Positions 1-64,000 of a stretch of 64,000 nucleotides of DNA are shown here, one piece after another; position 1 is the first letter of the stretch, and each line of letters opens with the position of its first letter. Both the position numbers and the translations under genes were made by a program. The stretch comes from Burkholderiales bacterium. GTDB lineage: Bacteria > Patescibacteriota > Minisyncoccia > Phycocordibacterales > UBA9973. The DNA lies in the NCBI GenBank assembly GCA_023701005.1, contig JAMPXW010000001.1, forward strand, positions 143,843 to 207,842. The letters are read 5' to 3'. The notes under the pieces are model-generated. The model was given only the letters and a program-made list of their open reading frames with translations. It made no database searches and was not told where the DNA came from.

Positions 1-2
1 TG

Positions 3-404
3 TATACTCTCATGGGCGTTGGTTTGGGTTATTTAGAGCTTGGCCAATCTGCTACGACCCTTTCAGGTGGAGAAGCACAACGTGTCAAAATATCTAGCGA
101 ACTTTATCGTCCACATTTAGAAAAAACTATTTATCTTTTAGATGAACCAACGGTTGGTTTACATTATGACGACGTGATAAAGCTTTTAGAAGTTTTAAAT
201 AAACTTGTTTCAAAAGGGAATACTGTAGTTTTAATTGAGCACAACTTAGATGTTATAAAAAATTCAGATTATATTATAGATGTTGGCCCTGAGGGCGGAA
301 TAAAAGGGGGAAACTTGGTGGCGAAAGGTACACCAGAAGAAGTAGCCAACAATCTTAAAAGTTATACAGGTAAATATCTTAAGAAGGCTTTGCGAAATAG
401 ATAA
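3..404 (+). CDS. uvrA: Excinuclease ABC subunit A, C-terminal part (5' end outside window)
   Basis: [13 protein letters not shown] signature, LDEPTVGLH Walker [10 protein letters not shown] and DVGPEGG UvrA C-terminal motifs. Confidence 0.96.
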
Positions 405-409
405 AATAT

Positions 410-1789
410 ATGAATTTAAAAGATTTAAAAAAAATAAAGATTCCAGATAAACCAGGAGTATATTTTTTCTTGAAAAACAAGCCTGCCTCGACTCGGCAAG
501 ACGGGGGAATATTATATATTGGTAAGGCAACCTCTTTGAAAGATAGAGTTAGAAGTTATTTTGGGAAAGACCCCGAAGAAAAGCAAGCTTTCTACGGGGC
601 AGGTTTAATAGAGAGTAGAGGGCCTTTAATAGTTAAAATGATTAAAGATGCTGATGAAGTTAAATGGCAAGAGACGGATAGTGTTTTGGAAGCTCTTATT
701 TTAGAAGCTTCTCTTATAAAAAAATATCAACCCAAATATAATACAAAAGAAAAATCTGACAGAAGCTTTAATTATGTTTGTATTACAAAAGAAAAAAAGA
801 TTGCAATAATTCGCGGAAGGAATATTAAAAAAATGGTTTTTGATAAAATATATGGGCCATTTCCTAATAATAGCCAGCTGCGAGAAGCTTTGAGAATTAT
901 AAGAAAAATATTCCCTTATTTTGAAGACAGAAAGAATACAAAAGGTAAAGATGAATTTTATAAACAAATAAAATTAGTGCCAGAAAATTTAATAGAAAAT
1001 AAAAATAATATTAAAAATATTAAATTACTTTTTGAAGGTAAAAAGAAAAAGATTTTTTTAAATTTAAAAAAAGAGATGAATTCTTTTGCAAAGAAGAGAG
1101 CCTTTGAAAAGGCTGGAGAAGTTAAAAGGCAAATTTTTGCACTTCAGCATATAAATGATGTGGCTTTAATAAAAAATAACATTAATGACTTCACAGGTAA
1201 AAAAATTTTTGACTCTGGATTTCTTATTGGAAACCCTGCAAGAGTTTCTTCTAATTTTTCGTCCCTGCGCCCTTCCCCTGAGTACAGAGGTGGGACCCTC
1301 GGGAAGCTCAAAATTAAAAGAAACTCTTGTAGGATAGAGGCTTATGATATTGCGCATATGGGTGGGAAAAACATAGTTGGTGTTATGGTGGTTTTAGTCG
1401 ATGGTGAAATAGAAAAAAGTGAATATAAAAAATTTAAAATAAAAAGCCAAAATAATACGCTTGCCCGCCGTGGTGGGAATGATATTGGAGCCTTGGAAGA
1501 AGTCTTAGAAAGACGTTTTAAACATAGAGAATGGCAATACCCCGATGTTGTTATAATGGATGGGGGAATAGCACAGATTAATTTAGCAAAAAGAATTCTA
1601 TCTAAAATAGATGAAAATATAAAGATAGTTTCTGTATTAAAAGACGAAAAACATAAAGCTAAAGCGATATTGGGGGACAAAACTATTGGTTTAAAATATA
1701 AGAAAGAAATTTTATTAGCCAATAGTGAAGCACATAGGTTTGCTATAAATTATCACAAAAAGTTACGTAATAAAAATTTTATAAAATAA
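410..1789 (+). CDS. uvrC: Excinuclease ABC subunit C (short form without HhH tail) carrying four palindromic in-frame insertions
   Basis: GIY-YIG motifs PGVYFF...LYIGKATSLKDRVRSYF, UVR coil FEKAGEVKRQI, RNase H-like RIEAYDIAH and MDGG; follows uvrA. Confidence 0.93.
   Translation: MNLKDLKKIKIPDKPGVYFFLKNKPASTRQDGGILYIGKATSLKDRVRSYFGKDPEEKQAFYGAGLIESRGPLIVKMIKDADEVKWQETDSVLEALILEASLIKKYQPKYNTKEKSDRSFNYVCITKEKKIAIIRGRNIKKMVFDKIYGPFPNNSQLREALRIIRKIFPYFEDRKNTKGKDEFYKQIKLVPENLIENKNNIKNIKLLFEGKKKKIFLNLKKEMNSFAKKRAFEKAGEVKRQIFALQHINDVALIKNNINDFTGKKIFDSGFLIGNPARVSSNFSSLRPSPEYRGGTLGKLKIKRNSCRIEAYDIAHMGGKNIVGVMVVLVDGEIEKSEYKKFKIKSQNNTLARRGGNDIGALEEVLERRFKHREWQYPDVVIMDGGIAQINLAKRILSKIDENIKIVSVLKDEKHKAKAILGDKTIGLKYKKEILLANSEAHRFAINYHKKLRNKNFIK
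481..507. repeat. Short GC-rich palindromic insertion in uvrC (encodes PASTRQDG)
   Basis: gcctgcc-tcgactc-ggcaag, GC-rich hairpin in an AT-rich gene, lying between the GIY and YIG motifs. Confidence 0.55.
570..605. repeat. Palindromic element family B, in-frame copy in uvrC (DPEEKQAFYGAG)
   Basis: accccgaagaaaagcaagctttctacggggcaggtt; 32/36 identical to the intergenic copy at 28898-28933. Confidence 0.85.
1235..1333. repeat. Palindromic element family A, 99-bp in-frame copy in uvrC
   Basis: 24-nt inverted arms 1235-1258/1310-1333 around core tgcgcccttc...agta...tgggaccctc, shared with the two rluA copies. Confidence 0.85.
1464..1477. repeat. Mini palindrome cccgcc-gt-ggtggg in uvrC (ARRGG)
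   Basis: Resembles cccgcc-aga-ggcgga at 49503-49517. Confidence 0.45.
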
Positions 1790-1799
1790 ATTAAATTAT

Positions 1800-2276
1800 A
1801 TGAAGAAACAAGAAAATATTTTAATAATAAATGATATAAGAAGTGTGACTAATGTGGGAGCGATGTTTCGTACGGCTGATGCTTGTGGTATTGAAAAGAT
1901 TTATTTAACAGGTTTTTCACCCACACCATTTGATAGATTCGGAAAGATTCGTAAAGATATGGCAAAGTCTGCATTAGGGGCAGAAAATTTTATAGCTTGG
2001 GAATATAAGAAAAATATTTTGCCACTTCTTAAAAAATTTAAAGAAGAAAAATATTTGATAATAGGGATAGAGCAAGATAAAAGATCTATAGATTATAAAA
2101 AAGTAAAAATAACAGAGAAGAATGTTTTTATTGTTGGGGCAGAAGTGACAGGTATACCAAAAAACATACTTCAAAAATGTGATGTAATAGCTGAAATACC
2201 AATGAGAGGAAAGAAAGAATCATTAAATGTTTCTGTTGCTTGTGGAATTGCTTTATTTAGAATTTTGAATATTTAA
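1800..2276 (+). CDS. TrmH/SpoU-family RNA 2'-O-methyltransferase
   Basis: NVGAMFRTADACG, VGAEVTG and IPMRGKKESLNVSVA SPOUT motifs. Confidence 0.9.
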   Translation: MKKQENILIINDIRSVTNVGAMFRTADACGIEKIYLTGFSPTPFDRFGKIRKDMAKSALGAENFIAWEYKKNILPLLKKFKEEKYLIIGIEQDKRSIDYKKVKITEKNVFIVGAEVTGIPKNILQKCDVIAEIPMRGKKESLNVSVACGIALFRILNI

Positions 2277-2277
2277 A

Positions 2278-3129
2278 TTACTTCATTAAAAGTAGCCCGA
2301 CTAGAGCTATAAGACTACCAAGAATTTTTATTGACAAGTCCTCACGTTCTTTTAAAAAGATAGCTCCTGCTATAAAAATGATGACTACTTTAAAAGTTGT
2401 TATGGCTGAAACTAAACTTAAATTTCCGACGACAAAAATTAAAATTACCCATGACAATGATTGAAGAAAGCGAAGTACTCCTGTAATGGTAATATCTTTT
2501 TTTGAATAAACGCTTTTATTGTGTGTAATTAAAGTAATTAAACCTAAAAAAATACATTGAGCCCACCAGCTAAACATTATTCCTGCTGTAAAACCTGTTA
2601 TTTTCATTAAAGCTCGTTCTGCAACAAGACAAACTCCAAGCATCACACCAGAAAGAATCATAAATATAAAATATCTATCAAATTTGAATTTTCCAATTTT
2701 GTGTTTCTTGGATACAATCAACATGCCGATAAGTAATAATACTGTTCCTAATATCTGAATCAAAGTGAGTTTTTCATTTAGAAATATTGTAGCAAGTACT
2801 ATAGTTATTGGTGTATAAATATTACTAATTAATGAACTTACTCCAGCTTCAACATGTTTTTGAGCGATATATGAGAAAATGAAATATCCAGCACCAAATA
2901 ATCCACAGACCAAAGAAAGTCCGATAAGATAATAAATATTACCTTGGATGTAAAAAGGTTCGAAAAGCGGTAATAATAAACTTAAAATGACAGTAATAAA
3001 TGTTACCTGAAATGCAAAATGTATTTGTCCTTCATTGTCTATATTCTTTTTTGTTGCCAACCATCTGCGCTGTAGTGGTGATGCGCTTGCCGCGACAAAA
3101 TAAAATATATAACTAAAAAATATTAGCAT
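2278..3129 (-). CDS. EamA/DMT-family transporter
   Basis: About 10 hydrophobic helices in two repeats ending FLNEKL and IFLKERE. Confidence 0.85.
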   Translation of the reverse strand: MLIFFSYIFYFVAASASPLQRRWLATKKNIDNEGQIHFAFQVTFITVILSLLLPLFEPFYIQGNIYYLIGLSLVCGLFGAGYFIFSYIAQKHVEAGVSSLISNIYTPITIVLATIFLNEKLTLIQILGTVLLLIGMLIVSKKHKIGKFKFDRYFIFMILSGVMLGVCLVAERALMKITGFTAGIMFSWWAQCIFLGLITLITHNKSVYSKKDITITGVLRFLQSLSWVILIFVVGNLSLVSAITTFKVVIIFIAGAIFLKEREDLSIKILGSLIALVGLLLMK

Positions 3130-3166
3130 ATTAGCATTTTACACCTTTTTAGAGTATTTTCATATT

Positions 3167-4012
3167 TCATTTTTGATGAATATTGCAAAAATGGGCGCTT
3201 CTGCCGTTTATAATTTTTCTTAAGATTATTCCTTTGCAGTTTTTCTTTTTACATTTTTCTCCGGTTCTTCTGTAGGCTTTGTGGTGAAGTTGAAATTCTC
3301 CTTTTTCTCCAAAAACATTTATATAGTCAGACATTGAATCTCCCCCGAAATCTATTCCTTTAGATAATATTTCTCTTAATGCTTTAAACATTGTTTTGAA
3401 CTCGGATGGTTTTATTTTTGATATTTTTCTTTCTGGGTGCATCCCAATACGCCAAAGTATTTCATCTGAATAAATATTACCGATTCCAGCTATGATGGAT
3501 TGATCCATTAATACTGTCTTTATTTTGCCTTTAGGTTTTTTCTCTAAAGCTTTTTTAAATTTATCTTCATTAAAATTTTTATCTAATGGCTCAGGGCCTA
3601 GGTGTTTTAGATGAGTAGAATCGTGTATTGTGTTAGTATTTATCAAAGTTATTTTCCCAAATTTTCGAGCATCAGAAAAGGCTAGAAAATTATTTTTTGA
3701 TAAATAGAAAAGTACATGTACAAATTTATCTTTGTTGTTGAAAAGTAAATGACCTGTCATTTTCATGTGTACTAAGATAGTTTTATTGTTGTTTAAATTT
3801 ATGAGAATATTTTTTGCTCTTCTTTCTACTGAAAGTATTTTTTTATTTAAAACTTCTTTTTTAAAATACAGAAAAAATCTTGGATTAGCGATATTTCCAA
3901 TTTGACGTTTATCTTTGGTGTTTAGGTCTGTCCAAATTTCTTTTATAGTTAACCCCAAAATAGTTTTTTGGAGTCCACGAACTGTTGTCTCGACTTCTGG
4001 TAATTCAGGCAT
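3167..4012 (-). CDS. mutM: Formamidopyrimidine-DNA glycosylase
   Basis: MPELPEVET N-terminus, HMKMTG, GIGNIYSDE H2TH motif, C-terminal zinc finger. Confidence 0.96.
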   Translation of the reverse strand: MPELPEVETTVRGLQKTILGLTIKEIWTDLNTKDKRQIGNIANPRFFLYFKKEVLNKKILSVERRAKNILINLNNNKTILVHMKMTGHLLFNNKDKFVHVLFYLSKNNFLAFSDARKFGKITLINTNTIHDSTHLKHLGPEPLDKNFNEDKFKKALEKKPKGKIKTVLMDQSIIAGIGNIYSDEILWRIGMHPERKISKIKPSEFKTMFKALREILSKGIDFGGDSMSDYINVFGEKGEFQLHHKAYRRTGEKCKKKNCKGIILRKIINGRSAHFCNIHQK

Positions 4013-4013
4013 T

Positions 4014-4592
4014 CTATTTATTAGCTAATATTTTCAAAGCCTCACGGATTTTAGTATTTGTGTTTGCTTCAGAAGAAACTTCTTTTAAAGCTTCACGAGC
4101 TTCATTTTGTGAATATCCTAGTGATTTTAATGCTTCTAAGGCATCTAATTCATCTCGAAGGGAAGTACTGCCTTTTTCTTCTGTATTTTTATTTTGCATT
4201 TTATCCCGCAGTTCTATTATAATTTTTTCTGCTGTCTTTTTCCCAATGCCAGATATTTTAGTTAAATAAGCTATATCTCCTGTACTTATAGCTCTTTTTA
4301 ATGTTTCTATAGGGGCGACACCTAGCACACCGAGGGCTCCTTTGGGTCCTATCCCAGATACGTTTATAAGCATTTCAAAAAATTCTAATTCTTCTCTATC
4401 TAAAAAACCGTAAAGATCTAAAATATCTTCTCTTACGTGTGTATGAATCCAAAATAATACAGCCTCTTTTGTATTTTTTAGTTTAGATAAAGTATCAGGG
4501 GAGATGCTTATCTTGTATCCTACTCCACCAGTCTCAACTATGATGAATTTATCATTTTTGAATGTTATTTGTCCCTTTACGCTTCCGATCAT
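4014..4592 (-). CDS. ruvA: Holliday junction branch migration protein RuvA (start moved to ATG 4592, MIGSVKG)
   Basis: GGVGY, HVRED, LYGF, VSGIGPK, GIGKKTAEKIIIEL, ALKSLGY motifs. Confidence 0.96.
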   Translation of the reverse strand: MIGSVKGQITFKNDKFIIVETGGVGYKISISPDTLSKLKNTKEAVLFWIHTHVREDILDLYGFLDREELEFFEMLINVSGIGPKGALGVLGVAPIETLKRAISTGDIAYLTKISGIGKKTAEKIIIELRDKMQNKNTEEKGSTSLRDELDALEALKSLGYSQNEAREALKEVSSEANTNTKIREALKILANK

Positions 4593-4620
4593 GAGAATAT
4601 TATAGCATTTATAATTTTTA

Positions 4621-5802
4621 TTATTGAAGAGGTGGACAAATTGTTTTCGAGGCTGTGTTCCCAGCGTATCCAGTTTCATTTATACACCAATATCCATCTG
4701 AAATGGGGGCTATTATAGAATAAGTATCTTTTGAGTCTTTACAATTTAGAGTTGTTAATTTTGTTATACTTTTTATCGCGTTAAGGTATTCATTTGATTT
4801 ACAAAACCCATAATAAGAATTTGATTTCTCATAATAAATCTCTGCGGATGCTCTTGTGCTAGAGAGAGGCTCTTTTATTGTTGCATCCTTTAGATAATCT
4901 TGGGTTTTGTTTGATTTAGCTAATAGAGTTTTAATCGCTGATGGTATGCTGTTTTTATTGATTATAAATGATTTAATTATTTTTTCTATTTGATCTATCC
5001 TATTTTTATCATTTGTTTTTGAAATGACATTAAATATAATACTTAATTTTGTATTATTATAAGTACCTAAGTCTATTACGTAAATAAAAGTGTAAATATT
5101 TGGAAGTTCTTTTTGCAGGTAGATATATTTATATGATGGATGTGTATTAATATCTTCAAAAGAATTTTTTGGAGAGTATTTTTCTATAGAATATTTGTTT
5201 AGCATGATGTCATTAACATCAGTAATGATAGAAATTATAGGATAATCGTCCCATTGACGGATGGTTAAAAGAGCTAAATCATATAAAGAGTTTGTTTGTT
5301 GTTTATCGATTTCTGCCCCTGCTGGATAACTGAAAGAATAAAGTCCATTTATATCGTTATAGACACTTAAAGATGGATCTGTCACTTTGATTTCTTGAGT
5401 ATTTGGAATTATATTATTTTGTTGCTCGGCAGGGGTGGTTGTTTGTATGTTGTTATCTTGGGTTGGTGTTTCCGACAACACTGTTGTATCCCTATTTACA
5501 AATAAATTTTTAATAATAGATGAATCTAATAAGTCGTCTTTTAAATAATAAACAGAAACGCCAGCTATTAATAAAAATAGTATTAATACAATCCAAAATA
5601 TTTTTTTACCAAAATGATTATCAATTTTTGTGATTGATGGTTGTGGTTGAAAAGTTTGTTGCTGAGTTTTAGTAACATCAAATCCTTCTTCTATGTCTTG
5701 GTGGGTCCATCCATTAGCTAATAAATCGCTAGTTATTTTTTCTTTAATTATGCCTACTTGTAATTGTTGTTTAATAAAATTTACTAATTGCTGATTAATC
5801 AT
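4621..5802 (-). CDS. Membrane-anchored hypothetical protein: short N-terminal helical domain, one TM, extracellular region, pilin-like Cys-containing C-terminus
   Basis: 393-aa ORF; TM IFWIVLILFLLIAGVSVYYL; C-terminal AEIYY..NSYYGFC...YWCINETG. Confidence 0.7.
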   Translation of the reverse strand: MINQQLVNFIKQQLQVGIIKEKITSDLLANGWTHQDIEEGFDVTKTQQQTFQPQPSITKIDNHFGKKIFWIVLILFLLIAGVSVYYLKDDLLDSSIIKNLFVNRDTTVLSETPTQDNNIQTTTPAEQQNNIIPNTQEIKVTDPSLSVYNDINGLYSFSYPAGAEIDKQQTNSLYDLALLTIRQWDDYPIISIITDVNDIMLNKYSIEKYSPKNSFEDINTHPSYKYIYLQKELPNIYTFIYVIDLGTYNNTKLSIIFNVISKTNDKNRIDQIEKIIKSFIINKNSIPSAIKTLLAKSNKTQDYLKDATIKEPLSSTRASAEIYYEKSNSYYGFCKSNEYLNAIKSITKLTTLNCKDSKDTYSIIAPISDGYWCINETGYAGNTASKTICPPLQ

Positions 5803-5900
5803 AATTAATAGTATATTACTTTAATTTTTGTAATACTAGTAAAAGAAAACTATTTAAGAAAAATATTGCATTTTTGTGACTTTTCTGTTATATTACATCA

Positions 5901-6152
5901 ATGCCAATAATTAAATCAGCTAAAAAAGCTATACGTAGTTCTCTTCGCAAGAAGGCTTTTAATGATCGTCAAAAGCATGCGATGAAGGATATAATAAAGA
6001 AGATTCAAAAGACTGCTAAAACAGACAAGAAAGCAGCAGAGAAACTTTTAAGTACTGCATATGCTGTGATTGATAAGACAGCAAAGAAGGGTGTTATAAA
6101 GAAAAATAATGCTTCTCGAAAGAAATCTCGTTTAACAAGATTAGTAAAATAA
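5901..6152 (+). CDS. rpsT: 30S ribosomal protein S20
   Basis: MPIIKSAKKA...IDKTAKKGVIKKNNASRKKSRL. Confidence 0.95.
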   Translation: MPIIKSAKKAIRSSLRKKAFNDRQKHAMKDIIKKIQKTAKTDKKAAEKLLSTAYAVIDKTAKKGVIKKNNASRKKSRLTRLVK

Positions 6153-6184
6153 AACAAAAAAGCCCCGCAAGGGGCTTTTTTGTT
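6153..6184. terminator. Bidirectional intrinsic terminator between rpsT and csp
   Basis: aacaaaaaagcccc-gcaa-ggggcttttttgtt. Confidence 0.9.
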
Positions 6185-6197
6185 GTGAAGTTAAATA

Positions 6198-6395
6198 CTA
6201 TGCACGTTGTACGTTTGTAGCATTTAATCCCTTTGGGGATTCTTCTGTTTCGAAAGAAACAGCATCGCCTTCATGTAGCTCGTCGAAGCTTACTCCTACG
6301 AGGGAATTACTATGAAAGAATAAATCTTTCTGTAAACCTTCTCCTACGATGAATCCGAAACCTTTATCAGTTAGTCTTTTTATTGTACCAGTCAT
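6198..6395 (-). CDS. Cold-shock protein (CSD)
   Basis: KGFGFI (RNP1) and LFFH (RNP2); upstream TTGACA-17-CATACT promoter at about 6472-6500. Confidence 0.95.
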   Translation of the reverse strand: MTGTIKRLTDKGFGFIVGEGLQKDLFFHSNSLVGVSFDELHEGDAVSFETEESPKGLNATNVQRA

Positions 6396-6513
6396 TGATT
6401 TTTTTGTTAGATTGTTAAATACAAATAGATAAACTCGAGATCGACTCTTTTCGCACCTACTTTGTTTATTAAGTATGGTATATTAAAGTCTTTTTGTCAA
6501 TCCAAGCAACAAT

Positions 6514-7185
6514 TTAGGATTTTGGATTATTTATTAGATATAAAAAGGTAGATAGTTCTTCGCCTTTTATTTCTTTTAATCCGTTAAGTTTTAGATTACC
6601 TAATTTAATATTCATTATTCTTTCTCGTTTTAGATCTCCTACTTCTTGAAAAAGATTTGAACACATTCTTCTTATTTGGTGTTTTTTCCCTTCAGTTAAT
6701 ATTATTCTGAAAGTATTTTCATTTAATATTGTGACTTTACATTTTTTTGTTAAGTAGCCTTCAATGTTTACACCAGCTTCCATTTTTTGTTTGAAATTTG
6801 AACGTAATTTTTCTTTTGTTCTAACGACGTATTCTTTTTCATGAATATATTTAGGATTCAATAATTTATCCGTAATGCGTCCATCATCAGTCAATATCAT
6901 AAGGCCATGAGAATTTTTGTCTAATCTTCCGAGAGGGAATAGCCCTTCTTTTGGGGAATTGGTTTCTATTCCTATTGGTTTATTGTAAGCAAAGTAAGAA
7001 TACTTTTTTTCCTTTACTCCTTTTACCTCTACCTTATCTCCTTCATTTACTTTGCTTCCAAGGATGGCTAGTTTGCCATTTATAAATACCTTTTTTTCTT
7101 CAATTAAAACATCAGCTCCTTTCCTAGTAGATATGTTTTTAAGAGCTAAATATTTGTTTATCCTCATTGGATATTCGGTATCCAT
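6514..7185 (-). CDS. rRNA pseudouridine synthase, RsuA/RluB/RluF family (start at ATG 7185)
   Basis: S4 domain RINKYLA, GRLDKNSHGL catalytic Asp motif, EGKKHQIRRM. Confidence 0.92.
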   Translation of the reverse strand: MDTEYPMRINKYLALKNISTRKGADVLIEEKKVFINGKLAILGSKVNEGDKVEVKGVKEKKYSYFAYNKPIGIETNSPKEGLFPLGRLDKNSHGLMILTDDGRITDKLLNPKYIHEKEYVVRTKEKLRSNFKQKMEAGVNIEGYLTKKCKVTILNENTFRIILTEGKKHQIRRMCSNLFQEVGDLKRERIMNIKLGNLKLNGLKEIKGEELSTFLYLINNPKS

Positions 7186-7186
7186 T

Positions 7187-10100
7187 TTAATGATGTTCTT
7201 TTTTTGAATTATCAGCGACAAATACTACTTCGCGATTATAGTTAGAATATGCTTTTCTTGCTGCGAGTACAAGCAATACTACAAGAAGTATTAATAAGAG
7301 CCATCCTATTAGGTTGTTAGGCAAGAAGCCATTTCCAAATAAGAATGCAAGTGCTCCTAATTGTATCGGCTCAGTTGTGTTTATCGGTTGTTCTACGACT
7401 ACTGGCTGACTCCAAACTTGTGCAGATACATTTGCACTTACTGACTGGGTGTAGCCTGAAGGATCAGTATAAGACAAAATAGCAGGGAAGTTTAGATTTG
7501 TTCCTGCAGGAATGTTTTCTCTTACACGTACTCGTACTGTCACTGTGCCTTCTTTGTTTGCACCAAGTGTTCCCAGGTTGAAGATTAGAGTACTCCCAGA
7601 CCTAGTTGGATTGTTTGGATTTGAGAATATATAATCTACTTCATAAGGAAGATCCATTCGTAGGTTTAATTTTGTGATTGAACCTGTTCCAATGTTTTGG
7701 TAATTTACAGTATAGTTTATTTCGTCTCCTGGTTTTGGTCTTGTGTTGTCTATAGTAGGCACTATTGGTTGATTGCGATCGACAGAAGAAGTGATAAGGA
7801 CAAGGGAAGTAGGTGCTGGTTTTGGATTATTTATTGTTTGTCCACGAACTCCTATAGTGACTGTATCGCTTGCATAACCATAACTATTACTACAAGTTAT
7901 TTTATATGTTTTCCCTGATGTTAATGAACCAGTATAGAAACTAGCTGGTCCAATACTTTTTGTTCCTGACCAACCCGTTGATCCGCCACTAGCTACACAA
8001 GATGTGGCATTTTGAGATGTCCAACGTAGATAAGTAGCACCATTATAAGAGAGACTTTCTTCGTCAGCATTAAGACTAACGTAAGGATCATTTCCACTTG
8101 GTTGATTCTGATTTCCTACATAAACTGTAACTGATTTTGTGTCAGCATTACCGTTGTTATTTGAACAAGTAATATTGTATGTAGTTGTATTTGTGAGAGC
8201 CCCGGTATGAAAACTATTTGAATAAGTACTTTTTGTTCCTGCCCAACCATTAGAGCCAGAATTTGCATAACAAGATGTGGCATTTGTTGGATACCAACGG
8301 ATGTTTGTACTTCCGCCGTATGCGACACTGGTAGAATCAGCAGTTAATGTGACATTTGGTTGATAGATATTGTTATAGTTTTGATTGTTTATATTTATCA
8401 CCACGGATTCAGTTGTAGAACCAGCACTATTACCACAAGTCATCGTGTATACAGTAGTGTAATAGAGTGCTCCAGTAGAGAAGCTACCATTGTATGTGCT
8501 TCTTGACCCTGCCCAATTATTTCCACCATTGCTTGCTGTACAATATGTAGGATTGTTTGTTGGATTCCATGTTAAGTAAGCTCCACTTCCTGAAGTAATG
8601 TAAGTAGAATTAGCGGAAAGATTTATTATAGGAGCTTGTGTGTAATTATTACAATTATTGTAATAAGAACAATCATGATTATTGTTGGTTACATAAACTG
8701 TTACCGAGCTCACAGCTGGGGAAGTATTGTTTGCACCAGAACAGGTGATCGTGTAAGTTGTCGGAGTAGTTAACATCCCAGTATTCCAAGTTCCTGAAAG
8801 ATTTACACTTCCATACCAATAGTTAGAATTATTACTTGTTGCTACACAAGATGTCGCGTTGTTTGAGTTCCAACGTAAGGTTGTGCTGTTTCCATAATTT
8901 ACATTCGTATTATCAGCAGAGATACTAACGGTAGGATTTTGGCTATAACATTGTGGATTTGTATATGTTTGAGTTGAAGGCCCAGAACAATATGCGCCAC
9001 CGTTTGCAGGTGTAGGGTTTGTACAAGTTCTTGTTTGTGTTCCAGATGTACCACAAGCATAATCTCTAGTACTCCAATCACTCCATCCACCATTTATAGG
9101 TTGATTTATTACAGTGTTCGCACATTTTGTCCCGTCCCATTGAGTGTTTGATGCACAACTAGAAGTTATTATTTTTGTATCTAGCAATTCACCATTATTA
9201 TAAAGATAAAAATTTCTTGAACTAAAAGGTATAAATACAGACTGACTTCCGTAATTTCTATTTGCAATAGTTGAACCGTCGTACGGATAAGAAGAAGTTA
9301 CAGAAGAGATACCTTTTGGATTTGTTGTGTTCCAAGTTATTGTTGTATTACAGCCATTTCCATTTAAGGGGATTGTACAGTAAGAAGAACCAGTCAAAGT
9401 TCCTGACATTTGAGAAGGGATGGCTGTCACATAGACTATTGCAGAAGCTGAAGTTGATTTTCCTCCACCATAACAAGTTATATTGTAAGTTGTATTAGAA
9501 GTTGGATTTACTGTTTGATTTCCATTTGTTGTTCCTCCGCCATACATCCAACTTGCTGAACATGAATCAGCGTTTGAGCTATTCCAAGCAAGATTTACAG
9601 ATTGCCCAGCAGTAATCGTTGTGTTGCTTTTTCCGTCTACTGTTAGAGATACGGTAGGATTATTTACGACACAAGCAGGGTTTGTGTATGATTGTGTAGA
9701 AGGTCCAGAACAATATGCGCCACCGTTTGCAGGTGTAGGGTTTGTACAAGTTCTTGTTTGTGTTCCAGATGTACCACAAGCATAATCTCTAGTACTCCAA
9801 TCACTCCATCCACCATTTACGGGAACTAAACAAGCACTATTTGTGTATGTTTGAGTTTCTGTACTTGGCCCAGAACAATATGCACCACCATATGCAGGCG
9901 TAGGATTATTACAAGAACGAGTTCTTGTTTGAACACCAGAGTATCCACATTGAGTACTTTTTGGGCTCCAGTCGCTCCAAGCACTCCAACCGCCGTTTAC
10001 TGGTTGATTTACTACAGTACATGTGGAAGTTGTGAAATTAAGAATATTTAAATATGCTGTTCCGTAATTATTGGTAACTTCGAGTCTAAAATAATAAGTA

Positions 10101-10381
10101 GTATTTTCAGAAAGACCTGAAATGTATTGTTGAATAGGAAATGTACCTTCAGTATTAAAATACTGTACTGGGGTTATTGTCCCGGCACCATTTGCTACTG
10201 TACTATAGCTAGTACTATAAGTAAAACGTGCATGAGTTGGAGGGGTTCCTGTGGTTACTGTCCCTGTCAAAGTAGCACTATTACAACTTGTTACAGTTTG
10301 AGCAGAAACGACATTTCCATTAGCAAAAATCCCTAAAAGGGTTACTGTTCCGACTATTAATAATTTTATTTTTGTACTCAT
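7187..10381 (-). CDS. Large surface/adhesin-like protein: signal peptide, FN3-like domain, three thrombospondin type-1 repeats, Ig-like repeats, DUF11-like domain, C-terminal TM anchor
   Basis: 3x NGGWSxWS..CG.SG.QTR.C.NPTPA.GGAYCSGP; repeated PxVSLxA...LxW.S.NA.SC.A...W...TTY.ITC units; PGDEINYTVNYQNIG; hydrophobic tail. Confidence 0.85.
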   Translation of the reverse strand: MSTKIKLLIVGTVTLLGIFANGNVVSAQTVTSCNSATLTGTVTTGTPPTHARFTYSTSYSTVANGAGTITPVQYFNTEGTFPIQQYISGLSENTTYYFRLEVTNNYGTAYLNILNFTTSTCTVVNQPVNGGWSAWSDWSPKSTQCGYSGVQTRTRSCNNPTPAYGGAYCSGPSTETQTYTNSACLVPVNGGWSDWSTRDYACGTSGTQTRTCTNPTPANGGAYCSGPSTQSYTNPACVVNNPTVSLTVDGKSNTTITAGQSVNLAWNSSNADSCSASWMYGGGTTNGNQTVNPTSNTTYNITCYGGGKSTSASAIVYVTAIPSQMSGTLTGSSYCTIPLNGNGCNTTITWNTTNPKGISSVTSSYPYDGSTIANRNYGSQSVFIPFSSRNFYLYNNGELLDTKIITSSCASNTQWDGTKCANTVINQPINGGWSDWSTRDYACGTSGTQTRTCTNPTPANGGAYCSGPSTQTYTNPQCYSQNPTVSISADNTNVNYGNSTTLRWNSNNATSCVATSNNSNYWYGSVNLSGTWNTGMLTTPTTYTITCSGANNTSPAVSSVTVYVTNNNHDCSYYNNCNNYTQAPIINLSANSTYITSGSGAYLTWNPTNNPTYCTASNGGNNWAGSRSTYNGSFSTGALYYTTVYTMTCGNSAGSTTESVVININNQNYNNIYQPNVTLTADSTSVAYGGSTNIRWYPTNATSCYANSGSNGWAGTKSTYSNSFHTGALTNTTTYNITCSNNNGNADTKSVTVYVGNQNQPSGNDPYVSLNADEESLSYNGATYLRWTSQNATSCVASGGSTGWSGTKSIGPASFYTGSLTSGKTYKITCSNSYGYASDTVTIGVRGQTINNPKPAPTSLVLITSSVDRNQPIVPTIDNTRPKPGDEINYTVNYQNIGTGSITKLNLRMDLPYEVDYIFSNPNNPTRSGSTLIFNLGTLGANKEGTVTVRVRVRENIPAGTNLNFPAILSYTDPSGYTQSVSANVSAQVWSQPVVVEQPINTTEPIQLGALAFLFGNGFLPNNLIGWLLLILLVVLLVLAARKAYSNYNREVVFVADNSKKEHH
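8982..9096. repeat. 115-bp perfect direct repeat, copy 1 (TSP1 module)
   Basis: Identical to 9705-9819 by base-by-base reading. Confidence 0.9.
9705..9819. repeat. 115-bp perfect direct repeat, copy 2 (TSP1 module)
   Basis: Identical to 8982-9096; offset 723 bp, in frame. Confidence 0.9.
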
Positions 10382-10524
10382 ATATAATTATTTTTTAATT
10401 TTTTAATAATAAATTTTATTAATTGTTAAAGTAAAATACTTTTACTCTTCAAAGATATCAATTCATATTCATAGCTTTGAAGAGCAGAGAAGCGTTTGTT
10501 TTTAATAAACACTTCTCTGAAATT

Positions 10525-11283
10525 TTATAGACCAAACGAAAATCTAAATGCTGGAGTTGTTTGTCCTCCGGGTGGTGTGCCAGCGGGGGGTGTAACAACA
10601 GGAGGATTGTTTATTGTTGTGTAGTTGTTTGTTGTGTGCCTGTTATTGACTAACACCGCAACAACTATCCCTACAATAGTGACCCCTATTGCTATGTATC
10701 CAGTTGTAGAAGAACCATCTTCACCTTTTTCACCCTTAGCCCCATCATTGTAATCGATTCCTTTGATAGGGGTATAGCCATCTTTTCCTGGAGGTCCAGG
10801 GATTTGTAATTGGGAGAGCATTGAGAGGGGAATGAATTTTTCTTCTTCAGTTTTTTTGAAAACATTTGAAACAGGAACGCCGAAGGTCATGTTTCCACAA
10901 GATAGAGAAAACATAAATTCTGCTCTATTGTTATCAAAAAGCAAAATTTCACCTTTTTTTACGTCTCTGGTCCAATTGAAATCAACTGTTCCATCTTTAA
11001 ACACTCTTGAAAATTTTGCTGGTCCGATTGGCCCAGATATTTCGACCAGAGATCTGATATAATCTGCTAGGTCATTTTTATCTCTGATTTTTAATTCTGG
11101 CCAAGCATTTTGTACTGCTTGTACCAATTTTTCACAATCGATTCGCAAGATTGTCTTGTCGTTTTTTTCGATTGCAGTTGCATACTCCTCTTTTGTTATA
11201 GGGTGTTTTGTAAAAGCTTGCCCCTGTGCAAATAATAGAGAAGAGATGTTAAAAATGAGTAATAAAAATATGGTCTTTTTCAA
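10525..11283 (-). CDS. Secreted/membrane hypothetical protein with short collagen-like G-X-Y segments
   Basis: Signal peptide, GPPGKDGYTPIKGIDY and GAKGEKGEDG, TM, Pro-rich tail; TTG start preceded by AAAGGTGA. Confidence 0.7.
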   Translation of the reverse strand: MKKTIFLLLIFNISSLLFAQGQAFTKHPITKEEYATAIEKNDKTILRIDCEKLVQAVQNAWPELKIRDKNDLADYIRSLVEISGPIGPAKFSRVFKDGTVDFNWTRDVKKGEILLFDNNRAEFMFSLSCGNMTFGVPVSNVFKKTEEEKFIPLSMLSQLQIPGPPGKDGYTPIKGIDYNDGAKGEKGEDGSSTTGYIAIGVTIVGIVVAVLVNNRHTTNNYTTINNPPVVTPPAGTPPGGQTTPAFRFSFGL

Positions 11284-11424
11284 TTTTTCACCTTTATTTT
11301 GTTTTTAGTTTTTGTACTTTTATCAGCCCTAAGCATAGCATTTTTATATAAAAAAGTCAAGAGCTAGATAAGTAATTCTTTTATTCTGACGTTGTAGCCT
11401 ATAAACAATTACAAATAGCAAAAA

Positions 11425-11889
11425 TTATTGGGCTGGAGTGTTTATTTTTGTTTGAGGTCTTATCTGAATAGACTTGGCTGTCATACTGCCATCGGAGTTT
11501 GTAATACCGGAAATAGATACCTGTGTTCCATTTGATAAATCTGCGAATGTTCCTGTCGCTGTCTTTGAGACAGAAGTATTTGTATCAAAAAAGATTATTT
11601 TAGAGCCGGCATTTTCTGTTGTTGCCTTTGGGTCTAGATTTATTATTTTTAATGTAATACTTTTATCATCTTTGGAAATAATTTCTCCATTAACAAATCC
11701 ACTATTTATATTTCTAATATTTTTACCTAAACCATTAGGTCCCATTTTATTTTGCATTCCTTCTCCATACATGCCGATGTTTTGAGTAGATTTTTTATTT
11801 TCTTTCCAATACATTCCAGAATAGAAAATTGCTGATAATAATAAAACTTCTAATACTATAAAAATGATTATTTTTGTATTTTTATTCAT
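11425..11889 (-). CDS. Exported OB-fold (DUF5666-like) protein
   Basis: N-terminal TM; GEIISKD...VSISGITNSDGSMTAKSIQI. Confidence 0.65.
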   Translation of the reverse strand: MNKNTKIIIFIVLEVLLLSAIFYSGMYWKENKKSTQNIGMYGEGMQNKMGPNGLGKNIRNINSGFVNGEIISKDDKSITLKIINLDPKATTENAGSKIIFFDTNTSVSKTATGTFADLSNGTQVSISGITNSDGSMTAKSIQIRPQTKINTPAQ

Positions 11890-11933
11890 ATCTTTTTAAT
11901 TTATATTAATAATAATTTTATATAAGACCATGT

Positions 11934-13157
11934 TTACTCATATCTCAACGCATCTATTGGATTTAATTTTGCTGCTTTTGCGGCTGGATAGTATCCAAAC
12001 AAAATACCAATTATCGCAGATACTCCAAAAGCAAGAAAAACAGAACTGATAGATACTTTCGTTGTTATTATTCCTAGTTTTGTTACAAGGAGAGAAATAA
12101 ACCAACCCAATATGACCCCAATGACTCCTCCTAAGAAGGTTATCATAACTGCTTCTAATAAAAATTGTCTACTGACGTCTTTTCTTTTTGCTCCTATTGC
12201 TTTTCTCAAACCTATTTCTCTTGTTCTTTCTGTGACGGTCGTCAACATCATATTCATGATACCGATACCTCCGACAAGAAGAGAGATACCTGCAATAGCG
12301 GCTAATAGGGTAGTGAAGGTACTCGTTACAGAAGAAGCTGTGGCTATTATATCTGCTTGGTTTAATGTAGAAAAGTCAGCTAATGTTGAATCAGTAATGT
12401 TGTGCCTTTCTAATAAAAGAGTGGTTATGTTTTCTTGTACCGCTGAAGTAGTTTCTGCACTTTCAGCTGATACAGAAATGGAGGATACATATTGGTCGCC
12501 AGAAAAATATCTTTGAGCAGTGCTTATTGGAATGTAAATGATGTCATCTAGGTTGCTGAATCCTGTGCCTCCTTTTGATTTTGTTATTCCTATTATTTTA
12601 AATTGCATATTGTTTATACGAATTGTTTGTCCCACAGCGTTGCCACCTTCTCCAAATAGATCATCTCGTACCGTCGGACCTACCACAGCTACTTTTGCCC
12701 CGCTTTCTACATTTTGATCTGTAATGAATGAACCTTCTTCAATTTCTAAATTTCTTACTTCCAGATAATTTGTAGTGATTCCGTTTACCGTAGTATTGGT
12801 ATTTGTTCCTTTGGCTGTCACTTGGTATCTTCCTGAAACTTCAGCCGTGACATTTTTTACCGAAGATACTTTTTCTTTTATAGCCTCAGAATCTTCTAAT
12901 GTTAAAGATTTTGCTGTGCCTCTTCCTCCGCTTACTTGCATTCCGACACCTCTTTGAGCCCCAGGCCTTATCGTGATCATATTTGAACCAATAGACTGGA
13001 TAGAATCAGTGATAGAACTTTGAGCACCATTACCTATAGCCGTCATCGCAATTACAGAACTTATTCCTATCACTATCCCGAGCATCGTGAGCCCAGACCT
13101 GATTTTGTTTGATGATAAAGCACTATATGTTTCTTCTAAAATATCTTTTATTTTCAT
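11934..13157 (-). CDS. MacB-like ABC transporter permease
   Basis: RSGLTMLGIVIG, GGIGIMNMML.TVTERTREIGLRKAIGA, PIDALRYE. Confidence 0.93.
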   Translation of the reverse strand: MKIKDILEETYSALSSNKIRSGLTMLGIVIGISSVIAMTAIGNGAQSSITDSIQSIGSNMITIRPGAQRGVGMQVSGGRGTAKSLTLEDSEAIKEKVSSVKNVTAEVSGRYQVTAKGTNTNTTVNGITTNYLEVRNLEIEEGSFITDQNVESGAKVAVVGPTVRDDLFGEGGNAVGQTIRINNMQFKIIGITKSKGGTGFSNLDDIIYIPISTAQRYFSGDQYVSSISVSAESAETTSAVQENITTLLLERHNITDSTLADFSTLNQADIIATASSVTSTFTTLLAAIAGISLLVGGIGIMNMMLTTVTERTREIGLRKAIGAKRKDVSRQFLLEAVMITFLGGVIGVILGWFISLLVTKLGIITTKVSISSVFLAFGVSAIIGILFGYYPAAKAAKLNPIDALRYE

Positions 13158-13161
13158 AAAT

Positions 13162-13842
13162 TTATTTTTTTATATCACTTAAGATCATTCCATCTTTGAT
13201 ATGAATTATTCTGTCTGCGTGTTCAGCTACATCTTGTTCGTGTGTTATTAAAATAATAGTGCGACCCAGTTCACGATTTAATTTATGAAAAGTAGCTAAT
13301 ACTATTTCTCCAGTTTTTGAATCTAGATTGCCCGTAGGCTCATCGGCAAGGATTAGTGTCGGATTGTTTACTAGGGCTCTAGCTATAGCTACACGTTGGA
13401 TTTGTCCACCAGAGAGTTGATTTGATAAATGTCCGAAATGACTTTCTTCCAATCCAGCACCTAGTAGGGCATTTTTAGCACGTCTATCTCTTTCTTCTCC
13501 ATGGACACCTTCGTAGACAAGAGGCAAAGATACATTTCTTAATACAGTCGCACGAGGTAAAAGATTGAAAGCTTGAAATACGAAACCGATTTTATCTCGT
13601 CTTATGTCTGCAAGTTCATCATCAGAAAGGATAGAGACATCTTTTCCATCTAAAAGATATGTTCCAGAAGATGGGCTATCAAGAGCACCCAATATGTGCA
13701 TTAAAGTTGATTTGCCTGAACCAGACGGTCCCATTATTGCTACGTATTCTCCGTCTTTTATAGTAAAAGTTATTCCTTTAAGAGCTTTGAAATCTTCTGC
13801 TCCACTATTGTATGTTTTTGTAATATTTTTTATTTCTATCAT
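13162..13842 (-). CDS. ABC transporter ATP-binding protein (MacB/LolD type)
   Basis: [34 protein letters not shown]. Confidence 0.95.
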
Positions 13843-13843
13843 T

Positions 13844-15499
13844 TTATCTTGGAAAGTTTACCCCACCGCCAACTCCTTTTATGTTAGTCCCACCCAACAG
13901 GGAAGAACCTTGAGTAGTTTTTGTTGCGCTTGATGAAATTGTTGTTTTTAATACGATTTGATCTCCCTCTTTTAATCCAGAAATGATCTCGGTATTTATG
14001 TCATCAGAGATTCCAGTTTCGATTGTGATTTGATTTGGAGTTTCGCTCTGAGTAGAAAACATTAGTACATACTTTGTGTCAGAATTTGTTTTTATTGCGC
14101 TGGAAGGTATATAGAGTACGTCTGTTTTTGAATCAGTTATTATGGAGGCGGATACACTCATGCCAGGTTTTATTTGTTCATCATTTGTATCAAATGCTAT
14201 TTTTACACTGTATGATACGACTCCTTGAGAAACTGTCCCTACTGTATCTATTTCGGCGATTGTACCTGTCATAGATAGATCTTCTATTGCATCAAAAGTA
14301 ATGGTTGCCTTCTGTCCAAGTTTTATTTTTGCCACATCTACTTCATTCATAGATAATGTAGCTATTTTTTGATTTGTGATTATTGAGCCGAGCGACCCTG
14401 AGGCTGTATCTCCAATTTTGCCAATTACACTCGCTATCGTTCCATCAAATGGAGCGGTTACATAATAATCAGATAATTTATCTTTTGCGTCTTGTAATGA
14501 GTTTTCTTTTTGTTTTAAAGACAATTCAGAAGATTGAATATCTAGATCCGAGTTGTAAAATGCATCTTTGTAGTCTTTTATACTAGTCTTTATTGAGAGC
14601 AGATTTAATAAGTGATTATTTGTTTTAGAAGTATAGGTGCTTAAAGTATTTTTGTGTGTACTTATTATAGAAGGGATATCAAAATCATTCTCTTGCATTG
14701 AGTCATTAATGAAGTCTAAGTAGTTATTTGCTTTTTTTGTTACATCAGATATCAATTTTACTGTTTCGTATGTTTCTAATATCAAAGCTTCTATGTCTTT
14801 TTTATCAGACGTTCTAGATATTAATTTATAATTTTCATAATTTTTATCATAAACCAAGAGTACTTTATTGTATGAGTTCGTGAGATCAGCTTTGTATTCA
14901 CCAACTTTATCTCTGTCTTCTGTTGCCACCTTCCCCTCATACCAATCTATGTTCCATTGTCCTGAGCTTGGGCTTATTGTGCTTTTGAAAAACATACTAT
15001 TTAGTCCAGTCATTATTTCTGGGAGATCTAGAAAGACATTAGAAACATTGTTGAAACCATCATCATATGCTTTTGCTAAATCGGCGTTCATGTTTTCTTC
15101 AGAAAGCTGAGCTTTTAATTTGTTTAGAGATATTTTAGCTGATTCTAAACTTATTTGTGCATCTCTTACAGATTTTTGTGCGTCTTTGTTGTCGACTGAG
15201 AACAACACTGCTCCTCTTTTTACCTTATCTCCAGCTTTTACAGCGACATAGGTGATCGTATCGGATACATTTGCTTTTAGATCTATCTGATTTGAACTTT
15301 CTATCTGACCACTAGCAGAAACGGAAGATATTATTGTTCCTTTTTGTACTGTAGTCATTGTGTATTGTGTTTCTCCGTCAGTATTTATTATTTTTCCATA
15401 TATCCAATATCCTAAAACAAGAAGTATTATTAGTGTTAATATACTTATTTTTTTATGAGAAAAAATATATAATTTAATTTTTGTCAGATATTCTTTCAT
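13844..15499 (-). CDS. MacA/HlyD-like membrane fusion (adaptor) protein with long helical insert
   Basis: N-terminal [12 protein letters not shown] lipoyl half, [17 protein letters not shown]. Confidence 0.88.
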
Positions 15500-15503
15500 C
15501 TTT

Positions 15504-16004
15504 TTATTTTATATTTCTAAAGCCTGGCATTAATTCCGGAGAAGGCATTACGCGGATAAGTTTTGCTTCTATTTGTCCCTCTTCATTAGGAGATCCGATG
15601 GTGACGATAAAATCATTTATTAAAAGGTCAGTAGATTTTATTTCAGACATCATTTTTTGTATTTTTGTGTCTTCTTTTACCAAGATTATTTTTTCTGTAT
15701 TGTCTTTGTCTTGCACTATTATGTTTGGTAATTCTATTTTTAAAATTTTTCCTATTGCACCATGAGAATTTGGAAAATTATCTTTTTCAAACATCATTTT
15801 ATTAGGTCTCATTCCAAAGTTGCGTTCATAATTTTCACCCCAAGCACGTCCAAAGGATGCTTTACGAAAACCTACAGATACTCCAGCTGAAAATATTAAT
15901 ATCGCGGTGATTATTAATCCTAGCGTTATCAAAAAAGCATTTGATACTTTTTTTTCAAAAATTTCTTTTAAAATCTTTTTTATTTGCTCGTATATATTTT
16001 TCAT
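15504..16004 (-). CDS. Membrane-anchored hypothetical protein (DUF5666-like OB fold)
   Basis: TM then GKILKI...IGSPNEEGQIEAKLIRV, similar to the 11425-11889 product. Confidence 0.6.
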   Translation of the reverse strand: MKNIYEQIKKILKEIFEKKVSNAFLITLGLIITAILIFSAGVSVGFRKASFGRAWGENYERNFGMRPNKMMFEKDNFPNSHGAIGKILKIELPNIIVQDKDNTEKIILVKEDTKIQKMMSEIKSTDLLINDFIVTIGSPNEEGQIEAKLIRVMPSPELMPGFRNIK

Positions 16005-16013
16005 ATTTTTATC

Positions 16014-16436
16014 TTAAAATGATAATGTTAAAGGCCCGACAGAGCTTAAATTGCTTCTAATAATTTGTTTTGTTGCATATTTGATTGATATGAATAATGT
16101 GAAGATCAGAGAAAGAGATAACACAATGCTTCCGGTAGGGATAGATTCAACAATAGAAAGAGTAAATTCTTTCCAGTAAGAGAGAACCAATCCACTATTG
16201 GAAAAAGCTAGAGATATATATTCAAAAATGCCCGATTGGCTTAAATCACTGGAAAGAATATTCCAGGCAGGGATGAAGCTTGCGAGAGATAAAATACCGA
16301 TAAAAGATGATATATAAAGTTTAATTCTAGATATTCTTTGCTCTCTTCTGTTTATATTGAACCAGATATCTTCGACTAAATTATCATTTTCTTTATATTT
16401 GGCTTTATTAAATATTTTTACTAATTCTTTTTCCAT
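16014..16436 (-). CDS. Putative anti-sigma membrane protein
   Basis: Directly downstream of ECF sigma; short soluble N-terminus followed by TM helices. Confidence 0.5.
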   Translation of the reverse strand: MEKELVKIFNKAKYKENDNLVEDIWFNINRREQRISRIKLYISSFIGILSLASFIPAWNILSSDLSQSGIFEYISLAFSNSGLVLSYWKEFTLSIVESIPTGSIVLSLSLIFTLFISIKYATKQIIRSNLSSVGPLTLSF

Positions 16437-16473
16437 ATATTATATATACGCAAAAGAATTGTTTTTGGTGCAT

Positions 16474-17031
16474 TTATTTAAACATATTTCTTAATTCGAG
16501 AAGAGCTCTACGATGTTGGCTTTTTACTGTGTTTAATGGTTTTTCTAAAATTTTACTTATCTCATCGAAGGTTAATTCTTCTTGATAGTGAAAAATCAAT
16601 ATAGTTCTCTTGCTTAATGAGAGTTTTTCTAATTTTTTGTTTAAAAGTTCTGAATCTTGTAGTTTTTGTAATATCTCATCAGGCAATAGACTTTCGTCAG
16701 TTATGTTTTCAGAAAAAGTTTCATCATTTTCATCGAGATCAGAAAATAGAATACTTTTCTTTTTTCGTAAGAAATCTGTCGTTGTGTTTTTTGCAATAGT
16801 GAAAATCCATGTTTTAAAACTGGATTTTTGTATGTCGTATTTATAAATATTTTTCCATACTTTTATAAAAGTTTCTTGGATTATGTCTGCTGTGTTTTCT
16901 TTAGTAACTAAACGCAGAGTAAAATTATAAACAGGGGAGTAGTATCTCTCTATTAGATATTTCAGCGCCATATCTTCGCCATCTTTATATATTTTTACCA
17001 ATTCTTCATCGGTTTTTTTACTGAAGGGCAT
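16474..17031 (-). CDS. ECF RNA polymerase sigma-70 factor
   Basis: DIIQETFIKVW, FKTWIFTIAKN (region 2); LTFDEIS...LNTVKSQHRRA (region 4). Confidence 0.93.
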   Translation of the reverse strand: MPFSKKTDEELVKIYKDGEDMALKYLIERYYSPVYNFTLRLVTKENTADIIQETFIKVWKNIYKYDIQKSSFKTWIFTIAKNTTTDFLRKKKSILFSDLDENDETFSENITDESLLPDEILQKLQDSELLNKKLEKLSLSKRTILIFHYQEELTFDEISKILEKPLNTVKSQHRRALLELRNMFK

Positions 17032-17082
17032 ATCAATAAGTGTAGCATGATTTTTCAGAGTCTTTTAAAAAGACAAAATTTT

Positions 17083-17110
17083 AGCCGGTTTCAAATTTAT
17101 GAAACCGGCT
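17083..17110. terminator. Hairpin terminator after the 17115-17630 gene
   Basis: agccggtttca-aattta-tgaaaccggct, 11-bp stem. Confidence 0.7.
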
Positions 17111-17114
17111 TGGA

Positions 17115-17630
17115 TTAATTTTGTAAGATGTAATTATATTTTAAAACTGTTTTCCTTATTAATTTACAGTTTTTAACAATCCCATCAAAACTTTTTATTC
17201 GTTTTTCTTTTTTTAAGATAGAATTTGAATATGTTTCATGCTCTCCTATGTTGATACCTAGTTTGTTTAATGCTTCGAGGAGTTCGCTATATTCATCTCC
17301 TCTCATGTTTGATTCCAACATCCTGTCTTTTATTGATGTCGCGTATTGAACGAAACGATCTAGGGAATTTAAAAATCCTTGTTTAGTTAAAATTCTTAGT
17401 TCTTCAATTTGACTTACTAAAAATTTGTTTTCTGAGATTTCTTCACTAAACATTGCAAAGATTTCTTTGTTAATTTTTTCTATTTTAAGACGGATATTCT
17501 CTGTTTTTTTTACGTGAGAAATTATTTTCCATCTATTAGAAAACAAGGTTTCGTTAAATTTTTTTTCCGACTCTACGAATTTTTCGAGAAGAGTTTTAAT
17601 TTCGTTCTCTCTTTTCTGAAATTTTGTCAT
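17115..17630 (-). CDS. Hypothetical helical protein (SD-led; start moved to ATG 17630)
   Basis: AAGGAG 5 nt upstream of MTKFQK; 171 aa. Confidence 0.6.
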   Translation of the reverse strand: MTKFQKRENEIKTLLEKFVESEKKFNETLFSNRWKIISHVKKTENIRLKIEKINKEIFAMFSEEISENKFLVSQIEELRILTKQGFLNSLDRFVQYATSIKDRMLESNMRGDEYSELLEALNKLGINIGEHETYSNSILKKEKRIKSFDGIVKNCKLIRKTVLKYNYILQN

Positions 17631-17689
17631 TTTTCTCCTTTTTAGATAAAAATTAAGACGCAAGTATAAACTCACGTCTTTTTTAAAAA

Positions 17690-17857
17690 TTATTTATTTA
17701 GAATGAAATCAAAAGATTTCAATAATTTTTTTGTTTCAATTGTCGAGTCTATCGGCAATTTAGGGAATGTGTTTTGGAGATAATTTTTCATCTCCTTAAA
17801 AGAAATATTTTCTCTCTTTTTCTTCCCAAAAAATTTTATAAAAATTTTTTTTATCAT
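17690..17857 (-). CDS. Small 55-aa ORF below the track cutoff (MIKKIFIKFFGKKKRENISFKEMKNYLQNTFPKLPIDSTIETKKLLKSFDFILNK)
   Basis: Translated by hand; AAGGAGGT 8 nt upstream; TTGACA-18-TATCAT promoter at 17948-17919. Confidence 0.55.
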   Translation of the reverse strand: MIKKIFIKFFGKKKRENISFKEMKNYLQNTFPKLPIDSTIETKKLLKSFDFILNK

Positions 17858-17968
17858 ATGAAACGACCTCCTTGTCGTTTTTATTTTGATGTACTAATTT
17901 TTTATTTATTCTATCTAAATGATAACACCTACAATGCATGTTTGTCAACAATTATGAAATTTAATTTG

Positions 17969-18040
17969 TGACCCCGGTAGGAATCGAACCTACATCATAA
18001 CTTCCGCAAAGTTACGTCCTATCCATTGAACGACGGGGCC
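17969..18040 (-). tRNA. tRNA-Arg(GCG)
   Basis: Cloverleaf GGCCCCG/CGGGGTC, anticodon arm taact-ttGCGga-agtta, T-loop GTTCGATTC. Confidence 0.93.
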
Positions 18041-18099
18041 TTTTGTTTGTCTAGATGTTAGACAATTGAAGGTTAACAGTTTTTAAGAAAAAATTCAAA

Positions 18100-18567
18100 T
18101 TAGAAATCTAAAAATTCCATTATCTTTTCAGATACGTGTTCTTTTATTTCTTCTTCTTTTACTTCATTGAAAGTCATAAAGTTGTGAACTTCTTCTACTA
18201 GGGTAGGATCTATCGGCATGGAGATTATAGGCATAAACAACCTTTCTGATTTTATGAATAAGGTAGGTTTGTCTGTATCTCTTTTAATCCAAAAAGCTTT
18301 TATATTTTTGTAAGGGAACAGTCTATTTCTTATTTTTAATCCTTTTTCATTAACTTCATAAAAAACCAAGTCTGGTTTTTTGATAGCAAATAAAGTAAGT
18401 AAAAAACCTCCGATTATTAAAAATAATCCAAAGAAATAATTTTTGTAAATGAAAGAAGTTATTGAACTTGCAACGACGATAACACCAAGAGCCCAGAACC
18501 AATCATTGCCTCGTTCTTTTTCTTCATATTCAAGCGCGGTCCATTCTAGTTTTCTATTTGGATCCAT
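18100..18567 (-). CDS. Conserved hypothetical membrane protein (2 TM plus PH-like C-terminal domain)
   Basis: WTALEYEEKERGNDWFW, two TMs, YKNIKAFW. Confidence 0.7.
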   Translation of the reverse strand: MDPNRKLEWTALEYEEKERGNDWFWALGVIVVASSITSFIYKNYFFGLFLIIGGFLLTLFAIKKPDLVFYEVNEKGLKIRNRLFPYKNIKAFWIKRDTDKPTLFIKSERLFMPIISMPIDPTLVEEVHNFMTFNEVKEEEIKEHVSEKIMEFLDF

Positions 18568-18628
18568 TAGTATAATTATACTAACCTTTAATATTTAATG
18601 CAAAAATATTGGAATTTTGTATTATTAA

Positions 18629-18953
18629 TTTTTGTAGTGTTTGCCTTGGTAAACAAAGAATGCTAGATTGTTTTTATCGTTCTTTGACTTATGGGTACAA
18701 GAAATTGGATATGGAGAATCTGCCTGATATTATCTGTTTATGTTGATATTTAAACAGTATGTCTACTCAATTAAATTGAGTTTAGGGAACAGAGATTCTG
18801 ACTGTATACATAACAAGCACTATTTCTGCTTATGGAGCCATTGATAAATAGTGTGTATACTTACGATTAACTAATTTCTCGGGGCCAACAAATTAAACAG
18901 ATTAGTTGCCAATATTACAAAAAGAACTCTCGTTTATTTTAAACCATAGAGTT
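18629..18953 (+). ncRNA. Candidate large structured non-coding RNA of unknown family
   Basis: ORF-free; -10 TATTAT at 18620; at least 9 nested helices whose G-U pairs work only on the + strand; possible pseudoknot; hairpin at 18973-18995. Confidence 0.6.
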
Positions 18954-18972
18954 TGAAAAAAAACGGCAACAG

Positions 18973-18995
18973 AGAGCTCCTTTAAAAGGAGCTCT
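18973..18995. terminator. Strong hairpin between the candidate ncRNA and the convergent protease
   Basis: agagctcctt-taa-aaggagctct, 10-bp stem, weak U tracts. Confidence 0.65.
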
Positions 18996-19120
18996 TACTA
19001 TTTATATATTTTGAGTTTTAAATATTTGCGGGTCACTCGGGTTCAGCACCAGGATGGTGAGACACTGTAAGGGTCGTTTGGGATAATTTTAGAGACTAAG
19101 CAGAGGGATGTGCGTCTATG

Positions 19121-19927
19121 CTAATTTATTGGTACTAAATTAAAAACTTCTTTTATGGTATCGAGCTTAAATAAGATACCTAGCCCAATCCACTTAATAG
19201 GTATTTTCTGTTTTTCTTTTTCCTCTGCAACAGTCTCAACTTCTGTAAAATCTAAATAAGAAAATGTTGATTCTGCAATTATTCCAAGAAGTTTATACTT
19301 ACCATTATGGCTTACAAAAACAGGACTTCCGCTTGACCCTGGAAACACTTGAGCATCAATCAATAGCTGTCTTTTTCCATTAAAGTTTATGTCTGGAATA
19401 CTAGAAATATTACCATTTCTAAAAATTGGTAGAAAATTTTTGCGATCGTAGAATCCTGTAGGATAACCTACGAAAACTATATTCTGACCACAATACAAAT
19501 CTTCATTTTTATAATCTGAGAATTCATCTAACTTTAAACTTCTCATATTTAGTGGAATTTCTGGAAAATTATAAGCCGCTGATATATCAAGACATCCAAC
19601 ATCAACTTCTTTGTCTGGATGGTCAAAATACAATTTACCATCCCTTTCTATCTCTATTTGAAACTTGTGAGTTTCTCCTAGTTTAAATGTTCCATCTTTT
19701 TCTGCCTTATGTACAGTTATTAATATTTTCTTTTTTATTCCCTCTAAATTTTTATCTTTCTTTCCAAAAAAAACATGCTTGTTTGAAAAAAGTAGCTGTT
19801 TAATTCTATTATTACCTATGTCCTTTGTTATTAAAAACCCTGTACCAAATTCTTTATCATCAATATTTTCTATCAATACTGTGTTAAAAAATACTTGCTC
19901 TTCAAATTTGTTAAATTGGACTGACAT
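19121..19927 (-). CDS. Trypsin-like (PA clan) serine protease, apparently cytoplasmic
   Basis: GTGF, SNKHV (His), DVG (Asp), VGYP, FPGSSGSPV (Ser); no signal peptide. Confidence 0.88.
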   Translation of the reverse strand: MSVQFNKFEEQVFFNTVLIENIDDKEFGTGFLITKDIGNNRIKQLLFSNKHVFFGKKDKNLEGIKKKILITVHKAEKDGTFKLGETHKFQIEIERDGKLYFDHPDKEVDVGCLDISAAYNFPEIPLNMRSLKLDEFSDYKNEDLYCGQNIVFVGYPTGFYDRKNFLPIFRNGNISSIPDINFNGKRQLLIDAQVFPGSSGSPVFVSHNGKYKLLGIIAESTFSYLDFTEVETVAEEKEKQKIPIKWIGLGILFKLDTIKEVFNLVPIN

Positions 19928-19995
19928 ACAACAAATTATAGCTTAAATATAATAAATTAAGTAGTGAGTCTACTCCGGTACTTTATTTTTAAGGG

Positions 19996-20080
19996 CGGAG
20001 GTGGTGAGATTCGAACTCACGGTCCCTTTCAGGACTTCGGTTTTCAAGACCGATGCACTAAGCCTCTATGCGACACCTCC
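19996..20080 (-). tRNA. tRNA-Ser(TGA)
   Basis: GGAGGTG/CACCTCC acceptor stem, tcggt-ctTGAaa-accga, long variable arm. Confidence 0.95.
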
Positions 20081-20113
20081 CAGTAGTTGGTTCAATTCAA
20101 TATACCTTTTATC

Positions 20114-20599
20114 TTAAAAATTTTCAATCTTTTTTGTTAACCAACTTTTTTCTAAAAGATGTTCTTCCGCATGACAATTTGGACAAATTAACTCTAGATT
20201 TTCAATTTCATTATTTTTTCGATTTCGATTTTTGTGATGTACTTCTAAAATTTGGTATTTGTCATAATTACATTTTTCACATTTTTTGCCTTTTTCTTTT
20301 AATAGTTTTATTTTTAAAGCTCTTTGAGATTTTACTTTATCATTGGGGCTGTTTATTTTATATTGTATACCTTTTCTATGGATGTTGGCACAACTTCTAC
20401 TACAAGTTTTTTTGTTTAATCCAGCTAATATTAATTTTTTGCACACAACACAAGGAGTTTCTTTTCTGTTAGATAAACCATAACAATTCATACTACAAAA
20501 AACTCTTCCACTATTTTTTTGAATTTCAATAGGTCTTCTATAAATAGGGTAGGAGCAAATGATGCAATTTGTATTTGGATTTCTTTTATACTCATCCAC
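20114..20599 (-). CDS. Zinc-finger HNH endonuclease (free-standing)
   Basis: CxxC and FCSxxC repeats, then CEKC...EVHHKNRNRKNN...NLELICPNCHAEEH. Confidence 0.88.
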   Translation of the reverse strand: MDEYKRNPNTNCIICSYPIYRRPIEIQKNSGRVFCSMNCYGLSNRKETPCVVCKKLILAGLNKKTCSRSCANIHRKGIQYKINSPNDKVKSQRALKIKLLKEKGKKCEKCNYDKYQILEVHHKNRNRKNNEIENLELICPNCHAEEHLLEKSWLTKKIENF

Positions 20600-20682
20600 T
20601 AATCCAGTATACCATAAATAAAATATATATCACAAAATTAAAATGCTCAGTTTTAGTGAGCATTTTAATTTTGAAAGTTAAG

Positions 20683-20943
20683 TTATTCTATATTTTCTGT
20701 TTTCTTTGTAGAGATGGGGCCCGTCAATACTTCTTTTACGTCACTCCATTTCTTTTTTGCTATATAGAAAACATAAAATATTTCTAATATACCGAAAGTA
20801 TTTAATATTAAAATTATTATGAACCATTTCTTTTGGTCATTTTTTACAGCCAGCCATAAAGAATAACCTTTCCAAAATAAAGTCCATATGATAATAATTG
20901 GGAAAGTCCAACTATTTATTGATGCTAATCCAAATTGTTCCAT
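20683..20943 (-). CDS. Small membrane protein (DUF5652-like; start at ATG 20943)
   Basis: WTLFWKGYSLWLA...WFIIILILNTFGILEIFY. Confidence 0.8.
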   Translation of the reverse strand: MEQFGLASINSWTFPIIIIWTLFWKGYSLWLAVKNDQKKWFIIILILNTFGILEIFYVFYIAKKKWSDVKEVLTGPISTKKTENIE

Positions 20944-20987
20944 ATATAAATTATACCAGAAGTAAAATTTTGTGCTAGTATCATAAT

Positions 20988-21431
20988 ATGAGATTTTTAG
21001 GGATAGATTATGGAACAAAAAGGATAGGTATTGCTATTTCTGACGAAAATGGAAGTTTGGCTTTTCCGAAAGAAATTATTTTCAATGATGAAAATACCTT
21101 AAGAAAGATTAAAGATATAATAAAAAAAGAGAACATAGAAGAACTTGTGATAGGAGAGTCTGTAGATTTTTCAGGAAAGTTAAACATCCTTTCGGCTAGG
21201 ATTGATATCTTTATTTCTGAACTTAAAGATAATTTTGATTTACCTATTAATAAACAAAAAGAGTTTTTAACTTCAATGGAGGCTCGCAAGGCAGGTGATA
21301 ATAAAAGGACATTGAGTCAATCTCAGGTACATAGTAAAGTTAAACAAAAAAAGAGTGGAAGAGTGGACGCTAGTGCTGCGGCATTAATTTTACAAAGATA
21401 TTTAGATAAGATTAATAATTTAAAAAAATAA
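20988..21431 (+). CDS. yqgF: YqgF/RuvX pre-16S rRNA nuclease
   Basis: LGIDYGTKRIGIAISD, EFLTS, VDASAAALILQRYLD. Confidence 0.93.
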   Translation: MRFLGIDYGTKRIGIAISDENGSLAFPKEIIFNDENTLRKIKDIIKKENIEELVIGESVDFSGKLNILSARIDIFISELKDNFDLPINKQKEFLTSMEARKAGDNKRTLSQSQVHSKVKQKKSGRVDASAAALILQRYLDKINNLKK

Positions 21432-21432
21432 A

Positions 21433-21801
21433 ATGATAAATTATGAAGATTTTAAAAAAATAGATATTGCTGTCGGTAAGATTTTATCAGCAGAAAAGAT
21501 ACCAGATACAGATAAGTTGCTTAAATTGAGTGTAGATATGGGGCCTCTGATTACAGAGGGGCCAGATGGTATGAAAGAAGAAAAGAGAGACATAAGACAG
21601 ATTGTTTCAGGCATTTCTTTATATTTTCCTGATTGTTCTTTGTTGGTGGGGAGGAAATGTATGTTTGTTGCTAATCTAGAGCCCAGAGTTATTCGTGGTT
21701 TTGAAAGTCAAGGTATGATATTGGCTGTCTCTACATCAGATAATAAGTTTTCTTTGCTTTCACCGAATGACGATATTCCCGAAGGCTCTCGTGCTAGATA
21801 A
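21433..21801 (+). CDS. Stand-alone tRNA-binding OB domain (MetRS C-terminal/Trbp111/CsaA-like)
   Basis: EDFKKIDIAVGKIL, DKLLKL, RQIVSGI, NLEPR, SQGMILA. Confidence 0.88.
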   Translation: MINYEDFKKIDIAVGKILSAEKIPDTDKLLKLSVDMGPLITEGPDGMKEEKRDIRQIVSGISLYFPDCSLLVGRKCMFVANLEPRVIRGFESQGMILAVSTSDNKFSLLSPNDDIPEGSRAR

Positions 21802-21841
21802 AATGATAGCAGTAATATGAAGTATATTGTATAATATTCTT

Positions 21842-22924
21842 ATGTTAAAGAATTTTTCTGATAGGTTTTTCCCAACACCAAAATTTCTTGCAGTACCTTC
21901 TTTCGGTTTAGATATATCTGATGAATCAATAAAATTTATAGAGCTTCTTAACAAGAGGAGTTCTGTTACTGTGCATCGATATGGAGAAAAAAAGATCCCT
22001 GCTGGTGTTATTGATTCAGGTAAAATAAAAGATAAGAAGAAAATGGAAGAGATATTGATAGCTCTTTCAAAAGAAGAGGGAATAAAATCTGTTAGAGTTT
22101 CTCTTCCAGAAGAGCAAGTTTATTTATTTAATCTTAGATTAGAAAAAGCAGGATTAGAAAATGTAAAAGAAAGCATAGAGCTTTCATTGGAAGAATACAT
22201 ACCGATTCCTGCCCCAGATGCTATTTTTGATTACGAAATCTTAAGTGAAGATGAAAAGAGTTTAAAATTACAAGTGGCGGCAATTCCTAAGAATGTCATC
22301 GAAGACTATCTTTCGGTTTTCAAAAATTCATCAATTTCAGTAAAGTCTTTTGAACTAGAAGCGCAAGCTATCTCTAGGGCAGTTGTAAAAAAGGGGGACT
22401 CGAGTACTTATATGATTGTAGATTTTGGTAAGAAACGCACGGGAATTTTTATTGTTTCAAATGGAATTGTCATTTTTACATCTACGTTGGATGTCGGAGG
22501 GACATTGCTAACTAATATGATAGAAAAGAATTTCAAAATAAGTTTTGAAGAAGCAGAAAAGAAAAAGATTGAATGTGGTCTAAAAAGAAATTCTAAAAAC
22601 ACGGAGATATTTTCTGTTCTTTTGAATGGAGTTTCTATTTTGCGTGATGAAATAGTAAAACATTTTTTATATTGGCATACTCACAAAGACGAAGAAGGCA
22701 GAGATAGGCCACCTATTGAGAAAGTTATTTTATGTGGAGGAGATTCAAATTTGGTAGGTCTTTCTGATTATTTATCTGTGAGTATGAAGACAAAAGCAGA
22801 GATGGGTAATGTTTGGATAAATATTACAAATACAGGTGAAGACATACCAGAGATAAGTTTTGATGAGTCTTTAACCTTTGCGACGGCTGTAGGTTTAGCA
22901 TTAGGAGATTTTGAATATGATTAA
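21842..22924 (+). CDS. pilM: Type IV pilus assembly protein PilM
   Basis: FGLDISDESIKF, IVDFGKKRT, ILCGG actin-like motifs; followed by PilN/PilO. Confidence 0.88.
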   Translation: MLKNFSDRFFPTPKFLAVPSFGLDISDESIKFIELLNKRSSVTVHRYGEKKIPAGVIDSGKIKDKKKMEEILIALSKEEGIKSVRVSLPEEQVYLFNLRLEKAGLENVKESIELSLEEYIPIPAPDAIFDYEILSEDEKSLKLQVAAIPKNVIEDYLSVFKNSSISVKSFELEAQAISRAVVKKGDSSTYMIVDFGKKRTGIFIVSNGIVIFTSTLDVGGTLLTNMIEKNFKISFEEAEKKKIECGLKRNSKNTEIFSVLLNGVSILRDEIVKHFLYWHTHKDEEGRDRPPIEKVILCGGDSNLVGLSDYLSVSMKTKAEMGNVWINITNTGEDIPEISFDESLTFATAVGLALGDFEYD

Positions 22925-23459
22925 TTTAATCCCAAACAAAGAAAAAAGAGAAATGTCTAAAGAGTTTTATTTTAGACTAATTGCACTTACATTTTTAATG
23001 TTAGGTATTTCTTTGCTAGTTTTTTCTATTCTTATTTTACCTTCTTATCTACTTGCTTCATCTAGTAGGGTTTCTTTTTTAAATAAATTAGAGGAACAAA
23101 AGAAAGAAATTATTCCTTTACCTGACCAAAATACAATTTTAGTTATTAAAAATTTAAAAAATAAAATAAATTTGATTGAAACTACTGAAAAAAATAAAAA
23201 AATTTTTTCACAAAGAATATTAAATGAGATAATTCTAAAAAAGATACCGAATATTAAAATTACAGAAATTATTTATAAAAATGATATGAAAGAAGGAGAG
23301 AAGATAAGTATTTCAGGAAGAGCTTCTAGTCGTGAGGTGTTGTTGTCTTTTAGGAGAACACTGGAGGATAATCCTGCTTTTTCAAAGGTAGATTTGCCGA
23401 TCTCTAATTTTATAAAGGGTTCTAATATAAGATTTTATTTAACCTTGATACCATCATAA
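22917..23459 (+). CDS. pilN: Type IV pilus assembly protein PilN-like
   Basis: MINLIP PilM-binding motif, TM, ferredoxin-like ISISGRA...FSKVDLP. Confidence 0.8.
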   Translation: MINLIPNKEKREMSKEFYFRLIALTFLMLGISLLVFSILILPSYLLASSSRVSFLNKLEEQKKEIIPLPDQNTILVIKNLKNKINLIETTEKNKKIFSQRILNEIILKKIPNIKITEIIYKNDMKEGEKISISGRASSREVLLSFRRTLEDNPAFSKVDLPISNFIKGSNIRFYLTLIPS

Positions 23460-23465
23460 AATTAT

Positions 23466-23990
23466 ATGCAATTTATAAATCAAAAAAAATACTTAATATT
23501 GTCCATCGTATTCTTTTTGTTTTTTTGTGCTACATCTGTATTTTTGTATCAAAAAACGAAGGACTATAACAAAGAAGCTCTTGCCTTGCAGGAAGAATGG
23601 CAGACAGAGAATATTCGTAGAGAAAATGTTAAATATCTTTCTAGTTCTGTAAAAACGATACAAAGGGAGATCACTTCACTAGAAAGTCATTTTGTTAAGA
23701 GTTCTGATGTTGTACCTTTTTTAGATACAATTGAGAAGTTGGCAAATGAGGTAAATTTAAAATCAGAGATTTCATCTGTTGATGTAAATAAGATGAGTCC
23801 CGCCCTCATGATTGAAATGAGGGTGCAGGGTAGTTTTGAAAATATTTATAAATTGATAAGACTTTTGGAACATTCACAATATGAACTAGAATTTGTTTCT
23901 ATTAATATACAAGAGATGGAGAATTCTACTGGGAAAGTTCCTCAATGGAATGCAGCTTTAATGATAAAGCTTTTAAGTTTTGAGATCTAA
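23466..23990 (+). CDS. pilO: Type IV pilus assembly protein PilO-like
   Basis: TM, coiled coil, VQGSFENIYKLIRLLE. Confidence 0.75.
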   Translation: MQFINQKKYLILSIVFFLFFCATSVFLYQKTKDYNKEALALQEEWQTENIRRENVKYLSSSVKTIQREITSLESHFVKSSDVVPFLDTIEKLANEVNLKSEISSVDVNKMSPALMIEMRVQGSFENIYKLIRLLEHSQYELEFVSINIQEMENSTGKVPQWNAALMIKLLSFEI

Positions 23991-23994
23991 TTTT

Positions 23995-24306
23995 ATGAAT
24001 ATAAATATAGAGTTTTTAAAAAAGAAAAAGAAATTTACAAAAGGAGACTCTAAATTGAGGCCAGATTTGTATTGGAGGTATATTCTCTTGGTGACTTTTG
24101 TCCTAATCACGCTCTCTTTTGTTTTTGGTTTTTTCCTCTTTTTAGATGTGACTAAAGATAGAGATTTTTCAACTATAAGCGTAAACGAAAGGGATACTTT
24201 AAAGAAAGAGAAAATAAATTCTGCGCTTCTTTATTTTAAAGAAAGAGAAAATAAATCAAATGAGATTCTGAATTCTCCTTCTATGGTTATTGACCCATCG
24301 TTATAA
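23995..24306 (+). CDS. Hypothetical single-TM protein ending the pilMNO operon
   Basis: ORF with one TM directly after pilO. Confidence 0.65.
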   Translation: MNINIEFLKKKKKFTKGDSKLRPDLYWRYILLVTFVLITLSFVFGFFLFLDVTKDRDFSTISVNERDTLKKEKINSALLYFKERENKSNEILNSPSMVIDPSL

Positions 24307-24407
24307 AAATGTTAATTTAGATAGGTATTTGTTTGCGTGATTAGCTAAGTTGTAGCGACTTCCGTGAAATGCACTTTTGTAAGAAAAGTAATATGTAAAT
24401 ATATTTT

Positions 24408-24480
24408 GCGCGGTTAGCTCAGTTGGTAGAGCAACCCGTTTACACCGGGAAGGTCGTAGGTTCGAGTCCTACACCGCGCA
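24408..24480 (+). tRNA. tRNA-Val(TAC)
   Basis: GCGCGGT/ACCGCGC acceptor stem, cccg-ttTACac-cggg, GTTCGAGTC. Confidence 0.95.
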
Positions 24481-24486
24481 CTAGCT

Positions 24487-24558
24487 GCCTTCGTAGTTCA
24501 ATGGATAGAACAGAGCTCTTCTAAGGCTTTGATGTAGGTTCGATTCCTACCGAAGGCA
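24487..24558 (+). tRNA. tRNA-Arg(TCT)
   Basis: GCCTTCG/CGAAGGC acceptor stem, gagct-ctTCTaa-ggctt. Confidence 0.95.
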
Positions 24559-24566
24559 CAAATAAA

Positions 24567-25451
24567 ATGACGTCAAAAATAAAGATTTTATATGAAGATA
24601 AAGATGTATTGGTTATAGATAAGCCATCAGGTATTTCTGTCCATCCAGATGGAAAGACAAAAGAAAAAACTATTTCTGATTGGTTTTTTAAAAAATATCC
24701 AAAATCAAAAAATGTTGGAGAGCCTATAAAAATATCAAAGACTTCGGAAGAAGTTCAAAATTTTTCCTCCTGCGCCCTTCCTCGAGTACGAGTTGGGGCC
24801 CTCGGAGATAAAAATTTTGAATTTCTTCCTCGTCCAGGTATTGTGCATAGATTAGATAAAGAAACTTCCGGGGTTTTAATTTTGGTAAAAAATCAGACAG
24901 CTTATGAATTTTTAAAAAACCAATTTAAAAATAGAGAAATAAAGAAAGTTTACAACACTGTCGTTTTGGGATCTGTAAAGAATGATCGTGGGGTGATTAG
25001 AAAACCAATTGGCAGAAGTGGTAATGATTTTCGTAAAAGATTAGCAGGGCGTGGGGCAAGAGGGGAGCTCAGAGAGGCTGTCACAGAATATACTGTCGTG
25101 AAGAGATTTCAGGATGAATGTGCACAAAATTTTTCCTCTTGCGCCCTTCTTCGGGCGCAAAAAGGGAAACAAAGTGGGACCCTCAGAGATAAAAATTTTG
25201 TGCACACTCATCCTTACACTTATTTAGAAGTACGTCCCAAGACAGGACGCACTCATCAGATCCGTGTTCATATGAAATTTATAAATCATTCTGTAGTTAA
25301 TGATTCACTTTATAATCCCAATCAGCCACACCCAAAAGGTTTTATTAGGTTAGCTCTACATGCAAAATCTATAGAATTTAAGGATCTAAAGGGTAATCTG
25401 CATAAGATAGAATCTGCTTTGCCAAAAGAGTTTCAAAAAGTGTTAAAATAA
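24567..25451 (+). CDS. RluA/RluD-family pseudouridine synthase with two palindromic in-frame insertions
   Basis: DKPSGISVHP, GIVHRLDKETSG, TGRTHQIRVH, LHA motifs. Confidence 0.93.
   Translation: MTSKIKILYEDKDVLVIDKPSGISVHPDGKTKEKTISDWFFKKYPKSKNVGEPIKISKTSEEVQNFSSCALPRVRVGALGDKNFEFLPRPGIVHRLDKETSGVLILVKNQTAYEFLKNQFKNREIKKVYNTVVLGSVKNDRGVIRKPIGRSGNDFRKRLAGRGARGELREAVTEYTVVKRFQDECAQNFSSCALLRAQKGKQSGTLRDKNFVHTHPYTYLEVRPKTGRTHQIRVHMKFINHSVVNDSLYNPNQPHPKGFIRLALHAKSIEFKDLKGNLHKIESALPKEFQKVLK
24746..24829. repeat. Palindromic element family A, 84-bp in-frame copy
   Basis: 20-nt arms ggaagaagttcaaaattttt / aaaaattttgaatttcttcc; core tgcgcccttc-ctcg-agta-cgag-ttggggccctc. Confidence 0.88.
25111..25214. 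repeat. Palindromic element family A, second in-frame copy in rluA
   Basis: 24-nt arms (23 pair) 25111-25134/25191-25214; core tgcgcccttc...gtgggaccctc. Confidence 0.88.
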
Positions 25452-25455
25452 TATT

Positions 25456-27132
25456 ATGAATTCTGAAATTAAGAATTGCCAGAATTGTAAGAAAGACTTC
25501 ACGATAGAGTCTGAAGATTTTAAGTTTTATGAAAAAATTGGAGTTTTGCCTCCTAAGATATGCCCAGAATGCAGGGCGAGACTTCGCCTTTCTTTTAGAA
25601 ATGAAAGATGTTTTTACAAACACGAGTGTGGTAATTGTAAAAAAGATACAATTTCAATTTTTAGTTTTAATAAAATTTATCCAAGCTGGTGTTCAGAATG
25701 TTGGTGGAGTGATGCCTTAGATAGTAAAAAATATGGAATAGATTATAATTTTGATGAAAATTTTTTTAAACAACTTGAAAAGGTTTGGGAAAAAGTTCCA
25801 AGAGAAGCTTTAGTTGGTGCCAGAAATGTAGGGTGTAATTATTTAAATTTTGCTGCAGATAACAAAAATTGTTATATGATAATTGAATCATCTAATAATG
25901 AAAATTGTTTGAATTGTTATTGGATTCAGTTGTCAAAAGAATTAGTTGATTGTTCCTTTACACAAAAAGTTGAACTTTCTTATGAAATAGATGATTGTTA
26001 TGATTGCCATTCAATGAAATGGTCAAAAGGTTGTCATAATTGCTTAGATAGTGCATTCCTTCTTGATTGTCGTGGTTGCACAAACTGTTTTGGTTGCATA
26101 AATCTACGTAATGCTTCTTATCAAATTTTTAATGTTCAATATTCTAAAGAAGAATATGAAGAAAAATTAAAATCTTTCAGATTAGATACTTATTCTGGGG
26201 TAGAATCTTTTAAAAAGGAATTTCAAAATTTTATAAAAAATAAACCACGTAAATTTGCAGAAATTTCGAATGTAAAAAATTCAACGGGTAATTATATGAC
26301 AAATGTCAAAAATAATCGTTCGTGTTTTCATTCTTATGAAGCTGAAGATAATGCTTACTCTGTTCATGTTTGGCGCGGAGCAAAAGATTGTGTAGATTGT
26401 AGTACTGCAGGACGTACCGCTGAATTAATTTATAATTCTCTTAACATGGGTATGGGTGTTTCGAATGTTGTTTCTAGTTTCGAATGTTGGAGTTCTCAAT
26501 TCATGGAGTATTGTGTCGGATGCCCTAATTCGAATAATTGTTTTGGTTGTGTTGGTCTAATAAAAAGTTCTTATTGTATTTTGAATAAACAATATACAAA
26601 AGATGAGTATAGAAAATTACGTTCAAAAATTATTTTAAAAATGAGAGAAGAGGGAATTTATGGAGATTTTTTCCCAAGTAGTATGTCAATGTTTGGCTAT
26701 AATGAATCTTCGGCTTTTGAAGAATATCCACTTAACAAAGAAGAAGCTTTGGCTCAAGGATTTAAATGGGAAGATACAGAACGGGGGACATATGGTAAAG
26801 AGACTATAGATTGGAGCAATTTCCCTGATTCCATAAAAGATATAGCTGAAGATTTTGATGTTAATAAAGAAATTTTTGTTTGCTTGGAATGCAAAAAGAA
26901 TTATCGAGTTATAAATAATGAGATTTCTTTTTATAAAAGAATGAGTATTCCAATACCAAGGATTTGTCCGGAATGTAGACATATAAAAAGATTCAAGAAT
27001 CGTGGTCCAAACAAGCTTTGGCATAGAAAATGTATGAAAGAAGGATGTAACAATGAATTTGAAACAAGTTATTCTCCAGATAGACCAGAGATAGTGTATT
27101 GTGAAAAATGCTATCAGCAAGAAGTATATTAA
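25456..27132 (+). CDS. Cys-rich multi-zinc-ribbon hypothetical protein, paralog 1
   Basis: CQNC, CPECR, CxxC pairs at both ends; internal CxxCxxC/CFGC repeats. Confidence 0.8.
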   Translation: MNSEIKNCQNCKKDFTIESEDFKFYEKIGVLPPKICPECRARLRLSFRNERCFYKHECGNCKKDTISIFSFNKIYPSWCSECWWSDALDSKKYGIDYNFDENFFKQLEKVWEKVPREALVGARNVGCNYLNFAADNKNCYMIIESSNNENCLNCYWIQLSKELVDCSFTQKVELSYEIDDCYDCHSMKWSKGCHNCLDSAFLLDCRGCTNCFGCINLRNASYQIFNVQYSKEEYEEKLKSFRLDTYSGVESFKKEFQNFIKNKPRKFAEISNVKNSTGNYMTNVKNNRSCFHSYEAEDNAYSVHVWRGAKDCVDCSTAGRTAELIYNSLNMGMGVSNVVSSFECWSSQFMEYCVGCPNSNNCFGCVGLIKSSYCILNKQYTKDEYRKLRSKIILKMREEGIYGDFFPSSMSMFGYNESSAFEEYPLNKEEALAQGFKWEDTERGTYGKETIDWSNFPDSIKDIAEDFDVNKEIFVCLECKKNYRVINNEISFYKRMSIPIPRICPECRHIKRFKNRGPNKLWHRKCMKEGCNNEFETSYSPDRPEIVYCEKCYQQEVY

Positions 27133-27139
27133 AAATATA

Positions 27140-27175
27140 CTCAACACTTTTAAACGATCGTCCAAAAGTGTTGAG
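27140..27175. repeat. Intergenic inverted repeat between the Cys-rich paralogs
   Basis: ctcaacactttt / aaaagtgttgag, 12-bp perfect stem, no U tract on + strand. Confidence 0.6.
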
Positions 27176-27186
27176 AAAGATAAAAA

Positions 27187-28896
27187 ATGGAATACAAAAG
27201 TGAAATAAAAAATTGCCAGAATTGTAAGAAAGACTTTACCATAGAGCCGGAAGATTTTAAGTTTTATGAAAAGATGAAAGTACCTCCTCCTACTTGGTGC
27301 CCGGAATGTAGAATGATTCGACGTTTTTCTTTTCAAAATAGTTGGAATTTATATTGGCGTAATTGTGATTTGTGCACGGAGAGAACCCTCTCAATGTATC
27401 CTCAAGAAGATAAAATAAAAGTTTATTGTGCTAAGTGTTATTGGAGTGATAAATGGGATGATTTAGCATATAGTATGAATTATGATTCTACTCGTTCATT
27501 TTTAGAACAAATAAAAGAATTAGGTCAAAAAACTCCATATCCAGCCTTGGAAAGTTTGTATACGAGTTTAATTAACTCGAATTATTCAAATGCTTTAGCT
27601 TGGAGTAAAAATTGTTATCAAGTCTATTGGACAGATTTTTGTGAAAACGTTTATTATTCTTCTGTCTTGAATGGGTTGAAGTATAGTATAGATTGTTTGA
27701 GAGGTTTTGAATCTGAACTTTGTTATGAATCGATAGGATTTAGTAGATGTTACAATTTATTCTTTTCAGAAGAATGTGATGATTGTTTGAATGTCTATTT
27801 TTCACGTAATTGTTATGGATGTACAAACTGTATAGGGTGTGTAAATTTGAGAGGAGGATCAAATTGTATTTTTAACGTAAAATATTCAAAAGAAGAGTAT
27901 GAATTAAAATTGAAAGAATTAAATTTAGATTCTTGGAAAAATATTAAGGAATTTAAAAAAGAAGCTTACAGATTTTGGCTTTCTAAGCCATATAGAGAAT
28001 ACAATGGTCATTCTTTAAATTTAAATGTGACAGGCGATCACGTATATACATCTAAAAATTCTAAAGATTGTTATATAGTGAATGGTGCAGAAAATTGTAA
28101 ATATTGCCAAATAATAACTGTTGCCCCGGCTAAAGATTGTATGGATTATTCTGGCTGGGGGAATAATGCCGAATTGATATATGAAGCTAACCAAATAGGA
28201 GAAAATGCTAGCAATGTGAAGTTTTCGATGATATCTTCTTCTGAATTATTTAACAGTGAATATTGTATATGGAATTCTGTTTGTAAAAATAATTTTGGAT
28301 GTGTGAATCTTAAGCGAAAACAGTATTGTATTTTAAATAAACAATACACAAAAGAAGAATATGAAAAATTGAAAGAAAAAATAATAGAAGATATGAAGAA
28401 AAATCCATATATAGATAAGTTGGGACGTAAATATTATTATGGAGAATTTTTTCCAATAGAATTTAGTAAGTTTCCTTATAATAAATCTAACGCTATGCGA
28501 TTTTTCCCAAAGACAAAAGAAGAAGCTTTAAGGGAGGGTTATTCCTGGAGTGATAAAGAGGATACTTTTCATGAATCTTCTTTTGGGGCAGATTTTTTGC
28601 CAGAGAAAATAATAGATACAGATGAAAGTATTTTAGGTAAAATAATAGAATGTGAAAAGTGTAAAAATGGTTTTAAAATAGTAAAAGGAGAATTGGATTT
28701 ATTACATAAAATTAATTTGCCTGTGCCTCATTTATGTCCTAAATGTAGAGAAAATGAAAGATTTGAGAGGATGACTAAGCCCAAAATGTATAATAGAAAA
28801 TGTATGAAATGTAATATTGATATTTATACTCCTTACTCTCCAGATAGACCTGAGATAGTGTATTGTGTGAAGTGTTATCAGCAGGAATTTGTTTAA
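27187..28896 (+). CDS. Cys-rich multi-zinc-ribbon hypothetical protein, paralog 2
   Basis: Same architecture as 25456-27132; near-identical termini. Confidence 0.8.
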   Translation: MEYKSEIKNCQNCKKDFTIEPEDFKFYEKMKVPPPTWCPECRMIRRFSFQNSWNLYWRNCDLCTERTLSMYPQEDKIKVYCAKCYWSDKWDDLAYSMNYDSTRSFLEQIKELGQKTPYPALESLYTSLINSNYSNALAWSKNCYQVYWTDFCENVYYSSVLNGLKYSIDCLRGFESELCYESIGFSRCYNLFFSEECDDCLNVYFSRNCYGCTNCIGCVNLRGGSNCIFNVKYSKEEYELKLKELNLDSWKNIKEFKKEAYRFWLSKPYREYNGHSLNLNVTGDHVYTSKNSKDCYIVNGAENCKYCQIITVAPAKDCMDYSGWGNNAELIYEANQIGENASNVKFSMISSSELFNSEYCIWNSVCKNNFGCVNLKRKQYCILNKQYTKEEYEKLKEKIIEDMKKNPYIDKLGRKYYYGEFFPIEFSKFPYNKSNAMRFFPKTKEEALREGYSWSDKEDTFHESSFGADFLPEKIIDTDESILGKIIECEKCKNGFKIVKGELDLLHKINLPVPHLCPKCRENERFERMTKPKMYNRKCMKCNIDIYTPYSPDRPEIVYCVKCYQQEFV

Positions 28897-28897
28897 A

Positions 28898-28933
28898 ACC
28901 CCGAACGAAAGCAAGCTTCATACGGGGCAGGTT
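28898..28933. repeat. Palindromic element family B, intergenic copy abutting the rplS -35 box
   Basis: accccgaacgaaagcaagcttcatacggggcaggtt; matches 570-605. Confidence 0.85.
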
Positions 28934-28967
28934 GCAAAAATGAGATACTTGTGTTAAATTGGGGTCT

Positions 28968-29372
28968 ATGACAAAGATAGATAAAACAAAACTTAGTCCG
29001 GTTAATATCGAGGACAGGAAAAAGCTTGATTTTAATTCAGGAGACACAGTGCGTGTCTGGTCTAAGGTTTTAGATGAAAAGGGAAAGACTCGTCTTCAGG
29101 CTTTTGAAGGAATAGTGCTTGCTCGTAAACATGGTACAGAAATAGGTGCTACTTTTACAGTTCGCAGAGTAGCTTCAGGTGTCGGCGTAGAAAGAATTTT
29201 CCCATTATACTCTCCAGTAATTGATAAAATAGAAATAACAAAGAAATCTCGCGCAAGAAAATCAAAGCTTTATTACGTACGTACAAAAGCTGTTAGGGAT
29301 GTAAGAAGAAAATTACGTTCAATCACTTCTATGGTAGACGAAGAAGTTGAAGAAACTAAAAAAGAAGAATAA
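28968..29372 (+). CDS. rplS: 50S ribosomal protein L19
   Basis: FNSGDTVRV, RLQAFEGIV, GVGVERIFP, RARKSKLYY. Confidence 0.96.
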   Translation: MTKIDKTKLSPVNIEDRKKLDFNSGDTVRVWSKVLDEKGKTRLQAFEGIVLARKHGTEIGATFTVRRVASGVGVERIFPLYSPVIDKIEITKKSRARKSKLYYVRTKAVRDVRRKLRSITSMVDEEVEETKKEE

Positions 29373-29377
29373 AACAT

Positions 29378-29407
29378 AAAAACCTCCTAAATGGAGGTTT
29401 TTATTTT
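29378..29407 (+). terminator. Intrinsic terminator after rplS
   Basis: aaaaacctcc-taaat-ggaggtttttatttt. Confidence 0.8.
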
Positions 29408-29455
29408 GAATATTAATTAGTAGACGATATTACCTTGAGGTGATATAATGTCTGT

Positions 29456-30133
29456 ATGGGGAACAGGGGTCCACAACCAAAAAAAATTATAGATGAAACA
29501 TGGAATGCTAATTTAGCATATGCAATTGGCTTAATTGCTACAGATGGATGTTTGTCAAAAGATGGACTGCTTGTTGACTTAACTTCGAAAGACAGAGAGC
29601 AATTATTAAATTTTTCTAAATGTGTGGGGGTGAATTTCAAAATAGGAAATAAATGGAATATAAGAGGGGATGAATGTTTAAGAATCCAGTTTAAGAATAG
29701 AATATTTTATGATTTTCTTTTATCTATTGGATTAACTCCAAAAAAGTCATTAACTATGGGAAAGTTAAAAATACCAGACAAATATTTTTTTGATTTTTTA
29801 CGAGGATGTTTTGATGGGGATGGGTGTTTCTACTCCTATTGGGATTCAAGATGGCGTTCAAGTCATATGTTTTATTTAACCTTTAATTCAGCAAGCTATA
29901 TTCATGTTCTGTGGCTTCAAGAAAGAATATTTAAATTTTTGTTAATTAAGGGGCATATTTCTAAATCACAACGAAAGGGTTCAATCTATAGTTTAAGATA
30001 TGCGAAGAGGGAAGCGATGGAAATAATTAATAAAATGTATTACAATCCTAATGTTGTTTGTTTATCTCGAAAAAAAGAGAAAATAGACAAGGCTCTTTTA
30101 GTAGAGAAAAAACAACAAAAAACTTATATTTAA
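29456..30133 (+). CDS. Free-standing double-motif LAGLIDADG homing-type endonuclease
   Basis: AYAIGLIATDGC and FLRGCFDGDGC motifs, C-terminal LSRK; no intein ends or intron seen. Confidence 0.85.
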   Translation: MGNRGPQPKKIIDETWNANLAYAIGLIATDGCLSKDGLLVDLTSKDREQLLNFSKCVGVNFKIGNKWNIRGDECLRIQFKNRIFYDFLLSIGLTPKKSLTMGKLKIPDKYFFDFLRGCFDGDGCFYSYWDSRWRSSHMFYLTFNSASYIHVLWLQERIFKFLLIKGHISKSQRKGSIYSLRYAKREAMEIINKMYYNPNVVCLSRKKEKIDKALLVEKKQQKTYI

Positions 30134-30135
30134 AT

Positions 30136-30217
30136 GCTCGGGTGATGTAATTGGTAACCATGTACGATTGAGGTTCGTATGGCGCAAGCCGTGGGAGTTC
30201 AAGTCTCCCCCCGAGCA
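30136..30217 (+). tRNA. tRNA-Leu(GAG)
   Basis: GCTCGGG/CCCGAGC acceptor stem, tacga-ttGAGgt-tcgta, variable arm ggcgcaagcc. Confidence 0.94.
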
Positions 30218-30233
30218 CCTTTAGTAAAATTTT

Positions 30234-31043
30234 ATGAAAGTAATAAAAATTGGAAAAGAAAATGCACAATTTCAAATATTGAATGCATTGAAGACAAACA
30301 GAGAAAAGAGAAATCATGAAGGTTTTATCTTTGAAGGTGTTCGCAATATAAATAATGCCATTAAATATAATTGGAAAATTAAATCATTTTTTTACTCATC
30401 GGAGAAAGGTTTATCTGATTGGGCAAAAAATATTTTAAAAAATTCAAAAACAGAGATGCATTACGACCTTTCTCTTGAACTTTTGAAAAAATTGAGCAAC
30501 AAAAAAGAACCTTCCGAATTGCTTGCATTGTCAGAAATACCCAAGAATGACTTAAATAAAATAAAAGTGAAAGATATTCCGCTGATAGTTGTTTTTGATA
30601 GGCCTTCAAGTCCGGGCAACCTTGGTACGATTATTCGTTCTTGTGATGCCCTTGGGGTTGATGGATTAATTATTACGGGGCATGCGGTAGATCTTTATGA
30701 TCCAGAAACAATAAGTGCGACGACAGGTTCTTTGTTTTCACTACCTATTGTACGGCTTCCTTCGCAAAAAGAACTCGAGTCTTGGATAAAAGAAATAAAA
30801 GAAAAATATCCGGAATTAAAAATTGTTGGCACTGATGAAAATGGAGCTCATTCGATTTATGAATATGATTTTAAGAAACCTACTATTCTTTTAGCGGGAA
30901 ATGAAAAATGGGGATTAAGTATCGGATATAAAGATTTGGCAGATGATATGGTTAAAATTCCAATGCAAGGTTCAGCTAGTTCGCTTAATGTTGCTGTTGC
31001 TACTTCTATTGTTGTTTCTGAGATTAACAGGCAAAGAGTTTAA
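30234..31043 (+). CDS. TrmH-family RNA methyltransferase (with N-terminal substrate-binding domain)
   Basis: FIFEG, PGNLGTIIRS, GNEKWGL, IPMQGSASSLNVA. Confidence 0.9.
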   Translation: MKVIKIGKENAQFQILNALKTNREKRNHEGFIFEGVRNINNAIKYNWKIKSFFYSSEKGLSDWAKNILKNSKTEMHYDLSLELLKKLSNKKEPSELLALSEIPKNDLNKIKVKDIPLIVVFDRPSSPGNLGTIIRSCDALGVDGLIITGHAVDLYDPETISATTGSLFSLPIVRLPSQKELESWIKEIKEKYPELKIVGTDENGAHSIYEYDFKKPTILLAGNEKWGLSIGYKDLADDMVKIPMQGSASSLNVAVATSIVVSEINRQRV

Positions 31044-31062
31044 AAAATGTTAGAATTAATTT

Positions 31063-31737
31063 ATGGATTTAAAAGATAAAATAGTAGTTATAACTGGAGG
31101 AACGAAAGGCTTGGGAAAAGCCTTAGCTTTTTCTTTTGTAAAAAATTATTCTAAGGTTGTAGTGTGTTCTCGTGAAGATAATAGGCCAGAATCTTTAGAA
31201 GAAAATATTTTGTGGATCAAAGCGGATGTTACAAAGGAAGATGAGATGAAAGAATTAGCAGATAAGGTTGTTGAAAAATTTGAGAAAATAGATATTTGGA
31301 TAAATAATGCTGGTCTTTGGTTGCCGCGTGATTTTATTGAAAATCTTGATATGGGAAAAGTTAGAGAGATGTTTGATGTAAATGTTTTTGGTTTGATGAA
31401 CGGAACCAAAATAGCAATAATGCACATGAAGCAAATTGGTAATGGAATGATTATTAATTTAATTTCTGATGCAGCTTTAATGAAGAAGCCACATATTTCT
31501 TCTTCTGCATACTTGTCTAGTAAATATGCAGTAAATGGGTTTACTAGTGCGATTCGAGCAGAAAATGAAAATATAAAAGTATTTTCCATATTTCCTGGAG
31601 CAATAAAAACAGAAATTTTTGGTGAAACAAAGTTTGAAAATTATGATGAATTTATGGAACCTTCTTTTGTTGCAGAAAAAATTGTAGATAATCTTAAAAA
31701 AGAAATACCTGAAGAAGAATTAATTATAAGACGTTAA
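31063..31737 (+). CDS. Short-chain dehydrogenase/reductase
   Basis: TGGTKGLG, INNAG, YLSSK. Confidence 0.9.
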   Translation: MDLKDKIVVITGGTKGLGKALAFSFVKNYSKVVVCSREDNRPESLEENILWIKADVTKEDEMKELADKVVEKFEKIDIWINNAGLWLPRDFIENLDMGKVREMFDVNVFGLMNGTKIAIMHMKQIGNGMIINLISDAALMKKPHISSSAYLSSKYAVNGFTSAIRAENENIKVFSIFPGAIKTEIFGETKFENYDEFMEPSFVAEKIVDNLKKEIPEEELIIRR

Positions 31738-31749
31738 TTTTTTTAAAAT

Positions 31750-32310
31750 ATGCTTTATACAAGAAAAGGAGACAATGGAACAACAAAAACATTTGGTTGT
31801 GATCAACGTATTTCCAAGAGTTCAGCTATAGCTGAAGCACTTGGTTCTTTAGATGAAACCAATTCTTTTTTGGGCTTATGTAAAGTTAAGGCGTCCCAAA
31901 AAGGACAGACCTTAATTCTTCAAGAAGGTCTGTCCTTGGCTAGTATTATTCATGATATACAAAAGAATTTATTTATTATTCAGGCAGAATTAGCTGGAGC
32001 TTCCATGTCTATTGATCAAGAAAAATTGGATGAATTAGAAAAAATAGTAGATACAATAGAAAAACAATTACCGCCGATTAAAACTTTTTTCATCTCTGGG
32101 GGCACAGAACTCGCTGCTACTTTCGATTTTGCACGCACCATTTCTCGTAGAGCAGAGAGGAGAGTGATAGCTGTAGCAGATGAAGGAAAAGTAGAAATCA
32201 AACCATCCACGAAAGCATATTTGAATCGTTTATCTAGTGTGCTTTATGCTTTCGCTAGATTGGCAAATCATGAAGCTAAAATAACAGAAGAAAGCCCTGA
32301 TTATAAATAA
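31750..32310 (+). CDS. PduO-type ATP:cob(I)alamin adenosyltransferase
   Basis: YTRKGDNGTT, GSLDETNSFLG, RTISRRAERR, YLNRLSS. Confidence 0.9.
   Translation: MLYTRKGDNGTTKTFGCDQRISKSSAIAEALGSLDETNSFLGLCKVKASQKGQTLILQEGLSLASIIHDIQKNLFIIQAELAGASMSIDQEKLDELEKIVDTIEKQLPPIKTFFISGGTELAATFDFARTISRRAERRVIAVADEGKVEIKPSTKAYLNRLSSVLYAFARLANHEAKITEESPDYK
31901..31937. repeat. In-frame palindromic insertion (KGQTLILQEGLSL)
   Basis: aaggacagacctt-11 nt-aaggtctgtcctt, perfect 13-bp inverted repeat. Confidence 0.75.
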
Positions 32311-32369
32311 AACTAGATTTATAATTATTTTTCTGGTATAAATTAAATTATCCTTAAAAGGATATGTAT

Positions 32370-32442
32370 GGTGCCTATGGTGTAATGGTTAGCACTAGGG
32401 TTTGTGGAACCCTCAGTTCGAGTTCGAATCTCGATAGGCACC
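32370..32442 (+). tRNA. tRNA-His(GTG) with encoded G-1
   Basis: G-1, GTGCCTA/TAGGCAC, C73, agggt-ttGTGga-accct. Confidence 0.95.
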
Positions 32443-32447
32443 CAACT

Positions 32448-32885
32448 ATGTTGTCTAAAGACATAAAAGATACAGAGAAAATAGCTAAAATTTTTCTTGA
32501 TAAAATTTCAAAAAACAAAAAGAAGCATAAAGGTGCTTTGGTTGTTGGCCTATCTGGGGATTTAGGTGCAGGGAAGACTGCTTTTGTAAAATTTATTGCT
32601 AAACATTTAGGAATAAAAAATAAAGTTTTTAGTCCTACTTATGTGATTTTTAAGAAATATAAAGTTAAATTAAATGAGTATAAACATTTTTTCCACATGG
32701 ATGCATATAGAATCGAAGATGAAAAAGAACTTTTAAATTTAAATTGGGAAGAAATCATAAATAATGATGAAAATATTATTTTTATTGAATGGCCAGAAAA
32801 TATTTCAAAATCGATGCCGAAACATTCTAAATATGTTTATATTTTGAGTAATGATAATGGACATAGAAATTTTAAGTTTAAATAA
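32448..32885 (+). CDS. tsaE: t6A biosynthesis ATPase TsaE (true start after tRNA-His)
   Basis: GDLGAGKT, SPTY, HMDAYRI, IEWPE. Confidence 0.93.
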   Translation: MLSKDIKDTEKIAKIFLDKISKNKKKHKGALVVGLSGDLGAGKTAFVKFIAKHLGIKNKVFSPTYVIFKKYKVKLNEYKHFFHMDAYRIEDEKELLNLNWEEIINNDENIIFIEWPENISKSMPKHSKYVYILSNDNGHRNFKFK

Positions 32886-32886
32886 A

Positions 32887-33477
32887 ATGCAAAATAATAT
32901 TTGGGAAAATGAAAATTTAATAAAAGTACTTAAGAATAAAGGAGTGGCTGTGATGCCTACAGACACCATCTATGGGATAGTTGGGGAGGCCTTGGATAAA
33001 GATGTTGTAGAAAGAATCTATAATATAAAAGGACGAAATCCAGACAAACCCTGTATAATTTTAATTGGTGACATAAAAGATCTTGAAAGATTTTCTATTT
33101 ATTTAACAGAAGAAAAAAAGAAAGATTTAGAAAAATATTGGTCCTTAGACAATACTCAGGATTTTCAATCGAAAGCAGTGAGTATTGTTTTAGATTGTGA
33201 AAATGATTCTTTGGAGTATTTGCATCGAGGCACTAATACCTTAGCTTTTCGTTTACCTTTTTCAAATGATCTTAGAAATTTGCTTATAGAGACAGGTCCA
33301 CTTATTGTTCCATCTGCAAATACGGAGGCGACGCCTCCGTCTGTGAACATAGAAGAGGCTAAGAGATATTTTGAAGATCTGGTGGATTTATATATAGATG
33401 GAGGTGAATTAAAAGGAAAAGCTTCTAAACTCATTAAATTAAATATGGATGGATCTGTTGTTGTGCTTCGAGAATAA
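32887..33477 (+). CDS. tsaC: Threonylcarbamoyl-AMP synthase (YrdC/Sua5)
   Basis: PTDTIYGI, KGRNPDKP, AFRLP, PSAN. Confidence 0.92.
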   Translation: MQNNIWENENLIKVLKNKGVAVMPTDTIYGIVGEALDKDVVERIYNIKGRNPDKPCIILIGDIKDLERFSIYLTEEKKKDLEKYWSLDNTQDFQSKAVSIVLDCENDSLEYLHRGTNTLAFRLPFSNDLRNLLIETGPLIVPSANTEATPPSVNIEEAKRYFEDLVDLYIDGGELKGKASKLIKLNMDGSVVVLRE

Positions 33478-33491
33478 AAATATGTCATAAT

Positions 33492-34874
33492 ATGAAGGAT
33501 ATTATGAAAAAAAGTATTTTAGAAAAGATTTTTAGTGCACCAGCAGAGATACTAGAAAAGACCGTAGAATTAGAAAAAGAGATAGAGAAAGATATAGAAG
33601 AGAAAGAGCCGGTTAAAGAAGTTAAAGAATATTGGAGAACTTTAGGGCCTGGGCTTACGACGGGTGCTGCTGACGACGATCCTTCTGGTATCGCTACTTA
33701 TTCTCAAATGGGTGCTTCTCGTGGTTTTGGACTTATTTGGCTTTCTCTTTTTTCTTTTCCTCTCATGGTGACGGTACAGGAAATGTGTGCCCGAATAGGC
33801 CTCACCACGGGAGTAGGTTTGGCTACAAACATAAAGAGACATTTTTCGAAAAAGATTTTATATTTTTCTACTATACTTTTACTTTTTGCGAATGTGTTTA
33901 ACATAGGAGCAGATTTGGGTGCTATGGCAAAAGGAGTTCAACTTATTTTTCCTCAAATAAGTTTTGCATTATTGGTTTTGGGTTTTGCTATCTTCTCTCT
34001 CTTATTGCAGGTTTTTGTGCCTTATAAAAAATATTCGAAATATTTAAAATATTTGGCATTAGTATTGTTTGCTTATGTCTTTTCTGCTTTTGCTGTATCG
34101 ATAGATTGGAGTGATGTTTTTAAACATTTAATTATTCCAAATATTTCTTTTACAAAGGATGAGATTATTTTGATATGTGCTGCATTGGGTACTACCATTT
34201 CACCGTATTTATTCTTTTGGCAAACTTCACAAGAAGTAGAAGAACAGATATTGAAAGGAGAAAAGACTGAAGAAATGAGAAAAACCTTAAATACAAAAGA
34301 GGATATGCACAAAATGAGAATTGATGTTTGGTCTGGGATGTTCTTTTCTAATCTTATTATGTTTTTCATTATTGCGACGTGTGCTGCTACTTTGTTTGGA
34401 AGTGGGGTAGTAAACATAGAGACAGCCGCCGACGCAGCTCTCGCCCTTAGACCTTTTGCTGGTGATTTCGCTTTCTTTTTATTTGCTATTGGCATCATAG
34501 GGGTTGGGCTTTTGGCAATACCGATACTTGCAGGTTCTGCTTCATATGCTTTGTCTGAAGCATTCAATTGGAAAACAGGACTCTATAGAAAACTTAAACA
34601 AGCGACCTCTTTTTATGGAGTTATCATTGTGGCTATGACTTTAGGAATAATATTAAATTTTGTTGGCCTTGATCCTATAAAAACCCTTATTTATTCGGCT
34701 GTATTTAATGGTATTATTTCTCCGATAGTTTTATTTTTCATTGTAAAAATAAGTTCTAGTGAAGAGATAATGGGGGATTTTAAAAATAAAAAAATAACAA
34801 ATTATATTGGCTGGTTTACTGTTTTAATTTTATCTTTAGTTAGCGTATCCACTATTATTTTTATTTTACTTTAA
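33492..34874 (+). CDS. NRAMP-related divalent metal transporter
   Basis: LGPGLTTGAADDDPSGIATYS, GTTISPYLFFWQ, about 11 TMs. Confidence 0.88.
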   Translation: MKDIMKKSILEKIFSAPAEILEKTVELEKEIEKDIEEKEPVKEVKEYWRTLGPGLTTGAADDDPSGIATYSQMGASRGFGLIWLSLFSFPLMVTVQEMCARIGLTTGVGLATNIKRHFSKKILYFSTILLLFANVFNIGADLGAMAKGVQLIFPQISFALLVLGFAIFSLLLQVFVPYKKYSKYLKYLALVLFAYVFSAFAVSIDWSDVFKHLIIPNISFTKDEIILICAALGTTISPYLFFWQTSQEVEEQILKGEKTEEMRKTLNTKEDMHKMRIDVWSGMFFSNLIMFFIIATCAATLFGSGVVNIETAADAALALRPFAGDFAFFLFAIGIIGVGLLAIPILAGSASYALSEAFNWKTGLYRKLKQATSFYGVIIVAMTLGIILNFVGLDPIKTLIYSAVFNGIISPIVLFFIVKISSSEEIMGDFKNKKITNYIGWFTVLILSLVSVSTIIFILL

Positions 34875-34880
34875 AACTTT

Positions 34881-35924
34881 ATGGAAATTTTAAAAAATTA
34901 TGATTTAACTAAATTAAATACTTTTGGAGTGAAGGCTTTTGCGAAATTCTTTTTTGAATTGAAAGAAGAAAAAGATTTGGGAGGACTTTTCTTATCTTCG
35001 GAATTTAAAAATAATGAGAAATTATTTTTAGGTAGCGGAAGCAATATTTTATTTACAAAAGATTTTGATGGTATTGTAATTTTGAATAGTCTAAAAGGCA
35101 TTTCTATTTTAAAAGAAGATGAAGATTTTGTATATATTAGAGCATTAGGTGGAGAAAAATGGCATGATTTGGTTTTGTTTTCTGTCGATAATGGATATTG
35201 GGGGATGGAAAATCTTTCTTTGATTCCAGGAACAGTTGGAGCTACTCCTGTACAAAACATAGGAGCTTATGGGGTAGAAATAAAAGATGTTTTAGAAAAT
35301 ATTGAAGCATATAGTATAGAAGATGGACAAAAAAAAGTTTTTTCTAATAAAGAATGTGAATTTGGCTATAGAGAAAGTGCCTTTAAAAATAAATTGAAAG
35401 GGAAATATTTTATTTCGGCTGTCGTTTTTAAATTACATAAAAAAGAAAAAAAGAATTCAGATTATAAAGCTTTGCAAGATTATTTGAAAGAAAATAATTT
35501 AGAAATTAAAACATCGAAAGATGTAAGTGATGCAATAATCGAAATTCGTAGGAGTAAATTGCCAAATCCTTTTGTTTTAGGAAATGCTGGAAGTTTTTTT
35601 AAAAATGTTTATGTTAATGAAGAAAAATTGAAAGAACTCTTAAATATTTTTCCAGAGATGCCTTACTTTACGGAACCTTCCTTCACTAAAGTTTCGGAGG
35701 GCAAGGGGGGAATGATAAAAATTCCAGCGGGCTTCCTCATAGAAATGTGTGGCTGGAAAGGTAAAAAGGTGGGTAATGTCGGCGTACATGACAAACAAGC
35801 TCTCGTGATTGTGAATTATGGTGGGGCAACAGGAGAAGAAATTAAGAAATTATCAGAGGACATAATCTCTTCTGTTTATTCAAAATTTGGACTGAAATTA
35901 GAAAGAGAAGTCAATTTGATCTGA
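34881..35924 (+). CDS. murB: UDP-N-acetylenolpyruvoylglucosamine reductase
   Basis: GSGSNIL, IPGTVGATPVQNIGAYG, GNAGSFFKN, HDKQALV, LEREV. Confidence 0.95.
   Translation: MEILKNYDLTKLNTFGVKAFAKFFFELKEEKDLGGLFLSSEFKNNEKLFLGSGSNILFTKDFDGIVILNSLKGISILKEDEDFVYIRALGGEKWHDLVLFSVDNGYWGMENLSLIPGTVGATPVQNIGAYGVEIKDVLENIEAYSIEDGQKKVFSNKECEFGYRESAFKNKLKGKYFISAVVFKLHKKEKKNSDYKALQDYLKENNLEIKTSKDVSDAIIEIRRSKLPNPFVLGNAGSFFKNVYVNEEKLKELLNIFPEMPYFTEPSFTKVSEGKGGMIKIPAGFLIEMCGWKGKKVGNVGVHDKQALVIVNYGGATGEEIKKLSEDIISSVYSKFGLKLEREVNLI
35676..35706. repeat. In-frame GC-rich hairpin insertion in murB (PSFTKVSEGK)
   Basis: cctt-ccttc-actaaagtttc-ggagg-gc-aagg. Confidence 0.6.
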
Positions 35925-35949
35925 AATACTTCTCATGTATAATTAATTC

Positions 35950-36423
35950 ATGAATAAAAAAATGATTTTGTGGTTTTTAATAGTTATCCTAGTCGTAGGA
36001 GCTTTAATTTTTATTATAATTAACAAAAAAGATGATCCTACTTTTGTAGATGATACAAACAAAGGAGAAGAAAATATGCAAAATGAAGAAGGGGTTAAAG
36101 TTACAATTATAAAAGAAGGTGATGGTGAAATAGCTAAAAGTGGAGACACTGTGGCTGTGAATTATACAGGTAAGCTTATGGATGGCACTGTGTTTGATTC
36201 AAATGTAGATCCAAAATTTTCTCATGTAGAACCTTTTGCTTTCACTATAGATGGAGGGCAAGTTATAAGAGGTTGGGATGTAGGAGTGAATGGAATGAAA
36301 GTAGGCGAAAAAAGAATGCTTGAAATAGCGCCAGAGTTTGCTTATGGAGATAATGGGATAGGCCCGATACCTCCTAAATCAACTCTTATTTTTGAAGTCG
36401 AATTATTAGCAATTAAAAAATAA
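35950..36423 (+). CDS. FKBP-type peptidyl-prolyl isomerase, membrane anchored
   Basis: VNYTGKL.DGTVFDS, VIRGWD, AYG, LIFEVELL. Confidence 0.94.
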   Translation: MNKKMILWFLIVILVVGALIFIIINKKDDPTFVDDTNKGEENMQNEEGVKVTIIKEGDGEIAKSGDTVAVNYTGKLMDGTVFDSNVDPKFSHVEPFAFTIDGGQVIRGWDVGVNGMKVGEKRMLEIAPEFAYGDNGIGPIPPKSTLIFEVELLAIKK

Positions 36424-36429
36424 AATTTT

Positions 36430-37224
36430 ATGGAAATACCAAATGAATATAAAAAGAATATATATTTAGCATTGTTTGTGTTTTTGATTATTGTGTCTCT
36501 TTATTTTGCTGTTAAATTTTTATCTGAATTTAAATCTTATGGAATGATAGGCAGTAAAGAAGTTAGTACTATCACTTTGTCTGGGCATGGAGAAGTGAAT
36601 GCAGTTCCAGATATAGCAGGAGTTGATTTTACTATCAATAAAGAAGCAAAGACTGTAAAAGAAGCACAAAGTCTCGTAGCAGAAGTAGAGAAGAAAGCAT
36701 TAACTTTCTTGAAAGAAGCTGGGGTTGCTGATAAGGACATAAAGACATCAAATGCATCTTTCAATCCTAAATATGAATATAAATATGAAAAAGTAGTTTG
36801 TAATGAATTTGGATGTCCTCCTAATAATGGAAAGAGTGTTATCGTAGGATATGAAGCTTCAGAAAGTATTACTGTTAAAGTTAGAAATACCGATGATGTT
36901 GGTAAAATAATGCAAGGTCTTGGAGGATTGGGAGTTTCAAATCTTTATGGGCCTAATTTTTCAATTGATAATGAAGATGGCTTGAAAGCAGAAGCTAGAA
37001 AGAAGGCTATTGATGATGCGAGAGAAAAAGCAAAAATTTTGGCTAGAGATTTAGGAGTAAAACTCGGGAAGATTTCTTCATTTAATGAATCAGGTAATTA
37101 TCCTATGCCAATGTATGCAAAAACTATGATGGCAGAAGGTGCTGCTAGAGATTCAGCGGCTGTTATTCCAAAAGGAGAAAATACAATAAGTTCAGACGTT
37201 ACGATAGTGTACGAAATACGATAA
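36430..37224 (+). CDS. SIMPL (DUF541) domain protein
   Basis: ITLSGHGEVNAVPD, ARKKAIDDAREKA, GVKLGKI. Confidence 0.88.
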   Translation: MEIPNEYKKNIYLALFVFLIIVSLYFAVKFLSEFKSYGMIGSKEVSTITLSGHGEVNAVPDIAGVDFTINKEAKTVKEAQSLVAEVEKKALTFLKEAGVADKDIKTSNASFNPKYEYKYEKVVCNEFGCPPNNGKSVIVGYEASESITVKVRNTDDVGKIMQGLGGLGVSNLYGPNFSIDNEDGLKAEARKKAIDDAREKAKILARDLGVKLGKISSFNESGNYPMPMYAKTMMAEGAARDSAAVIPKGENTISSDVTIVYEIR

Positions 37225-37306
37225 TTGACTATTTTCGAATAAAAGAGTACTATTAAAAGAGCCCTTGAAAGGGGGCTTTTTTAAAAGATTTAAGCGAAAA
37301 TACAAA

Positions 37307-37492
37307 ATGTCAAAAATAACTGAGTATTTTAAAGAAACAAAAATAGAGCTAAAACACGTTATTTGGCCTACTAAATATCAGACTATTTTATATACGATTA
37401 TTGTCATAGTCTTGTCTGTGTTGATAGCTTATATCTTGGGAGTGTTTGATTATGCTTTCTTACAAGGTTTGCAAAAAATAATTTCTTTTTAA
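37307..37492 (+). CDS. secE: Preprotein translocase SecE (start at ATG 37307)
   Basis: ELKHVIWPT, single TM, upstream of nusG. Confidence 0.92.
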   Translation: MSKITEYFKETKIELKHVIWPTKYQTILYTIIVIVLSVLIAYILGVFDYAFLQGLQKIISF

Positions 37493-37496
37493 TAAT

Positions 37497-38042
37497 ATGT
37501 CAAAACAAGAAACACAAGGCGCTAGAAATTGGTATGCTATACATACCTATGCTGGATACGAAAATGTTGTTTTACGTAATTTAAAGCAACGTATCGATTC
37601 ACTAGGAATGAATGATAAGATTTTTAATGTCATAGTACCAATTGAAAAAAAGATAAAGATAAAGGCTGGTAAACGTGTAGAAGTCGAAGAAAAGATTTAT
37701 CCAGGATATGTGTTGGTAGATATGATAGTTACAGATGATTCTTGGTATGTTGTTCGAAATACTCCACGTGTCACAGGTTTCGTTGGTGCTGGAGTAAACC
37801 CTGTACCATTAAGAAGTGACGAAGTAGATTATTTGTTTAAGAAAATGGATACTGGCACTCTTAAACACAATATCGACATTGCGATAGATGAGATAGTGAG
37901 AATAGTAGATGGTCCATTTAAAGATTTAGAAGGTAAGGTAAATTCTGTAGATCAAGAAAGAGGTAAAATAAAAGTATTAGTATCAATGTTTGGTCGTGAG
38001 ACCCCCGTCGAACTTGATTTCTTGCAAGTTAAGAAAACTTAA
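37497..38042 (+). CDS. nusG: Transcription factor NusG
   Basis: WYAIHTYAGYE, YPGYVLV, KOW domain, MFGRETPVEL. Confidence 0.97.
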   Translation: MSKQETQGARNWYAIHTYAGYENVVLRNLKQRIDSLGMNDKIFNVIVPIEKKIKIKAGKRVEVEEKIYPGYVLVDMIVTDDSWYVVRNTPRVTGFVGAGVNPVPLRSDEVDYLFKKMDTGTLKHNIDIAIDEIVRIVDGPFKDLEGKVNSVDQERGKIKVLVSMFGRETPVELDFLQVKKT

Positions 38043-38058
38043 GGTAATCTAAAAATAT

Positions 38059-38484
38059 ATGGCAAAAAAGATAACAAAAAAAATAAAATTACAAATACAA
38101 GCAGCGAAAGCAACACCAGCTCCACCTTTGGGACCAGCATTGGGTCAGGCAGGTATTAACATTGGAGACTTTGTCACCAAATTTAATGCAGCTACTCAAA
38201 AGATGGCAGGGGACAAGGTTGGGGTAGTTATCACAGTTTTTGATGATAGAAGTTATGATTTCATAATAAAGACTCCACCAGTTACCGGACTTATTTTGAA
38301 AGCAGCAGGTATAGAAAAAGGATCAGGCAAAAATGCTACGACTAAGGTTGGAAAGATAACCAAAGCTCAAGCATTAGAGATTGCTAAAAAGAAAATGGCT
38401 GATTTGAACTCAAAAGATGATGTTGGTGCCATAAACATTGTAGCCGGTTCTGCTCGCTCAATGGGTATTGAAGTTAAAGACTAA
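38059..38484 (+). CDS. rplK: 50S ribosomal protein L11
   Basis: [25 protein letters not shown]. Confidence 0.97.
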
Positions 38485-38495
38485 AAATTGAATTA

Positions 38496-38537
38496 AAAAG
38501 AGCCCCGACTTACTAAAGTCGGGGCTCTTTACTTTTT
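38496..38537 (+). terminator. Intrinsic terminator after rplK
   Basis: aaagagccccgactt-acta-aagtcggggctcttt followed by T run. Confidence 0.9.
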
Positions 38538-38611
38538 GTCTGTTGGGTGTTATTTTATCAGTAAGTAATTTGTTATTCGATAACTAATTTATTCTAAAAG
38601 CTGGAGGATTT

Positions 38612-39109
38612 ATGGGTTTACCGGATGTTTCTTACTGGACAGATGAAATCTTGGAAAAATTAAATAATTCTAAGAATTTTCAAGAGGCTTTTGATGCTTC
38701 TAAGGAGCTATTGGAATCTATGCCAAAAAACAAACGAATATGCATGGTTTGTGTATCAGTAGATCCTGGGGAAAACAGAAGCTTAAAACTTTTAAAAGAA
38801 CGGGTGCTTCTTTTGCAGAAGTATCGTAGGCATAATATTTTTGACACAGCTCCACTTCATGGAGTTTTGTTAAAATTATCTGAAAAGTGGATGAAACAAC
38901 AATTAAGATTAGTTTGCGAACCAGCATTGGATGTATACTACAGATTATTTAATTCCGGGTTAGTTCGTGTTGTATATTTTCACAAAGACGATGACCATAC
39001 TAGTATTTTTTTACTTAAAGAAAAATTAAAAACAATTTCACATTTACCTCAGGATTTTGAAAGAGAGTTAATTTTTGACGAAAATGATGCTCTTGTTTCT
39101 AATAATTAA
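38612..39109 (+). CDS. Hypothetical protein, diverged paralog of 39210-39779 (SD-led)
   Basis: GGAGG SD; shares IF...L.EKW...CEP...V.Y..F..G pattern with the neighbour. Confidence 0.6.
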   Translation: MGLPDVSYWTDEILEKLNNSKNFQEAFDASKELLESMPKNKRICMVCVSVDPGENRSLKLLKERVLLLQKYRRHNIFDTAPLHGVLLKLSEKWMKQQLRLVCEPALDVYYRLFNSGLVRVVYFHKDDDHTSIFLLKEKLKTISHLPQDFERELIFDENDALVSNN

Positions 39110-39209
39110 GAATTAAGTTATATAAGCACCTTTTAATAAAGGTGCTTTACTTTTTGTCTTATAAAGAGTATTTTGAAAGAAATAATTGTAAATTGATAAA
39201 GGAGGAGAT

Positions 39210-39779
39210 GTGAACGCTCATTCAGAAATTATAGTTGCTAGGCCTTTTTCTAGTGGATTAATAAAGGGTACAAATTTGTATCCATGGAATTGGAAAAAAG
39301 GAGAACTAGCTGTTTTAAGACAAAAAAGCTTTACTTTTTGGGATGTGAGAGAAATTAGTCTGTTCAATATAAATAGACTAAGGAATACACGTGGTAAAAT
39401 ATGTGGAATTTCCACTCCTTATACCACTGGAGGTTATGGAATAGAATTGAACACAAAAATATTTTACAAATGCATGCGGTATTTGGAATCAATAGGTTAT
39501 ACAATATTCAATTTCCCGGTTTTAGACATCGCAATTAGACCACTTAGAGAAAAATGGTGCGAAGAAAAGGGTGTGAAATATTGTGAACCAATATTTGGAG
39601 TCGTTTATAATGACGTCTTTCAATTTGGTGGCTTTGAAGAAATTTTCAGAACATCTAATTGGCCTAGTTCAGATGGATGCAATACGGAAGACGGATTATT
39701 TAAAAAATTTAATATTAATGTTTCTTCATTTCCTGAAGAAGAATTCAAAAAAATATTAAAAAGTCTGAATTTGGAATAG
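39210..39779 (+). CDS. DUF4406/nucleoside deoxyribosyltransferase-like fold protein (SD-led, GTG start)
   Basis: ICGISTPYTTGG...GYTIFN...WPSSDGCNTE pattern; AAGGAGG SD. Confidence 0.55.
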   Translation: MNAHSEIIVARPFSSGLIKGTNLYPWNWKKGELAVLRQKSFTFWDVREISLFNINRLRNTRGKICGISTPYTTGGYGIELNTKIFYKCMRYLESIGYTIFNFPVLDIAIRPLREKWCEEKGVKYCEPIFGVVYNDVFQFGGFEEIFRTSNWPSSDGCNTEDGLFKKFNINVSSFPEEEFKKILKSLNLE

Positions 39780-39848
39780 TTATAAGCGGTGTCATTATGA
39801 GCCGCTTTTTTTATTTGGCTTTTTTATTTGGTGCGGTATAATTGGTCT

Positions 39849-40379
39849 ATGAAAAAAGAAACTAAAATAAAAGATAGTCGCCCTTCTTGGGAAGAGTATT
39901 TTATGGGTATTGCTGAAAAGATTTCAGAAAGATCTAAGGATCCTTCTACTAAAACAGGTTGCATCTTTGTTGATGAAAAGAATAGACCAGTTTCTTTTGG
40001 TTACAATGGTTTTATTGGTGGATGTAATGAGAAAAAGATGACACAAGAGAGACCAATGAAATATTATCTAGTAATCCATGCAGAAATGAACGCCATTTTG
40101 TTTGCAAAGAAAGATTTATCAAATTGCACGGTGTACTCTTTATATGCTCCGTGTGAGAATTGTTTAAAACATATGATTCAAGCAGGGATAAAGAATATTA
40201 TTTATAAAAATCCTGTAGTAGAAAGTAAGGCCAATAACAATACGCAATCAATGACCACACAATTGACGAATGAAGCCATCACTCGAATGTTGCTTTCTAT
40301 GCCAGAAGTAAATTGTCGCAATATAAGTGGAAAAAGTTATTTAAAAGAAATGTGGGGCAATAATATACCTAAATTTTAA
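39849..40379 (+). CDS. dCMP deaminase
   Basis: RPSWEEYFM, SKDPST, GYNG, HAEMNAI, PCENC. Confidence 0.92.
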   Translation: MKKETKIKDSRPSWEEYFMGIAEKISERSKDPSTKTGCIFVDEKNRPVSFGYNGFIGGCNEKKMTQERPMKYYLVIHAEMNAILFAKKDLSNCTVYSLYAPCENCLKHMIQAGIKNIIYKNPVVESKANNNTQSMTTQLTNEAITRMLLSMPEVNCRNISGKSYLKEMWGNNIPKF

Positions 40380-40383
40380 TTTT

Positions 40384-40953
40384 ATGGATAAAAAAATAAT
40401 TATTGGAATAACTGGAACACTTGGTGCTGGGAAGGGAACGATTGTTCAACATCTTTTAAAAAATAATGAATTTATACATTTTTCTGCACGAGAAGATGTT
40501 ATTAATAAAGAGATAGAAAGAAGAGGGTTGCCAATAACAAGAGACAATATGGTTTTGGTTGCCAATGACCTTAGGAAAAATTATGGGCCTAGCCATGTTG
40601 CTGAAGAACTTTTTAAAATGGCACAAAATTCTGACAAAAATTGTGTTTTAGAAAGCTTAAGAACTGCAGGTGAAATTGAAGCACTTAGAAAAAAGGGTGA
40701 ATTTTATTTATTCGCGGTAAATGCTGAACAAGAAACAAGATACGATCGAATTCACAAGAGGGGAAATATGCAAAGTGATAATGTGAGTTTTGAAAAATTT
40801 GTTGAACAAGAAGAAATTGAAATGAAATCAGATGATCCAAATAAACAAAATTTGTCTAAATGTATTTCAATGGCAGATTATGTCTTTGATAATAATGGAA
40901 CTTTTGAAGATTTATATAAACAAGTAGATGAAGTAATTAAGAAACTTTCCTAA
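40384..40953 (+). CDS. P-loop nucleotide kinase (dNMP/dephospho-CoA kinase-like)
   Basis: GITGTLGAGKGT, ESLR, ADYVFDNNG. Confidence 0.8.
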   Translation: MDKKIIIGITGTLGAGKGTIVQHLLKNNEFIHFSAREDVINKEIERRGLPITRDNMVLVANDLRKNYGPSHVAEELFKMAQNSDKNCVLESLRTAGEIEALRKKGEFYLFAVNAEQETRYDRIHKRGNMQSDNVSFEKFVEQEEIEMKSDDPNKQNLSKCISMADYVFDNNGTFEDLYKQVDEVIKKLS

Positions 40954-40956
40954 TTA

Positions 40957-42312
40957 TTATTTTAAAACAATATCATGTTCTCCTCGTTTTATATCAAAGC
41001 GATCTGTTTCTTCATCTAGATGCATAACTAGACCATATTTACTAAATAATTTTACTAAGACACTCGCTAGCATTTTTGCTTTTTTTCTAAGAGTGGGATG
41101 TACAAATCTTGTCGCTCGAAGTTCTGCCAAATAGATTAAATAATTTAAACTTCCAGTTAATCTATTTGATATATTAAATCCCATAGCAATGTAGTATTGT
41201 TTTTCTTCTTTTAGAATATTTAATTTTTCTATTTTTTCTACCTGTTTCTTAATAAAAGTTTTGGCTTTTTCTTGTAGTTCTTTTGGTAATTCATCTATAT
41301 ACCAATTTTCGAAACTAATTTCAGTTGTGAGTAAAGGCATTCTTTGTGTTATTGCACGATGTCTTTGTAAATCTCTGAAAGATCCAAAGTCGAGAAGAAA
41401 TTCAAATTGCAATGTCCCCGCTTCTGCTAAATGTTTTGGCAATTCAGTTTTCATCGGTCTTTTTTCTAGGATTTCTTTCGGTAGTAATTTGATATTTATA
41501 GAATTATTAGTTAATTCAAAATTAGGACAATTTTTGTCATGATAATAATATTCATTTTTTACCCAAAATTCATTGTAACTTTCCGTATTTTTAAAAATTT
41601 CATGACTGAATGAATTAGGGAATGAGTCAAAAAGTGCAGATTGTATTGCTTCTGAGATATTTCTAACTTCTTCGAGTGGGTGGTGTCGGAGTAGCATTAG
41701 TTTATCAGCAGCCTGTCGTAAATTTGTATGCCAAGCTAGATTGGTGGTTGATCCGGCTGGTAGAAAACCTCTTAATATATCAAAAGCTCTTGCATTAATT
41801 GCTTTGTTATAAATATTTTCTACTTCACCTTTGCTTATAGGATAAATCTTTTTGAGATGTTCTTTTGTTGGTTCCATGGTTTCGATATAAAAAGTTCTCC
41901 AAGATTCTAAAATTTCTTCTCCTTCTTTTGTCCCAATTGGATTTTTAAATAGTTGAGTTTTAAAATCTACATAACGCGTAGATGATTCTTGTCCAGAATA
42001 TAAAGGCCAATCCTGAATTGCCTTTGCGGCTAACATAGAGATACCTTCGATAAATATTGAAGTGCTTCCACAATCACCGATTGATTTATGTCCATATCCA
42101 ACATAAAAATTTTTCATAAAATTATCTGGACCTTTTTCTGAAAGTATTTTTAGATGATTTTTTAGGCCTCCCGTAGATCTAGAATGGAGAGCTTGAAGCA
42201 TGGCAGCCGATTCCGGCCCTATAACCGACCCTGTATCGAGAACAATAACGATACCCCCACCTTTTATTTGAGCTTCGTGATGTTTTAAGTTTTCTAGATT
42301 TTTATTTTCCAT
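40957..42312 (-). CDS. thyX: FAD-dependent thymidylate synthase, long two-domain form
   Basis: GYGHKSIGD, QESSTRY, RGFLPAG, FRDLQRHR, ELR...HP. Confidence 0.85.
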   Translation of the reverse strand: MENKNLENLKHHEAQIKGGGIVIVLDTGSVIGPESAAMLQALHSRSTGGLKNHLKILSEKGPDNFMKNFYVGYGHKSIGDCGSTSIFIEGISMLAAKAIQDWPLYSGQESSTRYVDFKTQLFKNPIGTKEGEEILESWRTFYIETMEPTKEHLKKIYPISKGEVENIYNKAINARAFDILRGFLPAGSTTNLAWHTNLRQAADKLMLLRHHPLEEVRNISEAIQSALFDSFPNSFSHEIFKNTESYNEFWVKNEYYYHDKNCPNFELTNNSINIKLLPKEILEKRPMKTELPKHLAEAGTLQFEFLLDFGSFRDLQRHRAITQRMPLLTTEISFENWYIDELPKELQEKAKTFIKKQVEKIEKLNILKEEKQYYIAMGFNISNRLTGSLNYLIYLAELRATRFVHPTLRKKAKMLASVLVKLFSKYGLVMHLDEETDRFDIKRGEHDIVLK

Positions 42313-42434
42313 ATTTTTTTAGTATAACATTTCTCTGATTTCTGGTGTAGGGAAAATTTATTTGACAAAATATTATAAAAATGCTATTCTTAAAACATCA
42401 TTCTCATCTAACATAATATTGGGAGTGACCCAAT

Positions 42435-43685
42435 ATGTATAAAAATAATAACTCATCAAAACCGAAGAAATTCGGGCATTCTAAATTTGGCTCAAAACCA
42501 AAATCTGCTCATAAATTCGGAGGTAAAAATTTTAAAAGAAGTGGAGGTCGTTCTAAAAAGAGAGGTTTTTCCGAGCGGATAGATTTTTCTCGTTTTATAA
42601 AAAAAGGCCAGCATGTAGAAGAGAAGCCATATGTGTCTAAGCACACATTTATAGATTTTCCTTTTGATCCTCAAATTCATAAAAACATAGCAAGAGCTCA
42701 ATTTATAAATCCAAGACCTATCCAAGATCAAGCTATCCCTTCTGTACTGAAAGGCATGGATGTCTTTGGTATGGCAAACACGGGGACAGGTAAGACGGCA
42801 GCATTTTTGTTGCCTTTGATTGAAAAGATAGTTAAGACTAAGGGCCAAAATAAAAGAGAGACTGTTTTGATCATGGCACCTACGAGAGAGCTCGCAATGC
42901 AGATAGATTCAGATTTTAAGATGTTAGGCTTTGGCTTAGGAATTTTCTCTGTATCTTGTGTCGGAGGACTTCCGATAATGAGACAAATAAGTGAAATAAA
43001 AAGAGGGGTGTCTTTCGTTATAGGTACACCTGGAAGGATAAGAGATCTCATCGATAGAAAAGTTTTGGATTTTTCTACTTGTCATTCTGTCGTACTCGAT
43101 GAGGCAGATAGAATGCTAGACATGGGATTTCGGGATGATATGGTTTTTATCCTTGGTAAAGTTCCAAAAGAAGACAGACAGACTCTTTTCTTTTCAGCAA
43201 CATTATCACCAGAAGTAAAAAAGCTAACTACAGAATTTCTTAAAGATCCTGTCTTTATTTCTGTAATTTCTGGAGAAACTGCAAAAAATATTGACCAAGA
43301 TGTAGTTCGTACTAGGAGCAAAGAAGAAAAATTAGAAAAACTCCACGAAATCTTAAAAAAGGATGGCTCTGATAAAGTTTTGATTTTTAGAGAAATGAAA
43401 CATAGCGTAGATGATCTGACTAAAGAGTTGAAACATATGGGCTTTAAGGTGGGTTGTATACATGGAGACAAGAGAAGTCGTGAACGTATTCGCACATTAG
43501 AACAATTTAAAAAAGATCAAATAAATATTTTAATTGCGACAGATGTCGCAGCTCGTGGCCTCGATATACCAGATGTGACACATGTCATAAATTATGATAT
43601 TCCTCAAACATACGATACGTATGTGCACAGAATAGGCCGTACTGGCCGTTCAGGCAAAAAGGGAACAGCACTTACTTTCGTGTAA
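42435..43685 (+). CDS. DEAD-box RNA helicase
   Basis: Q motif, TGTGKT, PTRELA, DEAD, SAT, ARGLD, HRIGRTGR. Confidence 0.96.
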   Translation: MYKNNNSSKPKKFGHSKFGSKPKSAHKFGGKNFKRSGGRSKKRGFSERIDFSRFIKKGQHVEEKPYVSKHTFIDFPFDPQIHKNIARAQFINPRPIQDQAIPSVLKGMDVFGMANTGTGKTAAFLLPLIEKIVKTKGQNKRETVLIMAPTRELAMQIDSDFKMLGFGLGIFSVSCVGGLPIMRQISEIKRGVSFVIGTPGRIRDLIDRKVLDFSTCHSVVLDEADRMLDMGFRDDMVFILGKVPKEDRQTLFFSATLSPEVKKLTTEFLKDPVFISVISGETAKNIDQDVVRTRSKEEKLEKLHEILKKDGSDKVLIFREMKHSVDDLTKELKHMGFKVGCIHGDKRSRERIRTLEQFKKDQINILIATDVAARGLDIPDVTHVINYDIPQTYDTYVHRIGRTGRSGKKGTALTFV

Positions 43686-43717
43686 AATAATTTAAATAAA
43701 TATGCTATCATTCTTTT

Positions 43718-44818
43718 ATGATGGTTTTGATTTTTTCTATAGTTATTTTATTATTTGCAACTATTAATCTAATTGCTTACAAAACATTTGTGACGATTTT
43801 CCCTGTATTTGCATCAAAGCATCTTTTTTTGATTCGTATCATTTTCTTAGTATTGATGCTGAGCTTTATATTAGCTTCGTTTATGGCTAGATATGATGAT
43901 TCTTTTTTTGCAAAAATATTTTACACAATTTCAGCAAGTTGGTTTGGTTTTTTATCTTATCTTTTTCTTGTCGCTGTTTTATATTCAATAATTTTAATTG
44001 TTTTTCATTTTATTTCTCCAAATTTTTCTGTACTTTGGATAGGCAAAATTCTTTTTTGTTTGTTAATAATACTTGGTGTTTATGGTTTGTATAATGCACA
44101 AAAAATTATCATTACAAAGGTAAATATTTCAATACCAAATCTTCCAGAATCTTGGAAAGGTAGAAAAGCAGTATTTATATCGGATATTCATTTTGGACCC
44201 ATATATAGTGCAGGTACAGCGAGAGAAATTTCTAAAAAGATAGAAGAGCTAAACCCCGATATAGTTTTCAACGGAGGAGATACTTATGATGGTGTCGGAG
44301 GTGATGTTTTTACTCCCATAAAATTATTGGCAGATTTTAAGCCCTATCTTGGGCATTATTTTGTTACAGGGAATCATGAAGAGTATGGCAACAAAGCAGG
44401 TTATTTAGATGCTATAAAAAAAGCGGGTATAAAAATTTTAAATAATGAAGCTGTCGTTGTGGAAGGGGTGAATATTGTTGGTGTTGATTTTACAACTACT
44501 TCAAAGAAGGAAGATTTTAAAAACATACTAGATGGTATTTCTTTAGATTCAAAGAATCCTTCAATTTTGTTGAAACATGTGCCTTTTGATTTAGGCGTAG
44601 CTTCAGATAAGGGAATAGATTTACAACTTTCTGGACATACTCATCGCGGGCAAGCTTTCCCATTAAGCTTCATATCTAATTTTGTTTACAAGGGATATGA
44701 TTATGGATTAAAAACTTTTAATTCTATGCAAGTTCTTGTGACAGATGGTGTAGGGACATGGGGCCCTCCCATGCGTGTCGGCACTCATTCTGAAATAGTA
44801 TTGATTACTTTTGAATAA
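43718..44818 (+). CDS. Membrane metallophosphoesterase (YkuE/YaeI-like)
   Basis: 4 TMs, SDIH, GGD, GNHE, SGHTH. Confidence 0.9.
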   Translation: MMVLIFSIVILLFATINLIAYKTFVTIFPVFASKHLFLIRIIFLVLMLSFILASFMARYDDSFFAKIFYTISASWFGFLSYLFLVAVLYSIILIVFHFISPNFSVLWIGKILFCLLIILGVYGLYNAQKIIITKVNISIPNLPESWKGRKAVFISDIHFGPIYSAGTAREISKKIEELNPDIVFNGGDTYDGVGGDVFTPIKLLADFKPYLGHYFVTGNHEEYGNKAGYLDAIKKAGIKILNNEAVVVEGVNIVGVDFTTTSKKEDFKNILDGISLDSKNPSILLKHVPFDLGVASDKGIDLQLSGHTHRGQAFPLSFISNFVYKGYDYGLKTFNSMQVLVTDGVGTWGPPMRVGTHSEIVLITFE

Positions 44819-44826
44819 AAAATAAA

Positions 44827-44861
44827 AAACTAAAAATCCCCTTAACGGGGATTTTTAGTTT
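44827..44861. terminator. Bidirectional terminator
   Basis: aaactaaaaatcccc-ttaac-ggggatttttagttt. Confidence 0.88.
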
Positions 44862-44865
44862 AGAT

Positions 44866-45117
44866 TTATTTTGCTTTTACGAGTCCGGCTTTTACGAGAG
44901 TTTTATAAACACCATTTTTCTTTATTGTCCTTAGTCCTCTAGTAGAAACTTCGATTATAACTTTTTTATTTAATTCAGGAACAAACACCTTCTTCTTTTG
45001 AAGATTTGGATATTTTCTCTTTTTACCAGTTGGGTTGAATTTAGTAGCACGAGTTCTGTTTGAGTACCCGCCACCGACTATTGAACCCTTTTTTGATATT
45101 GCACATATTTTTACCAT
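44866..45117 (-). CDS. rpmB: 50S ribosomal protein L28
   Basis: KICAISKK...KRKYPNLQKKK...VSTRGLRTIKK. Confidence 0.9.
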   Translation of the reverse strand: MVKICAISKKGSIVGGGYSNRTRATKFNPTGKKRKYPNLQKKKVFVPELNKKVIIEVSTRGLRTIKKNGVYKTLVKAGLVKAK

Positions 45118-45167
45118 AGTTTTTTTATGCTATCATAGAAAAGAGAGGTTGGCAACTCTTAATTTTT

Positions 45168-45779
45168 ATGGATACTATATTTTTCATAGCAATACTTATA
45201 ATGTCAGTCGTTATTCATGAAGTTTCTCATGGCTTCATGGCACTTCGTTTTGATGATAGAACAGCCCTCTATGCAGGCAGATTGACGTTAAATCCTCTGA
45301 AACATTTAGATATGTTTGGTTCTATTCTTTTACCAGCTTTCCTTGTATTAACAAATTCTCCATTTATGTTTGGTTGGGCAAAACCTGTACCATATAATCC
45401 TGAAAATTTGAGCAATAAGAAATGGGGAAGTATAGCAGTAGCTTCGGCTGGGGTTTTAGCAAATTTATTTATTGCAATTTTATTTGGTTTAATATTACGT
45501 TTCTTTTTCATGAATGGTTTGGTTCAAGAAGCGAGTTCTATGATCGCAGAGATTGTCCTGATAAATCTAGGATTGGCTATTTTTAATCTTGTGCCTATTC
45601 CACCGCTTGATGGTTCTAAAATATTGTTTGGACTTTTGCCTACTTCTTTTGAACCCCATATTGATTTCATAGAAAGATATTCCCTTATCCTTATAGCCAT
45701 TTTTATTTTTTATTTTTCTGATTCATTGTCTCCAATTTTAACTTTTTTGTTTAAACTCATAACAGGACTTGCAATTTAA
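45168..45779 (+). CDS. Site-2 protease (peptidase M50)
   Basis: HEVSH, GWAKPVP, NLVPIPPLDG. Confidence 0.93.
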   Translation: MDTIFFIAILIMSVVIHEVSHGFMALRFDDRTALYAGRLTLNPLKHLDMFGSILLPAFLVLTNSPFMFGWAKPVPYNPENLSNKKWGSIAVASAGVLANLFIAILFGLILRFFFMNGLVQEASSMIAEIVLINLGLAIFNLVPIPPLDGSKILFGLLPTSFEPHIDFIERYSLILIAIFIFYFSDSLSPILTFLFKLITGLAI

Positions 45780-45842
45780 ATTTTTTAATAGTATATTATT
45801 GCCATAGTCCTATGGGGCTATTTTGTTTAGTCATACGTTTAT

Positions 45843-46265
45843 ATGCCAACAATAAATCAATTAATTAAAAAGAATAGAGTTAAAACACAAGCTAAATCTA
45901 AAACAGTCGCTTTGGCTCGTGGTTTTAATGTTTTAAAGAATAGACCAGTATTTTTTCCAGCACCATTTAAAAGAGGTGTTTGTACAAAAGTTTCTACTAC
46001 TACTCCTAAAAAGCCAAACTCAGCTCTTCGAAAAATCGCGAGAGTACGTTTGACTAATGGTATGGAAGTGACTGCGTATATTCCAGGGGAAGGACACAAT
46101 TTACAAGAACACTCTGTGGTCATGTTGAGAGGAGGACGCGTGAAAGATCTTATCGGAGTAAGATATCACATTGTTCGTGGAGTATTGGATACACAAGGAG
46201 TTGAAAAGAGAAGACAAGGTAGATCTCTCTATGGTAATAAGAAACCAAAAGAAGCTAAGAAATAA
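45843..46265 (+). CDS. rpsL: 30S ribosomal protein S12
   Basis: [22 protein letters not shown]. Confidence 0.98.
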
Positions 46266-46270
46266 AAATT

Positions 46271-46741
46271 ATGCGAAGAAAAGTAAACAATCGAAATATA
46301 GTTAAGCCAGATTTTATTTATAATTCTCAAAAATTAGAGAAGTTTATAAATTATGTTATGTGGTCTGGCAAAAAAGAAACATCAAGGAAGATCGTCTATA
46401 AAGCTTTTGATGTTATAAAAGAAAAGACAGGTAATCCAAACCCTCTTGAAGTATTTGACTTAGCAATGAAAAACGCAGGTCCTTTGACAGAAGTACGTTC
46501 AAAAAGAATAGGAGGTGCAAACTATCAGGTTCCAAGAGAAGTCAGACCAGAACGCCGTTTAGCACTCGCTATGCGTTGGATTCGTGATGCTGCAAGAAAG
46601 ACAAAAGGTAAACCTATGCATTTGAAATTAGCTGATGAATTAATAGCTGCTTCTAAAAATGAAGGTGCTGCTATTAAAAAGAAAGATGATACTCATAAGA
46701 TGGCAGAAGCAAACAAAGCATTTGCACACTTCGCTTGGTAA
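46271..46741 (+). CDS. rpsG: 30S ribosomal protein S7
   Basis: RIGGANYQVP, HKMAEANKAFAH. Confidence 0.98.
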   Translation: MRRKVNNRNIVKPDFIYNSQKLEKFINYVMWSGKKETSRKIVYKAFDVIKEKTGNPNPLEVFDLAMKNAGPLTEVRSKRIGGANYQVPREVRPERRLALAMRWIRDAARKTKGKPMHLKLADELIAASKNEGAAIKKKDDTHKMAEANKAFAHFAW

Positions 46742-46883
46742 TTTACTTAAAATATTTTTTTACTCAAAGTCCCCGAGAGGGGATTTTTGTTTGCAAAATT
46801 TTTAGATATGTCGTATATTAGAGACGTAAAGGCTTCTAAGCCTTTTATTTTTTATTTATTAATTTAACATTATATATATTTAT

Positions 46884-49034
46884 ATGGAAAGAGATTATCC
46901 ACTAGAAAAAGTTAGAAACATAGGAATTATTGCGCACATTGACGCAGGTAAGACAACTACGACAGAACGTGTGCTTTTTTATACTGGAGTATCTCACAAG
47001 ATAGGTGAAGTGCATGATGGAGAAACCACTACAGACTGGATGGAGCAAGAAAGAGAAAGAGGTATCACAATCACTTCTGCAGCCGTCACTTGTTTTTGGA
47101 CACCCACTTACGCTTTAACCGATAAAAGTAAGAAACATCGTTTTAATATTATAGATACTCCTGGTCACATTGACTTTACAGTGGAAGTAAAAAGATCTCT
47201 TCGTGTCTTGGATGGTGCTGTCGTTGTATTTGATGGAGTAGCAGGAGTAGAACCTCAATCAGAAACAAACTGGCGTTATGCTGATGAAGCTAAAGTTCCT
47301 CGTATTTGTTTTGTTAATAAACTTGATAGAACGGGAGCTTCTTTTGAACATTCATACAAAACTATTTTAGATCGTCTTACAAAGAAGGCAGTAAGAATGC
47401 AAATACCTATAGGCTTGGAAGATAAACATGAAGGAGTTGTCGATTTATTAAATATGAAAGCTTTTTATTTCGAAGGAGAAATGGGCAATAAGGTAGTTGA
47501 AAAAGAAATTCCAGAAGATATGAAAGCTGAGGCAGAAAAATATCATCATGAACTTATTGAAAAGATAGTTGAACAAGATGATGATATCATGAATGCATAT
47601 TTAGAAGGGAAGACTCCAGACATGCCTACTTTGAAGAAGCTTTTGAGAAAAGGAGTTATTGCTAATGAAATTTTTCCAGTTTATGCTGGTTCCGCTTTGA
47701 AAAACAAAGGTGTACAATTGGTGCTTGATGGAGTTGTAGATTATTTACCTTCTCCTCTTGATATTCCTCCTATTGGTGGAACAGATCCAAATAATAATGA
47801 TGAACCAAGTCTAAGACATGCCTCAGACGCGGAACCTTTTGCGGCTCTTGCTTTCAAGGTTGCTACTGATCCATTCGTTGGTCAACTTATTTTCTTTAGA
47901 GTTTACTCTGGAACTTTAACTGCTGGTTCTTATATTTATAATCCACGAACTAGAAACAAAGAACGTATTGGTAGAATATTGCGTATGCATGCTAATGATA
48001 GAGAAGAAATGAAAAAAGTTTTTGCTGGAGAAATAGCAGCAGCTGTAGGCTTGAAAGATACAATCACCTCAGACACTATTTGTGATGAAGAAAATCCTAT
48101 AGAATTGGATAGAATAATCTTTCCTGAGCCTGTCATCCAATTGCGTATTGAACCAAAGACAAAAGCTGACCAAGAGAAAATGGGTATGGCTCTTAATCGT
48201 CTTGCACAAGAAGATCCTACATTTAAAGTTACTACAGACCAAGAAACAGGAGAGACTATCATCGCAGGAATGGGAGAGCTTCATCTTGAAATTATCGTTG
48301 ATCGTATGAAGAGAGAATTTGCTGTTGAAGCTAATGTTGGTAAGCCACAAGTGGCTTACAGAGAGACAATCACTGGCAATGCTGATGCAGAAGGTAAATA
48401 TATCAAACAATCTGGTGGACGTGGAAATTATGGACACGTTAAGATCAAAGTTAAACCAATGGCTATTCTTACTAAAGAAGAAGTTGAAGATTTACCAAAA
48501 AATACAAAGAGATCAAATGGTTTTGAATTTATAAATACAATTAAAGGAGGTGTCATTCCACAAGAATACATCGCTCCTTGTGAAAAAGGATTTAAAGAAG
48601 GTCTTGATCGTGGAGTATTAGCAGGATTCAAAATGGTAAATGTTTCTGTTGAGCTTTGGGATGGTAGTTATCACGAAGTGGATTCGAATGAAATGGCTTT
48701 CAAAATAGCAGCTTCTATGGCTATACAAGATGCATGTAAACGAGCAAGACCAGTCATTTTGGAACCGATGATGAAAGTAGAAGTCGTTACTCCAGAAAAA
48801 TTCATGGGAGATGTCACAGGAAATCTTTCTTCTAAGCGTGGACTTATCGAAGGCATGGAAGATCGTGGAATGAATAAAGTTTTGAATGCTATTGTTCCTC
48901 TTTCTGAAATGTTTGGATACATGACGGGTCTTCGTTCTATGACAGAAGGACGTGCATCATTCACAATGGAATTCTTGAGATACGATATTGTTCCAAATAA
49001 CGTAGCTGACACAATTATTGCAGCAAGAAAATAA
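46884..49034 (+). CDS. fusA: Elongation factor G
   Basis: [26 protein letters not shown]. Confidence 0.98.
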
Positions 49035-49054
49035 AAAATTAAAAAATAAATTTT

Positions 49055-49092
49055 CATCAAAAAAGCCTAGATTTATCTAGGTTTTTTTGATG
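49055..49092 (+). terminator. Terminator after fusA
   Basis: catcaaaaaagcctaga-ttta-tctaggtttttttgatg. Confidence 0.85.
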
Positions 49093-49165
49093 TTTACATA
49101 TTTGTAGAAAAGCATATAATTAATTTTTAGAATAAACTAATTGTTCAATCTATAAAGGAGGGTCT

Positions 49166-49363
49166 GTGAACTTACCTTTTGGCTTAGAAGAAGAAATAAA
49201 AAAGACTTTTACCGAAGAAGGGAGTGAGGTGCGTAAAGTCTTGTTTAGTAATGGCCCATTAAAAGATTTATCTAAAGCCATCAAAGATTCAAAAGCACCA
49301 ATAGAGGTAAAAAGTAGTTTACTTTTGAAAGTAACTAATGTTGAAAAATTTTGGTGTAGATAA
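49166..49363 (+). CDS. Small hypothetical protein inserted between fusA and tuf (SD-led cassette)
   Basis: TTTACA-16-TATAAT promoter, AAAGGAGG SD, GTG start, downstream hairpin about 49369-49392. Confidence 0.55.
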   Translation: MNLPFGLEEEIKKTFTEEGSEVRKVLFSNGPLKDLSKAIKDSKAPIEVKSSLLLKVTNVEKFWCR

Positions 49364-49411
49364 TATTATCCCCTGGCAGTAATGCTAGGGGAATGTTGTT
49401 TTATATATAAT

Positions 49412-49583
49412 TTGACATTATTATTTAATTTGCTACTATAGTAACAACTGCACTTTCTGCAGTTTTTATATTGCATTTTTATAAAATTATTAGTTAATTT
49501 AACCCGCCAGAGGCGGACAAGTTAGTAATAAGACCTTAGTGACTGGTTCTCGTACACTGAGTTCTCATTATTAAAAAAATATT
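49412..49583 (+). promoter_or_regulatory. tuf promoter and structured 5' leader
   Basis: TTGACA(49412)-16-TACTAT(49434); three hairpins before ATG 49584. Confidence 0.65.
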
Positions 49584-50777
49584 ATGGCAGAAGAATTTAA
49601 AAGAGATAAACCACATATTAACGTAGGTACTATCGGTCACGTTGACCATGGTAAGACTACTTTAACTGCGGCTATATTAAACGTGCTTAACCTAGCTGGT
49701 AAAACAGTTAGACTTCGTGGTGTTGATCAAATCGACAATGCCCCAGAAGAAAAAGCTCGTGGAATCACTATTAACATTTCACACAATGAGTATGCTACTG
49801 ACGCTCGTCACTACGCACACATCGATGCTCCAGGCCACGCTGACTATATTAAAAACATGATCACAGGTGCTGCTCAAATGGACGGTGCTATTTTGGTGGT
49901 TGCTGCTACAGACGGTGCCATGCCTCAAACACGTGAACACGTTCTTTTAGCAAAACAAGTTGGTGTTCCAAAAATGATTGTTTTCTTAAACAAATGCGAC
50001 ATGGTTGATGATAAAGACATGCTTGATTTGGTTGAAGAAGAAATCCGTGAACTTCTAACAAAGCAAGGTTTTGATGGTGCAAATGCCCCTGTTATCAGAG
50101 GTTCTGCTCTAAAAGCCCTTGAAGCTACAGATGTAAACGATGAATGGGCAAAGAAAATTCTTGAATTAACAAATGCTTTGGATACTTATATTCCAGTTCC
50201 AGAGAGAGATACTTCAAAGCCATTTCTTATGCCAGTTGAAGATATATTCTCAATCGAAGGCCGTGGAACAGTCGTTACAGGTAAAATCGAAAGAGGAGTA
50301 GTAAAGGTTGGTGAAGAAGTAGAAATCATTGGTATTAAAGCAACTCAAAAGACTACTGTCACTGGTATCGAAATGTTTAACAAGAACTTACAAGAAGGTA
50401 TGGCTGGAGACAATGCTGGTATCTTGCTTCGTGGTCTTAAGAAAGAAGATATCACACGCGGACAAGTTCTTGCAAAACCAGGAACAGTAACTCCACATGA
50501 TAACTTTACTTGTGAAATCTACGTTTTGAAGAAAGAAGAAGGTGGACGTCATACTCCATTCTTCAAAGGTTACAAACCTCAATTCTACATTCGTACTACA
50601 GATGTTACAGGAGATGTCACACTAGCTGATGGAGTAGAAATGGTTATGCCAGGAGATACTGCAAAGCTTACAGTTAAATTAGTTACACCAGTTGCTCTTG
50701 AAGAACAACAAAAGTTTGCTATCCGTGAAGGAGGTAAGACAGTTGGAGCAGGAGTTGTTACAAAAATATTGGGATAG
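49584..50777 (+). CDS. tuf: Elongation factor Tu
   Basis: [21 protein letters not shown]. Confidence 0.99.
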
Positions 50778-50837
50778 TTAAAATTTATAAAGTTTAACGC
50801 GATAATATAATTAAATTTGACTTTATAAATCATCATT

Positions 50838-51233
50838 ATGACAACCAAAGAATTAAAAACAAAAAAGCCAAAATCTGAAACAAAGGTTAAGAAAGTTGTT
50901 TCTAAGAAAGAGAAGAAAGAAGATGGCAAGGTGATACTTCGTATCCGAGTTCGTGCTTACGAGAGCAAGATCTTAGATGCGTCTGTCAAACAGATTATAG
51001 ATACGGCTATGCGTTATGATGCAGATATTGTCGGACCTGTACCACTACCAACAGAGATCAAAAAATATACAGTCAATCGTGCTTCTTTTATTTATAAAAA
51101 TACACGAGAACAATTTGAAATAAGAGTTCACAAAAGATTGATTGATATTATAAATCCAAATCCGAAAACAGTTGAAGCCCTTACAAACCTATCACTTCCA
51201 TCCGGAGTAGATATAGATGTAAAAATGCTTTAA
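50838..51233 (+). CDS. rpsJ: 30S ribosomal protein S10 with Lys-rich N-terminal extension
   Basis: LRIRVRAY, GPVPLPT, REQFE, HKRLIDI. Confidence 0.96.
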   Translation: MTTKELKTKKPKSETKVKKVVSKKEKKEDGKVILRIRVRAYESKILDASVKQIIDTAMRYDADIVGPVPLPTEIKKYTVNRASFIYKNTREQFEIRVHKRLIDIINPNPKTVEALTNLSLPSGVDIDVKML

Positions 51234-51255
51234 TGAAAGCTAATACCATAAATTT

Positions 51256-51870
51256 ATGAAATTTATTCTTGGAAAAAAAGAAAATATGACAGAGTATTTT
51301 TCTCCCGAAGGGCAGGTATTTCCTGTTACTATCATATCTGCTGGTCCTGTCACCGTCACAAAGGTTTTTGAAAAATCAAAAGACGGATACAATGCAGTAC
51401 AAGTAGGATATGGAGTTCAAAAAGAACACAGAATTTCAAAAGGAGAAAAAGGTGCCATGAAAGGTGGCCTTTATAAAGATTTGAAAGAATTTAGATTGAA
51501 GCCAATCGATTCTACAGACGTAAAAGAAGGGGATGTTATTGATGTTTCTTCTTTTGCTGTTGGAGATAAATTGCAAGTTTCAAGTGTTTCAAAAGGTAAA
51601 GGTTTTCAAGGAGTAGTCAAAAGACATGGTTTTAGTGGAGGTCCAAGATCTCATGGTCAAAAGCACTCTGAAAGAGAGCCTGGAAGTATCGGTGGAGGTT
51701 TGCGTACACACGTACCAAAAGGAATGAGAATGGCAGGTAGAATGGGAAGTGATCGTATCACACAAAAGAATTTGAAAGTAATTTTTATAGATAAAGAAAA
51801 TAACACAATGCTTGTGAAAGGTGCGATAGCAGGAAAGCGTGGAACTTTAGTTGAAATAATTAGTCGTTAA
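51256..51870 (+). CDS. rplC: 50S ribosomal protein L3
   Basis: SKGKGFQGVVKRH, RMAGRMG. Confidence 0.97.
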   Translation: MKFILGKKENMTEYFSPEGQVFPVTIISAGPVTVTKVFEKSKDGYNAVQVGYGVQKEHRISKGEKGAMKGGLYKDLKEFRLKPIDSTDVKEGDVIDVSSFAVGDKLQVSSVSKGKGFQGVVKRHGFSGGPRSHGQKHSEREPGSIGGGLRTHVPKGMRMAGRMGSDRITQKNLKVIFIDKENNTMLVKGAIAGKRGTLVEIISR

Positions 51871-51874
51871 AAAT

Positions 51875-52537
51875 ATGGAAGCAAAAATATACAATCAAAA
51901 AGGAAAAGAAGCAGGGGTAATAAGTTTACCTACTAAGGTTTTCTCTGCAAAGTGGCGCGCAGACTTAGTTCATCAAGTAGTAGAAGGAATGCGTTCCAAT
52001 AAACGCGCAGGCACAGCAGATACGAAAGATCGCGGAGAAGTTCGTGGTGGAGGTAAAAAGCCATGGAAACAAAAAGGTACAGGACGTGCTCGTCATGGAT
52101 CTACTCGTTCACCTATATGGGTTGGAGGAGGTGTCACACATGGTCCACTAGCAGAAAAGAATTACAAGAGAAAAATTTCAAAGAAAATGCGTGCGCAAGC
52201 TTTGTTCTCTGTGCTTTCTAAGAAATTGAAAGATGAAGAAATAATCTTTGTTGATTCACTCTCGTTAGCAGCAACAAAAACAAAAGATGCCGTAGAAGTT
52301 ATGAATAATCTTTCCAAAGCTTCTGGTTTGAAACCGCTTGCAAATTCAAAGAAACCAAGAGTTCTTGTTGCTTTATTTGATCGTAATGAAAAGACAGAAA
52401 AGAGTTTTAGAAATTTACCTCAATTAGAATTGGTATTTCTAAAAAATATAAATCCACTTGATGTTTTGAAATATAAGTATCTTTTAATAGAAAATCCTGT
52501 AGAGAGTACAAAGTTTTTGGAATCTCGTGGAGCATAA
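51875..52537 (+). CDS. rplD: 50S ribosomal protein L4
   Basis: GGGKKPWKQKGTGRARHGS. Confidence 0.97.
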   Translation: MEAKIYNQKGKEAGVISLPTKVFSAKWRADLVHQVVEGMRSNKRAGTADTKDRGEVRGGGKKPWKQKGTGRARHGSTRSPIWVGGGVTHGPLAEKNYKRKISKKMRAQALFSVLSKKLKDEEIIFVDSLSLAATKTKDAVEVMNNLSKASGLKPLANSKKPRVLVALFDRNEKTEKSFRNLPQLELVFLKNINPLDVLKYKYLLIENPVESTKFLESRGA

Positions 52538-52546
52538 TTTAAACAT

Positions 52547-52828
52547 ATGAGAGATATAGCAATAAAAACAATTAAAAATCCTAGGATAACAGAGAAAGCA
52601 AGTAATGTTTCTGCAATGAACGTCTATACTTTTAATGTTGCAAAATCTGCAAATAAAAAGGAAATAGAAAAAGCTATTTTTTCACTATACAAAGTAAAAC
52701 CAGTAAAAGTAAACATTCTTCCTATTCCTTACAAGACTATTATGTCTAAGGGTAAAAAGGGGACAAGAGGTGGTGGAAAGAAGGCGATAGTTTATTTAAA
52801 AAAGGAAGATAAAATAGAATTTATTTAA
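52547..52828 (+). CDS. rplW: 50S ribosomal protein L23
   Basis: PRITEKA, ANKKEI, KKAIVYL. Confidence 0.95.
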   Translation: MRDIAIKTIKNPRITEKASNVSAMNVYTFNVAKSANKKEIEKAIFSLYKVKPVKVNILPIPYKTIMSKGKKGTRGGGKKAIVYLKKEDKIEFI

Positions 52829-52830
52829 AT

Positions 52831-53679
52831 ATGAAAAAGTACAAACCTACAAGTAAATCAAGAAGGCAGATGACGAACATCAATTATCGTGAGTTTTTGA
52901 CCGAGACAAAACCAACGAAATCTCTTACTTATGGTTTCAAGCGTTCTGTCGGAAGAAACAGTGCTGGACGTATAACCATGAGACACAAAGGAGGTGGACA
53001 CAAGCGTCTATATCGCGATGTCGATTTTCTTTACAACAAGAAAGATATTTCTGCAAAAATAACAACTATTGAATACGATCCAAATCGTAGTGCATTTATC
53101 GGTCTTGCTGTATACAAAGATGGTGAAAAGAGATATGTAGTACTTCCAAAGACAGTTAAGCCAGGAATGACTTTCATAGTTTCAGAAAAAGCAGAGCTCT
53201 CAGTAGGTAACAGATTGCCATTAAAGAATATTCCAGTCGGTACATTTGTTTACAATGTAGAGATAAAGCCAAGAGGAGGTTCAAAGATAGGACGATCTGC
53301 TGGTATATTCGCACAAGTTGTAGCAAATGCTGATGGTTATACAAATTTAAAGATGCCATCTTCTGAAGTTAGAAAAATTGATGAAAATTGTTATGCTTGT
53401 ATCGGAACAGTTTCAAATGAAGAACATCATTTAGAAAATTTTGGTAAAGCAGGACGTAGTCGTTGGAAAGGTATCAGACCTACAGTCAGAGGTACAGCCA
53501 TGAATCCAGTAGACCATCCATACGGAGGAGGTGAAGGAAGACAGGGCCGTGGTACAAAGCGCCCTAAGACTCTATGGGGTAAAGTTACTGGAGGAAGAAA
53601 GACAAGAACTCCAAAGAAATACTCAAATGTGTTCATCGTTTCTCGAAGAAAAACAGGTAAATCACGAAAAGGACAATAA
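52831..53679 (+). CDS. rplB: 50S ribosomal protein L2
   Basis: IEYDPNRSA, AMNPVDHPYGGGEG. Confidence 0.98.
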   Translation: MKKYKPTSKSRRQMTNINYREFLTETKPTKSLTYGFKRSVGRNSAGRITMRHKGGGHKRLYRDVDFLYNKKDISAKITTIEYDPNRSAFIGLAVYKDGEKRYVVLPKTVKPGMTFIVSEKAELSVGNRLPLKNIPVGTFVYNVEIKPRGGSKIGRSAGIFAQVVANADGYTNLKMPSSEVRKIDENCYACIGTVSNEEHHLENFGKAGRSRWKGIRPTVRGTAMNPVDHPYGGGEGRQGRGTKRPKTLWGKVTGGRKTRTPKKYSNVFIVSRRKTGKSRKGQ

Positions 53680-53686
53680 TAAAAAT

Positions 53687-53717
53687 AAAAAATCCTCCTT
53701 GTCAGGAGGATTTTTTT
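53687..53717 (+). terminator. Terminator splitting the S10 operon after rplB
   Basis: aaaaaatcctcct-tgtc-aggaggattttttt. Confidence 0.85.
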
Positions 53718-53754
53718 GTGATAATATTTTGGTGAATAATAGATGGAGGTTTTT

Positions 53755-53976
53755 ATGGGTTCTCCAGATGGAGAGTTTTCTGAAAATTTTTTTGATAAAA
53801 AAGGAGAAGAGTTTGAAAATCGCTTGAATAAGGAAATAGATCATCTTCTTGCAAAAAATGTTCCTTATAAAATACCAATAGATATGAAAATGCCGCATAT
53901 TTTTATTGGTATATTAGTTGGAGTTATTTTGACTCTATTAATTCTTTTATTAAAGGATCAAAAAATCTTGTTTTAA
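53755..53976 (+). CDS. Small tail-anchored hypothetical protein inserted between rplB and rpsS (SD-led)
   Basis: GGAGGT before ATG 53755; C-terminal TM; hairpins on both sides. Confidence 0.55.
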   Translation: MGSPDGEFSENFFDKKGEEFENRLNKEIDHLLAKNVPYKIPIDMKMPHIFIGILVGVILTLLILLLKDQKILF

Positions 53977-54164
53977 AATAAAAAGGAGGATAAAACCTCC
54001 TTTATTTTATTTGACCCAAATTATTTTTATTAGATTATTACACAACATATTCAAAATTCTGCAACTAGATTTTAAATGACCTAATAAAATTAATATCCAT
54101 TTTAAAATTTGACTTTATTTTTTATTTTGCTATTATGAACACAAGCTCGTTAGGAGCTTTTTTT

Positions 54165-54512
54165 ATGACAAGATCAATCAAAAAAGGTTTAAATATAGAC
54201 GAAAGATTGTTGGGAAAGATAGCTGGCAAAAATCCGCTTCAAACCCCAATGATAAAGACATGGAAAAGAGCATGTCAGATAGCTCCAGAAATGGTTGGCT
54301 TTACTTTTGGTGTTCATAACGGCAAGACACATGTCGAAGTTTTGGTAACAGAAGACATGGTAGGACACAGACTTGGAGAATTTTCACCAACAAAGAAATT
54401 CATGAAGCATGGAGGAAAGATGCAGAAAGAATTAGAACAAAAGAAGAAAGAAGCTGAGATAACACAAGCTAAGTCCGCTTCAGCTGCAGCTGCTGACGCT
54501 AAGAAAAAATAA
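54165..54512 (+). CDS. rpsS: 30S ribosomal protein S19 with Lys/Ala-rich C-terminal tail
   Basis: MTRSIKKG, VHNGK, MVGHRLGEFSPT. Confidence 0.97.
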   Translation: MTRSIKKGLNIDERLLGKIAGKNPLQTPMIKTWKRACQIAPEMVGFTFGVHNGKTHVEVLVTEDMVGHRLGEFSPTKKFMKHGGKMQKELEQKKKEAEITQAKSASAAAADAKKK

Positions 54513-54530
54513 TTAAATTAAGATATTTAC

Positions 54531-54989
54531 ATGAAAGCATTTTTAAAAAATTACAGACAAGCTCCGAGAAAAGTTCGCTTAGTAGCAGGTCTTATAAAAG
54601 GGAAGAGTGTAAACCAAGCTTTAGCTGAGTTAGACTTTTTGGCTAAACGCGCAGGTTTCCCTATGAGAAAACTTTTACTTTCAGCTGTAGCCAATGCTAA
54701 AGAAATGGGAGTAGATAAAGAAAATTTGTTTATAAAAGAGGTAAGAGTAGATAAAGGTATAGTAATGAAAAGAATGATGCCAGCAGCTATGGGTACAGGA
54801 CACAGGATAAATAAGCGTACAAGTCACGTCGCTCTACTTTTAGCAGAAAAGACACAAACATCAAAGAAACAAAATAAAGAGACAAAAGAAAAGAAAGAAG
54901 TTATTAAGAAAGAAGAAAAAGATTCTCCAAAAAAGGCGACTCTTAAGAGAGTTTCCCCAAGGGTCGCCCTTAAGAAGAAAGTAAAATAA
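54531..54989 (+). CDS. rplV: 50S ribosomal protein L22 with Lys-rich tail containing a palindrome
   Basis: RQAPRKVRLVA, SAVANA, KRTSH. Confidence 0.96.
   Translation: MKAFLKNYRQAPRKVRLVAGLIKGKSVNQALAELDFLAKRAGFPMRKLLLSAVANAKEMGVDKENLFIKEVRVDKGIVMKRMMPAAMGTGHRINKRTSHVALLLAEKTQTSKKQNKETKEKKEVIKKEEKDSPKKATLKRVSPRVALKKKVK
54935..54968. repeat. In-frame inverted repeat in the L22 tail
   Basis: ggcgactctt-14 nt-aagggtcgcc. Confidence 0.6.
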
Positions 54990-54993
54990 TTTT

Positions 54994-55707
54994 ATGTCAA
55001 AAATAGTACACCCATATGCACATAGATTGATAATGCTTAGAGATTGGAAATCTCATTGGTTTGCTGATCCTAAGAAATATTGTGATCACTTAAAAGGTGA
55101 TGTTTTAATACGTGAATATTTAGAAAAGAAGTTGCGTACTATGTATGTGTCTTCTATCGAAATAGAAAGAAATCAAAAGACTACTCGTTTTATAATCAAA
55201 ACATCACGTCCAGGTCTTATCATTGGTAGAAACGGTGAAGGTGTTATAAAACTCAAAGAAGATATCTTGAAAAAGATGGCTAAGTTAAAACTTACCAAGT
55301 CAGAAGATTTTAAATTGGAAATAGTTGAAGTTTCAAATCCAGAAGCAGATGCCACTATCGTGGCTTATATGATAGCTGAAGGCTTAGAAAAAAGAATGCC
55401 TTATCGCCGAGTAATAAAACAAATGGTAGAAAAGGTGATGATGGCACACGGAGTACAAGGAGTGAGAGTAGTATTGGGAGGTAGATTGGGAGGTGCTGAA
55501 ATAGCCCGTACTGAAGAATTAAAGCGTGGAAGTATCCCACTTCAGACCTTCCGAGCAGATATTGATTTCAAAAGAGAGCGAGCTACTTTACCTTATGGCG
55601 TCATAGGAATAAAGGTTTGGATTTATCGCGGAAAGATTTTTGCTGATAAAAAGATTAACATGCATAATGCAGCAGATGGAGCAGAAAAGAAATTAAAAAA
55701 TAATTAA
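54994..55707 (+). CDS. rpsC: 30S ribosomal protein S3
   Basis: RPGLIIG KH domain, GRLGGAEIAR, PLQTFRADID. Confidence 0.97.
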   Translation: MSKIVHPYAHRLIMLRDWKSHWFADPKKYCDHLKGDVLIREYLEKKLRTMYVSSIEIERNQKTTRFIIKTSRPGLIIGRNGEGVIKLKEDILKKMAKLKLTKSEDFKLEIVEVSNPEADATIVAYMIAEGLEKRMPYRRVIKQMVEKVMMAHGVQGVRVVLGGRLGGAEIARTEELKRGSIPLQTFRADIDFKRERATLPYGVIGIKVWIYRGKIFADKKINMHNAADGAEKKLKNN

Positions 55708-55734
55708 CTACGAGCTTAACACCACAAAAAATTT

Positions 55735-56163
55735 ATGTTATTCCCTAAAAAAGTAAAATTTAGAAAATGGCAATCCGCACGTACTAACCCTAAGGCTATT
55801 ACTCCAGAAACCCGCGGTACCAAATTATCTTTCGGTTCTTATGGATTGAAAGCTGTAACTCAAGCCAGAGTGAGATCAAATCAGATTGAATCTGCTAGAA
55901 AGGTTATTTCTCGTACTTTAACAAAGACTGGTAAATATTGGGTTCGTATTTTCCCTGACAGACCTTTCACAGCTAAAGCCGCAGAAGTAGGAATGGGAAA
56001 GGGTAAAGGAGATCCACAAGGATATTGTTTTGATGTTGGTCCAGGACGTATTTTGTTTGAAGTAGATGGAGCAGAAGAATCTGTAGCCCATGAAGCATTA
56101 AGAAAAGCTGGTACGAAACTTCCTGTAAAGACAAAGATAGTTTCAAGAATTCATAAACAGTAA
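55735..56163 (+). CDS. rplP: 50S ribosomal protein L16
   Basis: MLFPKKVKFRK, RIFPD, MGKGKG. Confidence 0.97.
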   Translation: MLFPKKVKFRKWQSARTNPKAITPETRGTKLSFGSYGLKAVTQARVRSNQIESARKVISRTLTKTGKYWVRIFPDRPFTAKAAEVGMGKGKGDPQGYCFDVGPGRILFEVDGAEESVAHEALRKAGTKLPVKTKIVSRIHKQ

Positions 56164-56203
56164 TAAAATAGGGATTAGGTATTAGAAAAATACAAAATAA
56201 TTT

Positions 56204-56395
56204 ATGTCAAAGAAAAAAGAAAATTTAAAAGGAGAAAAGATTGAAGAGCTAAAGAAGAAGCTTATTCTGTTAGAAGAAAAGATAAGATCAATGAGATTTA
56301 AAGCTGAGGGCTCAAAATCAAAAAATGTTAAAGAACATGCAAATTTAAAGAAAGAAGTGGCAAGAATTTTAACAGAGATAAATAGAAAGAAATAA
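56204..56395 (+). CDS. rpmC: 50S ribosomal protein L29
   Basis: LKKEVARILT; syntenic position. Confidence 0.9.
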   Translation: MSKKKENLKGEKIEELKKKLILLEEKIRSMRFKAEGSKSKNVKEHANLKKEVARILTEINRKK

Positions 56396-56398
56396 TTT

Positions 56399-56674
56399 AT
56401 GGCAAAGAAAACAACAAAAGAAAATATAAAGGATGATACACAAAAGAAAGGTAATATCTTGAGTGGTGTTGTGGTGTCAGACAAAATGGACAAGACTATT
56501 GTTGTTTCTGTTTCTCGTTTTGTTAAACATCCTAAATATGGCAAATTTTATAAAATAAATAAAAAATACAAGGCACACGACGAAGAGAACACATTTAAAA
56601 CAGGAGACAAGGTAGAAATAATAGAGACAAAGCCAATATCAAAGGATAAAAAATTTAAAGTAGTAAATAAATAA
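56399..56674 (+). CDS. rpsQ: 30S ribosomal protein S17
   Basis: [26 protein letters not shown]. Confidence 0.96.
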
Positions 56675-56681
56675 TAATTTT

Positions 56682-57053
56682 ATGATTCAAAATGAGACTT
56701 TAGTAAAAATTACAGACAATGCAGGAGGTACCGTAGGTAAGGTATTTAAGATTTTAGGTAGCTCCAAAAAGAGATACGCCACATTGGGTGAGCTTGTCAT
56801 AATATCTGTCAAAATAGCTTCTCCAAGAAAGGCAGTAAAGAAGAAGGACGTTCATCAAGCTGTCGTTGTTCGTACACGAAATGCTTTTAGAAGAAAAGAT
56901 GGATCTTATATTCGTTTTGATGATAACGCTGTCGTTTTATTAGAAAAAGGAAAGCTTGATCCTAAGGCTGGACGTATCTTTGGACCTATTCCAAGAGAGT
57001 TGGCAGAAAAGGGATTTCAGAAGATAATTTCCTTAGCGCCAGAAGTAATATAA
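56682..57053 (+). CDS. rplN: 50S ribosomal protein L14
   Basis: DNAG, IRFDDNAVV, RIFGP, SLAPEV. Confidence 0.97.
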   Translation: MIQNETLVKITDNAGGTVGKVFKILGSSKKRYATLGELVIISVKIASPRKAVKKKDVHQAVVVRTRNAFRRKDGSYIRFDDNAVVLLEKGKLDPKAGRIFGPIPRELAEKGFQKIISLAPEVI

Positions 57054-57078
57054 ATACGAACTTAACATATATAAAATT

Positions 57079-57384
57079 ATGAAATTAAAAAAAGGAGACA
57101 ATGTAATAGTGATATCAGGAAAAGATAAAGGCAAGAAAGGAAAGATTGCTAGTGTCTTAGTTGAGAAAAATAGAGTAATCATAGAAGGTATAAATATGAT
57201 GAAGAAACATCAACGCCCTAGAAAGTCTGGCGAAAAAGGAACAAAGATGAACATAGCTATGCCTATTCATGCTTCCAATGTTATGGTTGTAGATTCTAAA
57301 ACAGGGGAGAGAAGTCGAGTAGGAAAGAAGAAAGTAGGAGACAAGATGATTAGAGTCACAAAAAAGAGTGGTCAAGAGATATAG
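57079..57384 (+). CDS. rplX: 50S ribosomal protein L24
   Basis: KKGDNVIVISGKDKGK, PIHASNV. Confidence 0.97.
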   Translation: MKLKKGDNVIVISGKDKGKKGKIASVLVEKNRVIIEGINMMKKHQRPRKSGEKGTKMNIAMPIHASNVMVVDSKTGERSRVGKKKVGDKMIRVTKKSGQEI

Positions 57385-57424
57385 TAGAAAGTTTATAAAG
57401 TTCATAAAGTTGTAAAGTAAAAAA

Positions 57425-57988
57425 ATGAAACATTTAACTGTAAAAGAAAAAGAAGCATTAGTTTTTGAAAAGATGAAAAGTGAATTTCATTACAAAAACG
57501 TAATGGCAGCACCTAAATTAAAAAAGGTAGTTTTAAACGTTGGTACAGGCACAGCTATAAAGAAAGATAAAAATAAGAATGATGCTATTTCAGAAAGATT
57601 AGCAAAGATCACAGGGCAAAAAGCAGCATTAAGAGGTGCAAAGAAATCTATCGCTTCTTTCAAGGTTCGTCAGAATGATCCTATCGGAGTCGTTGTCACA
57701 TTGCGTGGAAAGAGAATGTATGCATTTTTGGAAAAGCTTGTGAATGTTGCTCTTCCTCGTACCAAAGACTTTCGTGGGATAAACACCAAAGCAGTAGACA
57801 ATATCGGTAATTTAACGATAGGTATCAAAGAACACACAATCTTCCCAGAAACCGCAGACGAAGACATAAAAGATGTTTTTGGTTTGGCTATTACTTTAGT
57901 ATCCACAGCAAAGACAAGAAAAGAAGGATTTAATTTTTACGAATTAATAGGAATTCCTTTCAAGAAGGAAGAACAAAAGAGAAAATAA
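57425..57988 (+). CDS. rplE: 50S ribosomal protein L5
   Basis: ITGQKA, VTLRG, LPRTKDFRG. Confidence 0.97.
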   Translation: MKHLTVKEKEALVFEKMKSEFHYKNVMAAPKLKKVVLNVGTGTAIKKDKNKNDAISERLAKITGQKAALRGAKKSIASFKVRQNDPIGVVVTLRGKRMYAFLEKLVNVALPRTKDFRGINTKAVDNIGNLTIGIKEHTIFPETADEDIKDVFGLAITLVSTAKTRKEGFNFYELIGIPFKKEEQKRK

Positions 57989-57996
57989 AAATTTTG

Positions 57997-58023
57997 ACCC
58001 CCGAAAGGGGGTTTTGTTTTTTT
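57997..58023 (+). terminator. Terminator after rplE
   Basis: gaccccc-gaaa-gggggtt followed by T run. Confidence 0.85.
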
Positions 58024-58046
58024 ACGGAAAGAGATAAAATATTAAA

Positions 58047-58337
58047 ATGGAAGATAATTTAGATTTAGACAAGAATCAAGAATTAAATAGAGCGTTGTTA
58101 GAATTTCAAGTAGACAATATAGAACAAACAAAAAAATCTGTGGAAGTTTCAAGATATGAAGGGGGTTCTAGAATGATTTCTTGGGTTATGAAGATTTTTA
58201 ATATAAAAGAAGAAAAATATGCAAATTATATTTTAATATTTTTTGCTTTAGTTGCCATTTATTTTTCTTTATATTTAGTTTTTGGTAATAATTATACGGG
58301 ATACCCTAATGATATAAAAATAATACCTGCTGTTTAG
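58047..58337 (+). CDS. Hypothetical single-TM protein
   Basis: 96-aa ORF, TM near C-terminus. Confidence 0.65.
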   Translation: MEDNLDLDKNQELNRALLEFQVDNIEQTKKSVEVSRYEGGSRMISWVMKIFNIKEEKYANYILIFFALVAIYFSLYLVFGNNYTGYPNDIKIIPAV

Positions 58338-58340
58338 TAT

Positions 58341-58871
58341 ATGGATAAAAAAAATAATAAAAATAAAGGTTTTACTCTCATTGAACTTTTGGTGGTTGTG
58401 GCTATTATTGGTCTTTTGGCAAGTGTAATTTTATCAAGCTTAAATACTGCGAGGATTAAAGCAAGAGATGCAAAAAGACTATCTGACATGCATCAAATGG
58501 AGATTGCTTTGAGTTTGTATTATAATGCCTATGGAAATTACCCATATTCTGATTATGCTGGGTGTGGAGGATGGGATTCTTCAGGAACCCCAGCTGGAAC
58601 TCCTTCTTTTATTACCCCATTAGTTTCTGAAAAATTTCTGCCTATCAATTTGTTAGATTCTGTAATAAATGATAGTTGTGGTAACTATGCTTATTATCGT
58701 TATTCTGCGGGAGATTATGGTTGTGATTCTTCTCGTGGAGCTTATTATGTTTTAGGAGTGAGAGATATGGAAAGTAGTCCTAATCCATTTCCTAAAAGCC
58801 CTGGCTGGAGTTGTCCATCCAGAAATTGGCAAGGTGAATTTGATTGGGTTACAGGCATGTATGAACAATAA
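58341..58871 (+). CDS. Type IV pilin/pseudopilin
   Basis: KG|FTLIELLVVVAIIG prepilin cleavage motif, ARDAKR.SD, four Cys in head domain. Confidence 0.93.
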   Translation: MDKKNNKNKGFTLIELLVVVAIIGLLASVILSSLNTARIKARDAKRLSDMHQMEIALSLYYNAYGNYPYSDYAGCGGWDSSGTPAGTPSFITPLVSEKFLPINLLDSVINDSCGNYAYYRYSAGDYGCDSSRGAYYVLGVRDMESSPNPFPKSPGWSCPSRNWQGEFDWVTGMYEQ

Positions 58872-59021
58872 AATTATTTGACTCTTTGGGGATAATTTGC
58901 TAGTATAGCAACAAGGGAATTAGGTTTTAAGCAATCCATTTTTCTCCTTGTTTTTTCAAAGGAATTTGAAGAAATAAGAAAAAAAGTGTGATATTGTAAA
59001 ACTCTCCCAACATTATTTTTT

Positions 59022-59207
59022 ATGGCAAAAACATCAGTTATAGCAAGATCAAAAAAGACACCTAAATTTTCTACTCGACAGAAAAATCGATGTTTTCGTT
59101 GCGGAAGAGGTAATGGTTTTATGAGAGATTTCGGCATATGTCGTATTTGCTTTAGAGAATTAGCCAATGAAGGCATGCTTCCTGGTGTCAGAAAGTCTTC
59201 TTGGTAA
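59022..59207 (+). CDS. rpsN: 30S ribosomal protein S14 (zinc-binding type Z)
   Basis: RCFRCGR...ICRICFRE. Confidence 0.96.
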   Translation: MAKTSVIARSKKTPKFSTRQKNRCFRCGRGNGFMRDFGICRICFRELANEGMLPGVRKSSW

Positions 59208-59222
59208 AAAATAAATAAATTT

Positions 59223-59609
59223 ATGGATCCAATTTCAAACATGATAATAATGTTAAAGAATGCAAGTCTTGCAAATAAAGAGACTACTTCTTTTCCATAT
59301 TCTAAAATGAAGAATGCTATTTTGGAATGTTTAAAGAAGGAAGGCTACATAAAGCAATTTTCTAAGAAAACAAAAAAAGGATTTCCAGTTTTAGAAGTAG
59401 AATTACTTTACACAGAAAAGAATCCTAAAATCACAGAAGCAGAAAGAGTTTCTAAACAATCAAGACGCGTATATTTCAGCATGAAAGACATTCATTCAGT
59501 TAGAAATGGTTCAGGTTTACTTGTGCTTTCTACACCCAAAGGTATTTTGTCTGGCAGGGAAGCAAGAAAAGAAAATGTCGGAGGTGAAGCTTTATTTAAA
59601 TTGTGGTAA
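59223..59609 (+). CDS. rpsH: 30S ribosomal protein S8
   Basis: DPISNM, LKKEGYI, STPKGI, GGE. Confidence 0.96.
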   Translation: MDPISNMIIMLKNASLANKETTSFPYSKMKNAILECLKKEGYIKQFSKKTKKGFPVLEVELLYTEKNPKITEAERVSKQSRRVYFSMKDIHSVRNGSGLLVLSTPKGILSGREARKENVGGEALFKLW

Positions 59610-59622
59610 ATAATTAAATTTT

Positions 59623-60156
59623 ATGTCAAGAATAGGAAAACAAGAAATACAAATACCAAATGGAGTACAAGTCACAAAAGCAGGTGATGTTTTAAAAGTT
59701 GTTGGCAAGAATGGTACTTTAACAAAAGTTTTCCGAGATGATGTCATCGTTAATATAAAAGACAAAACAATTACACTAGAAATAAAGAGAAATGATAAGT
59801 TTTCTAAATCTCTTTGGGGTACTTATGCTTCTCATATCAAAAACATGATACAAGGAGTAGAGACACCTTACCAAAAGAAATTGATCTTAGAAGGGGTTGG
59901 TTTCAAATCTGAGGTAAAAGGTAAAGAATTTGTTTTTGCTTTAGGATTTTCTCATCCAGTTGTCGTTAAAATTCCAGAAGGACTCACAGCTACAGCAGAA
60001 AAGAACAATATCACAATCACAGGTATAGATAAAGAATTGGTAGGAAGCTTCACAGCTAGTATCCGTGCTTTGAAAAAAGCAGAACCTTATAAAGGTAAAG
60101 GTATGCGTTATGAAGGAGAAGTTATTAGACGAAAACAAGGTAAGAAAACAGCATAA
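59623..60156 (+). CDS. rplF: 50S ribosomal protein L6
   Basis: MSRIGK, LGFSHP, EPYKGKG. Confidence 0.97.
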   Translation: MSRIGKQEIQIPNGVQVTKAGDVLKVVGKNGTLTKVFRDDVIVNIKDKTITLEIKRNDKFSKSLWGTYASHIKNMIQGVETPYQKKLILEGVGFKSEVKGKEFVFALGFSHPVVVKIPEGLTATAEKNNITITGIDKELVGSFTASIRALKKAEPYKGKGMRYEGEVIRRKQGKKTA

Positions 60157-60161
60157 AAAAT

Positions 60162-60503
60162 ATGATTAAGAAAGATGAAAAAAGAATAAGATTAAAAGCA
60201 AAGATAAGATCAAAAGTTTTTGGTACTTTGGCTCGTCCTCGTCTTTCTGTATTTCGTTCAAACAAATTTATTTATGCTCAAGTTATAAACGATGAGACAG
60301 GAAAGACATTAGTACAAGCAAGTGATGTAAAAATAACAAAAGGCACCAAGACAGAAAGAGCTAAGCAAGTAGGCAAATTGATTGCAGAAGCATGTGCTTC
60401 AGCCAAAGTAAGTACTGTAGTTTTTGATAGAAATGGATTTAAATATACAGGACGTATCAAATTAGTAGCAGATGAAGCTAGGGCTGCTGGTCTTAAATTT
60501 TAA
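60162..60503 (+). CDS. rplR: 50S ribosomal protein L18
   Basis: RPRLSVFRSNK, VFDRNGFKY.GR, GLKF. Confidence 0.97.
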   Translation: MIKKDEKRIRLKAKIRSKVFGTLARPRLSVFRSNKFIYAQVINDETGKTLVQASDVKITKGTKTERAKQVGKLIAEACASAKVSTVVFDRNGFKYTGRIKLVADEARAAGLKF

Positions 60504-60516
60504 TATTTGAAATTAT

Positions 60517-61065
60517 ATGGAAGAAGAAAACAAAAAAAAGAATAATAATCGAAGATCGCAATCATTCAATAGACCAAAGCCAGAATTTGATCAAAAGATT
60601 TTGAATATTCGTCGAGTCACTCGTGTTGTCGCTGGAGGAAGAAGATTTTCTTTTAGTGTTGCATTAGTTGCCGGAGATAAAAAGGGTGCTATCGGGCTTG
60701 GCTTGGGTAAAGCAGGAGATACTTCTCTAGCTATAAACAAAGCTTTGAGAAATGCAAAGAAGAACATGGTCAGATTAAATCTTACAAAGACAATGTCTAT
60801 CCCACATGAAGTTTCTGCTAAATTCTCAAGTTCTTACGTAATGTTGAAGCCAAATAAAGGAAGAGGTTTAGTAGCAGGTACCGTTTTACGTGATATCGCT
60901 AAACTAGCCGGCATCAAAGATATTACAGGCAAGATATTGTCTGGTAGTAAAAATAAATTAAATAATGCCAAAGCAGTGATGCAAGCTCTTTCTCAAGTTT
61001 CATCTAAATATACAAAAGTAGTCGTTGAGAATGTAATTGCTGGAGAAGTAAAAGAAGTAAAATAA
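60517..61065 (+). CDS. rpsE: 30S ribosomal protein S5
   Basis: RRVTRVVAGGRRFSFS. Confidence 0.97.
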   Translation: MEEENKKKNNNRRSQSFNRPKPEFDQKILNIRRVTRVVAGGRRFSFSVALVAGDKKGAIGLGLGKAGDTSLAINKALRNAKKNMVRLNLTKTMSIPHEVSAKFSSSYVMLKPNKGRGLVAGTVLRDIAKLAGIKDITGKILSGSKNKLNNAKAVMQALSQVSSKYTKVVVENVIAGEVKEVK

Positions 61066-61069
61066 TTTT

Positions 61070-61381
61070 ATGCAAATACATAATTTAAAAAGAGTACATA
61101 AGAATAAAAAAGATAGAATAGTAGGACGTGGAGGTAAGCACGCCAAGACTTCTGGAAGAGGAGGCAAGGGGCAGACAGCTCGTGCAGGTAACAAGCGCCG
61201 ACCTGAACTTCGTGATATCATTAAGAAGTTGCCAAAGAACAGAGGATATCAATTCAATTCTATCCGTAAGCCATATCTTGTAACTAAAGAGAAGGCTCTT
61301 TCAAAAGATGGTAATGTAGAGACATTTTCTTTAATGAGAAAACGTTTAAACATAAAAGGAGGTAAGATAAAAGTTAAATAA
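61070..61381 (+). CDS. rplO: 50S ribosomal protein L15, short form (103 aa)
   Basis: VGRGG...SGRGGKGQTARAG, LPKNRG. Confidence 0.9.
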   Translation: MQIHNLKRVHKNKKDRIVGRGGKHAKTSGRGGKGQTARAGNKRRPELRDIIKKLPKNRGYQFNSIRKPYLVTKEKALSKDGNVETFSLMRKRLNIKGGKIKVK

Positions 61382-61417
61382 TTAAGTAGTTAACAAACTA
61401 CAGACAACGAATTAACT

Positions 61418-62689
61418 ATGCAAAATTTCTTGAATAAAATAAAACTAGTTTGGAGTGATACTGTTTTGAGAAAAAGAGTTTTGTTTGTGCTTTTTGCTTT
61501 AGTACTTTTCAGATTACTCTCAGCTATTCCTATCCCAGGGATTGATACTTTGGAACTTAGTCGTTTCTTATCTAACAATCAATTTTTTGGTATTTTAAAT
61601 ATATTTTCAGGTGGTGGACTTTCTAACTTGTCTATAATAATGCTTGGAGTTGGTCCATACATCACTAGTTCTATCATAATGCAACTTTTGACTATCATGG
61701 TTCCTGCATTAAAGAGAATTTATCATGAAGAAGGAGAAGCAGGAAGAAAAAGATTTACACAATATTCTAGATTAGCTACAGTGCCTTTGGCAGCTATACA
61801 AGGTTTCAGTCTTTTAGCTATATTAGAAAGTCAGAAAATTTTAGTTAACTTAAGTGCTTTTGATAGAGTAAGTAACATAATGATCGTCATTGCAGGTTCC
61901 ATACTTTTGATGTGGCTTGGAGAACTCATGACAGAATTCGGCATAGGCAATGGAGTTTCCTTAATAATCTTTGCAGGTATAGTATCTCAAATACCTTCAG
62001 AAGTTAGTCAACTTATATTTACATTTGACGTTTCTCAAATACCATTATTCTTGATGTTCTTGGTAGTGGGAGTTTTGGTTATTGCCGGTGTCGTCATCGT
62101 CACAGAAGCAGAACGTCCAATACCTGTGACATATGCAAAGCGTGTGAGAGGTATGAAGATGTATGGAGGAGGGTCAACCTACATTCCATTACGTGTGAAC
62201 CAAGCAGGAGTCATTCCTATAATCTTTGCACTTTCTCTTTTGCTTTTCCCTCAAATGATTGGTAACTTTTTAGCAAATTCTACGAATTCTATTTTACTTT
62301 CGATTTCTAAAGTATTGATGTCATTTACACAGACGAGTGTGCTTTATGCAGTTTTGTATTTTATATTAGTATTTTTATTTACTTATTTTTACACTGCTGT
62401 TACTTTTGATCCTGAAGCTTTAGCTACAAATCTACAAAAGAATGGTGCATTTATTCCAGGCATTCGTCCAGGAGCTTCTACATCTCAATATATATCAAAC
62501 GTTTTGAGTCGCATTACTCTTTTGGGAGCAGTCTTCTTAGGTTTCATCGCAGTCTTGCCTTTGGTCGTGAGATCTCTCACAGGTATCACAGCTATAGCCC
62601 TAGGGGGTACAGCACTCCTTATCGTTGTTTCTGTAGTTCTTGATTTGATCAAAAAAATCGACGCCCAAATCTCAATGAGAGAATACTAA
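61418..62689 (+). CDS. secY: Preprotein translocase SecY
   Basis: LGVGPYITSSII, GIGNGVS, AGVIPIIFA, FIPGIRPG, GGTALLIVV. Confidence 0.98.
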   Translation: MQNFLNKIKLVWSDTVLRKRVLFVLFALVLFRLLSAIPIPGIDTLELSRFLSNNQFFGILNIFSGGGLSNLSIIMLGVGPYITSSIIMQLLTIMVPALKRIYHEEGEAGRKRFTQYSRLATVPLAAIQGFSLLAILESQKILVNLSAFDRVSNIMIVIAGSILLMWLGELMTEFGIGNGVSLIIFAGIVSQIPSEVSQLIFTFDVSQIPLFLMFLVVGVLVIAGVVIVTEAERPIPVTYAKRVRGMKMYGGGSTYIPLRVNQAGVIPIIFALSLLLFPQMIGNFLANSTNSILLSISKVLMSFTQTSVLYAVLYFILVFLFTYFYTAVTFDPEALATNLQKNGAFIPGIRPGASTSQYISNVLSRITLLGAVFLGFIAVLPLVVRSLTGITAIALGGTALLIVVSVVLDLIKKIDAQISMREY

Positions 62690-63258
62690 TTTTCTTTTAT
62701 CCAACTTTTATATTTTGAAACGATAATATTAACAACCTCCTCGAGGTTGTTTTTGTTTGTGTCTATGATTAGATCAAATTTATTTTTATCTGTATTATCT
62801 ATTTTATATAAATTCCAGTATCTTTTTTGTTCACTTTCAAAACGTTCTGTCATTTTTTCATAAACTTCTTCAATTGTAGAAACTTTTTCACTTTTTTGTC
62901 TTAGGCTATCGTTTTTAATACTTTCTAAGATTCTATTTTTTGCTATTTCTTTGGGTAAATCTAGGTATACTTTGAAAGATTCTGGTATCCAGTGATATGC
63001 AGTACGTGAGTCTATAACTATTTTATTTTTATCATTCAAATCTCTTAATTTTTGATCAGTCATCTCATCTATTTTTTTGTCAGTTTCTGCTCTTTTATTT
63101 ATTTCATTTATAGATAGACCTAATTCTAATCCTACTTGTCGAAAAAAGTCTCCAGATGAAAAATGATCATATCCCAAGATTTGAGCTACTTTTTTAGCCG
63201 TGCTTGATTTTCCACTTCCTAATCCTCCGCATATAGTTATTATCTCTTTTTTCACCAT
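62686..63258 (-). CDS. cmk: Cytidylate kinase, archaeal type (start at ATG 63258)
   Basis: ITICGGLGSGKS, SSGDFFR, DSR, RY..LY.ID, DLIIDT. Confidence 0.8.
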   Translation of the reverse strand: MVKKEIITICGGLGSGKSSTAKKVAQILGYDHFSSGDFFRQVGLELGLSINEINKRAETDKKIDEMTDQKLRDLNDKNKIVIDSRTAYHWIPESFKVYLDLPKEIAKNRILESIKNDSLRQKSEKVSTIEEVYEKMTERFESEQKRYWNLYKIDNTDKNKFDLIIDTNKNNLEEVVNIIVSKYKSWIKEN

Positions 63259-63317
63259 TTTATTATAATAGCATATCAAGGCTTGTTTTTTAAGCTTAAA
63301 TTTTGTATTCTTAAGTT

Positions 63318-63905
63318 ATGAAAAGTGAAACTTTTGTATTTTTTGGACAAGTGGGTTCTGGAAAGGGCACACAAGTAGAGCTCTTGGCTAAAGTCTTAAA
63401 AGAAAGAGACGGTAAAGAAGTCGTTCAGACTTCTACAGGCAATGAATATAGGAAGCTTATAGAAGGAGGCACCTATGTGGGGTCTTTGGTTAAAGATTCT
63501 ATAACTAGAGGTGAATTACAGCCAAATTTCTTAACTAATGCTATTTTTACAAATATTTTGAATGCTTCTTTAACCCCCGACAAACATCTAATAGCTGATG
63601 GATACCCTCGCACCATAGTCCAAGCAGAGACATTTGAGGAGATGATTTCTTTTTTCAAAAGAGAAGATGTAAATATTATCTACATAGAAGTAGGTAAAGA
63701 AGAAGCAGTAAAAAGAATGAAATTGCGTAATAGACATGACGACACAGAAGAAGGCATAGCAAAAAGATTTAATGAATATATCAATAATGTAGTTCCAGCG
63801 ATGAATTATTTTAAAGATAAAGAAAATTATAAAATATATATTATTAATGGTGAACAAACTGTAGAAGAAGTTCACAAAGATATTGTTAAAGCTTTGAATT
63901 TTTAA
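63318..63905 (+). CDS. adk: Adenylate kinase (short LID)
   Basis: GQVGSGKGTQ, DGYPRT, RHDD; near secY. Confidence 0.9.
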   Translation: MKSETFVFFGQVGSGKGTQVELLAKVLKERDGKEVVQTSTGNEYRKLIEGGTYVGSLVKDSITRGELQPNFLTNAIFTNILNASLTPDKHLIADGYPRTIVQAETFEEMISFFKREDVNIIYIEVGKEEAVKRMKLRNRHDDTEEGIAKRFNEYINNVVPAMNYFKDKENYKIYIINGEQTVEEVHKDIVKALNF

Positions 63906-63910
63906 TATTT

Positions 63911-64000
63911 ATGACCAAAGAAGAGATCATCATTATTTCATTAGGAGGCTCGTTAATTATCCCTGATGATATAGATGTTGATTTTTTGAAAGATTTTAAA
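63911..64000 (+). CDS. pyrH: Uridylate kinase, archaeal type, 5' fragment
   Basis: MTKEEIIIISLGGSLIIPDDIDVDFLKDFK; SLGGS motif, runs off window. Confidence 0.7.
   Translation, partial: MTKEEIIIISLGGSLIIPDDIDVDFLKDFK

Follow-up and report, generated by a model that had tools for sequence, protein, structure and literature searches.

Hairpin repeats in core-enzyme loops of a Parcubacteria genus: a probable family of mobile, translated DNA elements

Hairpins in uvrC and an RluA-family gene

The window analyzed here, a 64-kb stretch of the genome designated G000, carries a uvrC gene with one long hairpin and a gene for an RluA-family pseudouridine synthase with two (Table 1). These had been described in a first-pass annotation as structured palindromes inserted in frame, and an unbiased long-hairpin scan returned exactly the same three intervals (1235-1333, 24746-24829 and 25111-25214); the lengths of 99 and 84 bp were reproduced, and the third hairpin measured 104 bp rather than about 102 bp. 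The arms, inner stems, AGTA hairpins, open frames and peptides all matched that description. Domain and family matches identified the hosts as UvrC and RluA (two sites in one gene), the NCBIfam uvrC models matching the product of 410..1789 with a score below the curated cut-off.

Table 1. Host genes and element copies in the window
Feature	Position	Strand	Description
uvrC, host gene	410..1789	+	459 aa; Pfam GIY-YIG and UvrC RNase H domains
Left-arm remnant of a putative older copy of the same family	1187..1215	-	same uvrC site as copy 1
Element copy 1	1235..1333	- (putative fold); peptide read from +	99 bp; in uvrC, in frame
RluA-family pseudouridine synthase, host gene	24567..25451	+	294 aa
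Element copy 2, RluA site 1	24740..24834	-	intact type; terminal purine loop on - strand
Element copy 3, RluA site 2 (beta-hairpin loop)	25111..25214	-	104 bp; long-middle variant

Copy 1 precedes the RIEAYD motif of UvrC, and its arms have been homogenized with loss of the terminal loop. The sequence of the adjacent remnant is nearly that of the left arm carried by the UvrC copy of L168, and the left arms in L032 and L033 resemble it; with this remnant beside copy 1, the site appears to have been occupied serially by one family. Copy 2 is longer than the 84-bp interval, ending in a small mismatched loop, and recurs in run X2, with a compensatory arm change, and in L413. The left outer arm of copy 3 mirrors its right arm, unlike that of kin copies. 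The hairpins were 80-104 bp long and, folded as RNA with their flanks, gave -44 to -51 kcal/mol.

Their status as insertions was borne out by ortholog alignment, in which relatives lacked the peptides at all three sites. RluA site 1 has 44 residues in G000 against the usual 18, RluA site 2 has 53 against 20-25 in 15 of 28 relatives, and the UvrC site has 61 against 18-24 in empty alleles. In the AlphaFold2 model of the RluA host, the core had a pLDDT of >90 and the inserts 48-60; both inserts are thus predicted as low-confidence loops on an intact fold.

Distribution and insertion sites

Of 212 genomes in the genus, 77 contained the core pattern; the reversed control gave no match, so that chance does not account for it, and the pattern was absent from all 397 genomes of other genera. 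Many GTDB-wide matches were armless chance matches in GC-rich genomes and were removed by requiring the T and A tracts, and seven matches in viral contigs, all armless, were likewise rejected as chance. Genomes with the element contained one to seven copies (G000 has five, all in one orientation), these counts being lower bounds since they come from exact patterns. Among 210 distinct copies, 127 lie in frame in genes, at about 25 recurring core-gene sites, and 83 are non-coding. The earlier statement that all copies lie on the sense strand is true for the five of G000 and fails elsewhere, 89 in-gene copies being sense and 38 antisense. Similarly, the outer arms differ among the three window copies as described, but other genomes share arms between unrelated genes; one and the same arm type was seen at two sites each in UvrC and LeuRS, as well as in Tgt, MnmA, Fmt, PcrA and KsgA.

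Occupancy was patchy on the RluA tree, in which 27 of 59 inner branches remained open: of the five genomes in the supported clade that includes G000, two carry A copies, two have empty sites and one has another element at site 2. Sites were also reoccupied by different hairpin families. Orientation tracks the gene more than replication; a replication-strand rule was unsupported, 14 of 15 antisense copies lying in flanks of opposite GC skew.

Fold, unit ends and arm copying

In an alignment of 60 copies, 94.8% of the cells were paired and the covariation noted among the window copies persisted (0.584, against 0.163 for shuffled and at most 0.15 for slid alignments). The conserved fold appears to be that of the minus strand, opposite to the strand read in the first-pass annotation. 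Across 186 distinct arm pairs, mismatches were C·A or A·C on the plus strand, equivalent to G·T on the minus strand, in 138 cases versus 25, and the bias remained when the conserved position was excluded (84 versus 22). Per-copy votes favored the minus strand by 95 to 15 with 76 ties, and the minus strand gave the more stable DNA fold in 201 of 207 cases. All 38 triloops were GNA (30) or ANA (8) on this strand, and the terminal loop was purine-rich on it in 52 arms versus 2. Mini-hairpins with GNA loops and a sheared G-A pair are described as a stable motif in DNA (PMC13037366). The conserved fold lies on the non-mRNA strand in about 70% of the copies within genes.

From the outside inward, the folded strand consists of an outer stem of 2-5 bp, a purine-rich loop of two YGNAR words that closes each intact arm, a variable stem of 7-9 bp, an A/T tract, a covarying stem of 3-5 bp, an invariant internal loop with a short CCC/GGG stem, and a variable tip, which is a GNA triloop, a TANT loop or a longer hairpin. 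In 47 of 56 cases, a distance of 11-13 nt separated the terminal loop from the T tract. A pre-existing GNA mini-hairpin as the target was rejected, such a hairpin being absent from all eight empty rpmE-prfA gaps.

Of 39 in-gene copies, 34 had a word-to-word length divisible by three, compared with 11 of 27 copies outside genes (Fisher p=1e-4); since this length keeps the frame in genes, it marks the insertion unit. Near-identical strains with filled and empty alleles were not encountered, and the boundary is therefore supported statistically, by comparison across related copies. The 5-nt word at both ends fits a duplication, a crossover core and an IS608-type target word alike; both words were about equally variable, contrary to the prediction of an IS608-like model of target word plus element word. 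After removal of the word-to-word unit, the loops at UvrC, judged against empty orthologs, and at IscS, judged against usual loop lengths, were 4-8 residues shorter than expected. In-gene copies contained no in-frame stops and used all frames and both orientations, whereas any one frame was stop-free in only 20-46% of non-coding copies. Among 45 copies with scanned flanks, none splits one Pfam family. The in-gene copies are likely translated into disordered loops rather than spliced out.

Arms paired to about 90% with their partners in the same copy and to about 30-45% with arms of other copies. Arms were perfected in 31 of 120 cases, of which 21 retain the purine word, none the other and 10 are unclear; inner mismatches were fewer in these perfected arms, 15 of the 31 having none, against 8 of 56 (p=0.0009). 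Intact and perfected forms occur at the htpX-gatC locus (L098, L101, L246), and cores were found in either orientation between like arms at both RluA sites (L198; L003 versus L115). Judging from these sequences, the inner arms move with the element and are then homogenized in place. Because part of the covariation comes from copying of one arm onto the other, it is not pure evidence of selection on structure, of which it had been taken as a sign.

Mobilization and relation to known repeats

The strand bias, the frame-keeping units and the carried arms point to a DNA-level, non-autonomous, translated element of the kind represented by the Rickettsia palindromic elements (RPEs) and REPs. This supports the earlier proposal of a mobile, structure-bearing, RPE-like element that adds peptide loops, and of its two candidate substrates, RNA and ssDNA, the latter is the better. 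We consider it probable that the three hairpins are repeats of about 80-100 bases of one Parcubacteria (Nomurabacteria-type) genus, residing in core-enzyme loops and operon gaps, moved as folded ssDNA by a trans-acting enzyme and translated where they lie in genes. The DNA would be cut and joined at the terminal word by an enzyme that recognizes hairpins, the likeliest candidate being a RAYT- or IS200-type HUH/Y1 transposase; the net insert would span word to word, and only stop-free, frame-keeping inserts in tolerant loops would survive. Template switching during replication would later copy one arm onto the other, erasing the terminal loop and probably immobilizing the copy, and could also invert the core; copies would be lost, or their hot spots taken over by further copies of the family or by other hairpin families. 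It is conceivable, though unlikely, that the YGNAR loops serve as recombination sites for an ssDNA cut-and-join system, so far undescribed and common to many hairpin families, the word left over from each visit inviting the next element.

A linked RAYT or IS200 transposase, suggested earlier, was not found at the loci examined. RAYT-like genes occur in 155 of 212 genus genomes, and the two in G000 each have their own short palindromes; the core was absent from 29 RAYT-like loci and from 30 loci in the clade of the second RAYT of G000, a minority of about 600 genus matches. No cargo gene was present in 20 half-pattern loci. As a post hoc lead, the invariant minus-strand stretch resembles a palindrome flanking a RAYT gene, with agreement at 11 of 12 bases in L553 and over 10 bases in G000.

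An improbable alternative is that the GC core alone moves, one arm being an inverted copy of the flanking target made at insertion. Outer positions 3-6 past the terminal loop pair at 0.64, 0.53, 0.56 and 0.44 within copies versus 0.41, 0.34, 0.34 and 0.32 across copies, as such copying would produce; the right-hand word of copy 2 overlaps native Pro-Arg codons ahead of PGIVHRLD, and the short loops left at some sites by word-to-word removal agree with it. Against this, at least seven unrelated genes share an identical inner arm with an identical C·A mismatch, neither arm length nor loop position varies, and the conserved mismatch of intact arms is not expected from fresh copying. Two further observations in its favor, a right-arm-like stretch lacking a core in G006 and a left flank in L280 (empty length) shared with the left arm of filled L288, may both be deletion remnants, since the G006 stretch matches the right arm of the element itself in run X2 and the RluA tree does not place L280 and L288 as sisters.

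Spread of the same DNA element by a small GIY-YIG (UPF0213/SLX1-like) structure-specific nuclease with host repair, instead of an HUH transposase, is rather improbable. Stand-alone GIY-YIG genes are common in the genus, and 9 of 27 inspected GIY-YIG loci have an upstream hairpin of the same YGAG/CGAAG words, some of these hairpins containing GAAGGGC as in the minus strand of the element. However, the full core was found at none of 30 small GIY-YIG loci, G000 has no stand-alone GIY-YIG gene, and a nuclease alone does not yield precise rejoining.

That the hairpins are host-maintained signals for transcript stability, termination or DNA-protein binding, and not selfish DNA, is quite improbable. 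An insert of at least 50 nt in 20 of 28 L31-selected rpmE-prfA gaps and the one orientation to the transcript shared by about 70% of in-gene copies would suit such signals, but the occupant family, orientation and presence differ between close relatives, the conserved fold lies mainly off the mRNA strand, and 135 of 212 genus genomes have no match to the element pattern. Excision or ribosomal bypass at the RNA level, the other possibility raised in the first-pass annotation, is highly improbable: long closing stems do join the flanks and all five G000 copies share one orientation, but both orientations and all frames are used across the genus, frame-keeping length is confined to genes, in-frame stops are lacking, the 83 non-coding copies and the predominantly non-mRNA fold do not fit, Rfam matched only tRNAs in the window, no reverse transcriptase (PF00078) was detected in G000, and the lone RNA contig skipping site 1 has 27 other letters there and represents an ordinary ortholog from another species.

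Among known systems, the translated DNA element preferred here resembles RPEs, which are described as palindromic, about 100 bp long, present as several families per genome and without a known transposase (Ogata 2000, 2002, as summarized in PMC10969869). Like them, it is a dispersed, stable hairpin of about 100 bp lying in frame in unrelated conserved housekeeping genes, absent from orthologs, and also located between genes (PMC10969869). The likeness is drawn from described features, and the core was confined to one CPR genus among those searched. The element differs from RPEs in its hypervariable yet covarying outer stems, its strand-specific fold with GNA and purine-rich terminal loops, the reoccupation of its sites by different families and its CPR host genus. 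Intragenic GTAG/CGTC REPs are reported as in-frame inserts of 20-30 aa (Di Nocera 2013, PMC3733652), and their host bias as given there matches ours (uvr genes, UvrD, Pol I, DNA ligase, tRNA synthetases and pseudouridine synthases; PMC3733652). The present element is three to four times longer than a REP, limited to one to seven copies per genome, mostly intragenic and without a terminal GTAG/CGTC tag; its ends are YGNAR loops, CGTAG being a minor variant and CGTC internal in one subfamily. With REP/REPIN-RAYT and IS200/IS605 systems it shares a strand-specific, imperfect ssDNA hairpin, known here from sequence polarity, in which the mismatch seems important (PMC3479197, PMC3116915, PMC3337134); correcting the REP bulge is reported to abolish TnpA-REP binding (PMC3479197). 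It was not found beside any RAYT gene examined, and it has a conserved center with variable arms, whereas a REPIN has two conserved REPs around a variable spacer. Unlike MITEs, it lacks conserved terminal inverted repeats shared with an IS, and unlike self-splicing or bypass elements it has no fixed mRNA orientation, is under a frame constraint and shows no Rfam-type catalytic fold. Homogenized inverted-repeat arms and an inverted spacer also characterize quasi-palindrome template switching, as described (PMC7202029, PMC8604942, PMC8794818); this is a mutational process, not an element, and explains copy ageing, not spread. No paper describing such elements was found in the literature on CPR repeats, most subscription journals being outside coverage.

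How RPE-type palindromes enter genes has been an open question since their description, and the present family offers testable handles in its folding strand, unit end, live-copy mismatch and copy ageing. A further caution is that template switching, rather than selection, can produce perfect stem covariation in repeats of this kind. If the less likely reading of the YGNAR loops as recombination sites is true, fixed core-enzyme loops and fixed operon gaps would act as slots for cassettes, which would be exchanged, flipped and deleted over the lifetime of species; essential proteins would thereby be supplied continually with hypervariable loops, and the insertion unit would have about 90 bases and a 5-base target. 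Streamlined CPR genomes bear fast-changing loops of 25-35 residues in DNA-repair and tRNA enzymes, which affect alignments and annotation.

Insertion sites and distribution of the element

The three hairpins described by the first-pass annotation in uvrC (copy 1) and an RluA-family gene (copies 2 and 3, at RluA sites 1 and 2) were recovered at the same positions when the whole genome was searched for long inverted repeats, and their status as insertions was confirmed, orthologs without the element having shorter loops at both the RluA and UvrC sites. RluA site 1 comprised 44 residues in the source genome (G000) against the usual 18; among the 29 relatives compared in the first ortholog set, no other had the element there, but it was inverted in one genome (G077, locus L198), and had the G000 orientation in a metagenome contig (L413) and a sequencing run with assembled contigs (X2). 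Among 28 relatives, compared using a query biased toward filled alleles, RluA site 2 was empty in 15 (20-25 residues), held hairpin inserts of several kinds in 12 and was unassigned in 1. Empty alleles had 18-24 residues at the UvrC site; the 61 residues of G000 included a complete copy and a remnant of the left arm of an older copy. In the AlphaFold2 model of RluA, the core was confident and both inserts formed low-confidence loops (pLDDT 48-60), the native loop 151-170 being equally low. Two further copies were found in G000 (692 kb), in pcrA and ksgA, both in frame and sense.

Coordinates of the element copies and of other features in the window and in the G000 contigs (C1-C4)
Feature	Location	Remark
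uvrC	window 410-1789	host of copy 1, in frame
RluA-family gene	window 24567-25451	host of copies 2 and 3, in frame
Copies 1, 2 and 3	window 1235-1333, 24746-24829, 25111-25214	
Older left-arm remnant	window 1187-1215	UvrC site
Small palindromic inserts in uvrC	window 478-505, 560-605, 1458-1478	second insert repeated at window 28888-28933
Cysteine-rich proteins	window 25456-27132, 27187-28896	tandem paralogs
Gene with internal repeats	window 7187-10381 (-)	1064 aa
RAYT-like Y1 genes	C1:5003-5692; C1:67505-68173	each with its own flanking palindrome of 20-37 nt
Further T/A-tract families	C1:17068, 66175, 86252, 136610, 208438; C2:26402, 116652, 149148, 205331, 248064; C3:25171, 65181; C4:26240, 49549, 52026, 63803	
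Sister family	C1:92384; C2:59223; C2:185945; C4:54179	intergenic

Of the 212 genus genomes, 77 carried the core pattern (the conserved GC-rich centre between T and A tracts), against 0 control matches, and it was found in 0 of 397 genomes of other genera in the same order; viral matches were rejected as chance. At least 210 distinct copies were collected from GTDB loci, from 80 stretches out of the first 150 matches listed and from a metagenome scan (matches listed); among the matches listed, armed copies in named records belonged to Nomurabacteria/Paceibacterota-type MAGs. After reassignment of five doubtful ORF calls, 127 of 210 copies lay in genes and 83 were non-coding or on short loci. 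The in-gene copies, of which 89 were sense and 38 antisense, used all six frames (one of these just once). They fell at roughly 25 sites, most of them identified from recognised flanking motifs rather than by family scan, in UvrC, RluA, PcrA, Tgt, Dus, LeuRS, RecG, IscS, MnmA, Fmt, LigA, KsgA, Pol I and a few others. Non-coding copies (45 scanned) occupied operon gaps, e.g. rpmE-prfA, rplJ-rplL, scpA-scpB, ftsZ-trxB and htpX-gatC. Intragenic REPs are reported to show the same host-gene bias (Di Nocera 2013, PMC3733652).

Elsewhere in the window, the cysteine-rich paralogs (about 560 aa each) had no Pfam match, and the 1064-aa product, whose gene has internal repeats of 85-142 nt, is probably a surface protein.

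Strand, ends and ageing of the copies

All statistics were taken over related copies, so that their independence is overstated. The first-pass annotation had read the fold on the plus strand; the conserved fold appears instead to lie on the minus strand, on which G·T mismatches, GNA/ANA triloops and purine-rich terminal loops agree. A minus-strand consensus from 60 of 84 short-core copies contained 27 pairs, of which 18 showed compensatory changes; its covariation was 0.584, compared with 0.163 in shuffles, which ignore kinship. In 186 distinct arm pairs, mismatches read as G·T numbered 138 on the minus strand against 25 on the plus, or 84 against 22 with a conserved position removed; the C>T and A>G bias that is usual on the leading strand would act opposite to this polarity. 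Terminal loops of the first 120 arms were purine-rich on the minus strand in 52 and showed the reverse in 2, with 31 loopless and 35 mixed or unclassified. All triloops (38/38) were GNA or ANA on the minus strand, and GNA-type loops form very stable DNA mini-hairpins, the DNA-over-RNA comparison being quoted for the 8-mer (PMC13037366). An antisense RNA is conceivable as an intermediate, but no reverse transcriptase match was found in G000. In about 70% of in-gene copies the mRNA has the plus-strand sequence, so the relevant structure is unlikely to be mRNA.

Among copies with words (5-nt YGNAR) at both ends, 34 of 39 in genes against 11 of 27 non-coding ones (p=1e-4) had a word-to-word distance divisible by three, a looser first pass giving 22 of 39 against 6 of 20. 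Because such distances prevail in genes, the net insert seems to span word to word, and the word may be a duplication, a crossover core or an IS200/IS605-type target word.

Inner-stem pairing was about 90% within a copy against 30-45% across copies, and dropped to background about 20 nt outward. At least seven genes share one arm type, so the inner arms appear to be carried by the moving element; movement of the core alone, with one arm copied inverted from the flanking target, is a less likely reading, apparently locus-derived sequence being confined to the outer 2-5 bp.

Copy 2 is intact (two words forming a terminal purine loop), and copies 1 and 3 are perfected (arms homogenised, loop lost). 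Compensatory double changes (139) exceeded single changes (116) in close same-site pairs, and in a strain sharing about 93% identity with G000, copy 2 has C·G in place of T·A. Part of the arm covariation appears to be mechanical, by in-place copying, because perfected arms retain the right-hand word (21:0, 10 ambiguous, by a loose test) and have shed inner mismatches, and the same site occurs with the core in both orientations. Arm homogenisation and core inversion are known outcomes of template switching (PMC7202029, PMC8604942, PMC8794818).

Turnover and other hairpin families

In the supported five-genome clade of G000, RluA site 2 carried the element in two genomes, was empty in two and held another element in one. 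Selection by L31 score gave 28 rpmE-prfA gaps, 20 with inserts of at least 50 nt from many families and 8 that were 9 nt or shorter; this gap (L321-L350; C4 near 62100 in G000) is tiny and empty in some genomes, filled by diverse hairpin families in most, and sometimes holds two hairpins in tandem (L109, L347). At least six other hairpin families occur in G000, in murI, polA, uvrB, mnmA, lepA, tsaD, gatB, atpG, rsmI and intergenic sequence, several sharing the T-tract/core/A-tract plan. Besides the sister family, at least five families combine variable paired arms with a conserved core between T and A tracts, some being in-frame inserts of murI, polA, mnmA and tsaD. The three small in-frame inserts in uvrC are of other families, the second being common to G000 and genomes G007 and G010. 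The core of a four-copy sister family resembles the element's minus strand; judged by GC skew, the purine-loop strand was on the lagging-strand side in 9/9 G000 copies of the two families.

Candidate enzymes and nature of the element

No mobilising enzyme was found among the RAYT-like (REP-associated Y1 transposase) and small GIY-YIG loci examined. RAYT-like Y1 genes were present in 155 of 212 genus genomes, including two in G000 with their own palindromes, and the element core was at 0 of 59 RAYT-like loci examined. In one RAYT clade (L541-L570), the flanking palindrome varies around an AGG-N5-CCT core. Small GIY-YIG genes had upstream hairpins with the element's words at 9 of 27 loci listed; the core was at none of those examined, and G000 has no such gene. 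Hairpins of YGAG/CGAAG words precede the genes at L511-L516, L531, L535, L537 and L538, several of which immediately follow a tRNA gene, and in another clade (L517, L519-L523, L526, L527, L536) the small genes lie within the inverted repeat CCCCACACCTTT and its complement, resembling minimal mobile units. By analogy, the best guess is an HUH enzyme, because HUH enzymes recognise mismatched ssDNA hairpins in a strand-specific way and no longer bind once the mismatch is corrected (PMC3479197).

No description of the element was found in the literature searched. It is a real, genus-specific DNA element like Rickettsia palindromic elements (RPE) and REPs, and is probably translated; what is new here is the folded strand, the ends of the unit and the ageing process of its copies.
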